IMG/VR virus record: IMGVR_UViG_3300025137_005412
Location: 64,001-128,000 of that record
DNA length: 64,000 nucleotides
From: a virus
Strand: one strand, 5' to 3'
The notes under the pieces are model-generated. The model was not told the origin of the DNA. It made no database searches and was given only the letters and a program-made list of their open reading frames with translations. Shown here piece after piece: positions 1 through 64,000 of this stretch (positions within the stretch are counted from its first letter, which is position 1; each line of letters begins with the position of its first letter). Both the position numbers and the translations under genes were made by a program.

Positions 1-47
1 CATAATTGTAATTGGTACTTTCTTTGTTGATTATTAAAATTATACTC

Positions 48-76
48 ATTTTATCAAATTTTTATACGTTTGTAAA
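48..76 (-). promoter_or_regulatory. sigma70-like early promoter for a gene starting at position 3 (minus strand) and running off the window
   Basis: Minus strand reads TTTACA-17 nt-TAAAAT; CAT at 1-3 is a likely start codon downstream. Confidence 0.55.
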
Positions 77-83
77 ACAGTTT

Positions 84-161
84 GTTTCGTTTGGAATCAA
101 CCACTTAGAAAAAAGGCTTTAGAAACAATCACTTATAGTTTCGTTTGGAATCAACTACTTA
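84..161. repeat. Three imperfect direct repeats upstream of the early promoter
   Basis: gtttcgtttggaatcaaccactta (84-107) and gtttcgtttggaatcaactactta (138-161) differ at one base; a degenerate copy tttagaaacaatcactta lies at 118-135. Confidence 0.8.
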
Positions 162-617
162 TGCGAAGACGTGTAAATTAATCCAGTCACAGGTCATAGC
201 GGGCTTCTTTTCTCCCTCTATTTCAATAACTATATCTATTGTTGTTCTAAACTTATTACCTAGTTTCTTATATGATTTAAGAGTAAAGTGAGCTCTGATT
301 TTCTGATCAGCTTTTACTGCTTGTCTAAATTTTAGATTCTCTACTCCAACATTAGTAGCAAAGACCTGACCAGCAAAAGGTTTAATAATCTCATAACTAA
401 ATTTTGGTAGTAGGGAAACAATGAGAAATCCATGAGATATGATACCACCAAATGGTGTAGCCTTAGCATAGTTCTCATCAGTATGGATTGGTTGATCATC
501 ACCAATCAATGCACCATATAATTGTATTAGTTCTCTATCAATGGTTTCCCATGATGAAGTTAACTTTACTCCAATATGTTCTTTATATTTTTTGTCAGCT
601 GCATCAATGGTGTTCAA
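159..617 (-). CDS. MaoC-like hotdog-fold dehydratase / (R)-specific enoyl-CoA hydratase
   Basis: GDDQPIHTDENYAKATPFGGIISHG matches the MaoC hydratase motif D-x(4)-H...HG; TTG start coupled to the upstream stop. Confidence 0.85.
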   Translation of the reverse strand: MNTIDAADKKYKEHIGVKLTSSWETIDRELIQLYGALIGDDQPIHTDENYAKATPFGGIISHGFLIVSLLPKFSYEIIKPFAGQVFATNVGVENLKFRQAVKADQKIRAHFTLKSYKKLGNKFRTTIDIVIEIEGEKKPAMTCDWINLHVFA

Positions 618-850
618 AGTTTTTTCTCATCCAATTGTTTTTTGAATTGATCATATCCACCAATATTATTATCATCAACAAAGATCTGTGGAAATGTTCT
701 TGCATTTGGTTGTAGTTCTAATAACTCTTCCATTGTAAAATCTTTATTCAACATTAGCTTCTCATAAGTATGTTCAGTTAATTTCTTTGCTTCTCTCTCA
801 GCCATATCACAGTATGGACATGGAGTTTTACTATAAATTTTTATATGCAT
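614..850 (-). CDS. grx: Glutaredoxin (NrdC-like)
   Basis: CPYC active site, TFPQIF and IGGY motifs, 78 aa. Confidence 0.93.
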   Translation of the reverse strand: MHIKIYSKTPCPYCDMAEREAKKLTEHTYEKLMLNKDFTMEELLELQPNARTFPQIFVDDNNIGGYDQFKKQLDEKKL

Positions 851-852
851 GA

Positions 853-1296
853 TTAAGCCTGTAAATATGTTAGCATTGTCTTAGCATCAGAACATTCAAA
901 TGGATCAGCATCTACTTCACATTCATTGCATTTACCTTCTTCAACAAACATCTTTACAACTTGACCGTCATGTAATAAAGATGAATAACGCCATGATCTT
1001 GAACCAAATCCTTTATTCTTCTTAGTCACTAACATGTTTAGTTTGTTTGTTAGGTCACCATTGCCATCGGCAATATATTTTACTTTAGTAATTTCTTGCT
1101 TTTCAAACCAAGCTTTCATTACGAATTCATCATTTACTGAGATACAATATACCTCATCAATACCACACTTTTTAATCTCGTCATATAGTTCTTCATAACC
1201 TGGTAAATGTTGTGTAGAACAAGTTGGTGTAAATGCACCAGGCAATCCAAAGATTACCACTTTCTTATTATCGAATAGCTCTTTAAACTGAGACAT
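853..1296 (-). CDS. Peroxiredoxin (Prx5 / type II)
   Basis: FGLPGAFTPTCS...HLPGY, CISVND-FVM-AW, ADGNG, RSWRYS motifs. Confidence 0.93.
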   Translation of the reverse strand: MSQFKELFDNKKVVIFGLPGAFTPTCSTQHLPGYEELYDEIKKCGIDEVYCISVNDEFVMKAWFEKQEITKVKYIADGNGDLTNKLNMLVTKKNKGFGSRSWRYSSLLHDGQVVKMFVEEGKCNECEVDADPFECSDAKTMLTYLQA

Positions 1297-1336
1297 ACTT
1301 TCTCCTTTACTTTAGTTTCTATAGGTATTATACTTA

Positions 1337-2665
1337 TTATGCGAAAAAACTTTCAAGATCAGAAGCTTTTTCTTTTTGATGTACAGCTTTAGTTTTACTT
1401 ACTATATCTGAATACACATCGATAGCATCACAGTGAGACTTCCAAAACTCAAAAGCTTTATGTCTTTCTTCATCTCTCTTAGAATGATTAGTACTTAACA
1501 TTGATAATGTATCAGCAACCGCTGTATACTCATGATTAATCAAAGCTACCTTATGAGCATCTGCACCATAATTTCTTTGTTTAAAATTATCTGTAAGGAA
1601 CACTGTACCACTATTTTCACATGCAATAACTGGATCACCAATCTTATTGTGAATAATATGAGCACCAAAATGTTCATGGAATATAGGAACTGTACCAGCA
1701 CCTAAACAATCTGCATGACAGTATTCTATATTTGCACCATATTGTTCTGGCTTGAGATGATATAGATCAGAACCAAACATAGACTTTGCCATTCTTAACA
1801 TCATATCATGGTGTTGATAGCCAGGATAAAGATAAGCACCTTTATTTAGTTCTTCTTCACCATATTCAAACTTACCAGTTTCATCATATTCTTTTTCAGG
1901 CCTAAACTTATTTACTACATTCCATCTTGTTGATGGATCCTTATCATTTTTATATAAGATACCTTTATAACCTATTGATGCTTCTAATCCTTCAAGTATT
2001 GTAATGAATCCTCTATCCATCATTTTTTCTTGATGAAAATCAATTAGTTGCTGTGGACCTTTCCATCCAGCAGATCTACCAACCCATCTAATAATCTTTT
2101 CTTGTTCTTCAATTGGTTGCCAATACTTTTCTTTACCTTCATCAAAGTTATAACCTACACCTGCAGTTGTAATAGGAACTGAAATGTTTTCTTTCTCACA
2201 CCATTTAGAAAATGGATTAGTTGTAGCATGAGTCATAATAACATCTAAACATTCTAATACTTCTTTAAGTTTAGCATTACGATGAATTGATTGAATATTA
2301 TGATCAACCTGAACAATGCTTTTCTTAACATTAATTTTTTTTAATAACTCTATGAAGTTGTCAACACATTGTTCAGGGTGATTTTTAGATGGAACAGAAA
2401 AGACAATCAAAGCTTCACACTCATTTATCTCATCAATGACCTCAGTACAAGTCATTAGATCTGGAAACTTCTTAGTTGATTTACTAATATCTGACCAGTC
2501 TGCTCCTCTAAAATAGTTTACATCAAACTCCATGGAGTTTTGTCTTGGCCATACTTTATCCATAGTGGCATAGACTTTTACACCCATTAGTTTTTGGAAT
2601 TCTACTACATTCTTTGTGACACCGCAACCTTCGACACCACGACCCATAAGTACTGCTACAGTCAT
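1337..2665 (-). CDS. agt: T4-type DNA alpha-glucosyltransferase homologue
   Basis: N-terminal MGRGVEGCGVTK, plus RWVGR..WKG and EGLE motifs resemble T4 AGT (ARGLEGCGVTK; RWIGRTTTWKG). Confidence 0.85.
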   Translation of the reverse strand: MTVAVLMGRGVEGCGVTKNVVEFQKLMGVKVYATMDKVWPRQNSMEFDVNYFRGADWSDISKSTKKFPDLMTCTEVIDEINECEALIVFSVPSKNHPEQCVDNFIELLKKINVKKSIVQVDHNIQSIHRNAKLKEVLECLDVIMTHATTNPFSKWCEKENISVPITTAGVGYNFDEGKEKYWQPIEEQEKIIRWVGRSAGWKGPQQLIDFHQEKMMDRGFITILEGLEASIGYKGILYKNDKDPSTRWNVVNKFRPEKEYDETGKFEYGEEELNKGAYLYPGYQHHDMMLRMAKSMFGSDLYHLKPEQYGANIEYCHADCLGAGTVPIFHEHFGAHIIHNKIGDPVIACENSGTVFLTDNFKQRNYGADAHKVALINHEYTAVADTLSMLSTNHSKRDEERHKAFEFWKSHCDAIDVYSDIVSKTKAVHQKEKASDLESFFA

Positions 2666-3543
2666 TTGTTTTTACCTCTCTCTAAATTATACTGATCCAT
2701 ACACATATCTTCTAAACTCTTTGTTAGTGTAATCTTTTCTGATAATGTATCTACAGTTGAAGATTCAGCATCGCCTTCACGTCTACCACTTATCTTTATT
2801 GCTACACCTTTACCAGTGACTTTTCTCATTGTTTCAATAACTTCATTTACTGAATAACCTTCATTAGAACCTAAACATTCGTATGGTGTATTTGATGGTC
2901 CATCATCAACAGCATTACATATTGCATTTGCTAGGTCAACCACATGTACATAATCTCGTATGCATGTACCGTCTTTAGTATTATAATCAGTACCATATAC
3001 TTCCATCCAATCTCGTTTACCGCATGCAACCTCAGCAGCTACCCTTATTAAATGAGTTGATGGACCTATTTGTTTGTGTACACCATCTGAACCTGATACA
3101 TTGAAGAATCTAAATATTGTATATCCACCAGCTTTTTCTTTAATAACATCTTCAGCAGCTACTTTTGATTTGGCATAAGGTGATGCCATTTCCCATGCGG
3201 CTGATGTAGATGCAAATAAGATATGAGCCTTTGGAAACATTTCACATACACTTAATGTACCCATTACATTACTCACATAATAATCTGATGGTCTCTTCAT
3301 ACTTTCAGGTACTACTGACAATCCACCTAAATGAACTACTGCTTCATAGTCCGGATATAATTGAGATTTTCTATAGTCTCTTACATTATTATTATAATAA
3401 TTCTTTAAGTATTGGTTTACATCATTCTTATCTTCTCCATGAATATTAATATCCATGCCATCAATAATATGACCACGTTCATTTAGTATCTTACATACAT
3501 GTGAACCAATATATCCATTACAACCTGTGACTAAGACTCGCAT
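2662..3543 (-). CDS. galE: UDP-glucose 4-epimerase (extended SDR)
   Basis: VTGCNGYIGSH Rossmann motif, SPYAKSK catalytic YxxxK, GTDYNTKDGTCIRDYVHVVDLA. Confidence 0.9.
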   Translation of the reverse strand: MRVLVTGCNGYIGSHVCKILNERGHIIDGMDINIHGEDKNDVNQYLKNYYNNNVRDYRKSQLYPDYEAVVHLGGLSVVPESMKRPSDYYVSNVMGTLSVCEMFPKAHILFASTSAAWEMASPYAKSKVAAEDVIKEKAGGYTIFRFFNVSGSDGVHKQIGPSTHLIRVAAEVACGKRDWMEVYGTDYNTKDGTCIRDYVHVVDLANAICNAVDDGPSNTPYECLGSNEGYSVNEVIETMRKVTGKGVAIKISGRREGDAESSTVDTLSEKITLTKSLEDMCMDQYNLERGKNK

Positions 3544-3938
3544 ACTCTTCTCCTTAAATCTGACGATGAGAATCTATGTTCTCGTTTATTAAAATACAAA
3601 GATATACCACGCTTCTTACATACATCTTTACCAGTAAAATCTTTTTCTCTATACTCATCACCAAGAATTCTAACATCAATAGTATATAGTTCTAATATAT
3701 CTTCTAAATCTTTTTCAGTAGCATAAGGAATAATCTCATCAACATACTTTACTGCTTTGAGTTGTGTATATCTTTCTACTAAAGTTTGAATGGGTGAGTT
3801 CTTTTCTTTTCTATCAATCGATGGATCCACTTGCAAAGCACATATAAGATAATCACATTGTGACTTTGCATCTCTTAACATTTGTACATGACCTGCATGT
3901 AGCAAATCAAATGATGAACAGCTGAATCCAATCTTCAT
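3531..3938 (-). CDS. Glycerol-3-phosphate cytidylyltransferase-like (TagD family) nucleotidyltransferase
   Basis: FDLLHAGH (HxGH), ER...L.AVKYVDEII, R.H.FSSS.LR motifs. Confidence 0.85.
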   Translation of the reverse strand: MKIGFSCSSFDLLHAGHVQMLRDAKSQCDYLICALQVDPSIDRKEKNSPIQTLVERYTQLKAVKYVDEIIPYATEKDLEDILELYTIDVRILGDEYREKDFTGKDVCKKRGISLYFNKREHRFSSSDLRRRVCES

Positions 3939-3957
3939 AGTAGTATTATACCCCGAA

Positions 3958-3985
3958 ATGGGAGGAATATTTCTACTCCTCCCAT
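3958..3985 (-). terminator. Hairpin, possible terminator after the small HTH gene
   Basis: ATGGGAGGA / TCCTCCCAT 9-bp inverted repeat in an intergenic gap; the U-tract is short. Confidence 0.5.
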
Positions 3986-4007
3986 AACAATAACAAATAA
4001 GGTTAGT

Positions 4008-4271
4008 TTATACTAAGCCTTGCGCAATTGCTTGGTAGCCCGCTGCTACAACAGCTCGTGTTGGAGTACCTAAACGATACCTTAATGCACGAAGACTGCT
4101 AGATTTAGCAGGTCTGTTGCCGTAGATAGCATAACCTTTATTTCTAAGGTTTGCAACCACTGCAGTTGGGTTAGCCATGTTAAATCTGTCTCTCATTTGA
4201 GCAACAGTTAACTCAGCACCATTTGATAGAGCATCAATTACTTTGCTCTCTTGGGATTTTGTTTTAGCCAT
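4008..4271 (-). CDS. Small winged-HTH-like DNA-binding protein
   Basis: True start likely MAKTKSQ (GGAG RBS upstream); L..GAELT..Q...RF...NP.A.V..LR..GY.I pattern typical of small phage HTH proteins. Confidence 0.65.
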   Translation of the reverse strand: MAKTKSQESKVIDALSNGAELTVAQMRDRFNMANPTAVVANLRNKGYAIYGNRPAKSSSLRALRYRLGTPTRAVVAAGYQAIAQGLV

Positions 4272-4417
4272 TTGTATTTTCTCCTTACTTAGTCTAAAAA
4301 ATATGTTAATTAATTTTAACATCACGAATAGATTATACTCTTTATCTCGATTTTTTTCATTTTCTTTTAGAGTGAGTACCCGCACCCCCGCGGGTACACA
4401 CGGGTAATAAATAATGT

Positions 4418-5842
4418 ATGATGAAATGGTTGCTACTTCCTGTAGCTTTAACAATCTCTGCGATCGCTGCTTTCTACTCAATCTATGGATTGGTAGCTAT
4501 ATTTGCCGCGGCCGTGATACCAATTATAATCATGGGTACAGCCCTTGAGATTGGTAAACTTGTATCCGTTGTATATCTACATCAGTACTGGGTAGAAACT
4601 AAGTTTCTCTTAAAGAGCTATCTAGTGTTGGCTGTTGCACTTCTCATGTTTATTACATCATTAGGAATATTTGGATTCCTTTCTAAGGCTCATGTTGAGC
4701 AAGCATCTTTAAGTGAAGAGCAGGTTGCTTTAATTGAAACACTTGAAGATAAAGAAATCAGATCAGAATTAAAAATTGAAAGATGGAATAAAGAGCTAAC
4801 CAAGCTATTAAACAATGAAGATACACGTGTAGACACTCTTATAGGAAATGAGCAAGATCAACTCAATAGTTTATATGATAGAATTGATAAAGAAAAAACC
4901 ACAGCTGCTGATAGATTTGATAATGCTAAGGCTGCAGCAAACAAGGCTTACACTCAAAAAGTAAAAACAATCAATGATACAATAACAGGCTTTGGCTCTC
5001 AAAGTAAGAAGACAGATCAAATTGAAATTGCAAATGGTGAGCTTAAAAAAGAATTAAGTAGTATTGAAAAGAAATACAATAATGAAGTAGAAGATATTGA
5101 TACTAAATATAAAGACGAAATTTTAGAATTACAAAATGTAATTAAAGGTTATAGAAATCAAGTCACAGAAAAAACTGGTGATATTGATATAAAGATTGTT
5201 GAATTAGAATCTAAGATAGATGCTGAACAAAAAATAATTGATGAAGTCATTGGTGAAAAAGGAATCTATGAGAAAGAATATAGAAAGCTTGAAGCTGAAG
5301 TCGGACCAATTAAATATATTGCTGAACTTATCTATGGCGAAACTGATAGAGGTTTATTAGAAGATGCTGTAAGATGGGTTATTATTATATTAGTTATTGT
5401 ATTTGATCCTCTAGCGGTTGCGTTATTAATAGCATGGAATGATATTATAAAACGTGAATATCCAAGAAGTCCATATCCAATTCCTAAAATAAGAAAACCT
5501 GAACCGGTAGAACCAGAAAAAAAAACTGAAGAACCCGAAGAAGAAGAGCATTGGTTAGAAGAAGAACCAAAGGTTGAGGTTAAAGAAGAAGTTGAAGTAG
5601 AAAAGGATTACGAAAAAAGCCATTACTATAATATGGGTGGACAAAAAGTAAAAGCAAATCCTAAAACACTAAAAGACTTTATGGAAGAAACACCTGATTT
5701 CTTCGCGCAGCTAGCGGATGAAATGGGTGGAAGAGTAGAATATGATAGTGACGCTGCACAGATAGATGTTCCTGAAGATGTATTGGAACAATTACCTGAT
5801 GGTACTTATAGAAAGAAAGAACCGAAGCGTACAAGAATTTAA
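4418..5842 (+). CDS. Membrane protein with long coiled coil and acidic tail
   Basis: Three N-terminal hydrophobic helices, heptad-rich middle, a further TM segment (VIIILVIVFDPLAVALLIAW), Glu/Pro-rich C-terminus; AATAAATA upstream. Confidence 0.75.
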   Translation: MMKWLLLPVALTISAIAAFYSIYGLVAIFAAAVIPIIIMGTALEIGKLVSVVYLHQYWVETKFLLKSYLVLAVALLMFITSLGIFGFLSKAHVEQASLSEEQVALIETLEDKEIRSELKIERWNKELTKLLNNEDTRVDTLIGNEQDQLNSLYDRIDKEKTTAADRFDNAKAAANKAYTQKVKTINDTITGFGSQSKKTDQIEIANGELKKELSSIEKKYNNEVEDIDTKYKDEILELQNVIKGYRNQVTEKTGDIDIKIVELESKIDAEQKIIDEVIGEKGIYEKEYRKLEAEVGPIKYIAELIYGETDRGLLEDAVRWVIIILVIVFDPLAVALLIAWNDIIKREYPRSPYPIPKIRKPEPVEPEKKTEEPEEEEHWLEEEPKVEVKEEVEVEKDYEKSHYYNMGGQKVKANPKTLKDFMEETPDFFAQLADEMGGRVEYDSDAAQIDVPEDVLEQLPDGTYRKKEPKRTRI

Positions 5843-5851
5843 GGTTTTAAT

Positions 5852-6133
5852 ATGAAAGAGTTTATGATATTGCTAAGTGAATTTGGATTGCCAGTGGCTG
5901 GTGCAGTCGTAATGGCAGTATTCATTTATATTATATTAAGATATATTCTAGATTCAGTGGTTGGTCAAGCCACAACTCTCAAATCAATTATAACTCAATT
6001 AGATAATCGTGTTAAGAACATGAATAATGACATGATAAAACTCGATATACAAATAACTCATGTGTTAGGTTTAAAGCCAGATGAAGAACGTATATCAAGA
6101 GCCAATGGTAAAGAAGATGCGAGAAGAGATTAA
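5852..6133 (+). CDS. Small membrane protein with coiled coil (paralogue of next gene)
   Basis: N-terminal TM (FGLPVAGAVVMAVFIYII) then LDNRVKNMNNDMIKLD. Confidence 0.7.
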   Translation: MKEFMILLSEFGLPVAGAVVMAVFIYIILRYILDSVVGQATTLKSIITQLDNRVKNMNNDMIKLDIQITHVLGLKPDEERISRANGKEDARRD

Positions 6134-6411
6134 TGAAAATCGTAATTGAAATTTTAACTGTATACGGATTTCCAACTTTAGCTGCTATAGCAATGGGTTG
6201 GTTTATTTGGTTTGTCTATAATTTCACTACAAAAAATATCAAAAAGAAACTTGGTGAAACTAATGTAGTTCTTATTGCTTTGTTAGATAGAATCAGAATG
6301 CTTGATAATGATATTATAAGATTGCGTTCTAAACTAGACACAATCATTCAGATGAAAGAGAATGAAAAGCCGTCTAAATCACATACCGTAACTAAAGATT
6401 CTAATAAATAA
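6133..6411 (+). CDS. Small membrane protein with coiled coil (paralogue of previous gene)
   Basis: YGFPTLAAIAMGWFIWFV then LLDRIRMLDNDIIRLR; TAATG coupling. Confidence 0.7.
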   Translation: MKIVIEILTVYGFPTLAAIAMGWFIWFVYNFTTKNIKKKLGETNVVLIALLDRIRMLDNDIIRLRSKLDTIIQMKENEKPSKSHTVTKDSNK

Positions 6412-6414
6412 TAT

Positions 6415-6930
6415 ATGATAAAAGCACAACTAAAGATAGGTGTGCTGCGTACTTGGGTTGTTATGTTTCTTGCGGTGATAGTGGCAGCCCTACTCCCGAC
6501 AAATCTCTCAGCTAGTGAACTGAACTTTGAGTTTGGCAACCCCGCATTCTCAAAGCAAGGCTACTCTTCACATGTATTATCTATCGAGCAATTACAATAT
6601 TCACGAGATAAAGATAACGAGAAAGATAAAAAATCAGAAGCAGCATCGGCAGAAAGAGATCTAAATAATACAACTATTGCTAAGTTTATTAAGAACGTAG
6701 AATCAAGAATTTATGCCAACCTTTCTAAACAATTGGTTGATAATATGTTTGGTACTAACTGTGTAAATACAGATGCCATTACATGTGCAACTTCAGGTAC
6801 CGCAGAAGTAGAAGGTGCCACAATATATTGGGTGAGAGACGATACTACTGATACAATAACTTTAACCGTAACTGATGATACAAATAATACTACAACAATC
6901 ACTGTTCCTATCGGAGACTTTCTTTTCTAA
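6415..6930 (+). CDS. csgF: Curli assembly protein CsgF
   Basis: Signal peptide then ASELNFEFGNPAFS (CsgF F.F.NP.F.G N-terminus), F..N.ESRIY..LS.QL, C-terminal TTITVP; adjacent to csgG. Confidence 0.85.
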   Translation: MIKAQLKIGVLRTWVVMFLAVIVAALLPTNLSASELNFEFGNPAFSKQGYSSHVLSIEQLQYSRDKDNEKDKKSEAASAERDLNNTTIAKFIKNVESRIYANLSKQLVDNMFGTNCVNTDAITCATSGTAEVEGATIYWVRDDTTDTITLTVTDDTNNTTTITVPIGDFLF

Positions 6931-6939
6931 TAGAAATGT

Positions 6940-7770
6940 ATGCAGATGAAAACAATTGCACTTTTAACATTAATGTCATTGATGATAACTGGGTGTGTAA
7001 GCACTCCAGATAAGATAGATTATTATATTGATAAACCTGTTTTTGCACACAGTACTCCGACATCTGAATTACTAGAAACTTTACCAGCTCTTGATGGTGA
7101 TATTATTACTATTGCAGTATATAGTTTTTTAGATAAAACTGGTCAAAGAAAACCAAGTACAAAGTTTTCTCAATTATCAACAGCCATATCTCAAGGTGCA
7201 GATGTATGGGTTATACAAGCTTTAAAAGAAGCAGGTGATGGAACCTGGTTTAAAGTTGTTGAAAGAATGGGATTAGATAATGTAATAAAAGAAAGACAGC
7301 TTATACGTTCTACAAGAGAAGCGTATGATGGAGATCAAGCTGTAGGAAATTCTTTAAAGCCTCTAATATTTGCCGGTCTCTTATTAGAAGGTGGAGTCGT
7401 AGCCTACGATACTAATATCGATACAGGTGGAAGCGGCGCAAGATACTTTGGCATTGGTATATCTGAAGAATATCGGGTAGATCAAGTCACTGTTGCTATG
7501 AGAATCGTTGCTGTACAGACAGGCGAAGTTTTAATTACCGTATCAGGTACTAAAACAATTGCTAGTCATAAATCAGGAACGGATGTATTTAGATTTCTCG
7601 ATATGGGAACTAAAGCATTAGAAATAGAGAGCGGAGTTGCTATGAACGAGCCAGTAAATTATGCCATTCGATCAGCTATCGAATATTGCGTTATAGAAGT
7701 AATTAAACAAGGAAAAGACCAAGGTCTTTGGAAATATAAGGAGATAAAATATGAAAAAGATGTTCATTAG
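6940..7770 (+). CDS. csgG: Curli secretion channel lipoprotein CsgG
   Basis: Lipobox (ITGC), AVYSFLDKTGQRKP, WFKVVERMGLDNVIKERQLIRS, LLEGGVVAYD, DQVTVAMR. Confidence 0.95.
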   Translation: MQMKTIALLTLMSLMITGCVSTPDKIDYYIDKPVFAHSTPTSELLETLPALDGDIITIAVYSFLDKTGQRKPSTKFSQLSTAISQGADVWVIQALKEAGDGTWFKVVERMGLDNVIKERQLIRSTREAYDGDQAVGNSLKPLIFAGLLLEGGVVAYDTNIDTGGSGARYFGIGISEEYRVDQVTVAMRIVAVQTGEVLITVSGTKTIASHKSGTDVFRFLDMGTKALEIESGVAMNEPVNYAIRSAIEYCVIEVIKQGKDQGLWKYKEIKYEKDVH

Positions 7771-8443
7771 CTTTTTAGTCATTTCGTTTCTTAGTTTAAC
7801 AGGTACATTATTAGCGAATGATATTTATGTCACACAAAGTGGTAATACACTTGACTTAGATATTACGCAAGATGGCCAAAACAATACTGTTGGTAATTCT
7901 ACCACATCATCATCGGTTGTAGGTGCTACATCTACTATTGATATTGATCAAGTAGGAAATAGTAATGTGTTAACTTTTGATGTTAACGGTGCTAGTTATA
8001 CCGGTACTTTTAGTACTACGGGTAATTCCAACAATATTGATTTTAATTGTGATAGTACTGCAGGAAATAGTTCATGTGCTACAGTCACAAGTAATATAAC
8101 ATGGGTTGGTAGTTCCAATGATTTAGATATAGACATTGGAGAAACCTCTGCGGCTGGTGGCGGTACAGTAGCTATAACAGGAGCAAGTGGTTCCGATTCA
8201 AACGTTATTGCTGCAACTGTCGATGGCACAAGCGCTATCTTAACCTTGACTGTTAACGGAGATACGAATAACTGGTTGATAGATATTGATGGTAATGGAG
8301 ACATTAACGGCCATACGTTAATTCACACCCATACCGGTGGTATTGCTGATGTAGATATAGTTCAGAGTGGTGTTAATGATGCCATTATAAACTTAACTAC
8401 TGTAGGTGATAATCACGATATTGATATAAGTCAAACAGACTAA
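7751..8443 (+). CDS. Curlin-repeat (CsgA/CsgB-like) protein
   Basis: Signal peptide; repeated I.I.Q.G..N beta-arch units (IYVTQSGN, DITQDGQNN, DIDQVGNSN, DIVQSGVND, DISQTD). Confidence 0.8.
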   Translation: MKKMFISFLVISFLSLTGTLLANDIYVTQSGNTLDLDITQDGQNNTVGNSTTSSSVVGATSTIDIDQVGNSNVLTFDVNGASYTGTFSTTGNSNNIDFNCDSTAGNSSCATVTSNITWVGSSNDLDIDIGETSAAGGGTVAITGASGSDSNVIAATVDGTSAILTLTVNGDTNNWLIDIDGNGDINGHTLIHTHTGGIADVDIVQSGVNDAIINLTTVGDNHDIDISQTD

Positions 8444-9570
8444 TGCGTGTTATAATAAAGAGTATTGCTCTCATTGTGGCGGTGAGTATAGTGTTTTTGT
8501 ATGGCAATAAAGTTTATGCTAATACCATAGGAGATGTCATATTACAAGAGGGCAATACTGTTATAGAACAAAGTGGAGAAGATAATATATCTGTCGAAGG
8601 ACTAGGTATATTTTCTTATGATGTCGTTAAGACGGGAAATGGTAAAACTGCTATCTCGTTTATTGACGACACTCGCGTTGATGTCACTGAACATTCAAAA
8701 CTCATAATTGACGAGTTTGTATTTGATCCTGTAAACAATAAAGGATCACTCTCATTGAAAGCAACTTTAGGAACTGTACGTTATGCTTCTGGCCAGATAG
8801 CAAAGAACTATGCACAGAACGTAAGTATAACTACTCCAACTGCAACAATCGGAGTAAGAGGAACTGATTTTAGTATGACCGTCGATGAAATTGGCGGATC
8901 AACAATTATACTATTACCATCATGCAATACAAGTGGATATTGTTATGTAGGAGAAATTGAAGTTGAAACAGATGCTGGATTTGTAATAATGAATCAAGCA
9001 TTCCAAGCAACTGTAGTCACAACAGGTGAAACAAAACCTATGAAGCCTGTCATCTTAGATCTAGATGAAACAATGATAGGTAATCTTTTAATAATTCAGA
9101 AACCACCAGAAATTAAAGAACAGCAAGAAAAAGCTGAGTATAATGAAGTAGCAAATGCTCTTGATATAGACTTCTTAGAATTTAATGATTTAGAAGTTGA
9201 TGAGCTTGAACTTGAAAATGATACATGGGCTACTGGTCTAGATATAGATTTTTTAGAACAAAACTTCTTAGTAGATGTATTAGATCAAATTAATAAAGAA
9301 CTTGCAAAAGCAATGAGATCAGCATTTGCAAAATCAGAACAAGATACTATTGGTAATATAAAACTTGGTAAGGATCCTGAAACTGGTATCTTTATATTAG
9401 ATGAAGATCCTCAATGGGTGTATGGTAGAGAAGGACCATCCAATTATTTTGAATTAAGATTAGATAGAGAGTTTGGATATATTATTAGTTTTACTCAAGG
9501 CGATTTTGAAATATATGACTTTGAATTAGGAGGACAGGATAATGAGATCCGCATTTTTCAAAGCAATTAG
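8443..9570 (+). CDS. FecR-domain protein
   Basis: Signal peptide; D.VKTG...ISF.DDTRV...EHS.L.I, G..RYASG, TPTATIGVRGTDF FecR-domain motifs. Confidence 0.85.
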   Translation: MRVIIKSIALIVAVSIVFLYGNKVYANTIGDVILQEGNTVIEQSGEDNISVEGLGIFSYDVVKTGNGKTAISFIDDTRVDVTEHSKLIIDEFVFDPVNNKGSLSLKATLGTVRYASGQIAKNYAQNVSITTPTATIGVRGTDFSMTVDEIGGSTIILLPSCNTSGYCYVGEIEVETDAGFVIMNQAFQATVVTTGETKPMKPVILDLDETMIGNLLIIQKPPEIKEQQEKAEYNEVANALDIDFLEFNDLEVDELELENDTWATGLDIDFLEQNFLVDVLDQINKELAKAMRSAFAKSEQDTIGNIKLGKDPETGIFILDEDPQWVYGREGPSNYFELRLDREFGYIISFTQGDFEIYDFELGGQDNEIRIFQSN

Positions 9571-10861
9571 TATTCTATTTTTTGTTCTATTAATGAATGA
9601 TACTGTCGAAGCTGGTTCATTGAACTATGAGGTGTTTGCAATTACATCATACGCTCCATATTTAGAAGCACCTTGTTTTGATGGTGGTAATTATCTTTCT
9701 ACATGTAATAATACTAATCCAGCGTATAGAGGTGCTTCACAGGGAAGTGGTACTCTTGACAGTTTAAATTACAACTGGAATAGTGGCAATATTAATATTG
9801 GTGGCAATAATTATAGTGGATCATATAGAATGATAGTTATCACAGGATATTGGCAACATCCAGGAACTGCAGGTCAAACATCAACTGTATATTTTGCTGG
9901 TCGTAATGATGATGGTCTTATAGTAAATATTAATAATACTAAAGTAATATCTGACTGGGCACAACAAGGTCCAACATATTGGAACTCTAATGGTTCATTT
10001 TCTGGTGTGGGTGGTCAATGGTATCCGATAAATATAAACTGGTATGAATGGAGTGGTTCTGCCAATATGGATATTCATTATAGAATTGATGGTAATAATG
10101 CTACTAATACAACATCTGGTTGGTTAGATATGAACAACAATCATTTTGCCTTGACATTAACTGTGCAAGCAGGTATAACTTCATCTCAACAAACTTCAGT
10201 GACTAATACAAAGAATACATCAAGCACTACAAATAACATATACATAACACAAAGTGGTAGCAATGTAGATCTTAGTATACTACAAGATGGTGATAATAAT
10301 GTGGTGATAGGAACTGACTTAACATCTGCAGGTGTAATCAGTGGAGATAATAATGATGTAGATATAGCACAATATAGTAATAACAATATATTAGGAATTG
10401 ATATAAGCGGTAATTCAAATGATGTTGATATTTGGCAAGACCTAAATCAACGAGCAATAATAGATATTAATGGAGCATCAAACACTTTAGCTTTAAAACA
10501 AGAAGATCTCAATGGTTCAGGTGCTCACTATACTAACATAGATCTTGATGGTAATAACAATATACTAAGCTTATGGCAAAAAGAAACTGGTGATAAGATC
10601 TTATTTATGGATATTGGCAATAGTAATAACGTGACTACATTACAACATGGAACTGGTGATCATTTTCTTGATATAAATCTTGGTGATAGTCATACTGTAA
10701 ATGTAGAACAGGATGGTTCTGGAACTCATAATGCTTATATTAATTTGACAGGAAATTCTTCCTCACTTACATTAACACAAGATAGTTCAAGCAATATGAA
10801 TTATCATTTAAATCAGAATTGTACTAATCCAAGTTGCTCAGCAACGGTGACACAGAACTAA
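9542..10861 (+). CDS. Secreted protein with PA14-like domain fused to curlin repeats
   Basis: Signal peptide; FAGRNDDGLIV...W...YPININWYEWSG PA14-like core; C-terminal I.I.Q.G..N repeats. Confidence 0.7.
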   Translation: MRSAFFKAISILFFVLLMNDTVEAGSLNYEVFAITSYAPYLEAPCFDGGNYLSTCNNTNPAYRGASQGSGTLDSLNYNWNSGNINIGGNNYSGSYRMIVITGYWQHPGTAGQTSTVYFAGRNDDGLIVNINNTKVISDWAQQGPTYWNSNGSFSGVGGQWYPININWYEWSGSANMDIHYRIDGNNATNTTSGWLDMNNNHFALTLTVQAGITSSQQTSVTNTKNTSSTTNNIYITQSGSNVDLSILQDGDNNVVIGTDLTSAGVISGDNNDVDIAQYSNNNILGIDISGNSNDVDIWQDLNQRAIIDINGASNTLALKQEDLNGSGAHYTNIDLDGNNNILSLWQKETGDKILFMDIGNSNNVTTLQHGTGDHFLDINLGDSHTVNVEQDGSGTHNAYINLTGNSSSLTLTQDSSSNMNYHLNQNCTNPSCSATVTQN

Positions 10862-12726
10862 TGAAGAAAATATTTACACATTGGACATTTGCATTTGTCA
10901 CGCTCTTTATCCTTACATATATAGGATTACAAGATCCTACAGTAAAAGAAATATTACGTCTAAAATCATTTGACTTTCTTATTCAATCACAAGAAAAATC
11001 AATGTCAAAAGATATTATTATTGTAGAAATTGACGAGGCTACAATAGAAAAATACGGTCAATACCCATTTAACAGAAGTGTATATGCAGATCTAATATTA
11101 AAGTTAAGAGAGAATGAAGCTGGCGTAATTCTATTTCCAATATTATTTTCTGAAGAAGATAGACAAGGTGGTGATGAATACTTTGGAGATGTATTACAAT
11201 ATGGCACTGTTATTGCACAAGTAGGTACAACACAAATAAACAAGAATGCGGTACCAAGAGGTGTTGCAAAGATTGGAGATCCAATACCATTTTTATTTGA
11301 ATGGCCTGGAATGTTAGGACCGATTCCTGAATTAAAATCAAATGGTGTAGGTGTAATTAATACTGTACCTGAAATTGATGGTGTTGTAAGAAGAATACCA
11401 TTGCTTATGAGAATTGGTGAAGAAGTTTATCCGTCAATGGCAATTGAAATGATAAGAGTTGCAGTAGGTGATCCATCATACCAAGTGAAAGCTGATGCTA
11501 ATGGTATCACTGCTATGCGGGTACCCGGGTACGCGACCATACCCACGGACATGCATGCACGGGTCTGGTTGAATTATAATAAGACCTTTGATTCTATCTC
11601 ATTAGTAGACGACGACTTGCATTATGAACTAGTAAAAGGCAAAACAGTCATAGTTTCTTTAACCGCTGAAGGTCTTAATAACATTATAGCTACACCATTA
11701 GGTGAACAATATTCACATACAATAATAGCAAACAACATTCAAACAATTATTGATGGTGATAATATTATTAGAAATGATTTACAATTACTAGAACTTTTAA
11801 TTGCATTCATGGCTTCTGCTTGTTTTATAGCATTAACAAGAATAGCACCTTATTGGATTATTGGTGTAGGTCTTATTGGTGCATATATAGTGAGTGTATA
11901 TGGTACATACTTTATGTTTCATCAAACAAAAGAGATGTATGATGTAAGTTGGTTTCTTATCATGATTACATTTGTAAGTTTACATGCAATCTTTAATAGA
12001 TTCATACTAGAGTTTAATTTAAAACAACAAATAAGAAAACAATTTGAAAAGTATCTTGATCCAAGACAAGTTGCTATATTACAAAAGAATCCAGATAAGA
12101 TTAAACTAGGTGGTGATAGAAAAGAAATGAGTTTCTTATTTATGGATATTGTAGGTTTCACACCGATATCAGAACATTACAAAAATCAAGATGATCCAGA
12201 AGGATTAGTCGAAGTCATTAATGATTATCTAAATAGAATGACTAAGATTGTTTTAAGAAATGGTGGTACTGTAGACAAATATATGGGTGATTGTATTATG
12301 GCATTTTGGAATGCACCACTTGATTGTGATAATCATGCGGATCTTGCGGTACAAACAGCAATTGAATGTGCTGAAGAAACAGAAATAATTAAAGAAGAAT
12401 TTAAAGCAAAAGGTTTACCTGAAATTAATATTGGAAGTGGTGTAAATACTGGTACTTGTATTGTAGGTAATATGGGTAGTGAAATGAGATTAGATTATTC
12501 AGTGATTGGTGATTCAGTAAATCTTGCCGCTAGATTAGAAGCTGCAACTAGAAACTATAAAGATAAAGATGGTAATGTAGCTACATTATTATATTCACAA
12601 CATACTAAGGATTTACTAACTAATGTAGAGTCTATCGAAGTGGATAAGATAAAAGTTAAAGGTAAAGAAGAATTAATTACTATCTACTCACCACTATCTA
12701 CAAGTTCTGCTTCTAAACCTGGATAG
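10861..12726 (+). CDS. CHASE2-domain class III adenylate/guanylate cyclase
   Basis: CHASE2 motifs (IVEIDE.TI...G.YPF.R, DGVVRRIPL, TP.G), three TM helices, cyclase core FMDIVGFT / DKYMGDCIMAFW / GNMGS..RLDYSVIGDSVNLAARLE; start taken at coupled ATG 10861. Confidence 0.93.
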   Translation: MKKIFTHWTFAFVTLFILTYIGLQDPTVKEILRLKSFDFLIQSQEKSMSKDIIIVEIDEATIEKYGQYPFNRSVYADLILKLRENEAGVILFPILFSEEDRQGGDEYFGDVLQYGTVIAQVGTTQINKNAVPRGVAKIGDPIPFLFEWPGMLGPIPELKSNGVGVINTVPEIDGVVRRIPLLMRIGEEVYPSMAIEMIRVAVGDPSYQVKADANGITAMRVPGYATIPTDMHARVWLNYNKTFDSISLVDDDLHYELVKGKTVIVSLTAEGLNNIIATPLGEQYSHTIIANNIQTIIDGDNIIRNDLQLLELLIAFMASACFIALTRIAPYWIIGVGLIGAYIVSVYGTYFMFHQTKEMYDVSWFLIMITFVSLHAIFNRFILEFNLKQQIRKQFEKYLDPRQVAILQKNPDKIKLGGDRKEMSFLFMDIVGFTPISEHYKNQDDPEGLVEVINDYLNRMTKIVLRNGGTVDKYMGDCIMAFWNAPLDCDNHADLAVQTAIECAEETEIIKEEFKAKGLPEINIGSGVNTGTCIVGNMGSEMRLDYSVIGDSVNLAARLEAATRNYKDKDGNVATLLYSQHTKDLLTNVESIEVDKIKVKGKEELITIYSPLSTSSASKPG

Positions 12727-14261
12727 TAGTTATCCCCGTAAATTTGTTTCTTTGCATAGTTGTAGGCAAATGCAGCGGTCTTTCTTTCCATATGTTCCCA
12801 ATTAATATCTTTTTGTTTTGTATGTTGTATCTTTCTAAAGTCTTCATCAATAGCTGTTAATTGCATGAGTCTAAATCCAGCAGGCTTAACAAATTCGTTA
12901 GAAGCATAATTGAATTCAACACATGCTCTATTTGCTGTAGATGAATTGAAGTTTCCTTGTTTCCAATATAATCCATTACCTGGAATAGGAAACTTATATC
13001 CCCATTTCTGAGCATCTCTATCAAACTTACTCATTTGTATTTCACCTGGTTTTTCATGTTGATTAATATAAAGTGCTTGAAAAATCCAATATCCAGGTTG
13101 ATGTTTTACTAACCAATCCCATGTCTCTTGTAAATTTTCTTGTGTTTCTCCTGGTAATCCAATAATAAATCCTAATTCAAATGTGATTTCATCTTTCCAA
13201 TCATTCATTAATTCTTCCATGAATTCTTTACCCATTCTACCATTCCAACCTTTACCAATTGCTTTCGAAGCTTCTGGATGAAATGATTCGATACCAAAGA
13301 ATGGTGATACTAATCCTATCTCTCTTAATAAATCTTTCTGCGCTTTCCTTGCCCATATTAAATCCAATCTATGATAACCTACATACTTTAAATCAAATGG
13401 CAAGTCACTTGATATTTTTGCAAGTTGTTCCATCTTATCCATATCCTCATTAAATGTATCATCAGTAAAGATATATTTTGTTGTACCGAATGTTTCATAG
13501 TTATATAAGAACTCATCTTCAATTCTCTTGTAATCTCTTATATAAGTTCCTTTCTTTTTTCCAATTAGTGGATATGAACAGAATGAACATTCAAATTGAC
13601 AGCCTCTACCCATCTCCATAAGTAAAGCTTCATTAGAACCTATAGATAAGTTAGTACCAATGTACGCACGATTTGATTGTTTTATATCAAAATCTTTTCT
13701 TACACCAGCAAAATTACTTCTTTCATCGAGATATTTTAAGAAAGCATCTTCAGCAAAGCCATGAATCTTTCTCCAATTAAATTCCATATTACCATAGTGT
13801 GATTGTGAACCTCCCATTACCCAATCTAATTTTGGATATTTTCTTTCTAATTCTGTTCTTGCATTAATTACCCAGTAAGGTTCTTCAGTTCTATTTGGAC
13901 CAGCCATCATATTAGTAAAGTTCTGATCGAATAGTTTTCTTTTTTGTGTTGGATCGTTTGAATGACCGACTTGATCACCAACTGATGTAGTGTATGTATT
14001 TGTTTTTTGAGAACCTTTTGCTTTCTTCATCCTTACACTTGGATGCCAGAAAGATGTACTTACACCGATACCAATTGTTTCAGGACCGATATGTTTCTCA
14101 TTAATTTCTATAAAATCTTTGTGTTGTAGTAAATGACTGAAGTCAATTACTTTTACGTTGTACCCATGTTGAATACACCATGACGCAAGTTGATGTGGAC
14201 CTAATGGTCTTATTGGAGCGTAATCCTCCGCAAGACAATTCCATATAACAAAATGCGCCAT
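12684..14261 (-). CDS. Radical SAM enzyme with N-terminal cobalamin-binding-like region
   Basis: RGCQFECSFC (CxxxCxxC), FTDDTF, FGIES, FIIGLPGET; N-terminal PLG...LA....GY.V..ID and IGVS...MGG pattern of B12-binding domains. Confidence 0.85.
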   Translation of the reverse strand: MAHFVIWNCLAEDYAPIRPLGPHQLASWCIQHGYNVKVIDFSHLLQHKDFIEINEKHIGPETIGIGVSTSFWHPSVRMKKAKGSQKTNTYTTSVGDQVGHSNDPTQKRKLFDQNFTNMMAGPNRTEEPYWVINARTELERKYPKLDWVMGGSQSHYGNMEFNWRKIHGFAEDAFLKYLDERSNFAGVRKDFDIKQSNRAYIGTNLSIGSNEALLMEMGRGCQFECSFCSYPLIGKKKGTYIRDYKRIEDEFLYNYETFGTTKYIFTDDTFNEDMDKMEQLAKISSDLPFDLKYVGYHRLDLIWARKAQKDLLREIGLVSPFFGIESFHPEASKAIGKGWNGRMGKEFMEELMNDWKDEITFELGFIIGLPGETQENLQETWDWLVKHQPGYWIFQALYINQHEKPGEIQMSKFDRDAQKWGYKFPIPGNGLYWKQGNFNSSTANRACVEFNYASNEFVKPAGFRLMQLTAIDEDFRKIQHTKQKDINWEHMERKTAAFAYNYAKKQIYGDNYYPGLEAELVDSGE

Positions 14262-14278
14262 GTAGTATTTAACTACTC

Positions 14279-15187
14279 TTAAGAGTCAGCAGCTAAGGTC
14301 TTAAAGTAATCTTCAAGATCTTCATCATCATCTTTGGTAGTTGATTCTTTGCTTTCAAATACTTGTGCAAAGTCATTACCTTCAGTTGTTGATGTTTCAG
14401 CAGTTGGCACTTCGACGGTTTTTGTAGCTACTGCCGGAGCAGAAGTTTCCATAATCTCGCCAAGAGTCAAGGTGAGCTTTTCTTTAAGTTCGTCATAAGA
14501 CTTAAACTTATCTTCAGCAACAAGATCATGAACATCATGCTGTGCATCAAATATAGCTTTCATCTTTTCATCAGACTCAGATAAAGCAGATGACTTTTCA
14601 AATGTAGAAGAGTCATAGTTCCAATAGCCACCAACCATTTTGATTTTGATTCTAAAGTTTGCACCTTCGATTAAATCAAATGGATTAACTGGTTGATCAT
14701 CATCAAACTCAGGTTGCATTGCAGACATAATTTTGTCAAAGATTTTTTGACCAAATTTGTATATCTTAACTTTACCTTCGTTTGTGGTGTCATTAGGATC
14801 ATTGAGAACAAGTGCATTCGCATAGTAAGCAGTTCTTCGTTTCTGCTTTCTTGCAATATCTTTATTCTCTTCAATACCTGAATTCCATAACTTAGAGTTA
14901 TGTTCAGATACTGGATCTTGTTTACCGATGGTTGTTAGAGAATTCTCTATATACCATTTACCAGTGGGACCCTGAAAACCATGATCATACATAGTCACCC
15001 AAGGTGTTTTGTTGGAATCTTTACCAGGTAAGAATCGAACTACAGCATAACCTGTACCATCTTTTCCCATACGTGGTTTCCAGATACGATCATCATCGTA
15101 GCTTTTCTTCTCAGTATTTTTCTGTAAAGATTGTTGAAGTTGCTCAAATTGATTTGAGCGGTTTTTTAGATAATCATCAAAAGACAT
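14279..15187 (-). CDS. gp32: Single-stranded DNA-binding protein gp32
   Basis: DDRIW...G.GYAVVRFLP, HGFQGPTGKWYIENSLTT, GANFRIKI...NYD.S.F, acidic tail ending YF..LA. Confidence 0.97.
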   Translation of the reverse strand: MSFDDYLKNRSNQFEQLQQSLQKNTEKKSYDDDRIWKPRMGKDGTGYAVVRFLPGKDSNKTPWVTMYDHGFQGPTGKWYIENSLTTIGKQDPVSEHNSKLWNSGIEENKDIARKQKRRTAYYANALVLNDPNDTTNEGKVKIYKFGQKIFDKIMSAMQPEFDDDQPVNPFDLIEGANFRIKIKMVGGYWNYDSSTFEKSSALSESDEKMKAIFDAQHDVHDLVAEDKFKSYDELKEKLTLTLGEIMETSAPAVATKTVEVPTAETSTTEGNDFAQVFESKESTTKDDDEDLEDYFKTLAADS

Positions 15188-15243
15188 AATTTACCTCCGT
15201 TTCGTCGTTTCGATTGTTCGTAGCAGTTAAGTTTAACAAGATT

Positions 15244-15831
15244 CTAGCTTGATATAAAAGTATCTCTTGCAATACCTTCATAATATTTATACTCCAGTTT
15301 ATTAATTATAAATGGTTTATACTTCTTGACTTTCTTGATATAATCAGGCCAGACAAAAGGTAATTTAACCATCGCTTCGTGCTTCTCCAAAAACGGATAT
15401 ATATTATCTAATAATACCACGGATTCAAGATTTATTTCGCTTTTCATCACTTTATCATGAATTAATGGTATTGAATCTTTTGTAGCTTCTAACATTTTAG
15501 ATGGACCAACTTCTTTTATATGTATCATATCATCTTTAAATAGTTGTGGCATTCTTCTTATCTTACTTTTCCATTCTTCGAAAGTGGACTTATTCATATT
15601 CTTTATCCAGCATTTTGGATTATCAATAAAGTGTGAGACTAGAAAGTCTTCTATATCTGATGGCTCTATTACTTTAGTTAGCTTTTCAAATGAGAACATA
15701 TCATTTCTTTTTTGATATGCATCTGTTGAAGCTTTTACTTTACCACCAAACTTGTGATAATCATAGTTGCTTGTAAAGTGTCTTTGTAATGCAAGGTATT
15801 TTAAGTAAGCGAGATATCCTGTCTTTGTCAT
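15244..15831 (-). CDS. gp59: Helicase loader gp59
   Basis: Y..YLAL..HF...YDY.KF.GK, KR.D..FFEKL-like motif, KYKPF; synteny with gp33/gp32. Confidence 0.88.
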   Translation of the reverse strand: MTKTGYLAYLKYLALQRHFTSNYDYHKFGGKVKASTDAYQKRNDMFSFEKLTKVIEPSDIEDFLVSHFIDNPKCWIKNMNKSTFEEWKSKIRRMPQLFKDDMIHIKEVGPSKMLEATKDSIPLIHDKVMKSEINLESVVLLDNIYPFLEKHEAMVKLPFVWPDYIKKVKKYKPFIINKLEYKYYEGIARDTFISS

Positions 15832-16391
15832 GTACTATACCTATAATTTATTTCTGCATGTTTCTCTTCATCAGCTCTTATCTTTATAATAATATCTCTG
15901 AGTGTTGAATCATCTTTTAAATTATAGTACTGTTTTGCTAGCTTTGTTGCTGGAATATTTTCAGCTTGTCCAGAATCAACCATGTGTAAGTATTGTGTAT
16001 AAGATATTACAGCTTCTTTCTCAAAGTAATGTATCATTCTGTGAGCTGTCTTTGGAAAGAATACAAACAGAAAAAAGTAAAATACAAGAAAGATAAATTG
16101 TGCAAATAATACTATCCATCTTTCTAACCATGTAGGTTTTGCTATATCAATAAAAATCATGAGATGCATTCTTTCATTCTCAGCTTCATCCATCATCTCT
16201 CTTATCTTAGGACCAAGACCAGCTTCCATTTTTCTTAATGATTTCATGTGTAGCCATACACCAGCTACAATACCTGGAACACCTGCAATAGTCTCTAATA
16301 CTATTGCTCTATGCCCATATCTCTTTGCAAAGAACGTGTCAGCTATGAGCCGAAAGAAGGAGGTCATAGATCTTGCAAACTTATCAGACAA
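15828..16391 (-). CDS. aox: Alternative oxidase (di-iron ubiquinol oxidase)
   Basis: LETIAGVPG, EAENERMHL, EKEAVISYT, IRADEEKH iron-binding motifs of AOX. Confidence 0.93.
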   Translation of the reverse strand: MSDKFARSMTSFFRLIADTFFAKRYGHRAIVLETIAGVPGIVAGVWLHMKSLRKMEAGLGPKIREMMDEAENERMHLMIFIDIAKPTWLERWIVLFAQFIFLVFYFFLFVFFPKTAHRMIHYFEKEAVISYTQYLHMVDSGQAENIPATKLAKQYYNLKDDSTLRDIIIKIRADEEKHAEINYRYST

Positions 16392-16674
16392 GGCTATTGA
16401 CCTTATACTTTAACATATTTAGGTCAGAAGCATCTTTCTCAATCTTTTCTTTTATATTCTTAGGCAACATTAACTTCATACCTTCTACTTCTAATCCATA
16501 TTTTTCACAGACATATACTACAGCATCAATATAATTACCACCACCAGATGCTACAACTTCTTCTATTTCTTTTGGTAGGTTTTTAACTTTAGCTTGGAAA
16601 TCACTATCTGTAATTTCTTTTTTCCTTGCAGATAACTTGGGTAAGGTATCGTTGTCTTCTAATCCTATTTGCAT
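16384..16674 (-). CDS. gp33: Late-transcription coactivator gp33
   Basis: YIDAVV..CE...LE.E......IKEKIE.DA..LN.L pattern; position before gp59. Confidence 0.85.
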   Translation of the reverse strand: MQIGLEDNDTLPKLSARKKEITDSDFQAKVKNLPKEIEEVVASGGGNYIDAVVYVCEKYGLEVEGMKLMLPKNIKEKIEKDASDLNMLKYKVNSLV

Positions 16675-16901
16675 TATGTTATTTCTGGGTTATCTTGTAC
16701 GTCATAATCTTTTGATAAGACGGACTTAATTAAATTTGCTAGAACAACATCCATGTCATTCAAATTTCTTGATCTGTAGTAATCTTCTACTAATTGTAGT
16801 ATTCTGATTTGTTCTTTATGTGGTACTGATGCATTTTTCTTGAAATTAATAATGTCAGTCATTACTTTCTGTACATCAGAGGGTCCTATAAAACTATCCA
16901 T
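16674..16901 (-). CDS. Hypothetical protein (75 aa)
   Basis: Start reassigned to MDSFIGP with GGAG upstream; the longer ORF overlaps the exonuclease. Confidence 0.6.
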   Translation of the reverse strand: MDSFIGPSDVQKVMTDIINFKKNASVPHKEQIRILQLVEDYYRSRNLNDMDVVLANLIKSVLSKDYDVQDNPEIT

Positions 16902-17559
16902 ATTCACTCTCCTGTTGTTTTGATTTATATAAGGCAATTCTCGTCTTAAGTCTTTCAGTCCAATACTTGTTTTCTCTGGCAGTTTTGGTAAACTCTTGGA
17001 TCCTACCATCTTGAGTGCAGATAATGATTTTAGTACTTTTTGGTAATATGTTTGTATGTTCATAAAATGCATTGAAGTAAAAAGCCGCTTGTATAAAATA
17101 ATCTTGTATCCATTCTTCATTCTTTGGTTTCTTAGAAGTCTTAAAATCAATAACGGATATTTCACCATCCATTTCAGCAATACAATCTACAGTACCAGCA
17201 ACTCCTAAGCGATCACTGTATACCGCTTGTTCTAGACACTTAACAGTAGATATCCTGTCAAGGGTAGGACGTATGGCTCTAAATAATATAGATTTATCAA
17301 ACTTTTCATTGAGTAAATATCTTTCACATTCTTTATGAAAGCGAGTACCGTGTGTTGTTGCTTGTTTGCTAACTCTGTTTGCTTCTTTTTCACCAACTCT
17401 TTTCTTCCATTCAAATAGTTTTGTCTTATCAGCGGTTTGTCCAAGTACTGTTGTTATAGATGGATATTTATTTCCATCCGGAGTATTGTAGTATCTTCTG
17501 TCAGGTTCCGTAACTTGTTCAAGCTTAGGAACTTTAATAAAATCATGTTGAAACTTCAT
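16894..17559 (-). CDS. PD-(D/E)XK exonuclease of T4-like phages
   Basis: R.Y.TPDG.KYPSITTVL, GT.FH, AGTVDCIA...IDFKTS, YF.Q. Confidence 0.88.
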   Translation of the reverse strand: MKFQHDFIKVPKLEQVTEPDRRYYNTPDGNKYPSITTVLGQTADKTKLFEWKKRVGEKEANRVSKQATTHGTRFHKECERYLLNEKFDKSILFRAIRPTLDRISTVKCLEQAVYSDRLGVAGTVDCIAEMDGEISVIDFKTSKKPKNEEWIQDYFIQAAFYFNAFYEHTNILPKSTKIIICTQDGRIQEFTKTARENKYWTERLKTRIALYKSKQQESEYG

Positions 17560-18676
17560 CTAATATCTTTTTAACATCTTTTTCATCTAGTACCGCCGAT
17601 TCTAAATTAAACATATAGTCTAATAATACTAATTCTACCAAGGATTTTAATCCTCTTGCACCTACACCTCGTTCTAAGGCTTTTTCAGCAATGAGTTCTA
17701 ATCCTTTCTTTGAAATCTTTAATTCAATATCAGAGTATGCAAATAGTCTTGAATATTGATCTATCAAATTATTCTTTACTTTAGATAATATATCAATAAG
17801 ATTTTCTTTAGTAAGTTCTTGTAATGGTGCAATAGTTGGTATACGACCTAGAATCTCAGGAATAAATCCATACTCTTCTAAATCTTGTGGTTGTACATGA
17901 TTGATTATATTAGTCAGTGATTCTTTCTCTTTAAATTGTGCACCAAATCCAATACCAGTTTTTCCTGTACTTAATCTATCTTGAATAACTTCATCTAAAC
18001 CAGTAAATGCACCACCAACAATGAATAATATATTAGATGTATCTACAACAAATCTTACTTTAGATAATCCTTGCATTCTTTCCATTTCAATTTCAGTACC
18101 TTCAATAAGTTTTAATAAAGCTTGTTGTACTGCTTCACCACCAACATCTTTTCTATTTCTTCCAGCACCACCATCATTCTTACTACAAATTTTATCAAAC
18201 TCATCAATGAATACTATTCCTGTAGCTGCAGCATCAAAGTTTCCTCTAGCATTTTGAAATAATCCATCAACTACAGATTCAACATCTTTACCAACATAAC
18301 CTGAAGCTGTCATGTTATTAGCATCAGCAATGTAATAAGGAACCTTCATCATTTCAGCAAGCTTCTTTACAAGATAAGTTTTACCAGAACCTGTAGGACC
18401 TAATAACATAAGATTTGTTTTTTCAATTCTATTAGTATCATCATAACCTTCTTCTTTAAAGATCATTAATCTTTTATAATGGTTATGTGCACCAGTAGAG
18501 AGAACTTTCTTCGCTCTATCTTGACTTATAACATAAGTATCAAGATATTCGTAAATCTCTTTAGGTGATGGTAATGTAAAATCTAATTGTGCCTTAACAG
18601 TATAAAGACTTAGTTTTTCTCTAGCCTTTGATATATTATTAAGTAAGAATTCTTTATCTACCTGACCGATGCTCAT
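17543..18676 (-). CDS. clpX: ClpX-like AAA+ unfoldase lacking the N-terminal zinc-binding domain
   Basis: GPTGSGKT, GYVG pore loop, VFIDEFDKI, DVGGEAVQQALLK, IGFGA loop, PEILGR, GARGL. Confidence 0.93.
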   Translation of the reverse strand: MSIGQVDKEFLLNNISKAREKLSLYTVKAQLDFTLPSPKEIYEYLDTYVISQDRAKKVLSTGAHNHYKRLMIFKEEGYDDTNRIEKTNLMLLGPTGSGKTYLVKKLAEMMKVPYYIADANNMTASGYVGKDVESVVDGLFQNARGNFDAAATGIVFIDEFDKICSKNDGGAGRNRKDVGGEAVQQALLKLIEGTEIEMERMQGLSKVRFVVDTSNILFIVGGAFTGLDEVIQDRLSTGKTGIGFGAQFKEKESLTNIINHVQPQDLEEYGFIPEILGRIPTIAPLQELTKENLIDILSKVKNNLIDQYSRLFAYSDIELKISKKGLELIAEKALERGVGARGLKSLVELVLLDYMFNLESAVLDEKDVKKILDEVST

Positions 18677-19091
18677 ATTGATTATGCTTTCTGTGAGAAG
18701 TTTTTGATTCCCAGTTTTCTATTGCTTTCTTTATACTCTCTTCTGCCAATACAGAACAGTGTAATTTAATTGGTGGCAATTCAAGTGCTGCTGCAATTTC
18801 TTTATCTTTAATATTCTTTGCTTCATCAATTGTTTTACCGGTTAACATTTCAACAAACATTGTGGATGATGCTATTGCACTGCCACAACCATAAGTTTTA
18901 AACTTTACATCTATTATTATACCATTTTCATCGAGTTTTAATTGTAATTTCATAACATCTCCGCAGGCGGGTGCACCTACCATACCAGTAGCAATATCAT
19001 GATCTTTAGGATCAAACCTACCAACAGAGTGTTTATCCGGGTTCCTCAGTACAGATTCAAATCTGTCAACAACCTTCTTAGAGTATGCCAT
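18654..19091 (-). CDS. iscU: Fe-S cluster scaffold IscU
   Basis: GAPACGDVM, FKTYGCGSAIASS, LPPIKLHCSVLAE. Confidence 0.96.
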   Translation of the reverse strand: MAYSKKVVDRFESVLRNPDKHSVGRFDPKDHDIATGMVGAPACGDVMKLQLKLDENGIIIDVKFKTYGCGSAIASSTMFVEMLTGKTIDEAKNIKDKEIAAALELPPIKLHCSVLAEESIKKAIENWESKTSHRKHNQYEHRSGR

Positions 19092-19330
19092 TAAATGATG
19101 TGGTCTAAACCTTTTGAGAGTGGATGAAGCTTCTTAGCTTCTCTCATTTTGTCTTTGAATCCCTCAGGTAATTTACCTTTTTGAACTGATGTCTGAGATA
19201 TAATTTTAGGGGCACCTATTATAAAGATATAGTTTGGGTTATCTTTAAGCCATTGTTCTTTCTCAGCCCATGGCATATTAACTTCTTTTTGATTCTTTGT
19301 TTTCTTGTGTTCTATTGTGTATATTGGCAT
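19091..19330 (-). CDS. FmdB-like small protein
   Basis: MPIYT....T....E..M......L..NP, I.AP.I, P.GF.D pattern seen in T4-like FmdB homologues; no CxxC. Confidence 0.6.
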   Translation of the reverse strand: MPIYTIEHKKTKNQKEVNMPWAEKEQWLKDNPNYIFIIGAPKIISQTSVQKGKLPEGFKDKMREAKKLHPLSKGLDHII

Positions 19331-19331
19331 A

Positions 19332-19496
19332 TTAACCCTTTAGTTTTTCCTTTTCGTTTAGTCTCGCTATGAGCTCTGAGTAAAATTTCTTAAACTGTCT
19401 ATCACTCTTTACCAGAGTAGGTTTAACTTCCGCTGCATGGTTTATAATATCCCAGGCTCTTCTTGCTGCAGTTTCTGCTTCTTTAGAATGTGTCAT
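19332..19496 (-). CDS. Hypothetical protein (54 aa, not in ORF track)
   Basis: MTHSKEAETAARRAWDIINHAAEVK...; GGAG RBS and GTATAAT upstream; fills the gap. Confidence 0.6.
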   Translation of the reverse strand: MTHSKEAETAARRAWDIINHAAEVKPTLVKSDRQFKKFYSELIARLNEKEKLKG

Positions 19497-19533
19497 AGTT
19501 GCTCCTTGTTAAGTATATTATACCAAAATAAGG

Positions 19534-19541
19534 TATAAATA
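19534..19541 (+). promoter_or_regulatory. T4-type late promoter TATAAATA
   Basis: Exact T4 late consensus, 4 nt before the gp2 ATG. Confidence 0.8.
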
Positions 19542-19545
19542 TATC

Positions 19546-20088
19546 ATGCCATCTAATACTATTTATCAAAGATATGCAGAACGAGCCGAGAAGGCAGGTG
19601 TGAAGAGAAACACAAGAGGTGCAATTGACTGGTTTCGAAAGACTATAAGAAAAGATAGAGCTGTGGATTTAGATAAAGCAACTGAAGGTTTAAAACAAAA
19701 AGGTATTCAACCTGGTAATCTTTATATTTATGGATATAATCCTAAGTATGCTAAAGAGTTGAAGTATTATGATAGCTTTCCTTGTTGTCTTATATTAGAG
19801 ACTACAAAGGATGGATGGTATGGTCTGAATTTACATTATCTGCCACCTGCTATGAGAGCAAGATTATTGGCAGAGAATAATGTAAAGTCAGGAAATGGTC
19901 TGAAAATAGGTAAAGCCATGGGAAGAAGTAGATTTGGTAAGCATGCATTGCATAGATATATTGCCAATCAATTAACTTCAAGACCAAAATTTGTTCCAAT
20001 AAAAGATTGGGAAATAGCAATACAATTACCATTTGAAGGATTTAATAAGATTAGTAATACACAAATATGGAGAAAAGCGAATGGCTAA
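19546..20088 (+). CDS. gp2: DNA end protector gp2
   Basis: WF, G.LY.Y.Y.PKY...L.YYD.FP, GLNLHYLPP..R, W..A..LP.E.F. Confidence 0.9.
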   Translation: MPSNTIYQRYAERAEKAGVKRNTRGAIDWFRKTIRKDRAVDLDKATEGLKQKGIQPGNLYIYGYNPKYAKELKYYDSFPCCLILETTKDGWYGLNLHYLPPAMRARLLAENNVKSGNGLKIGKAMGRSRFGKHALHRYIANQLTSRPKFVPIKDWEIAIQLPFEGFNKISNTQIWRKANG

Positions 20089-20239
20089 ATTAGCGAAAAG
20101 TTATCAGGCACATGAAAAAACAAGAAAAAAGACATCACAAGGAACAGGTGGTCGTGGAAGAAAAGTAAAAATTGGTATGTCAATGATGAATAAAAGTAAA
20201 CGTCGTTCATACAAAGCTTATAGAGGACAAGGTAGATAA
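20081..20239 (+). CDS. Small basic protein (52 aa)
   Basis: KKTSQG...NK.KRRS.K.YRGQGR pattern common in aquatic T4-like phages; start reassigned to ATG 20081. Confidence 0.7.
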   Translation: MAKLAKSYQAHEKTRKKTSQGTGGRGRKVKIGMSMMNKSKRRSYKAYRGQGR

Positions 20240-20932
20240 ATGGCATTACAAGAGTTTAGAGCAAACCTTTCAAAAGGTGGATTAGCAAGAGCCAGTAAAT
20301 GGATGGTTCGTGTATTTCCTCCTAGAGGAGTCACTGCTTCTGGTAATGCTCTTGGTAGATTGCTTGGTGGTGGATTAGAAATTAACCTACCAATATTTGA
20401 TGCATTAGACAATGCAGTTGGAGTATTAAATGATATTGATGTAAGTCTTGGTGGATTGAATATAAACTACAATCCAAATATTCCTACATTAGGTTATGCT
20501 TTATCAGGAGAGAATGAAGCATTAAGAACAATTAATTTATTCACAGCAGATGTAGAATTACCTGGTAGAGATGTGAATGAAATAGAAAGAAGAACAGAAG
20601 GTGAAGTAAGATCTGTAGGATACTTACATACACATCAAAGTCTTAATGTAGGTTATTACTGTTCTGAATCTCTAGCAGAAAAAGATTTCTTTGAAACTTG
20701 GCAAGAAGTTGTTTATAACAAAGATAAGGTTGCGAGTGGTTATTATGATGACTACACGAGCCGTATCGAAGTGATTAAATATAATGCAAGCTTCAAGAAA
20801 GAAGTTGCCAGATATCAATTCAATGAATGTTATCCAACAAACATTGGTTCACTGCAATTGGAAAATACTGGTGATGCAATTATGAAACTGCAATTGCAGT
20901 TTAAATTTAGAAACTATGATAGGATAAAATAA
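20240..20932 (+). CDS. Tail tube initiator / tube-family protein (gp54-like)
   Basis: GGLAR...V, LPGR, FF..WQ, Y.DDY...I, CYP..IG..L, F.FR tube-fold motifs. Confidence 0.75.
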   Translation: MALQEFRANLSKGGLARASKWMVRVFPPRGVTASGNALGRLLGGGLEINLPIFDALDNAVGVLNDIDVSLGGLNINYNPNIPTLGYALSGENEALRTINLFTADVELPGRDVNEIERRTEGEVRSVGYLHTHQSLNVGYYCSESLAEKDFFETWQEVVYNKDKVASGYYDDYTSRIEVIKYNASFKKEVARYQFNECYPTNIGSLQLENTGDAIMKLQLQFKFRNYDRIK

Positions 20933-21639
20933 TGAGCGAGATTAGTCGTATTAAAATATCGACTCCCGAATATGATGAAATTTTACCTTCTACCAAAGAA
21001 GCGATAAAGATCAAACCATTCAGAGTAGCCGATGAAAAAACTCTTTTGATAGCATCAGAGAGCAAAGACCCCAAACAAATGGTGAATGCCATGAAAAAGA
21101 TTGTGGGTAATAGCCTTGTTGAAGATAGAGACATAGAGAAATTAGCTCCACATGATTTTGAATATCTGTTCTTAAAGATCAGAGCAAAGTCTGTTGGTGA
21201 AATTTCAAAACTAAAAGTAGCATGTAAAGAGTGTGAAACTAAAAATGATGTTGAATTTGATTTAGAGTCAGTCAGCATTAAAGAAGATGAAAACTTTTCT
21301 TCAGTACTTAAGATAAATGATAGGCTTCATTTTAAAATGAAGTACTTGAGTTTAGATGATGTTGTTGGAATGGATCCAGATGCAAAATCTTCTGAGATGT
21401 TTAGTATTATCGCAGATGCTGTAGATGTTATTGTCTATGAAGATGAAACAATAAATGTGGGTAAAGCAGAAAAGAAAGATGCATTAGATCTAATTGAAAG
21501 TCTACCATCCAAAGACTTTGAACAATTTGTTAATTACTTTTCTAATATGCCACATGTTATAGGTGTTGCAAACTTTAAGTGTTCAAACTGTGGTGCTGAA
21601 AATGCACATGAGATAAGAGGCCTTCAAAATTTTTTTTGA
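20932..21639 (+). CDS. gp26: Baseplate hub assembly protein gp26
   Basis: P.Y...LPS....IKPF.V..EK.LL.A.ES, D.EYLFLKIRAKSVGE, two CxxC pairs, GLQNFF end. Confidence 0.92.
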   Translation: MSEISRIKISTPEYDEILPSTKEAIKIKPFRVADEKTLLIASESKDPKQMVNAMKKIVGNSLVEDRDIEKLAPHDFEYLFLKIRAKSVGEISKLKVACKECETKNDVEFDLESVSIKEDENFSSVLKINDRLHFKMKYLSLDDVVGMDPDAKSSEMFSIIADAVDVIVYEDETINVGKAEKKDALDLIESLPSKDFEQFVNYFSNMPHVIGVANFKCSNCGAENAHEIRGLQNFF

Positions 21640-21836
21640 TAGCCCTTTCCCACATTAATTTAGAACACTACTATAAACTTAACTTTGCGATGAAACAACA
21701 TCACAAGTGGAGTATTGGTGAAATAGAATTAATGATACCTTGGGAAAGGGAAATATATGCTGGATTATTACAGCGGTTTCTTGAAGAAGAGCGTGACAGG
21801 CAAAAAGCCCAAGACGCTAAAATGAAGAGGAAATAA
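21636..21836 (+). CDS. gp51: Baseplate hub assembly catalyst gp51 (possibly expressed by frameshift from gp26)
   Basis: YYKLNFAMKQHHKWSIGEIELMIPWEREIY matches the gp51 family; weak TTG start inside a T8 run. Confidence 0.85.
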   Translation: MIALSHINLEHYYKLNFAMKQHHKWSIGEIELMIPWEREIYAGLLQRFLEEERDRQKAQDAKMKRK

Positions 21837-21838
21837 TT

Positions 21839-22630
21839 TTGAAGAATGAGTTCAAACATAACATACTTAAAGTCATGGGGATTTTCCAAATCGCTCTGCC
21901 TATCTGTGCTATTACATGGTTTATTCTATTTGGGTTGGACCCTGTTTTACTAATTGCTGGAATAGCTTTAGGTTATATTTTTTTCATACTCACTATGGCT
22001 GGGTACCACAGAATTCTGGCTCATAAAATTGTACAAACACCAACATGGTTTAAAGCACTATACAGCTTTGTCGGTTCTCTAGCTTTCTCATCACCACCAA
22101 TATCATGGGCCTCTACTCATATACTGCACCACATGTTCTCAGACACTGATAAGGATCCACATTCACCTAAGTATTTAGGACCTATCAAAAGTTCTTTATT
22201 CTATTTTCAAACACCATTCGGTGAGATTATGAAGAAGCTCAATCTTAGAGAAAAGAAAAAGTTTCTCATGACAATTAAACATCTTATCAAAGACCCAATA
22301 CTTATATTCTTTGAAAAGAACTATCTTGTATTAACCTTTATGTATTGCATAGCTCTAGCAATCATTCATCCATCGTTAGTTATATACTTCTATTGTATAC
22401 CTGTAATGTATAGTCATCTAGGTGCATTGCTAGTGGTCACTAATCATGATGGTGTATTTGGTGGAGTAAACAATAGCAATAGACATAGAGCATTCAATAA
22501 ATTTTTATTATGGCCAATAGTATATGGTGAACACAATCATGCTGATCATCATGACCACCCTGGACGCGCGGATGGATTAAATAATCTATTAAGGAAAGTG
22601 TTTAGTAAATGGCCGAAGAGCAAAGTATAA
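21839..22630 (+). CDS. Membrane fatty acid desaturase (delta-9-like)
   Basis: Histidine boxes HRILAH, HILHH..SDT..DPHSP, GE.NH..HH; TM helices. Confidence 0.9.
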   Translation: MKNEFKHNILKVMGIFQIALPICAITWFILFGLDPVLLIAGIALGYIFFILTMAGYHRILAHKIVQTPTWFKALYSFVGSLAFSSPPISWASTHILHHMFSDTDKDPHSPKYLGPIKSSLFYFQTPFGEIMKKLNLREKKKFLMTIKHLIKDPILIFFEKNYLVLTFMYCIALAIIHPSLVIYFYCIPVMYSHLGALLVVTNHDGVFGGVNNSNRHRAFNKFLLWPIVYGEHNHADHHDHPGRADGLNNLLRKVFSKWPKSKV

Positions 22631-24315
22631 ATCAAAGAAAAATTCAACTTCTAAAAGAGAAGAATATTGCTGACGAGATAAAAAATCTTGGCAGCTTGAA
22701 TGAGATCATACGTCGTAATAAAAAGATAGCTGATCAAATGCTTGATAGTTTTACAAAATCAGATGGAAAGAAAACTGTTATTGACCAAGAAGCCGTAGCT
22801 AAAGATGTTGACGGTGCTAGAAAAGCACTCATAGAATTTCAAAAACAAGCTTCAGCCTCAGCAGATGTTGAAGGAAAAGCAGATAGTACTAAAGAAGCTA
22901 TAGACGCTTTAGGTGTTAAATTACAAGATCTTCAAAAAAGAGATAATGAAGGTGATAAGAAATTTTTAATGAAATTATTTGGAACACCTGGAGATAGAAA
23001 ACAAGCTCAAGCTGAAATGAAACAATTCTTTATGGACCTACCAAAGAAGATTGGTTTAAAATTAAGTGGTATAGTGAACAAAGCATTCAGTTCAATAAAA
23101 GATGGAATAGGTACTTTCTTTGATATTCTCAAAACAGGTTTATTATTACTTGGTGGACTTGCTGCACTCGATGGATTCATAGACGGTTGGTCAAATGCAG
23201 AAAGATGGTTAGGTGCTAATGCTAATTTTGGTGATAGACTTGCTTCTGGATTAACAGGTATTGTTCGTGCATTTAAGCCGATGACAGATGAAGAAGCCGC
23301 TGCATTAGCTGAAAATTTAGCTGGTAAATTTGAAACATTAACCGCTATAATTAAAAGAATTGGTACTGCATTTGGAAACATTCTTGGTTTAAATACTGAT
23401 GCAGAATCACAAAGTCTTTTTGATAAAATAAAAGATTGGGGTATAGCTATAACGACATCATTATTATTATTCACAAATATAGCATCTACAATGGCTGTAG
23501 GAATTATAAAACAAGCTGGAAAACTATTCTATCAAGTCGGATTATTTGCTTTGAATTCAAAGTTCCTTTCAGCAAGGTATTTAAAAATAAATGCTATATT
23601 AGCTGGTAGAAAACTTAAAGCAGCATTAACTGGTCTTAGACTTGGAATGATTGCATTTGCAACCGTAACGATTCCAGCAATGGCAGCTACGATATGGGGA
23701 ATGGTCTCAGCTGTAGGAGTCTTCTTAGTATCAAATCCAATTGGTTGGATAATCTTAGCCTTACTTGCGGTTGGAGCTTTATTTTATGTCTTCTGGGATC
23801 AAATCTCAGCTATGCATAAAGCCGTTAAAGATTCTGGTGGTTATATACTACATTTAAAATTGATGTGGGCAAAAGTCACCGATGCCATAGGTTCATTTGC
23901 TAATATGTTTATTGGTTGGTACAATAGTATTATAAGCTATCTACCAGAGTTTATGAGACCAAGACAAATACCAAAAAGTTCTATGTTTGCAACCGATAGT
24001 GCTGATAAGATTAAAGCAGAAATGACACAAAATATGAGAGAAGCTGCAGAAAGAGATGCTGCACTTGAAACCGCTCAGTTAGAACAACAAAATAATGTTT
24101 CAGCCTATGATATGGGATCTGGAAGTGAAGCAGCTGAGTTAGCGGATTTTGAAGCTCAAATGGCTGCATTAGGAATTAATAGCGAAGGTACAACAACAAC
24201 AAATAATGCTGCAGCATTCACACAAAATATTGTCAATACAAATAATAATACTTCAGTTGCTTTGAAAACGAGACCTGGTTATACTATGGATTTTGGTAGT
24301 GCTTATAGCTACTAA
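22609..24315 (+). CDS. Tape-measure-like protein (gp29 position)
   Basis: Helical Ala/Gly/Lys-rich sequence, hydrophobic segments with NPIGW, Asn/Thr-rich tail; follows gp26/gp51. Confidence 0.6.
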   Translation: MAEEQSINQRKIQLLKEKNIADEIKNLGSLNEIIRRNKKIADQMLDSFTKSDGKKTVIDQEAVAKDVDGARKALIEFQKQASASADVEGKADSTKEAIDALGVKLQDLQKRDNEGDKKFLMKLFGTPGDRKQAQAEMKQFFMDLPKKIGLKLSGIVNKAFSSIKDGIGTFFDILKTGLLLLGGLAALDGFIDGWSNAERWLGANANFGDRLASGLTGIVRAFKPMTDEEAAALAENLAGKFETLTAIIKRIGTAFGNILGLNTDAESQSLFDKIKDWGIAITTSLLLFTNIASTMAVGIIKQAGKLFYQVGLFALNSKFLSARYLKINAILAGRKLKAALTGLRLGMIAFATVTIPAMAATIWGMVSAVGVFLVSNPIGWIILALLAVGALFYVFWDQISAMHKAVKDSGGYILHLKLMWAKVTDAIGSFANMFIGWYNSIISYLPEFMRPRQIPKSSMFATDSADKIKAEMTQNMREAAERDAALETAQLEQQNNVSAYDMGSGSEAAELADFEAQMAALGINSEGTTTTNNAAAFTQNIVNTNNNTSVALKTRPGYTMDFGSAYSY

Positions 24316-24854
24316 GATCTTCTTTTAGGTTTAGTATATTTTCTTACTATTTTATTTCCAGCAGATTTAGACAATCTTTTTTCAGCAAGTAATAGACTCT
24401 TATCTACTTCCCAAGATAATATACCCATTCTTTGTAATTCTACTTCAGTCCAAATTTCAAATTTCAAACCATTCTTCATACAAGCATTATTGGCGTTCTT
24501 CCATTTCTCAGAATTGATTGCCCATCTCGCAGTCTCTTCAATCCATCTTTTAGACTTTCTTGTTGGAGATTCTGGTGGTACAGTTTCTTTCTTTGGCTTT
24601 ACTTCTATTACTTTTGTAGTACCATCTCTGAATTTTATATAGAAATCTGGATAATATCTGGCTCTCTTACCAGTCACGGGGTGTTGATATGGTATAGCAA
24701 TCTCTTCACTTGCCCATTCCATTACATCAATGTTCTCATCACACCACTTCATGACGTTTCTTTCCCATAAAGATCTGTATAAAATCTTCTTAGGATCACC
24801 TGCATATTTTTGTGGATTATCTAGTGATGTAAATTTTCCTCTGTATGTTGCCAT
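24312..24854 (-). CDS. gp4: Head completion protein gp4 (TnsA-like nuclease fold)
   Basis: Y.GKF...NP.KY.GD...I.YRSLWE, W.SEEI.IPY, RY.PDF, IEVKP. Confidence 0.93.
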   Translation of the reverse strand: MATYRGKFTSLDNPQKYAGDPKKILYRSLWERNVMKWCDENIDVMEWASEEIAIPYQHPVTGKRARYYPDFYIKFRDGTTKVIEVKPKKETVPPESPTRKSKRWIEETARWAINSEKWKNANNACMKNGLKFEIWTEVELQRMGILSWEVDKSLLLAEKRLSKSAGNKIVRKYTKPKRRS

Positions 24855-24897
24855 AATAAATATCTATATTAGTAATTAATAGGATATTTATTTAAAA

Positions 24898-26013
24898 ATG
24901 CCAGAGAATTTTGTAAGCTTAAGATACCCAGAGAATCTCGGTACATCATCATCACCTAACTACGTGACATTTTCACCAGTAGAAATTGATTATGGTACAG
25001 GAACAAATTATGGAAACCCAGTAGATCGTGGAAGTGGTGGTTTATTCGGTGGTGGATCAGGTGGAGGTCTTGACATAAATCTTGGTGGTGGTAATCCATT
25101 TAAACAAATTGCAAATCAAATTGGTGGTACATTAACAAGCCTAGCTGATGCAGCCTTAGATTCAATTGATGCTATTGGTAGTATTTTTGAAGCAGGTTCT
25201 TTATCAGCTAAAGCAAGTGCATTTGGTAAAATTGTAAATGGTAAAATTCGTATTGGAGATTTTATACTTTCATCTGGAATTAAAACAACTGCTCCACAAT
25301 TAAACACTAAAGGTTCTATATCATTATATTTACCACAGTCACTCACATCAAATACTTCAGCTAACTATGAGAATAAAGAATTAGGTGCAACAGGTGCAGC
25401 TGCACTCGAAGCAACCTCAGGAACTGATACACTTAACGCATCAGAAGATGCACCAAAGTTGTTGGAGGCATTGTTAGGAGATACTATAAAAAGAACTGGT
25501 CAACTTGGAGATATATTAGCTATTAAAGAAGGTGCTATTGTAAATCCATATTCATACCAATTATTTGGTGGTGTGTCACATAGAACATTTTCATATCAAT
25601 TTGATTTTGTACCAAAGAATGCCAAAGAAGCAAGAGAAGTAGCGAATATATGTGATATGTTTTTATTCTATATGCTTCCATCTAAAGGTATAGGCGATGC
25701 TGAAACTAAATTTTTTAGTCAAAATGAACTTAAAGATGGTGAAGCAGCAACTAAAGATAATATGGGAAGTGAGATAAAAGGAGATTTTGGTAGACATTTC
25801 CTAAAGATGCCATCAATGTGGGAAATCAATTACTTTAGAAATGGTAATGAATTATCTCATGTACAAAAACCAAATAAATGTTTTATGGATACATGTAATA
25901 TTACTTATGGTGGAGATTCTGGTAATCTTTTACATTCTGATGGTTCACCAGTAAAAACTACAATTGAAATGTCATTCACAGAAGTTGAACCATTGGTAAG
26001 AGGTCGTCAGTAA
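24898..26013 (+). CDS. gp48: Baseplate tail-tube cap gp48
   Basis: LRYP, I.LYLP, NP....F.G...RTFSY.F.F.PKN..EA, G.P....I.MSFTE.E. Confidence 0.85.
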   Translation: MPENFVSLRYPENLGTSSSPNYVTFSPVEIDYGTGTNYGNPVDRGSGGLFGGGSGGGLDINLGGGNPFKQIANQIGGTLTSLADAALDSIDAIGSIFEAGSLSAKASAFGKIVNGKIRIGDFILSSGIKTTAPQLNTKGSISLYLPQSLTSNTSANYENKELGATGAAALEATSGTDTLNASEDAPKLLEALLGDTIKRTGQLGDILAIKEGAIVNPYSYQLFGGVSHRTFSYQFDFVPKNAKEAREVANICDMFLFYMLPSKGIGDAETKFFSQNELKDGEAATKDNMGSEIKGDFGRHFLKMPSMWEINYFRNGNELSHVQKPNKCFMDTCNITYGGDSGNLLHSDGSPVKTTIEMSFTEVEPLVRGRQ

Positions 26014-26669
26014 TGTCTTATTTTAAAAACTTCCAAAGAATAGTATACGAATTTCCTGATGATGTTAAGAGAGTAATTACAGACTTATCAATAAGACCAA
26101 AATTTAGAGATAATATTCTAGAGAATGTAAACAATTTTGAATTTTATAATGTAAGAGATGGTGATACACCAGAGATCATTGCTTATGAACAATATGGTGA
26201 TGTTGAATTACATTGGGCTATATTAATTGCAAATAATGTTATGAGTATCTATAATGATTGGGTAAAAGATCAGAACCAATTTCAAGAGTTTCTTTTTCAA
26301 AAATATAAAACACAAAGTGATAGTGATGGAGTTGCAGTGACTTTATCTAAGGTTGGAGTCACAGAGTACATACAATTTGTAGGTACTTCTTCAAATGACT
26401 TTTCAAGTTATGTCACAGGCACTAGTGTTAAAACAAGACCACATCATTTTGAAGATACAAATAAAGTAGTTTACTCTTATGATAGTATTGTAAATAATGG
26501 TTCACTTAAAGATGCATTTGGAAATGGAATATCATATCCAACAGTATCTCCAGTATCAATTGAAACTGTAGAAGATAGATTAAATGAAGAGAAAAGACAA
26601 ATCATTATTCCATCAAGAGCAGTAATCGATAAATTGCGTAAAGAAATCAAAGAGTATATAAATGGCTAA
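26013..26669 (+). CDS. gp53: Baseplate wedge gp53
   Basis: MSYF..F, Y.V.DG.TPE.IA...YGD..LHW.IL..N (LysM-like), E...NE.KR.I. Confidence 0.9.
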   Translation: MSYFKNFQRIVYEFPDDVKRVITDLSIRPKFRDNILENVNNFEFYNVRDGDTPEIIAYEQYGDVELHWAILIANNVMSIYNDWVKDQNQFQEFLFQKYKTQSDSDGVAVTLSKVGVTEYIQFVGTSSNDFSSYVTGTSVKTRPHHFEDTNKVVYSYDSIVNNGSLKDAFGNGISYPTVSPVSIETVEDRLNEEKRQIIIPSRAVIDKLRKEIKEYING

Positions 26670-27858
26670 CACAGGTAATTTCCCTGGAAAATGGGAACTA
26701 AAGAAATGCGAAGTAGCAAGAAGTGGATCTGGTCTAGAGATCACATCGCTCGTTTCTGAATTCAATGTATATGCATCTATTATAGATCCAACAATTGTTG
26801 GTGAATTACTTATTATAGATGGACAAAATTTACTTTCAGGAATGCCAGTTCAAGGAGGTGATATTATAAAACTAACTGTTGAAATAACTGGTGAAATAAG
26901 AGAATACAAATTACAGATTGCGCAAATAAAAAATATAAGTGATCTTGAAACTCAAAGAATGTATGTATTTCAATGTGTTTCTATATTCTTCTTTGAAAGC
27001 TTTCATCAAAAGTTCTCTCAATCATTTAAAGGACCACTATCTGAAACAGCTTTAACTATATTTAAAAAATACACTGATGAAAAGTATGGAATATGGGAAG
27101 GTTCTAAGGGATCTGAAACAGTTATTATTCCTAATTGGAATCCTATTAAAGCATTAACTTGGTTGGCTGCAAGATCTGAATCATTAGAACAAGCTGTAAG
27201 ATTTAGATTCTTTCAAGATACTAAGGGTAAATTTAATTTTATGCCAATCGAAAAGGCACTTACTAATTATAAAGATAATCCACCATTTGAATTTGTATAT
27301 CGTGGAAATAAATCTGGTATTGGTTCAGCAACACAAACAGATGAAGATTTTCATGCTATCAAAAATTTAAACTTCAATCCATCATCTTATGATTTAGGAA
27401 AAGCTTTGAGAGAAGGTTATTTAAAAGCAAGATCTTATGGCATTAATATTACTAATAAGACACAAACAATAATTGACTATGATTACTTTGCAGAATTTGA
27501 TTCAAAAGATTATCTGAATGATTTTCCAAGTTATTATAAAAAAGATTTTAATGTTGGTAAAATTAAGATGGATTTAATTACATCTTCTGGTAAGCAAAAA
27601 AGTATTTCAGATTTAAGAAGAACTACTGTGACCGATTATAATCAGATGGTACAAATTACAATATTTGGTAATTCAGAAATTGATATTGGTCAAGTTGTAG
27701 ATCTTGATATTCCAAATCCAGATCCAGCCAACAAGTCAGATCAGGATAAATTATGGTCTGGTAAATATTATGTAATAGGAAAAAGAGATCTATATACTGG
27801 TGATAATTGTAATATGGTTCTTGATTGTGCAAAAGAAAGTATGGGTATGCAGTTATGA
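26662..27858 (+). CDS. Baseplate hub protein (gp27-like)
   Basis: Position between gp53 and gp5; IIPNW.P, F.FF, G...I..G..V.L.IP, SGKY.V motifs. Confidence 0.65.
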   Translation: MANTGNFPGKWELKKCEVARSGSGLEITSLVSEFNVYASIIDPTIVGELLIIDGQNLLSGMPVQGGDIIKLTVEITGEIREYKLQIAQIKNISDLETQRMYVFQCVSIFFFESFHQKFSQSFKGPLSETALTIFKKYTDEKYGIWEGSKGSETVIIPNWNPIKALTWLAARSESLEQAVRFRFFQDTKGKFNFMPIEKALTNYKDNPPFEFVYRGNKSGIGSATQTDEDFHAIKNLNFNPSSYDLGKALREGYLKARSYGINITNKTQTIIDYDYFAEFDSKDYLNDFPSYYKKDFNVGKIKMDLITSSGKQKSISDLRRTTVTDYNQMVQITIFGNSEIDIGQVVDLDIPNPDPANKSDQDKLWSGKYYVIGKRDLYTGDNCNMVLDCAKESMGMQL

Positions 27859-29162
27859 TGTTAGATGGAAGAATGTATTGGTTTTCTGGTGTTGTTGAGG
27901 ATAGAAATGATCCAGAAAGAATGGGTAGAGTTAAAGTAAGAATTCACGGTGTTCATACTGATAATAAAGATTTAATACCTACAGAAGATTTACCTTGGTC
28001 ACAAGTAATGATGCCTATAACATCTGCATCACTCGCGGGTGTAGGTACGTCTGCGACTGGAATTGTACCAGGTTCATGGGTAGTAGGTTATTTTATTGAT
28101 GGAGCTGATATGCAAGAGAGTATTATTATGGGTACTCTACCATCAAAACCATATATAAAAAATCCTGAGATTGGATTCTTTGATCCTAAAGGACAACATC
28201 CAACAAGATCAGATGGTGTAGATACACCTGACTCAGCTTTAACAAGTAAGTTTAGTGAGCATCCATCATATGTCGAGAAGGTAGATAAAAGACAAACAAA
28301 AGTAGAGACTGCTACTCCACCATGGCTTCGAACCGTAACTATAGATGAAGAAGATGATCCTAAGTTTACAAGACCTACATGGGATATGCCAGAAATACAA
28401 AGAGGTTTTGAACCATCTTATCCATTTAATAAAGTCACTGAAACAGAAAGAGGTCATGTATTTGAAGTAGATGATACTCAAGGAAATGAAAGAATTTCAA
28501 TGTATCATAGAGGTGGTACTAACTTTGAAATTCAGGATAATAGTGATATGACTTCAACTATTGTTGGTGATAATTATACAGTAGTGTTTGGTAATGATAA
28601 GATATATGTAAAAGGTAATGTAGATATTACAATCGATGGAGATGTAAGAGAACTCATTAAAGGTAATTACCATTTAGAAGTTGAGAAAGATTATACTGTA
28701 AATGTAAAAGGATCACGTGAAACAGCAATTGGTGGTAATGAATTATTAGAAGTTGGTCGAGCTTATTCATCAAATATAAATCTCGATTATACAACAAGAA
28801 TTGGTGGTCATGAAATAAGAGTTGTAGATAAATCAAGAAATACAACTATTGGTGATTCAGAAGATTTAACAGTCACAACTAATATGAATGAGATTGTTTC
28901 TGGTAAGAGAGATATGTTTACAAAGGATGAACATACACAAGTGATTACAGACAAATTAAATATATCAGCACTAGGTGATATTACTGTAGGTACTAAAGCG
29001 AATCATGTAGAAACTATTAAGGGTACTAGAACAGAAGTTATTGATGGTGCTGTAGGTGAAACCTATAAAGATGGACAAACAACAAATGTCACTGGCACAA
29101 TAGATATAGATGCTACTGAAGATGTTGATATGGATACTGGAGGCAATATACTGTTAAACTAA
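27855..29162 (+). CDS. gp5: Baseplate central spike gp5 (no lysozyme domain)
   Basis: WF.GVVEDR.DP..MGRV.VR..G.H OB fold, YP.N.V.ETE.GH..E.DDT, V.G beta-helix repeats. Confidence 0.93.
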   Translation: MMLDGRMYWFSGVVEDRNDPERMGRVKVRIHGVHTDNKDLIPTEDLPWSQVMMPITSASLAGVGTSATGIVPGSWVVGYFIDGADMQESIIMGTLPSKPYIKNPEIGFFDPKGQHPTRSDGVDTPDSALTSKFSEHPSYVEKVDKRQTKVETATPPWLRTVTIDEEDDPKFTRPTWDMPEIQRGFEPSYPFNKVTETERGHVFEVDDTQGNERISMYHRGGTNFEIQDNSDMTSTIVGDNYTVVFGNDKIYVKGNVDITIDGDVRELIKGNYHLEVEKDYTVNVKGSRETAIGGNELLEVGRAYSSNINLDYTTRIGGHEIRVVDKSRNTTIGDSEDLTVTTNMNEIVSGKRDMFTKDEHTQVITDKLNISALGDITVGTKANHVETIKGTRTEVIDGAVGETYKDGQTTNVTGTIDIDATEDVDMDTGGNILLN

Positions 29163-29596
29163 TGAATGAACTTTTAAACTCAGAAATACTAAACATTTGG
29201 AATTTGCTCGGACCATGGGCTGCTATCATAGGTTCTATAATAGTTGGTATGTGGATAAAGGATTGGTCTACAGGATTTGCAAAAGGTGCTAGATTCAGAA
29301 TGAGTAAATCATTTAATGAAGGTGATAAGGTATTATTAGAAGGAAAGCCTGCACTTATTATAAAGATTGGATTTACTGAAACAGTATTTGGAATCTATAA
29401 TGAAGATGGTTATACATGGAGATATGTGCAGAATGAAAGAATACCATTTCTTAAATTAGAAAAAATTGTAGATAAAGATCTACATCAAGATACAGATGCA
29501 GAAAAAGCACAGAAGATAATTGACACAATACAAAATGTAGAGATCGCTAAGAATGCGAAAGAGATTGAGGCTATGAAGAATGGCAAAAAAAAATAA
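29162..29596 (+). CDS. Small membrane protein with MscS-like beta domain
   Basis: One TM helix then F.EGD.V.L.G....I.KIG...T. Confidence 0.5.
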   Translation: MNELLNSEILNIWNLLGPWAAIIGSIIVGMWIKDWSTGFAKGARFRMSKSFNEGDKVLLEGKPALIIKIGFTETVFGIYNEDGYTWRYVQNERIPFLKLEKIVDKDLHQDTDAEKAQKIIDTIQNVEIAKNAKEIEAMKNGKKK

Positions 29597-30137
29597 ATTC
29601 CTCTCAAAATTAACAATGGCTTATATTAATATGCCTGAACCACATGCGGTTTCTAAAGAAGCTGTTGAATATGTTGTATCAGAAATAGAAACAAGAAATA
29701 AGTTTTGGGATGCTTCAGTCGCTGCACATGATGAAGATCCTTCATTTGCTGTAAGAGAATATTGTAAAGAGAATGGTTTGGATTTTCCTAAAGAAGTTTA
29801 TACCCTAGAAGATGAAGCAGTAGAAACTATTAAGTTCTTTAAAAGAAAGTTTGCACAAGATAGACCTTATGAAGCAGCAAGAAAATTAGGTATGCCAGAA
29901 CTAGATAGATTACCTAGCAAAACAAATAAAACAAGATCATATCCAAGTGGTCATTCAACACAGGGTTATCTGGCTGGATTATATGTAGCTCAAGAAAATC
30001 CTGAACATGCTGATAAAATAATGGCTGCAAGTTTAGAATGTGGAATTGGTAGAATAAAAGCTGGATTCCATTATTTAAATGATCATCATGGTGGTATTCA
30101 TTTAGCTCAAGAAATATTTAGATTGATACAGAAATGA
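29580..30137 (+). CDS. PAP2-family (acid/lipid) phosphatase
   Basis: K..F...RP, SYPSGH, R..AG.HY..D motifs. Confidence 0.85.
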   Translation: MAKKNKFLSKLTMAYINMPEPHAVSKEAVEYVVSEIETRNKFWDASVAAHDEDPSFAVREYCKENGLDFPKEVYTLEDEAVETIKFFKRKFAQDRPYEAARKLGMPELDRLPSKTNKTRSYPSGHSTQGYLAGLYVAQENPEHADKIMAASLECGIGRIKAGFHYLNDHHGGIHLAQEIFRLIQK

Positions 30138-30739
30138 AAAGTTTTGCACAAATATTACAAGAAGAAGCTGGTAAAGGTTTAACTGTATTTGATATTGATG
30201 ATACATTATTTAGAACTTCTGCTAAAGTAAAAGTTAAAAATAAAAAAACAGGAGATGTAAAAGAACTTCCACCACATAAGTTTAATAAGTATAAGTTGAA
30301 GAAAGATGAAGAGTGGGATTTTGGTGAGTTTAAATCTGCAAAGATATTTCAGCAGACAGCTATGCCAATTGGTAGAATGGTAAAGAAAGCAAAAGCTATA
30401 ATTAGAAATGCTACAAGAAGAGGTTCTAAAGTAATTATAATTACAGCTCGATCTGATATGGATGATAGAGACTTATTTTTAGATACTTTCCGCGCGCACG
30501 GAATTGATATTGATAAGGTACATGTTGAGAGAGCTGGAAATCTTGGTGGTAGTGCAGCTGCAGCTAAGAAAAAAATATTTCAAAAGTATCTGAGTTCAGG
30601 TGACTTTGAGAGAGTGCGATTTTTTGATGATGATAAAACTAACTTGAAGAGCTTTTTGTCTCTTAAGAAAGAATATTCTGAAGTTGACTTTTCTGCCTTT
30701 CAAGTACAAAATAACGGCACAGTTAGGAGTGTTAAATAA
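30134..30739 (+). CDS. HAD-superfamily phosphatase-like protein
   Basis: VFDIDDTL, IITAR, K, FFDD...NL HAD motifs I-IV. Confidence 0.8.
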   Translation: MKSFAQILQEEAGKGLTVFDIDDTLFRTSAKVKVKNKKTGDVKELPPHKFNKYKLKKDEEWDFGEFKSAKIFQQTAMPIGRMVKKAKAIIRNATRRGSKVIIITARSDMDDRDLFLDTFRAHGIDIDKVHVERAGNLGGSAAAAKKKIFQKYLSSGDFERVRFFDDDKTNLKSFLSLKKEYSEVDFSAFQVQNNGTVRSVK

Positions 30740-31140
30740 TGTACGAATATAGATGTAAAATATTAAGAGTAATTGATGGCGATACTGCGGATGTAGATAT
30801 TGATTTAGGTTTTGGAGTGTGGATGCACAAAGAAAGAGTAAGATTCCATGGAATTGATACACCTGAATCTAGAACAAGAGACTTAGTAGAAAAGAAATAT
30901 GGTCTTGCTGCGAAAGCTTTTGTTCAAAAGTATTTACCTAAAGGATCAGCACAAACTCTTGTGACTCAAAAAGATGGTACTGGTAAATTCGGTAGAATCT
31001 TAGGTAAATTTAAACTAGATGATGGGACTATGCTTGGAGAACTTATGATTCAAGAAGGTCATGCTGTAGAGTATCATGGACAATCAAAAGAAGAGATTGC
31101 TGAGGCTCATATAAAAAATAGGGAGATAGTAAAGATATGA
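30739..31140 (+). CDS. Staphylococcal nuclease-like (thermonuclease) protein
   Basis: RVIDGDT, R..GIDTPE, GKFGRILG. Confidence 0.9.
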   Translation: MYEYRCKILRVIDGDTADVDIDLGFGVWMHKERVRFHGIDTPESRTRDLVEKKYGLAAKAFVQKYLPKGSAQTLVTQKDGTGKFGRILGKFKLDDGTMLGELMIQEGHAVEYHGQSKEEIAEAHIKNREIVKI

Positions 31141-31208
31141 CATTTCTAATTATGATAGGTGTGACTATTATCATGTTATGGGTTATTAGTTCAGCAGCAG
31201 GTCTATAA
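31137..31208 (+). CDS. Putative 23-aa hydrophobic peptide (not in ORF track)
   Basis: MTFLIMIGVTIIMLWVISSAAGL; ATGA overlap with the upstream stop and TAATG overlap with the PAAR start. Confidence 0.45.
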   Translation: MTFLIMIGVTIIMLWVISSAAGL

Positions 31209-31504
31209 TGCCAGGCGTAACTCGATTAGGTGATAAACATTCTGGACATGCAAGTCCAACACCAAATCCATTTCATCAAACCGCCTATGTTGGTGGTTCA
31301 GGTAATGTATTTGCTAATGCGAAAAATGTAATGAGAGCAAATCAAGATTCTACATCATGTGGAGATCCGGCTGTGGCTGGTTCTAGTAAGGTATTTGTAA
31401 ATACAAAACCAGTGCATAGAATTGGAGATGCAACTGGTGGTCATGGTAGTTGGGTACCAAACTCATCTGCTGAAGGTTCTGGAAACGTAATAGCAGGAGG
31501 ATAA
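31208..31504 (+). CDS. PAAR-like spike tip protein (gp5.4-like)
   Basis: TRLGD...GH, GS.NVF.N, CGD.A..GS.KVFVN..P.HRIGD...GHG, GS.NV..G. Confidence 0.9.
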   Translation: MPGVTRLGDKHSGHASPTPNPFHQTAYVGGSGNVFANAKNVMRANQDSTSCGDPAVAGSSKVFVNTKPVHRIGDATGGHGSWVPNSSAEGSGNVIAGG

Positions 31505-31505
31505 T

Positions 31506-32711
31506 ATGGTTTTAAAATGTGGTACTAATGAAGCTTTAAAAGGTCTTACAGATAAGACTAAAGAAGTGGCTGATACGTTAAAGAATGCCGTGAACCTTGA
31601 TGAGTTAGAAGCTTTCAAAGCAAAAGCTGAAGGTATAGCTGAAGATGTTAAAGGTAAATTAGTTTCTCAAATACCAAAACCTAAAAACTTACAAACTGAA
31701 CTAGCAGCTTTAGGTAAATTAGGAGATGCAGTAAGTGTAGGACTTGCTGTAGCTGCTATTGAAAAAGATTTTGGTAAAGGATTAGCTGCTGGTGTTTTAA
31801 CTGGTGCATTAAAAAATATTGTTCCACCACTTTTACAAGGAGCGGCTGGAGTTATACAAGGTGCTGAAGATGCATTATCAGGTGCGTTAGCAGGTGCTGG
31901 AAAATCATTTGATGTATGCAAAAATGTTCCTAATCTTGAAATAGATGATTCAGGTGAACCTGTAGAAAAAGCAAAAGTAGAAGCTAAAGCAGACGGCCCT
32001 GCTGAAACACCACCTAAAGTTGAACCAACAATAGTAGACTCTACAACAGAAGAATCTGTTGGTACAAGTAAATATACTAACAATGAATATGCTTCTGCTA
32101 ATGCAGATCTAATTCTTGCACAAATAGATTTAAAAAAGAAATTCAAGAATGACACAAAGAAAAGTAATCTTGGTTATAAGAAGACTTTGAATAAATTCAA
32201 GGGTTATTTAAAAAAGAATAAAAAGAAATTAGCTAAAGTGACTAAAATTAGAGAAGCTGGTAAAAAGCATGCAACAAATGCTGATTTGTTTATTGCAGGT
32301 GAATGGCCAGAAGAAGTATGTCCATTTAGTCTATATAAAGAAGGTTATAAATTACAAGCAAATATGCTTTATGCAACCGCTTTACATGGTGAAATTGGTG
32401 ATAATAATACCGCAATAGAAGGTGGACTAACTTATAAAGAGTATCACGGTTTTCATCCATTATTTGCATTCGATGACTGGACTGATAAGACAAAATACCC
32501 AAATCATTTTGTATATAAATGGTATCAAAATATTTATGATGAAAAGAAAAGAGATGAAAAAGGATATGGATTTGAATTAGCTGATAAGGCTATTGGTGAT
32601 TTTTATTCAGAGCAATTTGATGAATTCTTAGCATTTTATGACAGAGATGATATAAAAGGCTATATAGAAATAGTCACAGATTACAAGTATGCAGGTCGAA
32701 CAAAAGAATAA
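31506..32711 (+). CDS. Hypothetical protein (401 aa)
   Basis: Long ORF with AGGAGG RBS; Ala/Gly-rich helical N-half, D.C..VPN motif. Confidence 0.7.
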   Translation: MVLKCGTNEALKGLTDKTKEVADTLKNAVNLDELEAFKAKAEGIAEDVKGKLVSQIPKPKNLQTELAALGKLGDAVSVGLAVAAIEKDFGKGLAAGVLTGALKNIVPPLLQGAAGVIQGAEDALSGALAGAGKSFDVCKNVPNLEIDDSGEPVEKAKVEAKADGPAETPPKVEPTIVDSTTEESVGTSKYTNNEYASANADLILAQIDLKKKFKNDTKKSNLGYKKTLNKFKGYLKKNKKKLAKVTKIREAGKKHATNADLFIAGEWPEEVCPFSLYKEGYKLQANMLYATALHGEIGDNNTAIEGGLTYKEYHGFHPLFAFDDWTDKTKYPNHFVYKWYQNIYDEKKRDEKGYGFELADKAIGDFYSEQFDEFLAFYDRDDIKGYIEIVTDYKYAGRTKE

Positions 32712-32731
32712 ATATATTGAGGTAAATTATT

Positions 32732-32917
32732 ATGTTTAATATGATAAAGAAATGGTTCACAGCAGAACCGGTTTTAGTATTGAAAGTTCAACCATTAAGT
32801 GAGTTGAAAAAGATGTCTAAAAAAGAGCTAGAAGATTATGGTCGTACATTTGGTTATGAAGTCGATAGGCGTTTAACTAAAGATAAAATCATAAAAGAAG
32901 TTAAAAAACTTAAATAA
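32732..32917 (+). CDS. Small protein with Rho-N/HeH-like helical motif
   Basis: L.KMSK.ELE.YGR..G.E.DRR.TK.K.I; RBS and AATAAATA upstream. Confidence 0.6.
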   Translation: MFNMIKKWFTAEPVLVLKVQPLSELKKMSKKELEDYGRTFGYEVDRRLTKDKIIKEVKKLK

Positions 32918-32928
32918 GGAGTAATATT

Positions 32929-33378
32929 ATGTTGACACTTTTGTCTACACTAATGGGATTCGGAACTTCATTTGTTCCTAAGATCTTGGATTTCATGCAG
33001 GATCGTAAGGATAAATCACACGAACTTTCTGTGATGGCTATGCAATTAGAAAGAGAAGAGAAACTCGCAAGTTATAAAGCTGATGCAATGATGCAAGCAG
33101 CTGAAGTACAAAGAGATTCTCAATTGCTAGTTCATGATACTGAAGTTGGTAAAGGTGCTTCACAATGGATTACGAATTTAAGATCTTCAGTAAGACCAGT
33201 AATTACATATTTGTTTTTTGCAATTTTCTTCTTCGTTGAAGGAGTTGCAGCTTATGTAGTATTGACTCAAGGTGGAGATATCCAAACTATTACAAATGCA
33301 TTATGGTCAGAAGAGACACGTTCTATTTTTGCCGCTATCGTAGCATTTTGGTTTGGTTCCAGAGCAATTAAAAAATAA
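32929..33378 (+). CDS. Holin (3TM / GTA-like family)
   Basis: W...LR.SVRP.ITY.F, TM helices, I..FWFGSR C-terminus; near the endolysin. Confidence 0.75.
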   Translation: MLTLLSTLMGFGTSFVPKILDFMQDRKDKSHELSVMAMQLEREEKLASYKADAMMQAAEVQRDSQLLVHDTEVGKGASQWITNLRSSVRPVITYLFFAIFFFVEGVAAYVVLTQGGDIQTITNALWSEETRSIFAAIVAFWFGSRAIKK

Positions 33379-33388
33379 GGAGTAAATT

Positions 33389-33595
33389 ATGAAAGATGCG
33401 AAAGCAGCAGAACTAAACATTCGCGATATTGCCGATTGTATAAAGATTATAGATATATGCGCAAAACGAGGAGCATTCGATGGCATGGAAATGGAATCTG
33501 TGGGCAAAGTCAGAAACAGACTTGAAGTCTTCACCGAAGCATACACACAAGCAAACCCAGAAAAAACAGATGAGCAACCCGACGAAGGTAAGTAA
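33389..33595 (+). CDS. Hypothetical protein
   Basis: GGAG RBS; IID....RGAF.G.E...VG..R.RL..F pattern. Confidence 0.7.
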   Translation: MKDAKAAELNIRDIADCIKIIDICAKRGAFDGMEMESVGKVRNRLEVFTEAYTQANPEKTDEQPDEGK

Positions 33596-34052
33596 TAACT
33601 GTATTAAGATGATCAAACACCATGAAGGTGTTAGGCAACAACCATATCAAGATCCAATTGGATTATGGACTGTTGGTGTAGGTCATTTGATTGGTGATGG
33701 TAAAAAACTTCCAAAGAAATGGAACAAGACATTTTCAATGGAAGAAGTAGATAACATTTTGAAAGAAGATCTTAATAGATTTGAAAAAGGTGTTAATACA
33801 TTAATCCCTATTACTAAGCTTACACAAAATCAATTTGATGCTTTAGTATCATTCTCTTTTAATGTTGGTCTTGGTAATCTACAAGCATCTACTCTTAGAG
33901 CGAAACTAAATAGAGGTGAATATGAAGGTGCAGCTAATGAATTTCCTAAATGGAGAAAAGCTGGTGGTAGAGTATTAGCTGGATTAGTTAGAAGAAGAGC
34001 TGATGAAAAGAATTTATTTATGGCTGATGTAATTCACTCTATTGGTTATTAA
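33570..34052 (+). CDS. Endolysin, GH24 phage lysozyme
   Basis: HEG....Y.D..G.WTVG.GH, QNQFDAL.SF.FN.G, W..AGG..L.GL.RRR..E; start reassigned to ATG 33570. Confidence 0.93.
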   Translation: MSNPTKVSNNCIKMIKHHEGVRQQPYQDPIGLWTVGVGHLIGDGKKLPKKWNKTFSMEEVDNILKEDLNRFEKGVNTLIPITKLTQNQFDALVSFSFNVGLGNLQASTLRAKLNRGEYEGAANEFPKWRKAGGRVLAGLVRRRADEKNLFMADVIHSIGY

Positions 34053-34354
34053 ACAGAGAAACTTTCACCACATCCACAAGACATAGAAGCATTAGGATTT
34101 TTAATTACAAGACTTGATCCTGCAAATTGTTCAACGTAATCTACTTCAGAACCAAAGATATGTAATTCAGCTATCTTATCTACAACTAATACATCTTCAA
34201 TTAATACACCATCATCTTCAGTATTAGTAAAATCCCAGATATATTCAAAACCAGCACAGCCACCACCTTTAATAGAAAGAAATGCATACTGTTTTTCTTG
34301 TGTAGTTAATTTTTCTTTAATATATTTTTTAGCTGATGGTGATATACTAAGCAA
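34049..34354 (-). CDS. iscA: A-type Fe-S carrier (IscA/HesB family)
   Basis: GGGCAGFEY, G.EVDY, NPNA..SCGCGESF; start reassigned to TTG 34354. Confidence 0.93.
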   Translation of the reverse strand: MLSISPSAKKYIKEKLTTQEKQYAFLSIKGGGCAGFEYIWDFTNTEDDGVLIEDVLVVDKIAELHIFGSEVDYVEQFAGSSLVIKNPNASMSCGCGESFSV

Positions 34355-34922
34355 AGGTTTTTCCTGTGAATTGAGCGGTACCACCAGTATTTTGTATTTC
34401 AAAAGTATTAAATGAAGATACGGTTGTACTACCAAGTGTGAAGTTAGCTGTTGTTAAATTTGTAAATGTAGACTTACCTGTAGAAGTAAGTGTAGAACCA
34501 GAGTTCATTGTTAAATTAGGTATAGTCACATTTGAGTTAAATGTAATTGTTCCAGAAGACTTAACATTAAGTGTTCCTTCAACATCTACACTTCCTCTTA
34601 GATATGTTTTTCCAATTTGATTTGTTGTACCGTAGTTTGTCCATATATCATCAGAATCAGTACCATAATATATTGCTGTACCATTAAAACTATCTGAATC
34701 TGAACCAAGATAAATTCCACCTTGTTTTATATCAATAGTAGCGCCAGTAAATACTGCACTTCCAACAACACCAATATTACCATTGAATATGGTATCACCC
34801 GTGACTTCTAAGCCAGGCAATGTTATATTAGAAGGATTTTCAAAACCTGTTAGATTACCATTTTCATCAAATGATAAGGAGCTTATTATATCCGCGTGCT
34901 TTCTTGTTTTACTCTTAGCCAT
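34347..34922 (-). CDS. Fibre-like virion protein
   Basis: Beta-rich Gly/Thr sequence; MAKSKTR N-terminus shared with neighbours. Confidence 0.6.
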   Translation of the reverse strand: MAKSKTRKHADIISSLSFDENGNLTGFENPSNITLPGLEVTGDTIFNGNIGVVGSAVFTGATIDIKQGGIYLGSDSDSFNGTAIYYGTDSDDIWTNYGTTNQIGKTYLRGSVDVEGTLNVKSSGTITFNSNVTIPNLTMNSGSTLTSTGKSTFTNLTTANFTLGSTTVSSFNTFEIQNTGGTAQFTGKTFA

Positions 34923-34929
34923 ATATTAT

Positions 34930-36072
34930 TTATCCATTCGGGTCAATAAACTTTACTGTTTGAACTGTAGAACCTCCTACATTTTGTACAGTAAGAATCA
35001 TTTTAGTTGGTATAGAAACGTTTGTAGAACCTATGTTAAATCCATCACTATCAACAGTCATTATATTATGACCACTGCCTGAATGGTTTGCTGTTAATGT
35101 ACCATCAGAATCTCGTATATCAGATACAGTTAATTGAGGTTTATTTACTATTGTTCCACTAGAGTTATGTATTGGATTAAACTTAAATGTACCAGTTCCA
35201 GTTAATGTAGTATTTTTCATATTTACAAACGATTTACCTAACTGATTTGATCCGAAAAAAGTATCTAATCTTTGTGAACCACCATTTGCACCCATACCAG
35301 AACTTCTTGAACCTGTATTACCTGAACTATTATATTCATAAATAAAACCATTATCTGCGTCAGAGTCAGAACCTAAATATCCCCATATAACATCAGACGC
35401 TTTAAATAAAGTTCGACCTTGTAAGTCTAATGTACCGAAACTTGTGAATACAGTATTCTCTGAATCGTATTGATTTCCTGCAGTTCTTGGATATCCAAAT
35501 TGCAGAGGTGTATTTTCACCTGATACCCTAGCAATATTGATTCTCTGAGTACCGTGTTTTCTACCAAATATAATTCCACTACGTTTAACAAATCTACTAA
35601 TACCTCTACTCACTAATCCCTGATTGTTTTGACTTCCACCTACTAATATAGAATCTGAATCTAATGGAAATTTTCTATGACGGTTTGTAAAGTCATCTAA
35701 CTTATCGCCATTTATATCTTCACCAAGAAAGAAGTTTCCTTTAAAAGTTGTAAGTGAATTATCTGAATCACTACCAATGATTGCATCTTGAAATGGTCTT
35801 GCATCTGGCAAATTAGTGGATGAGAATCTATTAAAGTTATCTGAGTCTGGTCTATTATTAAGTGGGAATAATAAATTTCTTGATGTTCTTGTAAAATGAG
35901 TACGTATACTATCTGCACCTACTTCAAGTCTACCGAATTTTATTGATGTATCATTACTATTACCAAATGAAATTGCATCAGAATCTTCTGATAAGATAAA
36001 CTTACCACCTGGACTATTAGGATTTACTAAAGTATTTGCTATAAGTCTTGTTTTTGATATTTTTTGTGACAT
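34930..36072 (-). CDS. Fibre-like virion protein, DSD-rich
   Basis: SKTR N-terminal motif; about 8 DS[D/E] motifs; C-terminal L.VQNVGG.TV motif. Confidence 0.6.
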   Translation of the reverse strand: MSQKISKTRLIANTLVNPNSPGGKFILSEDSDAISFGNSNDTSIKFGRLEVGADSIRTHFTRTSRNLLFPLNNRPDSDNFNRFSSTNLPDARPFQDAIIGSDSDNSLTTFKGNFFLGEDINGDKLDDFTNRHRKFPLDSDSILVGGSQNNQGLVSRGISRFVKRSGIIFGRKHGTQRINIARVSGENTPLQFGYPRTAGNQYDSENTVFTSFGTLDLQGRTLFKASDVIWGYLGSDSDADNGFIYEYNSSGNTGSRSSGMGANGGSQRLDTFFGSNQLGKSFVNMKNTTLTGTGTFKFNPIHNSSGTIVNKPQLTVSDIRDSDGTLTANHSGSGHNIMTVDSDGFNIGSTNVSIPTKMILTVQNVGGSTVQTVKFIDPNG

Positions 36073-36078
36073 AACATT

Positions 36079-36480
36079 TTAAAAATTAAAAATTCTAGGA
36101 ATATCTTTTGTATTATCGTTTATATCACTAGGTCCTTCAATTGCATTTCTTATTGCTCCTGAAGATGCACCACCACCTCTTACAAGACCATTGCCTGAAA
36201 TTTTTAATTGCACATTTCCTGCATTATTTACTATACCACCACCTGAACCAAAACCACCATTACCTATAATATTTCCATTACATATAACTTTTATATATGT
36301 TGCTTTAGTAAAATGTGGTAATGTTAATGCTGATATTCCAGGTAATGCTGTGAGGCTTACACCGTCTGGTACGTCAATAATTACTGATGTTGCTGAAGTT
36401 CTTTCAACTTCGTTAGGTTCTATTATGTGACCTACTTGATCTGTTGTGATTTTTTTATAGTATTGAGTGAGTACATGCAT
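36079..36480 (-). CDS. Glycine-rich adhesin-like protein (resembles T2-type gp38)
   Basis: I.V..G..., YIKV..NG.I.G.GG..GGG.I.N...L.I.GNG..RGGG pattern; start reassigned to ATG 36480. Confidence 0.5.
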   Translation of the reverse strand: MHVLTQYYKKITTDQVGHIIEPNEVERTSATSVIIDVPDGVSLTALPGISALTLPHFTKATYIKVICNGNIIGNGGFGSGGGIVNNAGNVQLKISGNGLVRGGGASSGAIRNAIEGPSDINDNTKDIPRIFNF

Positions 36481-36481
36481 C

Positions 36482-36922
36482 TTAGCCTGCCGATGCTTCA
36501 GTGAAGAACCATTTACTACCGTCAAATGTTCCTGAAGCCATCTTAGCAGAGTTGCTTAATGTTGTTCCTTTAGCTCCGGTTCCCCAATCAATTGTTAATG
36601 TACCATTTGAGACTATGGATAATTGTGAACCTGCAATCCAACCAGAAGTAGGAACTGTGACTGTACCGACACCAGTGTGAATTACTGTTGTGACAAAACT
36701 TCCAGCAGTGACATTATCATTCGCTGTTAAATTTTGTACACTTCCTAGAGATCCTGTCATTGCAATGCTATTAGCAGCTATATTACCTGAGCTTACATTT
36801 CCACTTACTGAAAGTGTGGTTGATGTAATACCTTGAGTTATGATATTTGTTATATTAGCATTCGCATCTTGTTGTATAAGATTTGGTAATTCTGCGAATC
36901 TTCTAGTTTTTGATTTTGCCAT
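36482..36922 (-). CDS. Short fibre/spike-like virion protein
   Basis: MAKSKTRRFA N-terminus; beta-rich; FDGSKWF C-terminal motif. Confidence 0.6.
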   Translation of the reverse strand: MAKSKTRRFAELPNLIQQDANANITNIITQGITSTTLSVSGNVSSGNIAANSIAMTGSLGSVQNLTANDNVTAGSFVTTVIHTGVGTVTVPTSGWIAGSQLSIVSNGTLTIDWGTGAKGTTLSNSAKMASGTFDGSKWFFTEASAG

Positions 36923-36942
36923 AATTTCTCCTACTATATTTA

Positions 36943-39054
36943 TTATCCAGACGATCGCTTAAACCAAACTTGTACATTCATTTGGATTGGATCTATTGGG
37001 TTAGCACTAGCATCCCATGTACGTACACGGATAGCTCTATTGTTTGGATTTGCAATGAGTGGTTTACCACCAAAGACATCGATTGTTGCTCCTGTTTCTG
37101 AATCAGCTCCAGGACCAGGTGCTACTGCATTTGCGCCTTGAGCATCAATTGATGAGAATATCGGTTGACCTTGTGGTGCACATGTTGATACTGCCATTGA
37201 CATATAGAATCCATTAGTATCTGTAATTGGTACTACTTCAGAATCTAATAAGAAGAAGTAAATACCTTCAGCATGTCTTGAATATTTTAACTGATCTGAA
37301 TCAAATCCGTATGTTGCTCTATCAATAATCTTATTAGGATTAGGACCATTATCTGAATCAAATGAAACTCTCATCCAAGCTGCTGTGACTGGTGTCTCTT
37401 TAATAGCATCTGCAAATTGATGTGTCCATTGACCACCAGAATAAACTAATGATTCACCAATACTTGGTTGTTGACCATCGACTGCTTCATCAACATTTGA
37501 TAATTGACCAAGAGAACTTACTCCAGTTGTTGGACCACTGAATGAGTATACAGCTACAAAGTCATTAACACTGAGTTTAGTTGGGAATAATATATCATTA
37601 CCATTTACTTGATATTCAAGAACTGGTGATTGTGATAGTAGTAAACCATTAAGGAATACTAATACGTTTTGTGGGTCATTTGATGCTCCTAATACTGGAG
37701 AACAATCTACTAATCCAGTAGTAAATCCTGGATGATTAGTATTATTCACAGTAAATGTATGTTCTAAAGTATTAAATGATTCTGATGGTAATCTATTACC
37801 ACCTAATTGGTTTGATACGTTTCTTATCCATACAGCAGATAATTCATCTGAATCTTTCACATAGTTATCTGAATCAAATGCAATCATTCTTGATGCTTTG
37901 TAAGTGTTTACCTGATCAGAATCTGAATCAAAATAATAGAAGTCTCCTTGTTTCTGTGATATGTTTATACCATTCAAGAAGATTAAAGGATTACCACCGA
38001 CTCTAGCAACAATCATATCAGAATCACTGTAGATATCTGAATCAATCATTCTAAATGTTTGGTGATTTCCATTTGCACTTTGTGCGGTTGTACGAGATTT
38101 TCTAAATACAACAAAATCTGAATCTGCAAATTTAAAGTTCTTATAGAAGTGAGCTACTGATTCATCAATAGGTGATATAATAGAAACTTCATCATTTGCT
38201 TTTAAACTTCCATAGAATTGAATTGCATCAGATGGACCAGAAACTACTTGGTCAACATCTTTAGTTGTGACATTTGCAAGAATTCTATAATCAATAAATG
38301 CATACTTATCAGAATCAGAATCTCTTGTAGTTGTACCTGAACCTGTAGGAGATCTACCATCTCCAAATGCATCTGAATCTACTGGCTGTAAATGACCATT
38401 AACAAATACTACAGCATTTGCATTTGAAATTACTTTTGAGAAACCAATCTTTGTATCTGAATCTGTAATTGATTGTGGTGAAACTGCAGCTGACTGAAAG
38501 TCAATAGTAAAGTTTCCTGTTTTATCTGGATCTTGTGGTTCATACTTATTACCAGTCCATCTTAAATATTGACCAACAGTTGGACCTTTATCATTATTCA
38601 TATCACTCATTAAACGAGTAGACATTTCAGCTTGTAGTTCTGCTAATTTAGGATTATAGTTTGAATTTGTTGGGTCTAGATTATTTCTACTTTTTGCTAT
38701 TACAGCATCAACAACAGCATCCATAAGATCACTATCAAAGTGTTGACCTGATCTGAATTCAACGGTACCAGCGGTATTAAATGCTTCTTTTCTATCAGCA
38801 TCTTTTTGTACTTTATTAAATACGAGTTTGTCTTTAATTGCTGTTGAATGTCTTGTTTCAATTGTAGGATTTGCTTGATCTGGATTTACAATGAATACAT
38901 CACTATCTTTACCTGAGTTATAGTTTGCATTATCTCTCTTTACTGATAACGTAGTAAATGTTTCAATTGTATTATCACTATCAATACGTGATTTAGTTCC
39001 GTCAACTACGAAACCAGCACCTAATTTTGATAAATCTCTTGTCTTAGTACCCAT
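36943..39054 (-). CDS. Virion structural/fibre protein, DSD-rich
   Basis: MGTKTRDLS start, GQYLRWTG and LGQLSNVD..GESLVY.GG.W fibre motifs, repeated VF.NG domains, about 18 DS[D/E]. Confidence 0.7.
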   Translation of the reverse strand: MGTKTRDLSKLGAGFVVDGTKSRIDSDNTIETFTTLSVKRDNANYNSGKDSDVFIVNPDQANPTIETRHSTAIKDKLVFNKVQKDADRKEAFNTAGTVEFRSGQHFDSDLMDAVVDAVIAKSRNNLDPTNSNYNPKLAELQAEMSTRLMSDMNNDKGPTVGQYLRWTGNKYEPQDPDKTGNFTIDFQSAAVSPQSITDSDTKIGFSKVISNANAVVFVNGHLQPVDSDAFGDGRSPTGSGTTTRDSDSDKYAFIDYRILANVTTKDVDQVVSGPSDAIQFYGSLKANDEVSIISPIDESVAHFYKNFKFADSDFVVFRKSRTTAQSANGNHQTFRMIDSDIYSDSDMIVARVGGNPLIFLNGINISQKQGDFYYFDSDSDQVNTYKASRMIAFDSDNYVKDSDELSAVWIRNVSNQLGGNRLPSESFNTLEHTFTVNNTNHPGFTTGLVDCSPVLGASNDPQNVLVFLNGLLLSQSPVLEYQVNGNDILFPTKLSVNDFVAVYSFSGPTTGVSSLGQLSNVDEAVDGQQPSIGESLVYSGGQWTHQFADAIKETPVTAAWMRVSFDSDNGPNPNKIIDRATYGFDSDQLKYSRHAEGIYFFLLDSEVVPITDTNGFYMSMAVSTCAPQGQPIFSSIDAQGANAVAPGPGADSETGATIDVFGGKPLIANPNNRAIRVRTWDASANPIDPIQMNVQVWFKRSSG

Positions 39055-39067
39055 AGTTTATTTAATC

Positions 39068-41413
39068 CTAATTTACCATTGTGTGATACTCAATAGTGAT
39101 CACATCGGCTATCGCGGTGTTTACCGCAAAGTTAATAACAATATTCGAACCTGAAACTGCTGATGAACTTATATCAACCGTATGGTTAACTAAAGCAGTA
39201 CCTAATCTATTATAAGATTTAGAATTTAATTGTCTTACACCATTGTGAAATACTTTAATGTTTTCTGCTAATGGTGTTGTGACTTTATTTGGTACTACAA
39301 ATGTAAATGATGAGTATGAACCTTCAGAATCATTTACAATATGTTCTTGTGTTATCATTCTAAATGAATTAGCAATATGTTTAGAGAATATTTGGTCTAT
39401 ATCACTATCATCTCTTATTACTTGAACAACTCCTCTTGCAGTTCTTCTCTGTAAGTCAGAGTCTGAATCAAATGTTTGAATATAATTCTTTTTAAGTGTT
39501 GCTTTTAAATTTGTACCAGAAACAAGATCATCTGAGTCTAATCTTTGAACTCTATCTAAAATTAAATTATCAAATCTTACACGTAGGTCTGAATCTCTAG
39601 CCATAGAATCTGAATCAGAAGCAACTGCACTTTCAGATATTCTATTTAGTAAATGTGTGAATGTTCTTGATACAAGTTCTGAATCTGAATCCATCTTTAA
39701 GATTTCTTTTCTTGCTACACTTTGTATAAGATTGTTCTCAGAATCTTGATTTATTAATTGGTTTATAACTATATCTGAAAGTCTATCTTTAAGACTCGTG
39801 TCAGAGTCAATAGTTTTCATTACAATATCATTTACAATAACTGATTTATCTGAATCAGTAAATGATCCAATAATTGCTCTTCTTACTTTCTCTAATTCTG
39901 AATCATTACCATTCTTATAACCATTATCTGAATCACCAGATCCAAATACATATTCTCTTAATGGTCTCCATATTTTATGTCTGTGTAGTTTCTTATCACT
40001 GTCAGAAATATTAACACCATTTCCACCAAGATATCTTACAGAAGTTCTTTCTACAAACTTTTTATTAATATCAAAGAATTTTCTTGCAAATGATGGGTGA
40101 TACATGTAGTAGTTTGTATGTGTTCTCTTACCACCGTTAGTTGCTCTACTTCTGTAATCAGAATCTTTTAATTCCATCATGCTGTCTGAATCTACAGCAC
40201 CAAGTCTGAGTCCCATGAAACCCCAGAAGTTTGCATTTCTGGCAATTAGATCTGCAATATAATCTGAATCTTTTCTTACTTGAACAAGAACACCCGGTTG
40301 GGTTTTCTTATCATAACCTAATGAATATCCTTCAGAGTCTGAATCAGTTAATACTCCACGACCTTGTTGAGCATCAATTGTTCCTGAACCTGAGACACCT
40401 GCTAGATATTGAAACTCTGAATCACGTTTTAGGTGACTAAAATCAAGGTAATCATAGAATAAGTTAAAATTACCAGTGTGTAATGGTTGTGATCTTCTTG
40501 TGACTGTTTGATATGTAGCACCTAATCTTGTTCCAAGTAAGTTAGCACCATAAGTTCTCGTATGACCAGCATTAGTAAAGTCTGAATCAAGTATAATACC
40601 TTCAACAACTATAGATGCGAGTTTTCTTCTAAGGTAATAAAGTCTATTTCTGTTTGTATCTGAATCAATTAAATTATTTGTATCTGAGTCATGCTTAAGA
40701 GCACCATAAGAGAGATCTCTGTTAAATGGTAATAATAGTCTTTCAGTATTGCTTGCTGAGTTTCGTAAACCTATAGAATTTTCTTCAAAGAAATCAAGAA
40801 ATACTTCTAACATGTCTGTTGCAGCTGGTAAGTCTGAATCGTAATGTAATGGTAATTGTCTTGCAATAGCTTTATAGCCATCACTATCATTCTTGACAAT
40901 ATTCAATTCAGCTTGTAATCTTCTTAGTTCTACTTGATCAAATTTTATGAAGTTTATAAAATATGCTTTTAGTAATGTTTTGAAACTTATAAATTTTGAT
41001 GCTGAATCAGAGTCAGCCGCCATCAATACATGCGGAGCTCCTTTATAAGTGTTTCCTGCACCATCATCAAATGAAACAGGTATCTCATCTATGAAAGATC
41101 TAAGTTTTGACCATTCAGCTGAGTTAGGACCAGTGCCACTATCAATAGCTGAAGTCTTACTCCAACCAGAAGGCTTGCCATAATATTCTACTAGGTGATC
41201 GCTATCTATGTTTTGGTATATTGTATTGATGACATCTGAGTCCATGGTTCGAGCGATTGAACGAACATAGTGTCTGAGATCATCAGAAACTCGTTTTGAA
41301 TCGTGGGCCGTAACTCCACGTGAGTCATATATTTTTGAGATTTTTGCCCAATCGGAACGTAATCCCGTTACGTCGGTCTGAAAGGGTCTTATCTCGGAAT
41401 CATTCAATGCCAT
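39068..41413 (-). CDS. Large DSD-rich protein, probably virion-associated
   Basis: 781 aa with about 30 DS[D/E]; C-terminal VFHNGVRQ...I.F...D.ITIEY domain like other structural proteins; late promoter upstream. Confidence 0.65.
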   Translation of the reverse strand: MALNDSEIRPFQTDVTGLRSDWAKISKIYDSRGVTAHDSKRVSDDLRHYVRSIARTMDSDVINTIYQNIDSDHLVEYYGKPSGWSKTSAIDSGTGPNSAEWSKLRSFIDEIPVSFDDGAGNTYKGAPHVLMAADSDSASKFISFKTLLKAYFINFIKFDQVELRRLQAELNIVKNDSDGYKAIARQLPLHYDSDLPAATDMLEVFLDFFEENSIGLRNSASNTERLLLPFNRDLSYGALKHDSDTNNLIDSDTNRNRLYYLRRKLASIVVEGIILDSDFTNAGHTRTYGANLLGTRLGATYQTVTRRSQPLHTGNFNLFYDYLDFSHLKRDSEFQYLAGVSGSGTIDAQQGRGVLTDSDSEGYSLGYDKKTQPGVLVQVRKDSDYIADLIARNANFWGFMGLRLGAVDSDSMMELKDSDYRSRATNGGKRTHTNYYMYHPSFARKFFDINKKFVERTSVRYLGGNGVNISDSDKKLHRHKIWRPLREYVFGSGDSDNGYKNGNDSELEKVRRAIIGSFTDSDKSVIVNDIVMKTIDSDTSLKDRLSDIVINQLINQDSENNLIQSVARKEILKMDSDSELVSRTFTHLLNRISESAVASDSDSMARDSDLRVRFDNLILDRVQRLDSDDLVSGTNLKATLKKNYIQTFDSDSDLQRRTARGVVQVIRDDSDIDQIFSKHIANSFRMITQEHIVNDSEGSYSSFTFVVPNKVTTPLAENIKVFHNGVRQLNSKSYNRLGTALVNHTVDISSSAVSGSNIVINFAVNTAIADVITIEYHTMVN

Positions 41414-41442
41414 TGGTCACCAATTATAAAGTATACTTGATT

Positions 41443-41465
41443 TATTTATTCTTTTGGAATAAATA
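41443..41465. promoter_or_regulatory. Back-to-back late promoters
   Basis: TATTTATT (41443-50, minus-strand AATAAATA) and AATAAATA (41458-65) form an inverted repeat between divergent structural operons. Confidence 0.7.
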
Positions 41466-41469
41466 ATTC

Positions 41470-41877
41470 ATGGCAATACAACAGACATTTCAAAGAAAAA
41501 GCAAATATAAAGATTTCGATCTAAACTTCACAAAACACCCTCTTACAAATGATTTAGCTGTAAAAAAAGGTGTATCATCTATTAATCAATCTGTGAAGAG
41601 TTTAATTCAGACCGCTTTCTATGAGAGACCATTTCAACCGACTCTTGGTTCACAAGCTAGAAGCCTTTTGTTTGAAAATGCTGATGCGATAGTTATACAG
41701 AACATGAGAACATTGATCAAAGAGACAATTACAAATCATGAACCAAGAGTAGCAGTGCGAAGTATTGCTATTCAAGATATGACAGATTCAAATGCTTATG
41801 CTATTGAATTAAGATATGAGATGCTTGATATTAAAACAGATGAGACACTCAATATAGTTCTCGAGAGACTGAGGTAA
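41470..41877 (+). CDS. gp25: Baseplate wedge gp25
   Basis: YKDFDLNF..HP...D, SI.QSV..L..T..YERPF.P..G, I..HEPRV, L.RLR. Confidence 0.95.
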   Translation: MAIQQTFQRKSKYKDFDLNFTKHPLTNDLAVKKGVSSINQSVKSLIQTAFYERPFQPTLGSQARSLLFENADAIVIQNMRTLIKETITNHEPRVAVRSIAIQDMTDSNAYAIELRYEMLDIKTDETLNIVLERLR

Positions 41878-41879
41878 AA

Positions 41880-43694
41880 ATGTCCGACAATAGACCAATT
41901 ATAGCCAATCCTGATTTCAATGATATAAAACAGGATATCATTACACATTTCAAAGCAGATTCTAATTTTGCTGACTATGATTTCAAAGGTTCAGCTATGA
42001 ATACTATCATAGATATTCTAGCTTATAACACACACTATAATAATCTTGCTGCAAACTATCTTGTAAATGAATCATTCTTAGATACAGCACTCATGAGAAA
42101 TAATATCATTTCAATTTCTAAGATGTTGAACTATACACCAAGATCTAAAGCTGCAGCTAAAGCAAGTTTAACATTAAGAATTCCAAAAGTAAATGGTAAT
42201 AACGTTTACACAATTCCAGCTGGAAGTTTATTTACCGCTTCTGATGGTTCAACAACATATAACTTCTACACATTAAGAAACTACAGTGTTCAATATGATG
42301 CAACTGATGCGAACGGTGTCACAAGAGATGTGATTATAGAAATTTGTGAAGGTGATCAAATTACACAAAGATTTGCAGCTACAGCTGAACACACAAGTTT
42401 TCCTAAATTTGAATTAGGTAATAAAGGAATAGACACAAAAACAATTAGTGTATCAGTAAATGGAGAGACTTGGACACCAGTCACAAACGATACACAAGGA
42501 ACCACTGGAGTTTCAAACCTTAGTACAATATATTTTATTGAAGAAACAAGAAATTTACAACATAGTATTATGTTTGGTAATGGTGTATTAGGTAAGAAGC
42601 TAGAAGTTGGTGATGAAATATTAGCAACATACATCGTAACGAATGGTGCAGAAGCAAATGGAATTAATAATTTTTCAATTAAGATTTCTGGAAGATCTGA
42701 TATAACAACAGTATTGACAGTGCCAGCTGATGGTGGTGGTGATATAGAAACTATAAGAGAAATTAAAGACAACGCACCTAACTGGTTCCAAGCACAATTC
42801 AGAGCCGTAACAGAAAATGATTATAAAGCTATATTAAAAAAAGAGTATGCTGATATTCAAGCTTTGAATGTTTATGGTGGTGAAACTGTAGGTAAACCTG
42901 GTAAAGTTTTCTTTTCAATTAAACCAAAGTCTGGTGACAAATTAACAGAACAAGCAAAACTTACAATCACTAGAGATATATTATCTAAATTTAATCTTGT
43001 GACTGTCACACCAACTGTTGTAGATCCACTTATAACAAGAATTATTGTTAAAACAGTTTTACAATTTGACAACTCTAAGATTACTACAAGTTCTGAAGTT
43101 TTAGAATCTAAAGTATTAGCATTGTATAATGTATTGAACTCATCTTACATTGGTGATTTTATGGAATCATTCTCAGTGTCAAGATTAATGGAAGAAATTT
43201 TAAAGCTAGATAATTCAATCACAGCTGTAAATCCTAGAATCAATTTAAGATTTAATGTAAATGCAAAGAATTCGCTTTTAGATAATTCATCATTCACATT
43301 TAATAATAGATTACATACTGAACCTTATGCTGGTGAAGCCTCTGTAGGTGGTGTATTAAATTCAACATTATTTAAAAGATCTGGAAGAACTAACTTCTCC
43401 AAATTTGTAGATGATGGTAAAGGAATATTAAGACTTGTTGATGTAATTGAAGGTTCAAACATTATTGTTAACACATCAGCAGGAACAATAAATTATGAAA
43501 CAGGTGAAGTTAATGTCACTGATTTTGATCCAGAAGATGGAACAATTGGTTTTATCGTTATACCAGAATCTTTTGATGTTCAGGTACAAGGTAATTATCT
43601 TTTACAAATATCAACTGGAGATTCAACAGTAAGAGCGATTGATAAGAATGATACAGCTTCACTCAACTTATTTAATGTATCGAGAGCAAGTTAA
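41880..43694 (+). CDS. gp6: Baseplate wedge gp6
   Basis: DF..IK, F.DYDF.GS.M..IDILAYNTHY, NESFLD.A, FGNG.LG, Q.RAVT..DY. Confidence 0.95.
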   Translation: MSDNRPIIANPDFNDIKQDIITHFKADSNFADYDFKGSAMNTIIDILAYNTHYNNLAANYLVNESFLDTALMRNNIISISKMLNYTPRSKAAAKASLTLRIPKVNGNNVYTIPAGSLFTASDGSTTYNFYTLRNYSVQYDATDANGVTRDVIIEICEGDQITQRFAATAEHTSFPKFELGNKGIDTKTISVSVNGETWTPVTNDTQGTTGVSNLSTIYFIEETRNLQHSIMFGNGVLGKKLEVGDEILATYIVTNGAEANGINNFSIKISGRSDITTVLTVPADGGGDIETIREIKDNAPNWFQAQFRAVTENDYKAILKKEYADIQALNVYGGETVGKPGKVFFSIKPKSGDKLTEQAKLTITRDILSKFNLVTVTPTVVDPLITRIIVKTVLQFDNSKITTSSEVLESKVLALYNVLNSSYIGDFMESFSVSRLMEEILKLDNSITAVNPRINLRFNVNAKNSLLDNSSFTFNNRLHTEPYAGEASVGGVLNSTLFKRSGRTNFSKFVDDGKGILRLVDVIEGSNIIVNTSAGTINYETGEVNVTDFDPEDGTIGFIVIPESFDVQVQGNYLLQISTGDSTVRAIDKNDTASLNLFNVSRAS

Positions 43695-46600
43695 TGGCCA
43701 AACATATACTGCCAATAGTCAAAACGCAGTTGCCGGAGTTCATAAGATCTGAACATCCGCAATTTGAGCTGTTCATCAGTGCATATTACGAGTATCTAGA
43801 AAAACAAACTGATAGTGATTCAACATCAGCTTTAAATCTTTTTAAGTCTGCACCCAATGCGGGTGCAATAATAAACAATGCAGAAGAATATCGTGATGTA
43901 CATACTACACTTAACGAGTTCAAAGAGTACTTTCAAAAACAATTAACTCCATTTGTAATAACAGGAAACAAAGTCACAGATGGAATAGTATTCCAAAAAG
44001 CTAGAGATGTTTACTTATCTAAAGGTTCTCCAAATTCATTTAAGCTTTTATTTAGAATATTGTTTGGTCAAGAGATTGATCTCTTCGAACCTAAAAATCA
44101 AATTCTTATTGCTTCAGAATCATTGTATACATCATTTGCACAGATAAAAGCTGAAGTAATACAAAATGAATCTAATCTTGGTGACTTTAATTATGAGCTT
44201 GCAACAATACGTTTAGACACTGACATAAATGATAGTGATGCATCTAAGAATATACTCACTGTTCTTGATGGTACATTTACTGGTGTTACGAAAAACAATA
44301 GAACAGTACTTACATTATATCTTACAAAAAATCCAGATTCAGATATGAATGGATTACTTGTTCCAAGAAGAGAAGTACTTTTAAGAGATTCACAAGACCC
44401 CACAAAAGAAGTAAAAGTAAGATTATTAAATCACTTAGGAAATGTAAGTGTCACAGACGGTGGTTCTGGATTTAGAATTGGTGATAAGTTCTTTGTAAGA
44501 GATACCACAACAACTATACCAGTTCAGGTGACGAAAGTTGCATCAGGCGAAATTGATAGATTAATGATAAGATCAAGAGGTACTAACTACAGAGTTGGTG
44601 ATACAATTGAATTTCTTGATACCGCCTCAGGTGCAGGTGCTTTAGCATTCATTACCGGTGTTGATCAACAAGGTACAGTCACACAAATAGATGGTACAAA
44701 TGTAAGATTAGGTGAAGCAAATACTGGTTATCTTTCAGAAGAATTTGAACCTGTAGTAGTTCCTATTATTCAAAAAGGTCAATACACACATATTCCTGTA
44801 CCATTTATAAGAACAAATACTGGTTCTGGTTTAGTAGTAAGTGGTCTATCATCTCAGGTTGGAAAGATATTAGAGGTATCTACTCCACAAACTGGATTCT
44901 TTGACTCAGATAGTTTTGGTATTCCAACACTTGAAAGTCCATTAGGTATCAGAATTACAAATGAAGAATCAATTGATGTAGGTAATGTTATTGAGTTTCA
45001 ACATTTTACACCAGATTCAGAAGGTGGTTCATTAAGACACGATAGTGAAGTCTTTACAATTAATTTAACAATACAAGATTCTGATGGTATTACAAATGAT
45101 AGTGATACATTATATTGGTCTGGTATAGAAGAACTTGGAACAAACGTATTGTATGATAGCACTTCTGGTGGTTCTAATTATGCTCCTGGAAGTATGGCTG
45201 ATTCAGATGATATAATTGTTTCAAGCAACTTTGACAAACACCGATTTGATGGTAGAAGTAATGGTCTATTTAGTACTCAATGGGTTCAAGGTATAGTAGA
45301 ACCTAAACTTTTAGGTGGCAATAGAACTAAAGATGCACGTCATTATGTAAACTATTCATCTAACAGAAAGTATTTCTTTAGAAGTGGTTTAAAATTTAAG
45401 ATTATAAGAATGCCTGTTGCATGGGATTCTGAAAATTACAATTGGAAAATTAGACAAATAAAATATTATGACTCTGATGGAGATAGTGATTTTATAGAAA
45501 GATGGAAAGCAAATCCTGAATTTGATATTCAAGGAATTACACCAACTTATTATTCTTGGGAATTAGGTCAACCAGGTCCTAATAAATGGGCTAGATGGGT
45601 AAGTGCTTGGGCAGCAATTGATGGTGGTCACTTAAATGAATCAGATGGTAAGTTTACAACAACTGCAACCGAAGGAAATGCAGCATGGAAAAATATTCAA
45701 CACCAAACTACAAGAGTTGCAGGTAAACCTGGACAAAGATATGGATATCCAGTAAACAGATCAGATTCTGATGAATATCAATTAGGTCAATTTAGTAATA
45801 GTACAAATGCTATTGATTCAGTTGACATGCCACTAGATAAGTATAAGAATGCTGGTATGAGATTAGGCGATCCAGAAAGAACTACACATCCAGTAGATTC
45901 TGACAACGGTGGTGGTGGTACTAGTGGTATTAATATATGGTACGATCATGCGGATAACGCTAGTGAAGCTGGTGATTTAATTAAGTTGCAAACAGAACCA
46001 GCATCAAGACATGCAGTACAAGCTTTTCCAATTAAGATCGATGACCCAAGACTTTACAGATTAGATAAGTTTCATTTAGATCAATTAAAACAATCTGCAG
46101 TAAATGATTCTGAAAACACATTAACATATAGTACAGAGATTTTTGTATCTGCAGACTTATCAGATTCTGATGGTTCAGGTAAGGGAACATCAAAAACTAT
46201 TGGTGAATTTGTTAGTACTGGATATGGTGGTGTAGTTGCTACTAAATCAGCTGACGGTACAAGCTTTACAATTTCTAAGGCAGATAGCGAGCAGGTTTTA
46301 TCTACATTGAACAAACCAATGAATTTCCCTAATGATAGTGAAATACTAGTTTTTGATAGATTACCTCACGCATTGTTAAGAGTTATTAAAGTAAACCCTT
46401 CTGACGGTACTAAACTATCACAAGAAACATTCCCAGTTTCAAATGCTATAGTTCAATATGAATCACCAATTTTGAAAACAGGTTTTCCTCTTACTTCAAT
46501 AACAGAAAAAACATTTCTTAACGAATCAGGTTTTTTAAGTTCTATTTCTGGTGGTATATTAAGAGATAACTATACAGTATCAGAATTCTCATACATCATT

Positions 46601-47941
46601 CAAACAGAATTATCTATGAATAAATGGAGAGGACCAATCAAAGATACTTTACATCCTGCTGGAATGTATATGTTTGGTGAATTAAATGTTGATACGAGTG
46701 CTGAAATCAATACAGGAAATTCTGCATTGCCACACACAGACATTGGTACTGAAGCATCTTCACTTACATTTGATGCAGATGATGATTATTATAATGATAA
46801 GCAAACTGAAGGTATTGCTGTTTTTTCAGATAGTATTTCTTTTGCTTCAAATCCATTTAATGTTGTATCATTAACAAACGATGCATCAGGAACTTTCCTT
46901 ACCGCAGATTATACTCAGAGAAATGTTGAATCATCAATACAATCACAAAGAGGAAATGCTTTCTTTGATTATGAACCAGTTGGTCTCGTACATAAAGTAT
47001 GGACAGTGTTTGACTCTGAAGGTCATTACAATCATGTAAGAGGAGCAATTGATTCAGACTCTGATTTGAAAGCTAAATTTGGAATGTACTTCACACCAAG
47101 ACAAGGTGATGGTAAACTAATATTAGGTTCAGGCTTTGATTCAGATTTCTTTAAGAGAGATATTACAACACAAGTTCATGATAGTGAAATTACTCGTGAC
47201 TCAAAAGTTAATAATGTAAAAACTCATTATGTGCCTAGTGAATTTCATGGAGCCAAAAGATATGGTAATATAGAATTAATTGGTATATCACAAGTCAAAT
47301 ATGAAGATTTTGAGTTATTTAGAGTTTATGATTCAGAAATTCCAAAAGATATTTTTCAAAGATGGGATGCTGAAACTGCCGTAACATTTGAAAAAATTGA
47401 TTACAGTAGAATCAAAGATAGTGATAAAGATGTTGATACGTTCAACACTCCATTAGAAAGAACAAGAGAAATAAGAATAAGTAAAGCTGTTGACTTTAAC
47501 ACAGCATTAAGACTTAATAAAGATTTGAACTTCACAGTAAATGGAACAACTTACTATGACTTAGAAGCATTTGAACAAAAGTATCATAACTTCAATGCTT
47601 TAAGAGATTCTGAGTACAATGAAGGTTGGAGCATACCAGGAAAATTCACAGCATTAGGTAATATTAGACAGACTGCACCTGACTCAGAATATGATTCAGA
47701 TATGATTGTAAGAGATGATCAAGCACGTAAGCGATTTGCTATTGAAAAAGAAAGAGGATATTCAGATACTAAATCACCTCGAACAGCAAGAGCTTTTGGA
47801 AATTATTTAGGTGGATCTAATACTATAATCGTAAGACCTACTTATCCTGCGGGTGCTGGAATAAATAATACAGCACAACTATTAGGAACAGTTTCTGACT
47901 CAGATTACAAAGAGAATCTAGAATTTAAGAGAAAAAATTAA
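43694..47941 (+). CDS. gp7: Baseplate wedge gp7-like protein, DSD-rich
   Basis: QLPEFI..EHP.F..F..AYYEYLE, Y.SKG...SF.LLFR.LFG, FSY.I, HPAG..MFG; between gp6 and gp8; about 29 DS[D/E]. Confidence 0.8.
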   Translation: MAKHILPIVKTQLPEFIRSEHPQFELFISAYYEYLEKQTDSDSTSALNLFKSAPNAGAIINNAEEYRDVHTTLNEFKEYFQKQLTPFVITGNKVTDGIVFQKARDVYLSKGSPNSFKLLFRILFGQEIDLFEPKNQILIASESLYTSFAQIKAEVIQNESNLGDFNYELATIRLDTDINDSDASKNILTVLDGTFTGVTKNNRTVLTLYLTKNPDSDMNGLLVPRREVLLRDSQDPTKEVKVRLLNHLGNVSVTDGGSGFRIGDKFFVRDTTTTIPVQVTKVASGEIDRLMIRSRGTNYRVGDTIEFLDTASGAGALAFITGVDQQGTVTQIDGTNVRLGEANTGYLSEEFEPVVVPIIQKGQYTHIPVPFIRTNTGSGLVVSGLSSQVGKILEVSTPQTGFFDSDSFGIPTLESPLGIRITNEESIDVGNVIEFQHFTPDSEGGSLRHDSEVFTINLTIQDSDGITNDSDTLYWSGIEELGTNVLYDSTSGGSNYAPGSMADSDDIIVSSNFDKHRFDGRSNGLFSTQWVQGIVEPKLLGGNRTKDARHYVNYSSNRKYFFRSGLKFKIIRMPVAWDSENYNWKIRQIKYYDSDGDSDFIERWKANPEFDIQGITPTYYSWELGQPGPNKWARWVSAWAAIDGGHLNESDGKFTTTATEGNAAWKNIQHQTTRVAGKPGQRYGYPVNRSDSDEYQLGQFSNSTNAIDSVDMPLDKYKNAGMRLGDPERTTHPVDSDNGGGGTSGINIWYDHADNASEAGDLIKLQTEPASRHAVQAFPIKIDDPRLYRLDKFHLDQLKQSAVNDSENTLTYSTEIFVSADLSDSDGSGKGTSKTIGEFVSTGYGGVVATKSADGTSFTISKADSEQVLSTLNKPMNFPNDSEILVFDRLPHALLRVIKVNPSDGTKLSQETFPVSNAIVQYESPILKTGFPLTSITEKTFLNESGFLSSISGGILRDNYTVSEFSYIIQTELSMNKWRGPIKDTLHPAGMYMFGELNVDTSAEINTGNSALPHTDIGTEASSLTFDADDDYYNDKQTEGIAVFSDSISFASNPFNVVSLTNDASGTFLTADYTQRNVESSIQSQRGNAFFDYEPVGLVHKVWTVFDSEGHYNHVRGAIDSDSDLKAKFGMYFTPRQGDGKLILGSGFDSDFFKRDITTQVHDSEITRDSKVNNVKTHYVPSEFHGAKRYGNIELIGISQVKYEDFELFRVYDSEIPKDIFQRWDAETAVTFEKIDYSRIKDSDKDVDTFNTPLERTREIRISKAVDFNTALRLNKDLNFTVNGTTYYDLEAFEQKYHNFNALRDSEYNEGWSIPGKFTALGNIRQTAPDSEYDSDMIVRDDQARKRFAIEKERGYSDTKSPRTARAFGNYLGGSNTIIVRPTYPAGAGINNTAQLLGTVSDSDYKENLEFKRKN

Positions 47942-49353
47942 TGGCAACTATAGGTAAAGTCACTAACGAATTAAAAACACTTTTAACTAAGTCAACACGT
48001 GATGAGATTCGTGATACAACGAATGATGACTCGTTTTATGCGTTTATTGCCTATACAGATTCCGAAGACTATCCCTTCAGTGACTCAGACGCTTCTGAGG
48101 CTGTAACGGACTCAGATCTAATAGGAATCTATAAGAATATGGTCACAATGCACCGAGTACTGCCTGGAGGTGTTTCTCGAGTGATTAAGAGAAAGAACTG
48201 GATAACTAATAGTAGTTATGTCGGTTGGAACTCAGATACTTCAAATGATAGTGACTATTATGTAATGTCTACAGAGATTGTGCAAGGTGTTCCAAGACAA
48301 AATGTTTATAAGTGTTTGAATGCTCCATCTAAAGTATCATCCACTGTAGCACCAACTGGTTCATCTTCATTACCATTTAAAACTTCTGATAATTATTGGT
48401 GGCAGTATATGTACACAATTACAAATTCAGATGCTATTTTATTTATGACATCTGCATTTATGCCAATACCAGAAAGAGTTGATGTAGCTGAATCCGTTAA
48501 CGTAACGGCAGGTACCGCAAGATATGACTTATTGCAAGTACAAAATAATGCAATTAAAGGTAGTGTCTTTAATGTAAGAATAAAACATGGTCCTAATGAA
48601 AGACCAGACTCTGATAAATTAAGAGGATTTACAAACAAACTTGTTGTAAACATTAAAGGTAAAGATGGAGTAGGTAATACACCTACACAAACATTTAAAG
48701 CAACTGCAACTAGAGATAGTGAACAGTCAGCTGTATGGAAATTTCAAGTACAACAATATGGTATAGGTTATACTGCACTTCCTTATGCTTGTGATTCTGA
48801 GAATGATTCAGAAATTAAATGTTTCAGATTAGATCTTGCTCCTGGACTTGGACATGGTGCTGATGCTGGTGATGAACTACAAGCGAGAGATGTTATGATG
48901 ACTTCTCGTGTAATTCCACTAGATAATGGATTTTCAAAATTAGCAAGTGGTGAATTCAGTATGATTGGATTAATTAAGAATCCTATTGATACAGCTACAA
49001 ATAGAATTGGAACACAAAATTATTATACAGTTGCTAAAAAAATAACATGTGATAACGCTGCATTATTCAAAATCAATGATGTGTTCTATAAACAAGGTGA
49101 TTCAGATACAGCTGGTAAAGTTGTTTCGATAGATAATAAAGATGTTTTTTATATTAATGTTGGAAAATTAAGAAACAATTTTGCAGACAGTGATCAGATT
49201 ATTTCCACTACTCACAATAATGTAATTCAGAAAGCTAAGTCAGCTGATGTTATCTTTAATAGTGGTCAATTCTTATCGGTTGATTATTTACCAACAGCAT
49301 TAGAAAGATCACAAGATCAGATAGAATCATTGAATATTATCTTGAAATTGTAA
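47941..49353 (+). CDS. gp8: Baseplate wedge gp8, DSD-rich
   Basis: VI.R.NW, VYKCL, T.D.Y.W.YMY.I, FMP, GHG......L, IGLIKNP, R..DQ.E...I. Confidence 0.88.
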   Translation: MATIGKVTNELKTLLTKSTRDEIRDTTNDDSFYAFIAYTDSEDYPFSDSDASEAVTDSDLIGIYKNMVTMHRVLPGGVSRVIKRKNWITNSSYVGWNSDTSNDSDYYVMSTEIVQGVPRQNVYKCLNAPSKVSSTVAPTGSSSLPFKTSDNYWWQYMYTITNSDAILFMTSAFMPIPERVDVAESVNVTAGTARYDLLQVQNNAIKGSVFNVRIKHGPNERPDSDKLRGFTNKLVVNIKGKDGVGNTPTQTFKATATRDSEQSAVWKFQVQQYGIGYTALPYACDSENDSEIKCFRLDLAPGLGHGADAGDELQARDVMMTSRVIPLDNGFSKLASGEFSMIGLIKNPIDTATNRIGTQNYYTVAKKITCDNAALFKINDVFYKQGDSDTAGKVVSIDNKDVFYINVGKLRNNFADSDQIISTTHNNVIQKAKSADVIFNSGQFLSVDYLPTALERSQDQIESLNIILKL

Positions 49354-49381
49354 TAAATAAAAAGAGAGAGATTTACTATAT

Positions 49382-52300
49382 ATGTCAACAATTAACTTAA
49401 ATGTATCGCCGTATTTTGACGATTTTGATGAGAAGAAGGATTACCTTCGTGTCTTATTTAGACCTGGTTTTGCGGTACAGGCAAGAGAGTTAACACAACT
49501 ACAGACTATAGCACAAAAGCAAGTTTCAAGACAAGGAAATCATATATTTAAAGATGGTTCTCGAGTCACTGAAGGTAATGTAAATATAAACTTCAATACA
49601 CACAACATGAACCTTATATCAGGTTCTGGTAATATTAATTTCCCATTAAGTGGTGCTCTCACAGGTTCAGTTGAAGCTACACTAGATAATTTTTCTGAAA
49701 CAATAATTTCTAACCAGGACAACACTGTAAAAGCTAGAGTTTTAAAAACTCCTACTGGTTCTGTACTAGCAAATAAAACAGGTAATATTTACTTCACATA
49801 TATAACAAGTAAAAAATTCACAGATTCAGATCAAGGATACATATACGCAAGAGCTGAAGATAATCCAGAACTTACTGTCACATACGTAAATGTCTTTTCA
49901 AAAGTATCAGAAGCTACAATGGCAACTATACTTTCAGGTATTTACTATATAGATGGTTTCTTTGCAAGAATACAAGAACAAAATATCGTTGTATCATCTA
50001 CAACTCAAAAGCCAACAGCAGCTATAGGTTTCTCAATTACATCAAAAGATATATCTGCAAATGATGATGCATCACTCTTTGATAATGCACGTGGTTCTAC
50101 AAACGAAGGTGCACCAGGTGCGAATAGATTACAAAACCTAATTAGTGTATTAATAAAGAGTACATTAGATCAAGGTTCTGATCCAACATTCTACAAGCAA
50201 GTAGAGATTAAAGATGGTGTAATTTTAGGAGATACTGAAAAGACTCCTACTGGATCAAGAGTGACTCCAAATCCTATGTACAATGGTCTTGGCGATACAA
50301 TGGCAAGAAGAAGAAAAGAAGAATCAGGTTCTTATGCAGTTAATAAATTCATTCCAAAAATTCAACAACAATCTTATGAAGATTCAGATAAGTTTGCAGT
50401 TTCATTCAGCAAAGGTCTAGCTTATATTAATGGATATAGACAAGAAACATTTGCAGATGAATTAATATATTTAGATCGTAATACAGAAGCTAAAAAAGAA
50501 ACAAACCACAAAATTCCTATTCTAGGAGCACCATACGTAGAAGTAAGAAATGTAAACAGTGGTACAATGTCTGGTATGTTAACTGCTGATGCTAATGGTA
50601 TTGGTGCATTCACTAACAAACTAGCGCTAAAAGATTCTGATGGAAATACTATTGGATTTGCTAGATCATATGGTTATCAAGCAACTAACGGTGAAACTAA
50701 TGGTAGAGTATATCTTACTGATGTTAAGATGTTCCAACATGTAAGATTTGGACCATCTGGTACATATGATTCAGACACAAGTCATTTTTGGAGAAACTCC
50801 TTAATTGCTGGTGAACAAGTCACTGCAACTTTAAATGGTAAAGTTCAGACTGGTGATGTTGTAAAATTGTATGCACAACACAAGAACGATTCTGACTGGA
50901 CAGATATAAACTTCTCACCTAATGGTCTAAACAGACTTGGTGGTGTATCATCTTATAAGACTACTGGTGTACTACTCACAAATTCAAATGCACAATTTCA
51001 AAAAGGTGCAAAGATTGAAGGTTCTATTGATAGAACTGTGGTATTATCTCCAAGAATTGAAAATGCACGTCAATTTAAGTTTGCAGAAGTAAGAGAAGTA
51101 AGAGGTTCAACAAACGATTCTGAAGGTGTATCATTCAAGGCATTTACTGATTGGACACCTGGTGAAGGTGCTAAAATGAAAAATGTTTCAGGTGCATTAT
51201 TTGGTGGTACCGGAAAAACATTTAAAACACTACGTTCTGGTACAGTTCCATTTGATAATGACTTTGATGTTCTTTATAAAGCACCACCTACAATTTCTTC
51301 AACAGACGGTGGATTAGCAGTCACACCAGACTTTTCAGATTCTCAATGGTCAACACACTTTAGAAATGGTGACTATAAGAAAACGAGAATTGATGATGCT
51401 GTAGAGATTACAAAAGAATTAAAATATGGTGTTTTAAAAATAAGAAATACATCAGATATTACAAGATCGTCTTCAGTGAATTCCTCTTGGTCAGCACTAG
51501 ATAGAAAGATTAACTTATTCTATCCAGACATTTACAGAGTTTATAAGATTGTTCATGGTTCTACGAACAATTCATTTGGTACATCAACTACAGAACCTAA
51601 CGCAAGCTTTGATAGAATTAAAGTAAACATTTCTGGTGGTGCAACTATACCACAAGGTTCACTAATAATTGGTAAAACTTCCAAGACACGTGCTAGAGTA
51701 GCACTTTCAAATACAATTGCAACTGGACAGACTACATTATCAGGTTCAACTGGTTATCATATCTCAATGTCAGGTACTGGTGCTCAAGATTTACTTGAAG
51801 TGTGCTTTGAAAAAGGTCAAGCTTTCACTGCAGGTGAACAGTTAAAAATAAAAGTTCCTGCTAAAGAAGATGCTATATCTTCAGAAATTACATTTACAGA
51901 AGTAAACACAAAAAAACCAGGTTCAGATATTACAGCTAACTATTTACTTGATGATGGACAAAGAGTTGATTCATATCATATTGGTTCTGTTATCAGAAAA
52001 ACTGGTGTACCAGCACCAGCTAATGGTGATATTTTAATATTCTATTCATACTTTGATGCTAATCCATTTCAATCATTCTATTATGGTGTAGATTCATATT
52101 CAGGTGATGGTTTCTATGATGTAGACCCAAGATATTATGGTAAACCAACTGAAATTAAAGAATATGAAGCATACACTGGTCTTAATTTAAGAAATGTTAT
52201 TGACTTTAGATTTAGACAAAGATTAATAAGTGGTTATGCAACAACTAACAACCCACTATCATTTTTATATAGAGAGTTTGAAAACACTGGTGTTCATGTT

Positions 52301-55300
52301 ATTCCAGATGGTCAATTCTCTACAGATGCAGAATTCTTTACTGGACAAAATATATCTTTCATACTTAATAATAAAGGTAGGATTAAAACAGTTCCAGGTG
52401 TAGCAGATGTCAAATCTCCAAAAGACCCAGATATTCAAGCAGGCGGAATGGTTCTTGCAACAATCTCAGTTCCACCAGCAGTAAGATACCCAGATAAAGA
52501 AATAGTAATATTCAGTGACCAACAACGTGGATATACAATGCGTGATATTGGAAAACTTGAAAAACGTATTAGAAATTTAGAAACATCAGTAAGCCTGTCT
52601 CTCTTAGAGAGTAAAGCTTTACAAGACAATATTGGTACAAGAGTAAAATCTGGATTTATTGTAGATGACTTCTCATCAGCTATTAACACTCCAGCTGATA
52701 TAACAAATACACAGTTTAGATCTTCTATTGATGTTTCAAGAAACGTATTAAGACCACCATCTGTAGAAACAAATGTACAACTTCAAAGAGTAAGTGATGG
52801 TAATCGTATTGATCCATTCTTCTTAGCACAAAACACTGGATTTATCTTAAAATCCTACACACAAGAACAGATGCTTGAACAAACATTTGCTTCAAGCTTA
52901 GTCAGAATTAATCCATTTGCAACTTGGGTTTATTCAGGTCAAATAGAATTAAATCCAACCCAAGATTTCTGGAGAGATCCAACTTGGAATGTTGTAGAAA
53001 ATTTCTTTGTAGATAGAACTTCTTTTGGTGGTGGTTTATCAACTGTTTCACAATCAGTATTCGATAATTTAGTACCAGTCACAAGAGATATTCCTAACAC
53101 TAACTTTAACACAGTAGAAACAAACTGGACTGGAACCGTGACTTCTACTACAACTGATGACTTTGGTAATCCAATGCTAGGTTGGTGGTGGTGGAATCAG
53201 GGTGGTACAACTACAACAACTACAGAAACACAAGTAGGTACTGAAACTACTAGCAACTTTATTGCACAAGAAGAAGAGTTTACAAGTTCTTCAGACTTTA
53301 ATGTAAGAGAAGTAAGAGAAAAAGATGACGCTTGGATAAGATCGCAAACATTAGAATTCGAAGGTCAAGGATTTAGACCAGACACAGATCTTAAAGCTAT
53401 ATTTGATGGTCAAGATGTTTCAAGTACATGTTCACAAACAGATTTCTTACCATTAGAAACTACAACTGCAAGAACTTATGCAGTTCAAGGTAATTTAAAA
53501 ACAGATGGTAAAGGACAAATACGTGGAAGATTTATAATACCATCACAAACATTCAAGACTGGAACTAAAGGTTTTATACTTTCTGACAAAGATGGTTCAA
53601 AAACAACTGAAGGTACAGTGTTCTTTACATCTAGAGGATTCTTTGAAGTTGGAGATTTAACAAACTTTAGAGCAACTAGAGATGCTGGTAATAGATTAAT
53701 ATCATCACAAACATCTAACGTAACTGGTGAATCAACCGTTACTACTAACACAGTATGGAATCCATTTATTTGGCCAATATTCAACTTAAATATAGGTGGT
53801 GGTGATCCTATTGCACAGCTATTTACTTTACCACTTGATCCTGGATCAGATCCAAACAATTTTAACCCAGTTAGAAATGAAGCAAGATCAACTGGTTCAT
53901 TCATAACATCAGTAGATATATTCTTAGGTTTCATAGATACAAGAGCTAACAATGATCACGTAATTTGTGAGATTAGAAGTAGTGATAATGGTTATCCTGG
54001 TAGAGAAATACTAGGTAGAGCAAGAGTTGATGTGACAAAGGCAAATGAGAATATAAGTAAACCAACAGTAGCTACAAACTTTAGATTTACAAATCCAGTT
54101 TACTTACAAGAAGAAACAGAATATGCAATTGTTCTACTAACACCATCAGATACTACATCAGCTTGGACAGCATTACAAGGAGAAGAAGATGTTATTACTG
54201 GTGGAAAGATAACTTCTCAACCAAATGTTGGTGGATACTTTGGATCATTCTTTAAATCGCAAAATGGTTCTACATGGACAGCCGAACAAAATAGAGATCT
54301 AACATTCAAAGCTTACCGAGCTAAGTTTGATCTTGGTGAATCTGCAATAACAATGAGAGATAAAGCAAACTTCTATGGCCAACCAATTGGTCAAGCAGCT
54401 CAGGGATTAGCAGTAGAAACATTTAACAATTCATACTATATTAAAATCCATCATCCAAATCACGGAATGTATGGTCCTGATGATACACACAGTGTAAGAA
54501 TTCTTGGTGTTGCTGGTAATGGAAATATTAGTAATGCTGCAGATTCAGACTTAGTAAGATTTAGAGGAGAATCTGCATTGAATGGTTTACCAGTATCACT
54601 TATTAATAATGTAAGTAGTTTAGGAAATCTAACAACTACTTCCACAACTGCAAAACATAAAGTAAAATTTGCTACTCAAGATACATACATAATCGATATG
54701 AGTGAAGCTGATTCAGATACTTCAGCAGTAGCTTCATCACCAACAACTGGTGGATGGCACAAACAAGTTAAGAGTGGTAGAGGTGGTGGAGTACAAGTAG
54801 TTGCAACTGCAAACGTGCAGTATGATTCTATTAGAACTAATACACAAGCAATTAATTTTGATGAAACCTCAGTGAAACAAGAAGTTAAGACAACTACTGG
54901 TGCAAACTTAATATTAAGATCAGCATCAAACCAATTTGGTTATAATACTGATTCAATATATTATAAATCACCACTTGTAAAAGATACAGCTGCAGTAAAT
55001 CTTCCTATGGATAAACTCACAGACTTTGATCATCCAAGAATTATCTTAGGTTCTATGAATAAATCATCATCTGCAGACTTTGAACAAATTCTTTATTTAA
55101 ACACAGCAAATGAATACCTATCACCAGTTATTAGATTAGATGCTGCAAGTCAAATGTTTGTACTTAAAAATAACTATGGTAAATACATTGATGATTCAGA
55201 ATTAGCTGGTTTTATTGATTCAGATTTAGCAGCATCATCAAATACTACTAAGCAAAAACAATATGCTTCTTACAAAGCTGGTTTATCAAGTTTTGATGAA

Positions 55301-55654
55301 ACTGCAGCATATATAACAAAAGATATTACACTCTTAGAACCAGCAACCCAGATACGAGTATTATTTGATGCTGATATGGATCCAGGTGCTGAGCTTGTAG
55401 TTAAGTATAAAGCTAGAGTTGTAGGTGATAATACTCAATTTGAAGAATTAGAATGGCAAACATTCCCTAGAAATCAAGTAGTAAATGAAACAAACTTTGG
55501 TAAGTTCACATCAGATATTGATTTTGATCAATACTCATTAACGCAAGATGTTGGATTTGAATTTGAGTCATTTAAAATTAAAATTGAAATGAATTCTGAG
55601 AACTCTTCCTTCATCAGTCAAGTAAGAGATTTAAGAATTATTGCAGTAGTATAA
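49382..55654 (+). CDS. Very large virion structural protein (DUF4815/VrlC-like)
   Basis: NLNVSPYFDDFD..K.Y.RVLFRPG.AVQARELTQLQ N-terminus; YTMRDIG.LE.RI..LE, GF.VD.F, DPIAQ, F.SQNG.TW, DLRIIA end. Confidence 0.88.
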   Translation: MSTINLNVSPYFDDFDEKKDYLRVLFRPGFAVQARELTQLQTIAQKQVSRQGNHIFKDGSRVTEGNVNINFNTHNMNLISGSGNINFPLSGALTGSVEATLDNFSETIISNQDNTVKARVLKTPTGSVLANKTGNIYFTYITSKKFTDSDQGYIYARAEDNPELTVTYVNVFSKVSEATMATILSGIYYIDGFFARIQEQNIVVSSTTQKPTAAIGFSITSKDISANDDASLFDNARGSTNEGAPGANRLQNLISVLIKSTLDQGSDPTFYKQVEIKDGVILGDTEKTPTGSRVTPNPMYNGLGDTMARRRKEESGSYAVNKFIPKIQQQSYEDSDKFAVSFSKGLAYINGYRQETFADELIYLDRNTEAKKETNHKIPILGAPYVEVRNVNSGTMSGMLTADANGIGAFTNKLALKDSDGNTIGFARSYGYQATNGETNGRVYLTDVKMFQHVRFGPSGTYDSDTSHFWRNSLIAGEQVTATLNGKVQTGDVVKLYAQHKNDSDWTDINFSPNGLNRLGGVSSYKTTGVLLTNSNAQFQKGAKIEGSIDRTVVLSPRIENARQFKFAEVREVRGSTNDSEGVSFKAFTDWTPGEGAKMKNVSGALFGGTGKTFKTLRSGTVPFDNDFDVLYKAPPTISSTDGGLAVTPDFSDSQWSTHFRNGDYKKTRIDDAVEITKELKYGVLKIRNTSDITRSSSVNSSWSALDRKINLFYPDIYRVYKIVHGSTNNSFGTSTTEPNASFDRIKVNISGGATIPQGSLIIGKTSKTRARVALSNTIATGQTTLSGSTGYHISMSGTGAQDLLEVCFEKGQAFTAGEQLKIKVPAKEDAISSEITFTEVNTKKPGSDITANYLLDDGQRVDSYHIGSVIRKTGVPAPANGDILIFYSYFDANPFQSFYYGVDSYSGDGFYDVDPRYYGKPTEIKEYEAYTGLNLRNVIDFRFRQRLISGYATTNNPLSFLYREFENTGVHVIPDGQFSTDAEFFTGQNISFILNNKGRIKTVPGVADVKSPKDPDIQAGGMVLATISVPPAVRYPDKEIVIFSDQQRGYTMRDIGKLEKRIRNLETSVSLSLLESKALQDNIGTRVKSGFIVDDFSSAINTPADITNTQFRSSIDVSRNVLRPPSVETNVQLQRVSDGNRIDPFFLAQNTGFILKSYTQEQMLEQTFASSLVRINPFATWVYSGQIELNPTQDFWRDPTWNVVENFFVDRTSFGGGLSTVSQSVFDNLVPVTRDIPNTNFNTVETNWTGTVTSTTTDDFGNPMLGWWWWNQGGTTTTTTETQVGTETTSNFIAQEEEFTSSSDFNVREVREKDDAWIRSQTLEFEGQGFRPDTDLKAIFDGQDVSSTCSQTDFLPLETTTARTYAVQGNLKTDGKGQIRGRFIIPSQTFKTGTKGFILSDKDGSKTTEGTVFFTSRGFFEVGDLTNFRATRDAGNRLISSQTSNVTGESTVTTNTVWNPFIWPIFNLNIGGGDPIAQLFTLPLDPGSDPNNFNPVRNEARSTGSFITSVDIFLGFIDTRANNDHVICEIRSSDNGYPGREILGRARVDVTKANENISKPTVATNFRFTNPVYLQEETEYAIVLLTPSDTTSAWTALQGEEDVITGGKITSQPNVGGYFGSFFKSQNGSTWTAEQNRDLTFKAYRAKFDLGESAITMRDKANFYGQPIGQAAQGLAVETFNNSYYIKIHHPNHGMYGPDDTHSVRILGVAGNGNISNAADSDLVRFRGESALNGLPVSLINNVSSLGNLTTTSTTAKHKVKFATQDTYIIDMSEADSDTSAVASSPTTGGWHKQVKSGRGGGVQVVATANVQYDSIRTNTQAINFDETSVKQEVKTTTGANLILRSASNQFGYNTDSIYYKSPLVKDTAAVNLPMDKLTDFDHPRIILGSMNKSSSADFEQILYLNTANEYLSPVIRLDAASQMFVLKNNYGKYIDDSELAGFIDSDLAASSNTTKQKQYASYKAGLSSFDETAAYITKDITLLEPATQIRVLFDADMDPGAELVVKYKARVVGDNTQFEELEWQTFPRNQVVNETNFGKFTSDIDFDQYSLTQDVGFEFESFKIKIEMNSENSSFISQVRDLRIIAVV

Positions 55655-55833
55655 TGCATAAACGTGATTTAAAAAGAGATCCTAAGAATGGTGCTCTATT
55701 AAATACTAATAGACAAGATGTTATTGAGTACAAAAAGAAAATTGCTGAAGAACATGAAAATGAAAAAAGATTAACAACACTAGAAAAAAAGATGGATAAA
55801 ATTATAAACATATTGGAGAAGCTTGATGGCTAA
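55654..55833 (+). CDS. Small coiled-coil protein (59 aa, not in ORF track)
   Basis: MHKRDLKRDPKNGALLNTN...; L.RD...A..NT motif typical of the gene following DUF4815 in aquatic T4-like phages; TAATG coupling. Confidence 0.7.
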   Translation: MHKRDLKRDPKNGALLNTNRQDVIEYKKKIAEEHENEKRLTTLEKKMDKIINILEKLDG

Positions 55834-56668
55834 TTTAAGAGATATACTAGTACCAAATTTTGGATTTCAGGATTCTGATACTGAAGTAGGTATTGCTCCA
55901 GTTAATATAGATTCAGGTACTTTACCATTTAATGATGCTAGCAGAATTGTAAAAAACAATGTTAGAATTAATATTGGTTCTTCACCTAATTCAAACACAG
56001 GTGATCCATTAAGAACAGCATTTATTAAAATTGGAAACTTTATGGAAGCAGTTTATCGAGCTGACTCTGATAAAGACTTACGTGTTAAAAGATTTGAAAC
56101 ACCAGTAGGTGACTCTGACTTTAGAATTTTAGGTGTCAAGAGTTGTGATGATTTAAGATGGGATTCTGATGGTGTACATACAAATTTAGGAAATGCAAAC
56201 ACAGGATTTGATAGTGATACATTTGCTGGTCTAAAACCTGGTGATACATTACTCCTTACAGATCAAATATCTCCTAGAAGTAGACAGTCATTTGTTGACA
56301 GATATGCAAGATCTAATCCACACGGTCGTATTGATATTAATACAGTAAGACTAAAAAATAATGAATACAGTGTAAACGCACCAGCATTCTTAAAAGTAGG
56401 CGCTGATGGTTTATTAAAAGTACAAACTGAGTTTGCCTTAGATCAAGTTGGTCTTGATTTTGATGGTGCATTAGAAAGATTAAGTGCAGGTACTCAAAAA
56501 AGTAAACTAAGCTCAGCAGATCAAAAAAAATTATATCAAGACTTTAATGATGTTCAAGGTTTAACATCCTCATCTTTCAGAATCAGTGCTAGTAATATAG
56601 AAGATGGCTTTGCTGAATTAGTAGCCAGACAAGTAAGGATTGGATACGATGCAGGATTCTATGGATAA
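55826..56668 (+). CDS. Baseplate/fibre-connector-like protein (gp9/gp10-type motif)
   Basis: INIGSSPNSNTGDPLRTAFIKI..F resembles the T4 gp10/gp9 N-terminal motif; 5 DSD. Confidence 0.6.
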   Translation: MANLRDILVPNFGFQDSDTEVGIAPVNIDSGTLPFNDASRIVKNNVRINIGSSPNSNTGDPLRTAFIKIGNFMEAVYRADSDKDLRVKRFETPVGDSDFRILGVKSCDDLRWDSDGVHTNLGNANTGFDSDTFAGLKPGDTLLLTDQISPRSRQSFVDRYARSNPHGRIDINTVRLKNNEYSVNAPAFLKVGADGLLKVQTEFALDQVGLDFDGALERLSAGTQKSKLSSADQKKLYQDFNDVQGLTSSSFRISASNIEDGFAELVARQVRIGYDAGFYG

Positions 56669-56677
56669 TGAGCACAG

Positions 56678-57778
56678 ATGTCAACAGTAAGAAACAACTT
56701 TGCAGGATTCACAATCGCACCAACCGGATTTGGTGGAGATTCAGATAACGATTCCGATTTCGGTGAAAATCTAAACCGATCAATACAAGCAATCAATAAA
56801 TCTTATGCCATTAAATCAGGCGTACAAAACACATTCATCGATGGATACATAAATCAATTTGGTGCTTCATCACGTTTCTCTACAAATGAACAGAGAACAA
56901 TGCAGAACCTTATTAGAGAATCAATTAATGTTAATGGTATAACAATACGTTATATGCCAAGAGCATCTGATTATACTGATAATGTTTGGAATGAAAGACC
57001 TGAATCTCACTTTGATTCTGGTTATCAAATAGATATGCTTCTCGTAGCTTCTGCTGGATTTGAAGGTGAAGGAGATACTATGACTCTTTATGGTATGGAG
57101 TTCAGAGAAGAAGTTATAATGTCTGTTGCAATTAATAATTTTACACAAAAAGATTCTGATTATAGAACAGTACTTAAACAAAGACTTACTGATTCAGATG
57201 GTTTTGCTACAGGAGGTGAATCTGCTTCTAATGATTCTGATTCTGATCAATATCAAAAATTACTTTCAAAATTTGCAAGAACAAGACCACTTGAAGGTGA
57301 TCTTATTGTAATACCATTTGGTAGATCTGCACAAAACAAAAGTCAGTATGTACCAAAAGTCTTTGAAATTACTCGTGTGACCACATATCATGATGGTGCT
57401 TTCTTTCAATTAGGAAATAACTATCAATATAAGATACACGCTAAACTATTCGAATTATCTGGAGAAGACTTGTACTTCAATCCAACTGCTATTACATATA
57501 GTAATACAGGTTCAGCTACAAGTACTACAGACGAAATAGTCACGCAAGCGGCAACAGGAATTACATTTACTGATTCAGAAACTAAAGCTATTGACATAAC
57601 TGATAGTGATTTAATTACTGACTCTTGGGCTTCTAATACTGAAATTGAACAAAGAGCAGAAAGTCAAGAAGTCTATGATAATAATGGTGTAGTAAGAGAA
57701 ACACCGAAAACAATAACAGATGACTATACAGCGAGAGCTTTTGGTCAACCAGGAATAAGGAATTTGGATAATATCTAA
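56678..57778 (+). CDS. gp14: Neck protein gp14 with DSD-bearing insertions
   Basis: EQ.....L..ESI...G..I.YMPR, GFEG.GD....G.E, RPLEGDLI..P, FEI..V, FFQLG..Y.Y....LFE.S.E. Confidence 0.9.
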   Translation: MSTVRNNFAGFTIAPTGFGGDSDNDSDFGENLNRSIQAINKSYAIKSGVQNTFIDGYINQFGASSRFSTNEQRTMQNLIRESINVNGITIRYMPRASDYTDNVWNERPESHFDSGYQIDMLLVASAGFEGEGDTMTLYGMEFREEVIMSVAINNFTQKDSDYRTVLKQRLTDSDGFATGGESASNDSDSDQYQKLLSKFARTRPLEGDLIVIPFGRSAQNKSQYVPKVFEITRVTTYHDGAFFQLGNNYQYKIHAKLFELSGEDLYFNPTAITYSNTGSATSTTDEIVTQAATGITFTDSETKAIDITDSDLITDSWASNTEIEQRAESQEVYDNNGVVRETPKTITDDYTARAFGQPGIRNLDNI

Positions 57779-58644
57779 TGTTAGGAACTCACTTTTATCA
57801 CGAAACTGTTAAGACTGCAACTGCGGTCTTCGGTAGTTTATTCAACAACATCGTTATCAAAAGACGTGATGGTAAACTATTACCTGTTCCTATTTCTTAT
57901 GGTCCAAGACAAAAATGGTTGGAAGCTCAAAAAGGTTTAAGACCAACTGAAGAGATGTTTGAAAAACTATTACCAAGAATGTCTTATGAGTTTGTTGCAA
58001 TGGTTTATGATTCAAATAGAAAATTAAACAACAAACCAAATGTATTTAGATCTCCAGATAGTTTAGCTTATCCAAGACAAAAGGCTAATATGCCTACACC
58101 ATACACTTTATCATATACATTACATATTGAAACAAAGACATTGAATGATGGATGGCAAATTATAGAACAGATTGTACCATTCTTTAACCCAGCTTATACT
58201 GTCAAAGTAAGACATTTTCCTGCTGATGCAGATACTAATACACCAACACCTACAAATGCATTTGACATGCCGTTCCAACTTACATCAGTCACATGGACAG
58301 ATGATTGGACAGGAGATATTAATACAAGAAGAACCGTAGAATGGACACTAGAATTTGAAACAAAAACTTGGTTCCATGGACCGATTGCAGCAACAAAAGT
58401 AATCTTAGATTCAAGAGCAATAGTTGCTACTCCTGGAAATGCAACAGATTCTGATAGACAAGATCTTAACCTATTAAGAAGAAGTGATAGTGATCTTATG
58501 GGAGCTGATGTAGGTTATGCTGTGCTTCAGAAAAATGACTCTGAAGGTATATATGACAGTGACTCGAAAGTTAGTCCAAGTATTACAAACTTAACAGACT
58601 CTGATGGATTAAGAGTATTATTAGTACGAGATTTCAACCTCTAA
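57778..58644 (+). CDS. gp15: Tail sheath stabiliser / terminator gp15
   Basis: HFYHE......FGSLFNNI, VP.SYGP..KW, LPRMS.E, QIIEQI.PFF.P, W.L.F..K.W..GP. Confidence 0.93.
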   Translation: MLGTHFYHETVKTATAVFGSLFNNIVIKRRDGKLLPVPISYGPRQKWLEAQKGLRPTEEMFEKLLPRMSYEFVAMVYDSNRKLNNKPNVFRSPDSLAYPRQKANMPTPYTLSYTLHIETKTLNDGWQIIEQIVPFFNPAYTVKVRHFPADADTNTPTPTNAFDMPFQLTSVTWTDDWTGDINTRRTVEWTLEFETKTWFHGPIAATKVILDSRAIVATPGNATDSDRQDLNLLRRSDSDLMGADVGYAVLQKNDSEGIYDSDSKVSPSITNLTDSDGLRVLLVRDFNL

Positions 58645-58659
58645 TGGAATAAATAAATC

Positions 58660-60084
58660 ATGGCCACAAAAGATTTAATCAACTTAGGTATATCACCCGA
58701 CTCAGGAACAGGAGACTCGGCAAGAAAAGGTGGAGCAAAGATAAATGATTTGCTTTCAGATGTTTATAGTAAATTCGGTGACAATCCGATTGGTCAAGAT
58801 ATAGACAAACCTTTCTATGGTTATCGTAGAAGATTTGGTGAGTTTGAATATAGAGTTGGTGAATTACATCCTGCGGGAAAATACCTCAACATCTCTTTTA
58901 GAACTGTAAACGCCAATAGAGATTCAGATTACACAACTGGTTTTAAATTACTAGATCAAACAAGAGGTTGGAGAATCGATGCTGATTCAGATAATGATGG
59001 TATTCCAGATTTATATTTAGATTCAGAATTTTATTTTGCATCAAGAGGAGAAACTATCGATGTTGATGTTTCTGGTGTAGATGTAAATAGAACTGCTCAC
59101 GTAGTATTACCTATTGCACAAGCTGGTGATGTAATTAAAATAAGAGAATCAAGAGGTTCTTTCTCAAATGGTAGGTCAATGTCAATATGGACAACACCAT
59201 TTAGATTCAAAGATTCAGATCAAAGAGCTGAATGGAAAAACAATTCAAATAACGTTGTAGCACCACAAAATAAACACACATTTGTAAGAGACATTGATGG
59301 TACATTTCAAAATGCATCAGCATTTAGTATTCCATTTGATTCAGAAGGTGCAGTATTTTCTCAACGTTCATTAGGTTATGGTGTAAGTTATGCTGGTGAA
59401 CTTGGTTCATACGGTATTAAGTCTTCTATTGAACTAAATTCAAATCATTCTATATATGAGTTTACATATTCTGGCCATGATATTGGTTGGGTATTTGTAA
59501 GACATAATATAAGAGCATCAGCAAGAGATTCAGATAATTTAAAAATCTATACAGATATATTTGATTCAGATGATTGGCATCAAACAACTGCTAATTTCAC
59601 AATTGGCGGTGTCACAGAAGTTCCATCTGGTAGATATATGCTACCAATAACAAGATATTCGTTTGCTGATACAACATTTAGTAGAGAGTTTGAAAGTTTA
59701 CAATCTGTAATGGATGTTAAGATCTATAAAGCTGTAATGCAAGATGGAAACAAAACTACTATAAATAATGAAGTACTAGAATTTATTAGATCACAACTTT
59801 ATAACTCAATTGATTCTGAAATGGGTGCAAGTAATACTGATTCTGATAAAGTTTCAAGATTTAAAACGGTATGGGGTACTCAAGGTGCAGACTCAGATAG
59901 CGCACAACCTGGTTCCTATACAAATACAAATAGCTATGGTGCTGATGGTTATACTGGATTCAATGATGTTGATAAGATGTTTATTCCAGTTGATGTCACA
60001 ACAGTTATGGATAATGAAGGAAATGCAATTGTATTTTCACAAACAAAATTTAAAGGACAAGCAAAGATTATAACTTTAGGATAA
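58660..60084 (+). CDS. Baseplate fibre-connector gp9/gp10-like protein, DSD-rich
   Basis: INLG..PD.GTGD.AR.GG.KIN....VY..FGD N-terminus; about 10 DS[D/E]. Confidence 0.7.
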   Translation: MATKDLINLGISPDSGTGDSARKGGAKINDLLSDVYSKFGDNPIGQDIDKPFYGYRRRFGEFEYRVGELHPAGKYLNISFRTVNANRDSDYTTGFKLLDQTRGWRIDADSDNDGIPDLYLDSEFYFASRGETIDVDVSGVDVNRTAHVVLPIAQAGDVIKIRESRGSFSNGRSMSIWTTPFRFKDSDQRAEWKNNSNNVVAPQNKHTFVRDIDGTFQNASAFSIPFDSEGAVFSQRSLGYGVSYAGELGSYGIKSSIELNSNHSIYEFTYSGHDIGWVFVRHNIRASARDSDNLKIYTDIFDSDDWHQTTANFTIGGVTEVPSGRYMLPITRYSFADTTFSREFESLQSVMDVKIYKAVMQDGNKTTINNEVLEFIRSQLYNSIDSEMGASNTDSDKVSRFKTVWGTQGADSDSAQPGSYTNTNSYGADGYTGFNDVDKMFIPVDVTTVMDNEGNAIVFSQTKFKGQAKIITLG

Positions 60085-60087
60085 TAA

Positions 60088-62256
60088 ATGACTATTAATT
60101 TTAATAACGGCAGACCAACATATCAACACAGAAGATCTTTATCAACAGGATTGAATGCTGAAGGTCAACCAACCACAGATCAGATAGAACAAGGTGAGAT
60201 AGCCATTAACCTTTCTACAAGAAAGATTTATACAAAACGTCCTACTGTTTCTCGTGACTCTGATGGTAAATCAGATGTTTTAGAAGTAGGTAAAATATTA
60301 AGAAGTGGTGTTAAATATCGTCTTCCAGGATTTCAACCATTTGGTCAACAGATTCAAAATGGTGGTCAAATTAAAGTTATTTCAAGAAGAATTTTAGATT
60401 CAGATCAAGCTGGTTTATCAGTTAAAATTAAAATTAGACAACATGGATTTTTAGATTCTGATGAAGCACTAAACTATACAAGAGATTCAGATGCTTATGC
60501 TATAACCATGACAGATTCTGATGGTACAAATACATTAGCATCATCAGCTGCAAACAGAGATGGTACTATTACTAATGGTGATGGTAAAGCTTATATGATT
60601 CGTCATATACCAGTTTTCAAAGCTTTTTGTGATAGAGCTCAATCAGATAAGTTAAAGTTATTGCTTCATGATTCTGATGGTACCGCAGATTCTGATGGTA
60701 CTCCTGTTAATGCAGTTTCTGGTTCTAAATTTGGTGGTGGTATTGTAGAAGTATCTTTCAATATTGATTCAGATTTAAGTTCAACAGAAATAGCAACAAG
60801 AATTTCAAGTGCTGTAAATAGTTCATCAGCACTAGCCGCAATGGATGCTAAGATTAAAGCTGAAGTTGATAGAACAAGTCCAGATATTGTATACATTTAT
60901 GGTGGTGATAAAAAAATTACAGTAGAAGCTTCTGATAAATTTACTAAGACTATTGATAATTCAATCACACCATTATTTAAGTTTGTACCACAAGATTCAG
61001 ATACTAATTTCTTAAAGAGAGATTCAGAGAATGATTCAGACTTTGCAAAAAGAGTTGAAGTCACATTCTTCTACTTAGATGAAACAAAACCAAGAATTGC
61101 CGCTACTGGTGAGATCATGGATACTTCTACATTCGGTATTGATACTATTTCAAACTCACCTATCTTTGCAAGAAATTCTCTTATTCTAAAGAATGTGGTC
61201 GGTAATATTGGAACTGTTGATTCAGATCAAACAGCTCCTGGTCAAGTAAATGCTACAGAAAATAATAGATTCAAATTAAGACCAGCTGCATTTACCGGTG
61301 TTGATGAGATTATTGCACTTAATGCGGTTGCAGTTGTAAGTGCTACACCACCTGCATTTGATATTACTAACGGTTCATTATGGTTAGAAGATAATAGTAA
61401 TAAAACACCAAGATTTGATGCTGTTGATTCAGAAACCCATCACATGGAAGTTGTATTCAACAGAAGAGGCACATTCACAGGTAATCCAGATTCAGAATTC
61501 TCAGTTCCTTACGGTGCATTAGTAAATCAAACAGCTGCCGATTCAGATGATAAAGTATTAAACATTAATGTTGGAGATTCAGAAGCTGGTGTTGCAAGAA
61601 AAATTGTAAACTTATTAAATGATTCTGATTATAAAACAAGAGCAGGTAGAAAAGGAACAGCAATTCAAAGAAACTCTATGGGTTCAGGTCTCATGGGTAG
61701 ATATGATTCAGATTCAGATGGTTCTCCTAGAGGAACAGGCTATAAGTTCATATCAGTAATGTATGATTCAGAGCATGACTCTGATCTATTTGGTAAGAGA
61801 ATTTATCTACCAACAAATGATGATTCAGATGGTAGAAATATTGTAGTAAGAACTGGCACAGATACCGATCAACATTTTGATGGTCTTGTTATTGAGATAA
61901 TCAATAAACAAACAGAGACTGGTAGAACATTTGCAGGTTTCAGAGCCGCAGAGATTTACTTCTTAGATGCAACATTAATTGATGATCCTACAGCACAAAC
62001 TAAAGCATTGGATTTATCATCTGCAGAAAGAACAGATAAAAATATTGTTAAACACTCAGTAAAACCAGGTATGAGTAATACCGATTCAGATGGATCATAT
62101 AGATATGCTGAGTGGAGAACTATTAGTTCAACATCAGTACTTTCACCTCAAGCACTATCACTTAGTATTGCTGGTCAAAGTTTCTCAAGTACACAATCAT
62201 TAATTGTACAAGATGTGAATGGATTAACGGTTCTTTCTGGTCAACTATTAGTATAA
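60088..62256 (+). CDS. Tail fibre protein, DSD-rich
   Basis: RRS...G..P....GEIAIN....IYTK resembles the T4 gp37-type fibre N-terminus; about 23 DS[D/E]. Confidence 0.7.
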   Translation: MTINFNNGRPTYQHRRSLSTGLNAEGQPTTDQIEQGEIAINLSTRKIYTKRPTVSRDSDGKSDVLEVGKILRSGVKYRLPGFQPFGQQIQNGGQIKVISRRILDSDQAGLSVKIKIRQHGFLDSDEALNYTRDSDAYAITMTDSDGTNTLASSAANRDGTITNGDGKAYMIRHIPVFKAFCDRAQSDKLKLLLHDSDGTADSDGTPVNAVSGSKFGGGIVEVSFNIDSDLSSTEIATRISSAVNSSSALAAMDAKIKAEVDRTSPDIVYIYGGDKKITVEASDKFTKTIDNSITPLFKFVPQDSDTNFLKRDSENDSDFAKRVEVTFFYLDETKPRIAATGEIMDTSTFGIDTISNSPIFARNSLILKNVVGNIGTVDSDQTAPGQVNATENNRFKLRPAAFTGVDEIIALNAVAVVSATPPAFDITNGSLWLEDNSNKTPRFDAVDSETHHMEVVFNRRGTFTGNPDSEFSVPYGALVNQTAADSDDKVLNINVGDSEAGVARKIVNLLNDSDYKTRAGRKGTAIQRNSMGSGLMGRYDSDSDGSPRGTGYKFISVMYDSEHDSDLFGKRIYLPTNDDSDGRNIVVRTGTDTDQHFDGLVIEIINKQTETGRTFAGFRAAEIYFLDATLIDDPTAQTKALDLSSAERTDKNIVKHSVKPGMSNTDSDGSYRYAEWRTISSTSVLSPQALSLSIAGQSFSSTQSLIVQDVNGLTVLSGQLLV

Positions 62257-62264
62257 GGTAAATT

Positions 62265-63245
62265 ATGGCAAGACCACTAAAGATTAACGGAACTTCTGGT
62301 TTAAAGCAAATGACCGATGGCGAGTTGGATCGTATACAATATAATCTCAGAATACGTTATGCAAGTTTTTTAAGGTATTGGCATACTAGTTCAGGTGTTA
62401 ACGCAGCTGGCGGACAAACAACTTCAGGTAATGGTCCAGGAGGAGCATTGAATGTTGGTTCAGTTTCTGGTTGGACTTCAATCGGTTCTGCAACAGATAC
62501 TATATCTACTCAACAAACTGCAACTAATCCAAGAAATAACTCTGGTGGTGATGATTATCCAGCTTCTCCAGGTATTGGTTCAAGTACAGTCACAACTTAT
62601 GCTTACTATCAGAATAGAGCTGCTACAAATTTAGGTACTAGTTTTTCAGGTAATGATCAATATTCATATTTAAAATTCATATCACCAGCAACTTTAAGAA
62701 CAGCATCAAATTATGCAACTGATTTCTTTGATGAAATTATTACTCAATGTATAACTGATATGGGTACTGGTGATGAAGTAGGATCATATAGAGTTAGTAC
62801 ATCTGCACCTTCAAGTGGTGGTGCTGGTACTTGGGTAGATTGTGGAACATTCCATAGTGATACTACATACTCAGCTGGTACAACAACACATAAATTGTGG
62901 TTAAAGACTGCATTAGATTCTGTTCCAGGTTCTGATGTAAAACCAGTTATGTGGAGTGGAAGTGCTATAAAAGAAGTTGCTTCTATTACAGAAACAGGTT
63001 CATGGCAAGCAACAAGTTTTATGGATCAAAGTTTAGTGCCTGCTTTAATTACAAGACTTTCATCACAAAATTTACAATATTCTGTAGGTACTACAGCATC
63101 TAATTCTAGAGGAAGTTTTACAGATACAAGACAAACAGGTTCAACAGACGCAAGTTCATTTAGTGATCCAACATATACAATAGTTTCAACACCATCTGGT
63201 TCTGCTTCTACACAAACTACTAACTTCTTGAATTTAGCTTACTAA
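62265..63245 (+). CDS. Ser/Thr/Gly-rich virion structural protein
   Basis: MARPLK...GL..MTD N-terminus, beta-rich; follows the fibre gene. Confidence 0.6.
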   Translation: MARPLKINGTSGLKQMTDGELDRIQYNLRIRYASFLRYWHTSSGVNAAGGQTTSGNGPGGALNVGSVSGWTSIGSATDTISTQQTATNPRNNSGGDDYPASPGIGSSTVTTYAYYQNRAATNLGTSFSGNDQYSYLKFISPATLRTASNYATDFFDEIITQCITDMGTGDEVGSYRVSTSAPSSGGAGTWVDCGTFHSDTTYSAGTTTHKLWLKTALDSVPGSDVKPVMWSGSAIKEVASITETGSWQATSFMDQSLVPALITRLSSQNLQYSVGTTASNSRGSFTDTRQTGSTDASSFSDPTYTIVSTPSGSASTQTTNFLNLAY

Positions 63246-63261
63246 CGGAAATAAATAATAT

Positions 63262-64000
63262 ATGAATGATTCTGATAACATTATAGAACAAGAATATCCT
63301 GAAGATTTTAAATCTGGCGATATTAAAACGTTTGATCGTGAAGGTACAGAAGTACCTAGAGAAGATATGAAGATTAAACGTGGAGGAGTTCTACAAAATC
63401 AAGGTCAAAGACCAGAAGAAATTGATGGTAGTCTTACTGTTAAAAATGTTCAATGGCTTGATGAAGAAAGAACTGCTGTAAGAGTATCTTTCTTTGATTC
63501 AGAAGGTTGGGGAAGAGTAGAAAATCATGCTGCTAACACAAATGGTTCAGGTACTTTCTTCTCTAAAGTATTACAACAATACACTATTGACGATATTGAT
63601 AAAGATACATCAGACTTCTGGAAAGCAGAACAAGATGTTGCTGAAGAATTACAACAATTCAGAGAATGGAAATCAGCTGGTGGTTTACTAAATACCCACA
63701 TTGATGAAGATGAACTTCGTATGGAAATTGAAAATGAAGTTAGAGGTCAAATAGAATTAGAAAATCCTATTGCTCCAGAACCTGAAATTGTAGAAAAAAT
63801 TGTTGAGAAAGTTGAAGAAATACCAGTTGAAGTTCCTACTATATCAGTAGAACATATGGCTAAGAACTATTCTCAAGAAGACTTATTTAGAATGAAAATT
63901 GAAGTCTTTGATATCCCTGCTGTAAGAGCTGCTAGCAAAGATATTAAATCACGAATCCGTAAAGCTGCTACCCCTGTTGAGTTGTTCTCCATAATTCATG
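63262..64000 (+). CDS. Acidic hypothetical protein, truncated by the window end (possible fibre chaperone)
   Basis: MNDSDNIIEQEYPEDF... open to the window end; AATAAATA 4 nt upstream; LF..K...F....V.......K..IRKA.T motif. Confidence 0.65.
   Translation, partial: MNDSDNIIEQEYPEDFKSGDIKTFDREGTEVPREDMKIKRGGVLQNQGQRPEEIDGSLTVKNVQWLDEERTAVRVSFFDSEGWGRVENHAANTNGSGTFFSKVLQQYTIDDIDKDTSDFWKAEQDVAEELQQFREWKSAGGLLNTHIDEDELRMEIENEVRGQIELENPIAPEPEIVEKIVEKVEEIPVEVPTISVEHMAKNYSQEDLFRMKIEVFDIPAVRAASKDIKSRIRKAATPVELFSIIH

Follow-up and report, generated by a model that had tools for sequence, protein, structure and literature searches.

Why should so many unrelated structural proteins of a single phage carry the same short tripeptide, Asp-Ser followed by Asp or Glu (DS[DE])? 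This question is raised by a block of genes in a 64,000-nucleotide window (the whole stretch of DNA analyzed here) from an uncultured marine T4-like phage, whose 152-kb genome is 85% complete. The genes concerned, with their motif counts, are the following:

34347..34922, minus strand: 191-aa protein; 2 DS[DE]
34930..36072, minus strand: 380-aa protein; 8 DS[DE]
36943..39054, minus strand: 703-aa protein of no known family; 18 DS[DE]
39068..41413, minus strand: 781-aa protein of no known family; 30 DS[DE], the densest carrier (3.8 per 100 aa)
41470..43694, plus strand: gp25 and gp6, inner baseplate wedge; 0 DS[DE]
43694..47941, plus strand: gp7-like baseplate wedge protein, 1415 aa (PF23786, N-terminal); 29 DS[DE]
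47941..49353, plus strand: gp8 baseplate wedge protein, 470 aa; 10 DS[DE]
49382..55654, plus strand: 2090-aa DUF4815/VrlC-like giant protein; 10 DS[DE], confined to residues 148-579 and 1721-1946
55823..56668, plus strand: 281-aa protein; 5 DS[DE]
56678..57778, plus strand: T4 neck protein (gp13/gp14 family), 366 aa (PF11649); 8 DS[DE]
57778..58644, plus strand: gp15 tail terminator, 288 aa (PF16724); 5 DS[DE]
58660..60084, plus strand: gp9/gp10-like baseplate protein, 474 aa (PF07880); 10 DS[DE]
60088..62256, plus strand: fibre-like protein, 722 aa; 23 DS[DE]
62265..63245, plus strand: Ser-rich protein, 326 aa, 14.7% Ser; 0 DS[DE]

These per-ORF computed counts match exactly those made by eye in the preliminary description. 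Within the carrier gene block, gp25 and gp6 are an internal negative control, and the 326-aa protein, which lacks the motif despite its Ser content, indicates that Ser richness by itself is insufficient to produce it. Contrary to what had been proposed, the motif is not virion-wide: tube, portal, gp5, gp6 and gp25 are free of it, and the major capsid protein, missing from this contig and therefore taken from the 85%-identical relative G004, contains only one copy. Neither is it limited to the block listed above, since the sheath outer domain and four more ORFs beyond the window also carry it.

Strictness and protein-level origin of the motif

Genome-wide, 181 of the 189 DS[DE] tripeptides fall in 18 proteins (10,008 aa) for which ~9.6 would be expected, an excess of ~20 times over chance that concerns both DSD (141 observed vs 6.2 expected, z = 54) and DSE (40 vs 3.3). 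The comparison with a shuffled null suggested earlier gave 0.2-1.5 motifs per protein, with a maximum of 7. A short strict motif placed in many unrelated virion proteins, as first described, is thus what the genome contains. Its strictness is seen at all three positions: Ser is preferred to Thr in the middle by 181:5 (DTD 3, DTE 2), Asp to Glu at the first position by 181:1, and the third residue is D or E only. None of the near-variants ESD, ESE, DTD, DTE, NSD, DSN, DGD and DAD exceeds expectation in the whole genome, nor do DSA, DSL, DSI and DSV. Pro never follows the motif (0/181 in the phage, 0/162 in the motif-positive contig G001), Arg almost never does, and D/E is avoided before it; the fuller motif is [not D/E]-D-S-[D/E]-[not P/R], with exclusions that are sequon-like. 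The flanks carry at most 0.3 bit of information per position. Motif spacing is aperiodic, with multiples of 7 making up 20 of 140 gaps, and a gap of exactly 2 occurs in just 8 of 163, so that the motifs are isolated, without long tandem SD-dipeptide repeats.

Ser codons within the motif (TCA 52%, TCT 30%, AGT 13%) are those used elsewhere, and the sense frame holds the corresponding nucleotide pattern 181 times, every other frame or strand at most twice. Selection therefore acts on the protein and not on the DNA, in agreement with the initial proposal. The rarity noted outside virion proteins also appears to hold, with 8 DS[DE] in non-virion proteins against ~20 expected (~2.4-fold fewer, P ~0.002, for one genome and a non-target set partly defined post hoc). 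Control tripeptides show no significant deficit in those same proteins, nor does DS[DE] relative to expectation in the phages Melnitz and HTVC008M.

Placement and conservation of the sites

In an AF2 model of gp8 (pLDDT 80), all 10 motifs lie in loops or at the edges or starts of secondary-structure elements, several of them precisely where a helix or strand begins. The sheath motifs are confined to an insertion between the core domains (the outer domain), and all five of gp15 are found in its C-terminal extension (residues 224-274), past the Pfam domain (residues 5-222). The three proteins agree with the predicted surface-loop placement and support loops, outer domains and lineage-specific extensions as the sites of the motif. 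Some carriers, encoded between portal and protease in the head module, may be internal. Coiled-coil-like repeats in G001 bear one motif every 14 residues, which fits a structural role too.

The 781-aa protein keeps 30 of its 30 motifs in the homologues L001 and L002 (84-85% identity), with one DSD to DSE swap and variable flanks. In gp8, four site clusters are retained in 14-18 of 19 homologues, at identities as low as 30%; other sites shift by up to 4 residues or turn over, the total per homologue being 3-10. The gp7 homologues of a distant subclade contain 18 DS[DE], and non-homologous proteins at the equivalent genome position in that subclade bear ~20, whereas gp6 has none in any relative. 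Maintenance of the sites by purifying selection is supported. The motif is common to many uncultured marine T4-like phages that form one large clade, its gp8 homologues reaching as low as 30% identity, yet in Melnitz, HTVC008M and S-SM2 the homologous folds lack it, so that the lineage specificity to be sought among homologues is indeed found. A weaker form, D-S-[D/A], is carried by other phage lineages. The trait seems to have a single origin, and tests of co-occurrence consequently have low power.

Candidate writer enzymes

The genome encodes a GDP-mannose 4,6-dehydratase, a DegT aminotransferase and NDP-sugar dehydrogenases, together with at least eight glycosyltransferase-like genes. A GT-A/MTase operon adjoins the fibre genes, and the late-promoter motif TATAAATA is present both there and at the sheath gene. 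Family A has an invariant D-L-D (DxD motif), matches phrog_1962 ‘glycosyltransferase’ and has weak LgtC/GT8 matches in the PDB; family B is predicted to adopt a class I methyltransferase fold (Foldseek probability 1.0, TM 0.4-0.5). Both are below every Pfam and NCBIfam threshold. The A/B/C module (GT-A, methyltransferase fold) is doubtful as the motif writer, since it is present in the motif-negative phages G009, G012 and G013 and its evolutionary history differs from that of the trait: the phage copy shares 45-58% identity with that of G009 and 24-33% with those of the motif-positive subclade, whereas the structural genes show the opposite relationship, closer to that subclade. The GT-A/MTase module is missing from three motif-negative complete genomes.

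The SdgA/B-type or kinase writer first envisaged has no counterpart in the 152-kb genome (85% complete), where PF00534, with a control positive in 14/14 genomes, gave 0 matches, hence no GT4/SdgB-type enzyme, and where no Hanks kinase, CotH kinase, PPTase or P4H-type oxygenase is encoded. The search for co-occurring writers recovered glycosyltransferases, an Asp/Asn-hydroxylase-like oxygenase and two TauD paralogues, none of which could be linked to the motif. For the glycosyltransferases, DNA hypermodification or host-surface remodelling is an alternative task.

Readings of the motif and known systems

Strictness, protein-level origin, placement, conservation with local sliding, clade restriction and apparent depletion elsewhere are best read together as the marks of a sequon for modification, a reading that we consider probable, if only somewhat so. 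As to the attachment of a group, its nature and its enzyme, we infer that DS[DE] would be read by a trans-acting factor inside the infected cell and that the Ser would most likely be O-modified during the production of late virion proteins. The leading candidate chemistry would be glycosylation with a phage-made sugar, followed by modification of the flanking Asp. Selection would maintain a set number of sites at the tail periphery (gp7, gp8, the gp9/10-like protein, neck, gp15 tail, sheath outer domain and fibres), on loops, outer domains and extensions exposed to solvent, and keep conserved cores, inner parts and non-virion proteins motif-free. More tentatively, and with a probability that we place clearly lower, D-S-[D/E] (D-S-[D/A] among sister lineages) may serve this abundant, uncultured marine clade as a genome-encoded sequon for covalently coating its exposed tail periphery (baseplate rim, neck, sheath surface and fibres). 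The coating group would be made by the phage, for example an acidic or perosamine-type sugar, and its writer would be a new enzyme that current family models miss. We treat the ‘undescribed system’ and the ‘coating code’ of the preliminary description as hypotheses.

The main rival holds that the motif is left unmodified, as an acidic hydrated turn or a helix/strand N-cap that binds seawater Ca2+/Mg2+ or keeps surfaces negative, and that convergent selection spread it within one lineage without any enzyme. It would explain why several gp8 motifs start a helix or strand, why Arg is avoided after the motif, as at helix N-termini, the 14-residue recurrence in G001 and the lack of a writer among the genes searched. 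Nevertheless, it seems unlikely to us: capping or chelation should tolerate Thr, Asn and Glu, which are excluded 30- to 180-fold; Melnitz, HTVC008M and S-SM2 live in the same seawater yet lack the motif in homologous folds; the sites slide within loops; and the apparent deficit in the phage’s non-virion proteins is not expected from a role that is structural and purely local.

The modified residue might instead be Asp rather than Ser, as in the second option of the preliminary description, β-hydroxylated by an Fe(II)/2OG oxygenase (PF05118-like, genome 131144-131911, or the twin TauD paralogues present in the genome) to yield hydroxy-Asp metal ligands. The protein at 131144-131911 matches Pfam Asp_Arg_Hydrox (E = 3e-8) and has a facial triad H127, D129 and H180 (HxD...H) plus an Arg, invariant in four homologues; in the motif-positive G001 and G005 its homologues adjoin a class-B radical SAM gene, and none was found in Melnitz, HTVC008M, G009, G012 or G013. 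Against this, the family is widespread, with 295 relatives among viral contigs, most of them in contexts that are not motif-rich; the motif-positive fragments G002 and G003 show no copy; lipid A hydroxylases (LpxO) fall under PF05118 as well, and acyl-chain genes (KS, desaturase) are present in the phage; and the strict need for a central Ser is left unexplained. We regard this chemistry as improbable. The substrates of PF05118 hydroxylases with an EGF-type consensus also differ from DS[DE], which has near information-free flanks and no Cys framework. We assign a similarly low probability to recognition by a host kinase or transferase, or to docking of a virion or host-surface component, instead of a phage enzyme. 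No phage-encoded writer co-varies with the trait, and there is a reported precedent (PMC13445384) for a phage tail protein whose modification depends on a host enzyme; for a binding partner, by contrast, ~180 sites multiplied by protein copy numbers would be a heavy load for stoichiometric binding.

Our literature search found no paper describing the DS[DE] pattern. If it is truly a sequon, tailed phages would have their first short consensus site at which virion proteins are modified, one readable from sequence and thus usable to predict the coated surfaces of uncultured ocean phages; the coat would bear on host recognition, particle sticking and virion decay in seawater, and the system could offer protein engineers a compact pair of tag and enzyme. 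Left unmodified, a strict tripeptide that is 20-fold enriched, clade-wide and held by selection would still be an unexplained design rule of phage tail surfaces.

Several known systems offer partial parallels. Family A shares the DxD motif with GT8-type GT-A enzymes (LgtC-like), and family B the class I SAM methyltransferase fold, but the A/B pair passes no family threshold and does not track the motif. In mycobacteriophages, phage-encoded glycosyltransferases reportedly decorate virion proteins (Freeman et al. 2023, cited in PMC12801897). The C-terminal regions targeted there, on capsid and tail-tube subunits, are reported to be rich in Ser/Thr, with no short sequon; in our lineage, tube and capsid are spared (the capsid judged from a relative) and the tripeptide is strict. 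In staphylococcal Ser-Asp repeat adhesins, SdgB and SdgA add GlcNAc to the Ser of DSD, nearly every DSD being modified by an enzyme that is cytoplasmic and acts on a surface-destined protein (PMC3794999). The phage motif shares the DSD-flanked Ser (141 DSD, 40 DSE), although its copies are isolated, aperiodic and distributed over ~18 unrelated folded proteins, whereas in the adhesins a single protein family holds the DSD units as long tandem SD repeats. Glycos_transf_1 has no match in the genome (85% complete), in contrast with the GT4, GT-B writers of the Sdg system. The general O-glycosylation motif of Bacteroidota (Bacteroidetes) is D-(S/T)-(A/I/L/V/M/T) (PMC8550257). Unlike the phage motif, which excludes Thr and has an acidic third residue, it accepts Thr and has a non-polar residue at the third position. 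Bacteroidota general O-glycosylation is periplasmic, with exported substrates, whereas in the phage the motif is carried by tail, neck and baseplate proteins of T4 type, and in T4 these assemble in the cytoplasm. The two nonetheless share a three-residue, Asp-first motif spread across many unrelated proteins, and the Bacteroidota sequon formally fits the weaker D-S-A enrichment of other phage lineages.

Abundance and peptide-level selection of the DS[DE] motif

The source contig (152,041 bp, 33% G+C, CheckV completeness 85%), of which the window covers bases 64001-128000, encodes T4-type morphogenesis proteins, with gp25, gp6, gp7, gp8, a giant DUF4815/VrlC-like protein, a neck protein, gp15 and a gp9/10-like protein in the window and terminase, sheath, tube, portal and prohead protease beyond it. 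Its closest named phages are Melnitz, which infects the Methylophilales OM43, and the pelagiphage HTVC008M, with gp6 identities of only 33-36%, and the GenBank phage collection holds no nucleotide match to it. A ClpX/HslU-like AAA+ ATPase (AAA_2 and ClpB_D2-small domains; window 17543-18676, minus strand), for which we found no match in Melnitz or HTVC008M, keeps 55% identity in G001, a contig of a distant subclade.

The enrichment of this phage in the tripeptide Asp-Ser-Asp/Glu (DS[DE]) is real, very strong and evolutionarily maintained. Our recount reproduced the per-ORF numbers of the preliminary description exactly, and its proposed comparison with a composition-shuffled null yields a clear excess: 181 of the 189 motifs in the genome fall in 18 proteins (the carriers; 10,008 aa), where residue shuffling predicts 9.6. 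An unbiased tripeptide scan of the whole genome ranks DSD first (141 vs 6.2 expected, z = 54) and DSE third (40 vs 3.3), with ESD, ESE, DTD, DTE, NSD, DSN, DGD and all other DSx at or below expectation. Composition bias is excluded by the shuffles and by the ORF at window 62265-63245, Ser-rich yet motif-free. The gaps between motifs are aperiodic. This rules out a heptad repeat in this phage, and also a tandem one, as the preliminary description had concluded. The flanks, described as varying freely, do carry at most 0.3 bit of information per position, but with three exclusions: Pro never follows the motif, either here (0/181) or in an independent lineage (0/162), Arg almost never does, and Asp or Glu seldom precedes it. 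In its exclusion of Pro the motif resembles a sequon.

Selection at the protein level had been claimed from the mixed Ser codons. Ser and Asp codon use inside the motif mirrors that outside it, and of the underlying nucleotide pattern the sense frame contains 181 copies, against no more than two in each of the other frames, antisense included, so that selection acts on the peptide. The same observations exclude a DNA-level origin, be it a 9-bp insertion element, a GANTC methylation site or an mRNA signal. In line with the reported near-absence from replication and metabolic proteins, the remaining 170 ORFs (39,080 aa) contain 8 motifs where ~20 are expected (P ~0.002). As this set of proteins was partly defined after the fact, we take the depletion only as a hint that the motif is read in trans. 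Related tripeptides in these non-carrier proteins are not significantly below expectation, nor is DS[DE] in Melnitz and HTVC008M.

Position in the virion and conservation

In an AlphaFold2 model of gp8 (19 homologues, pLDDT 80, pTM 0.78), each of the ten motifs is either in a loop or where a helix or strand begins, in agreement with the predicted loop placement, and in the gp8 family alignment they occupy variable blocks, never conserved core blocks. The five motifs of gp15 are all in a C-terminal extension past the Pfam domain, and the five of the sheath (residues 101-283) are in an insertion between the conserved N-terminal and core domains; the corresponding domains of T4 gp18 are on the outer surface. 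No more than one motif occurs in any of tube, portal, terminase, protease, gp5, gp6 and gp25, and the major capsid protein, which is not on this contig, has one in the 85%-identical relative G004. From this distribution, the motif is a mark of the tail machine's periphery and not of the whole virion: "virion-wide" does not extend to the tube, portal, gp5, gp6 and gp25. Four carriers of no known family are encoded outside the window and the tail block.

Carriers outside the tail block (genome coordinates)
36231-36881: no known family, 5 DS[DE]
41968-42933: no known family, 5 DS[DE]
148372-149364: no known family, 4 DS[DE]
150318-150698: no known family, 2 DS[DE]

The last two, flanked by the portal and prohead protease genes, are possibly internal to the head, in which case they would be a misfit with simple surface exposure.

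The densest carrier, a 781-aa protein (window 39068-41413, minus strand), has homologues at 84-85% identity that keep 30/30 motifs (one DSD replaced by DSE) while adjacent residues have changed. Homologues of gp8 from 90% down to 29% identity each have 2-10 motifs, and outgroups 0-1; four site clusters are kept in 14-18 of the 19 sequences, and the other sites shift by a few residues or turn over. Selection is on the number and approximate place of sites, not on their exact positions. A distant subclade (G001, G002, G003, G005, L092-L104), with gp8 ~37% identical and with some contigs of 150-175 kb, repeats the pattern protein by protein (gp6 0, gp7 18, gp8 8, neck 5-6 motifs) and has ~20 motifs in a protein at the position of the 781-aa protein without BLAST similarity to it. 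Comparison with homologues also confirmed lineage specificity: motif-positive contigs have 5-8.6 motifs per 1000 aa, the complete genomes of Melnitz and HTVC008M only 0.45-0.49, and the structural proteins of cyanophage S-SM2 show no excess over chance. This motif-positive clade is common in metagenomes, and we found no cultured member of it in the GenBank phage collection. The literature searched on phages contains no description of DS[DE] that we could find, and the motif appears to be new, in an abundant uncultured clade of marine phages.

Candidate modifying enzymes and interpretation of the motif

The search for enzymes that might modify the motif ("writers") was partly rewarded, as glycosyltransferases and an oxygenase are encoded, but there is no Pkinase match and none of the enzymes found is tied to the motif.

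Candidate enzyme genes and a neighbouring gene
Genome 127968-130712: operon A-B-C, adjoining fibre genes
Genome 105-11270, outside the window (L006): sugar and acyl island, with three paralogous GT-B-like genes, GDP-mannose 4,6-dehydratase, DegT aminotransferase, a GT8-like gene, a phrog_1962 glycosyltransferase, SDR, ketosynthase and two TauD paralogues
Window 12684-14261, minus strand: radical SAM protein
Genome 47631-49148: radical SAM protein
Genome 131144-131911: AspH-like oxygenase (PF05118-like)
Window 34049-34435, minus strand: IscA/HesB-type Fe-S carrier (PF01521, three Cys kept), last gene of the motif-rich minus-strand fibre/baseplate operon

In the A-B-C operon, family A is GT-A-like (invariant DxD, a phrog_1962 match, weak LgtC/GT8 matches), family B has a class I methyltransferase fold (AlphaFold2 and Foldseek) and C is a divergent A-like member. 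A late-promoter motif, TATAAATA, lies 18 nt upstream of it. Only 15 copies exist in the genome (sites include 130730, 137550 and 144385), nine of them 5-97 nt upstream of a gene start, and since the nine include sites before the sheath gene and two enzyme-island operons, the enzyme island is probably expressed late. Co-occurrence initially supported this module as the specific writer, with A and B in every motif-positive contig and absent from Melnitz, HTVC008M and S-SM2. It was then undermined: a search with family B yielded 80 viral contigs, 67 of them without motif enrichment; G009 shows zero enrichment with a complete A2-B-A1-C operon and structural module, G012 has the module with none, and in G013, which also has it, any excess is weak and limited to one protein. 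The affinities are also discordant, the operon being 45-58% identical to that of motif-negative G009 vs 24-33% to the motif-positive subclade, with the opposite for structural genes. We therefore set the module aside as the specific writer. The strong trait seems to have arisen only once, so phylogenetic profiling has little power here.

The sugar genes comprise a perosamine-type route (GDP-mannose 4,6-dehydratase and DegT aminotransferase) and two NDP-sugar dehydrogenase-family proteins, and the glycosyltransferase-like genes include the three GT-B-like paralogues and the GT8-like protein. We found no carrier protein or PPTase for the island, and no match to Glycos_transf_1, Pkinase, 2OG-FeII_Oxy_3, ACPS or CotH in the genome (85% complete). 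Other tailoring genes encode the ketosynthase, the two TauD paralogues, a fatty acid desaturase, the two radical SAM proteins (one of class B type) and the PF05118 Asp/Asn-hydroxylase-like protein. The IscA-like gene was discarded as linked to the trait because, of the contigs compared, the close relative G004 alone shares it.

The extreme preference for Ser over Thr, for Asp over Glu or Asn as the first residue and for an acidic third residue, together with the lack of Pro, the selection on site number and approximate place, the exposed non-core placement and the apparent avoidance elsewhere, points to recognition in trans; most simply, the factor would be a modifying enzyme acting on Ser. 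We lean modestly towards a modification sequon, and roughly two thirds of that weight goes to Ser O-glycosylation. The closest precedent is provided by the staphylococcal glycosyltransferases SdgB and SdgA, which glycosylate Ser in DSD motifs (PMC3794999), and in Bacteroidota a three-residue, Asp-led O-glycosylation site, D-(S/T)-(A/I/L/V/M/T), serves many unrelated proteins (PMC8550257). This phage does not match either system in its defining features. The sequon proposed in the preliminary description is the best available hypothesis.

An unmodified motif that binds cations or caps structural elements is a rather unlikely alternative, still well ahead of the two others. Hydroxylation of the Asp seems improbable. 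The AspH-like oxygenase keeps the HxD...H triad, and in G001 and G005 its gene adjoins one for a class B radical SAM protein, a homologue of that at window 12684-14261, which resembles class B (B12-type) methyltransferases far below family cut-offs. The AspH-like family is widespread in other viral contigs, where its distant homologues mostly lie apart from structural genes, so that its distribution is uninformative about the motif. Docking, or recognition by a host factor, is equally improbable.

Similar motifs in other viral lineages

Other uncultured T4-like lineages are enriched, more weakly (5-8-fold), in D-S-[D/A], for instance five marine contigs (L035, L040, L081, L150, L178; e.g., DSA 13-18 vs 2-3 expected). 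In 'Phage C48C1' (L226, GenBank OQ984149.1; 15242-19948), gp7 has 8 DSD, 9 DSE and 7 DSA vs 1.6 each; enrichment is confined to gp7 and one fibre, and the family A glycosyltransferase is present and family B absent.

Two contigs carry periodic patterns. In G009 (IMG/VR 3300035670_000163; 27287-40141 and 48320-50944), five fibre proteins have [H/Y]-A-N-[S/T] at 7/14/21-residue spacing (observed vs expected, YAN 67 vs 6, HAN 30 vs 1.4). This is a heptad-based, YadA-head-type-like fibre repeat and not a scattered motif, and we rejected it as an alternative sequon. In G001 (IMG/VR 3300017913_002047; 49747-57582), three proteins after the terminase (1524, 403 and 671 aa) have 45, 10 and 21 DS[DE], with about half of the gaps multiples of 7, 14 being the commonest, and these repeats (DSExLxIxxLRxxI) look like a coiled coil.
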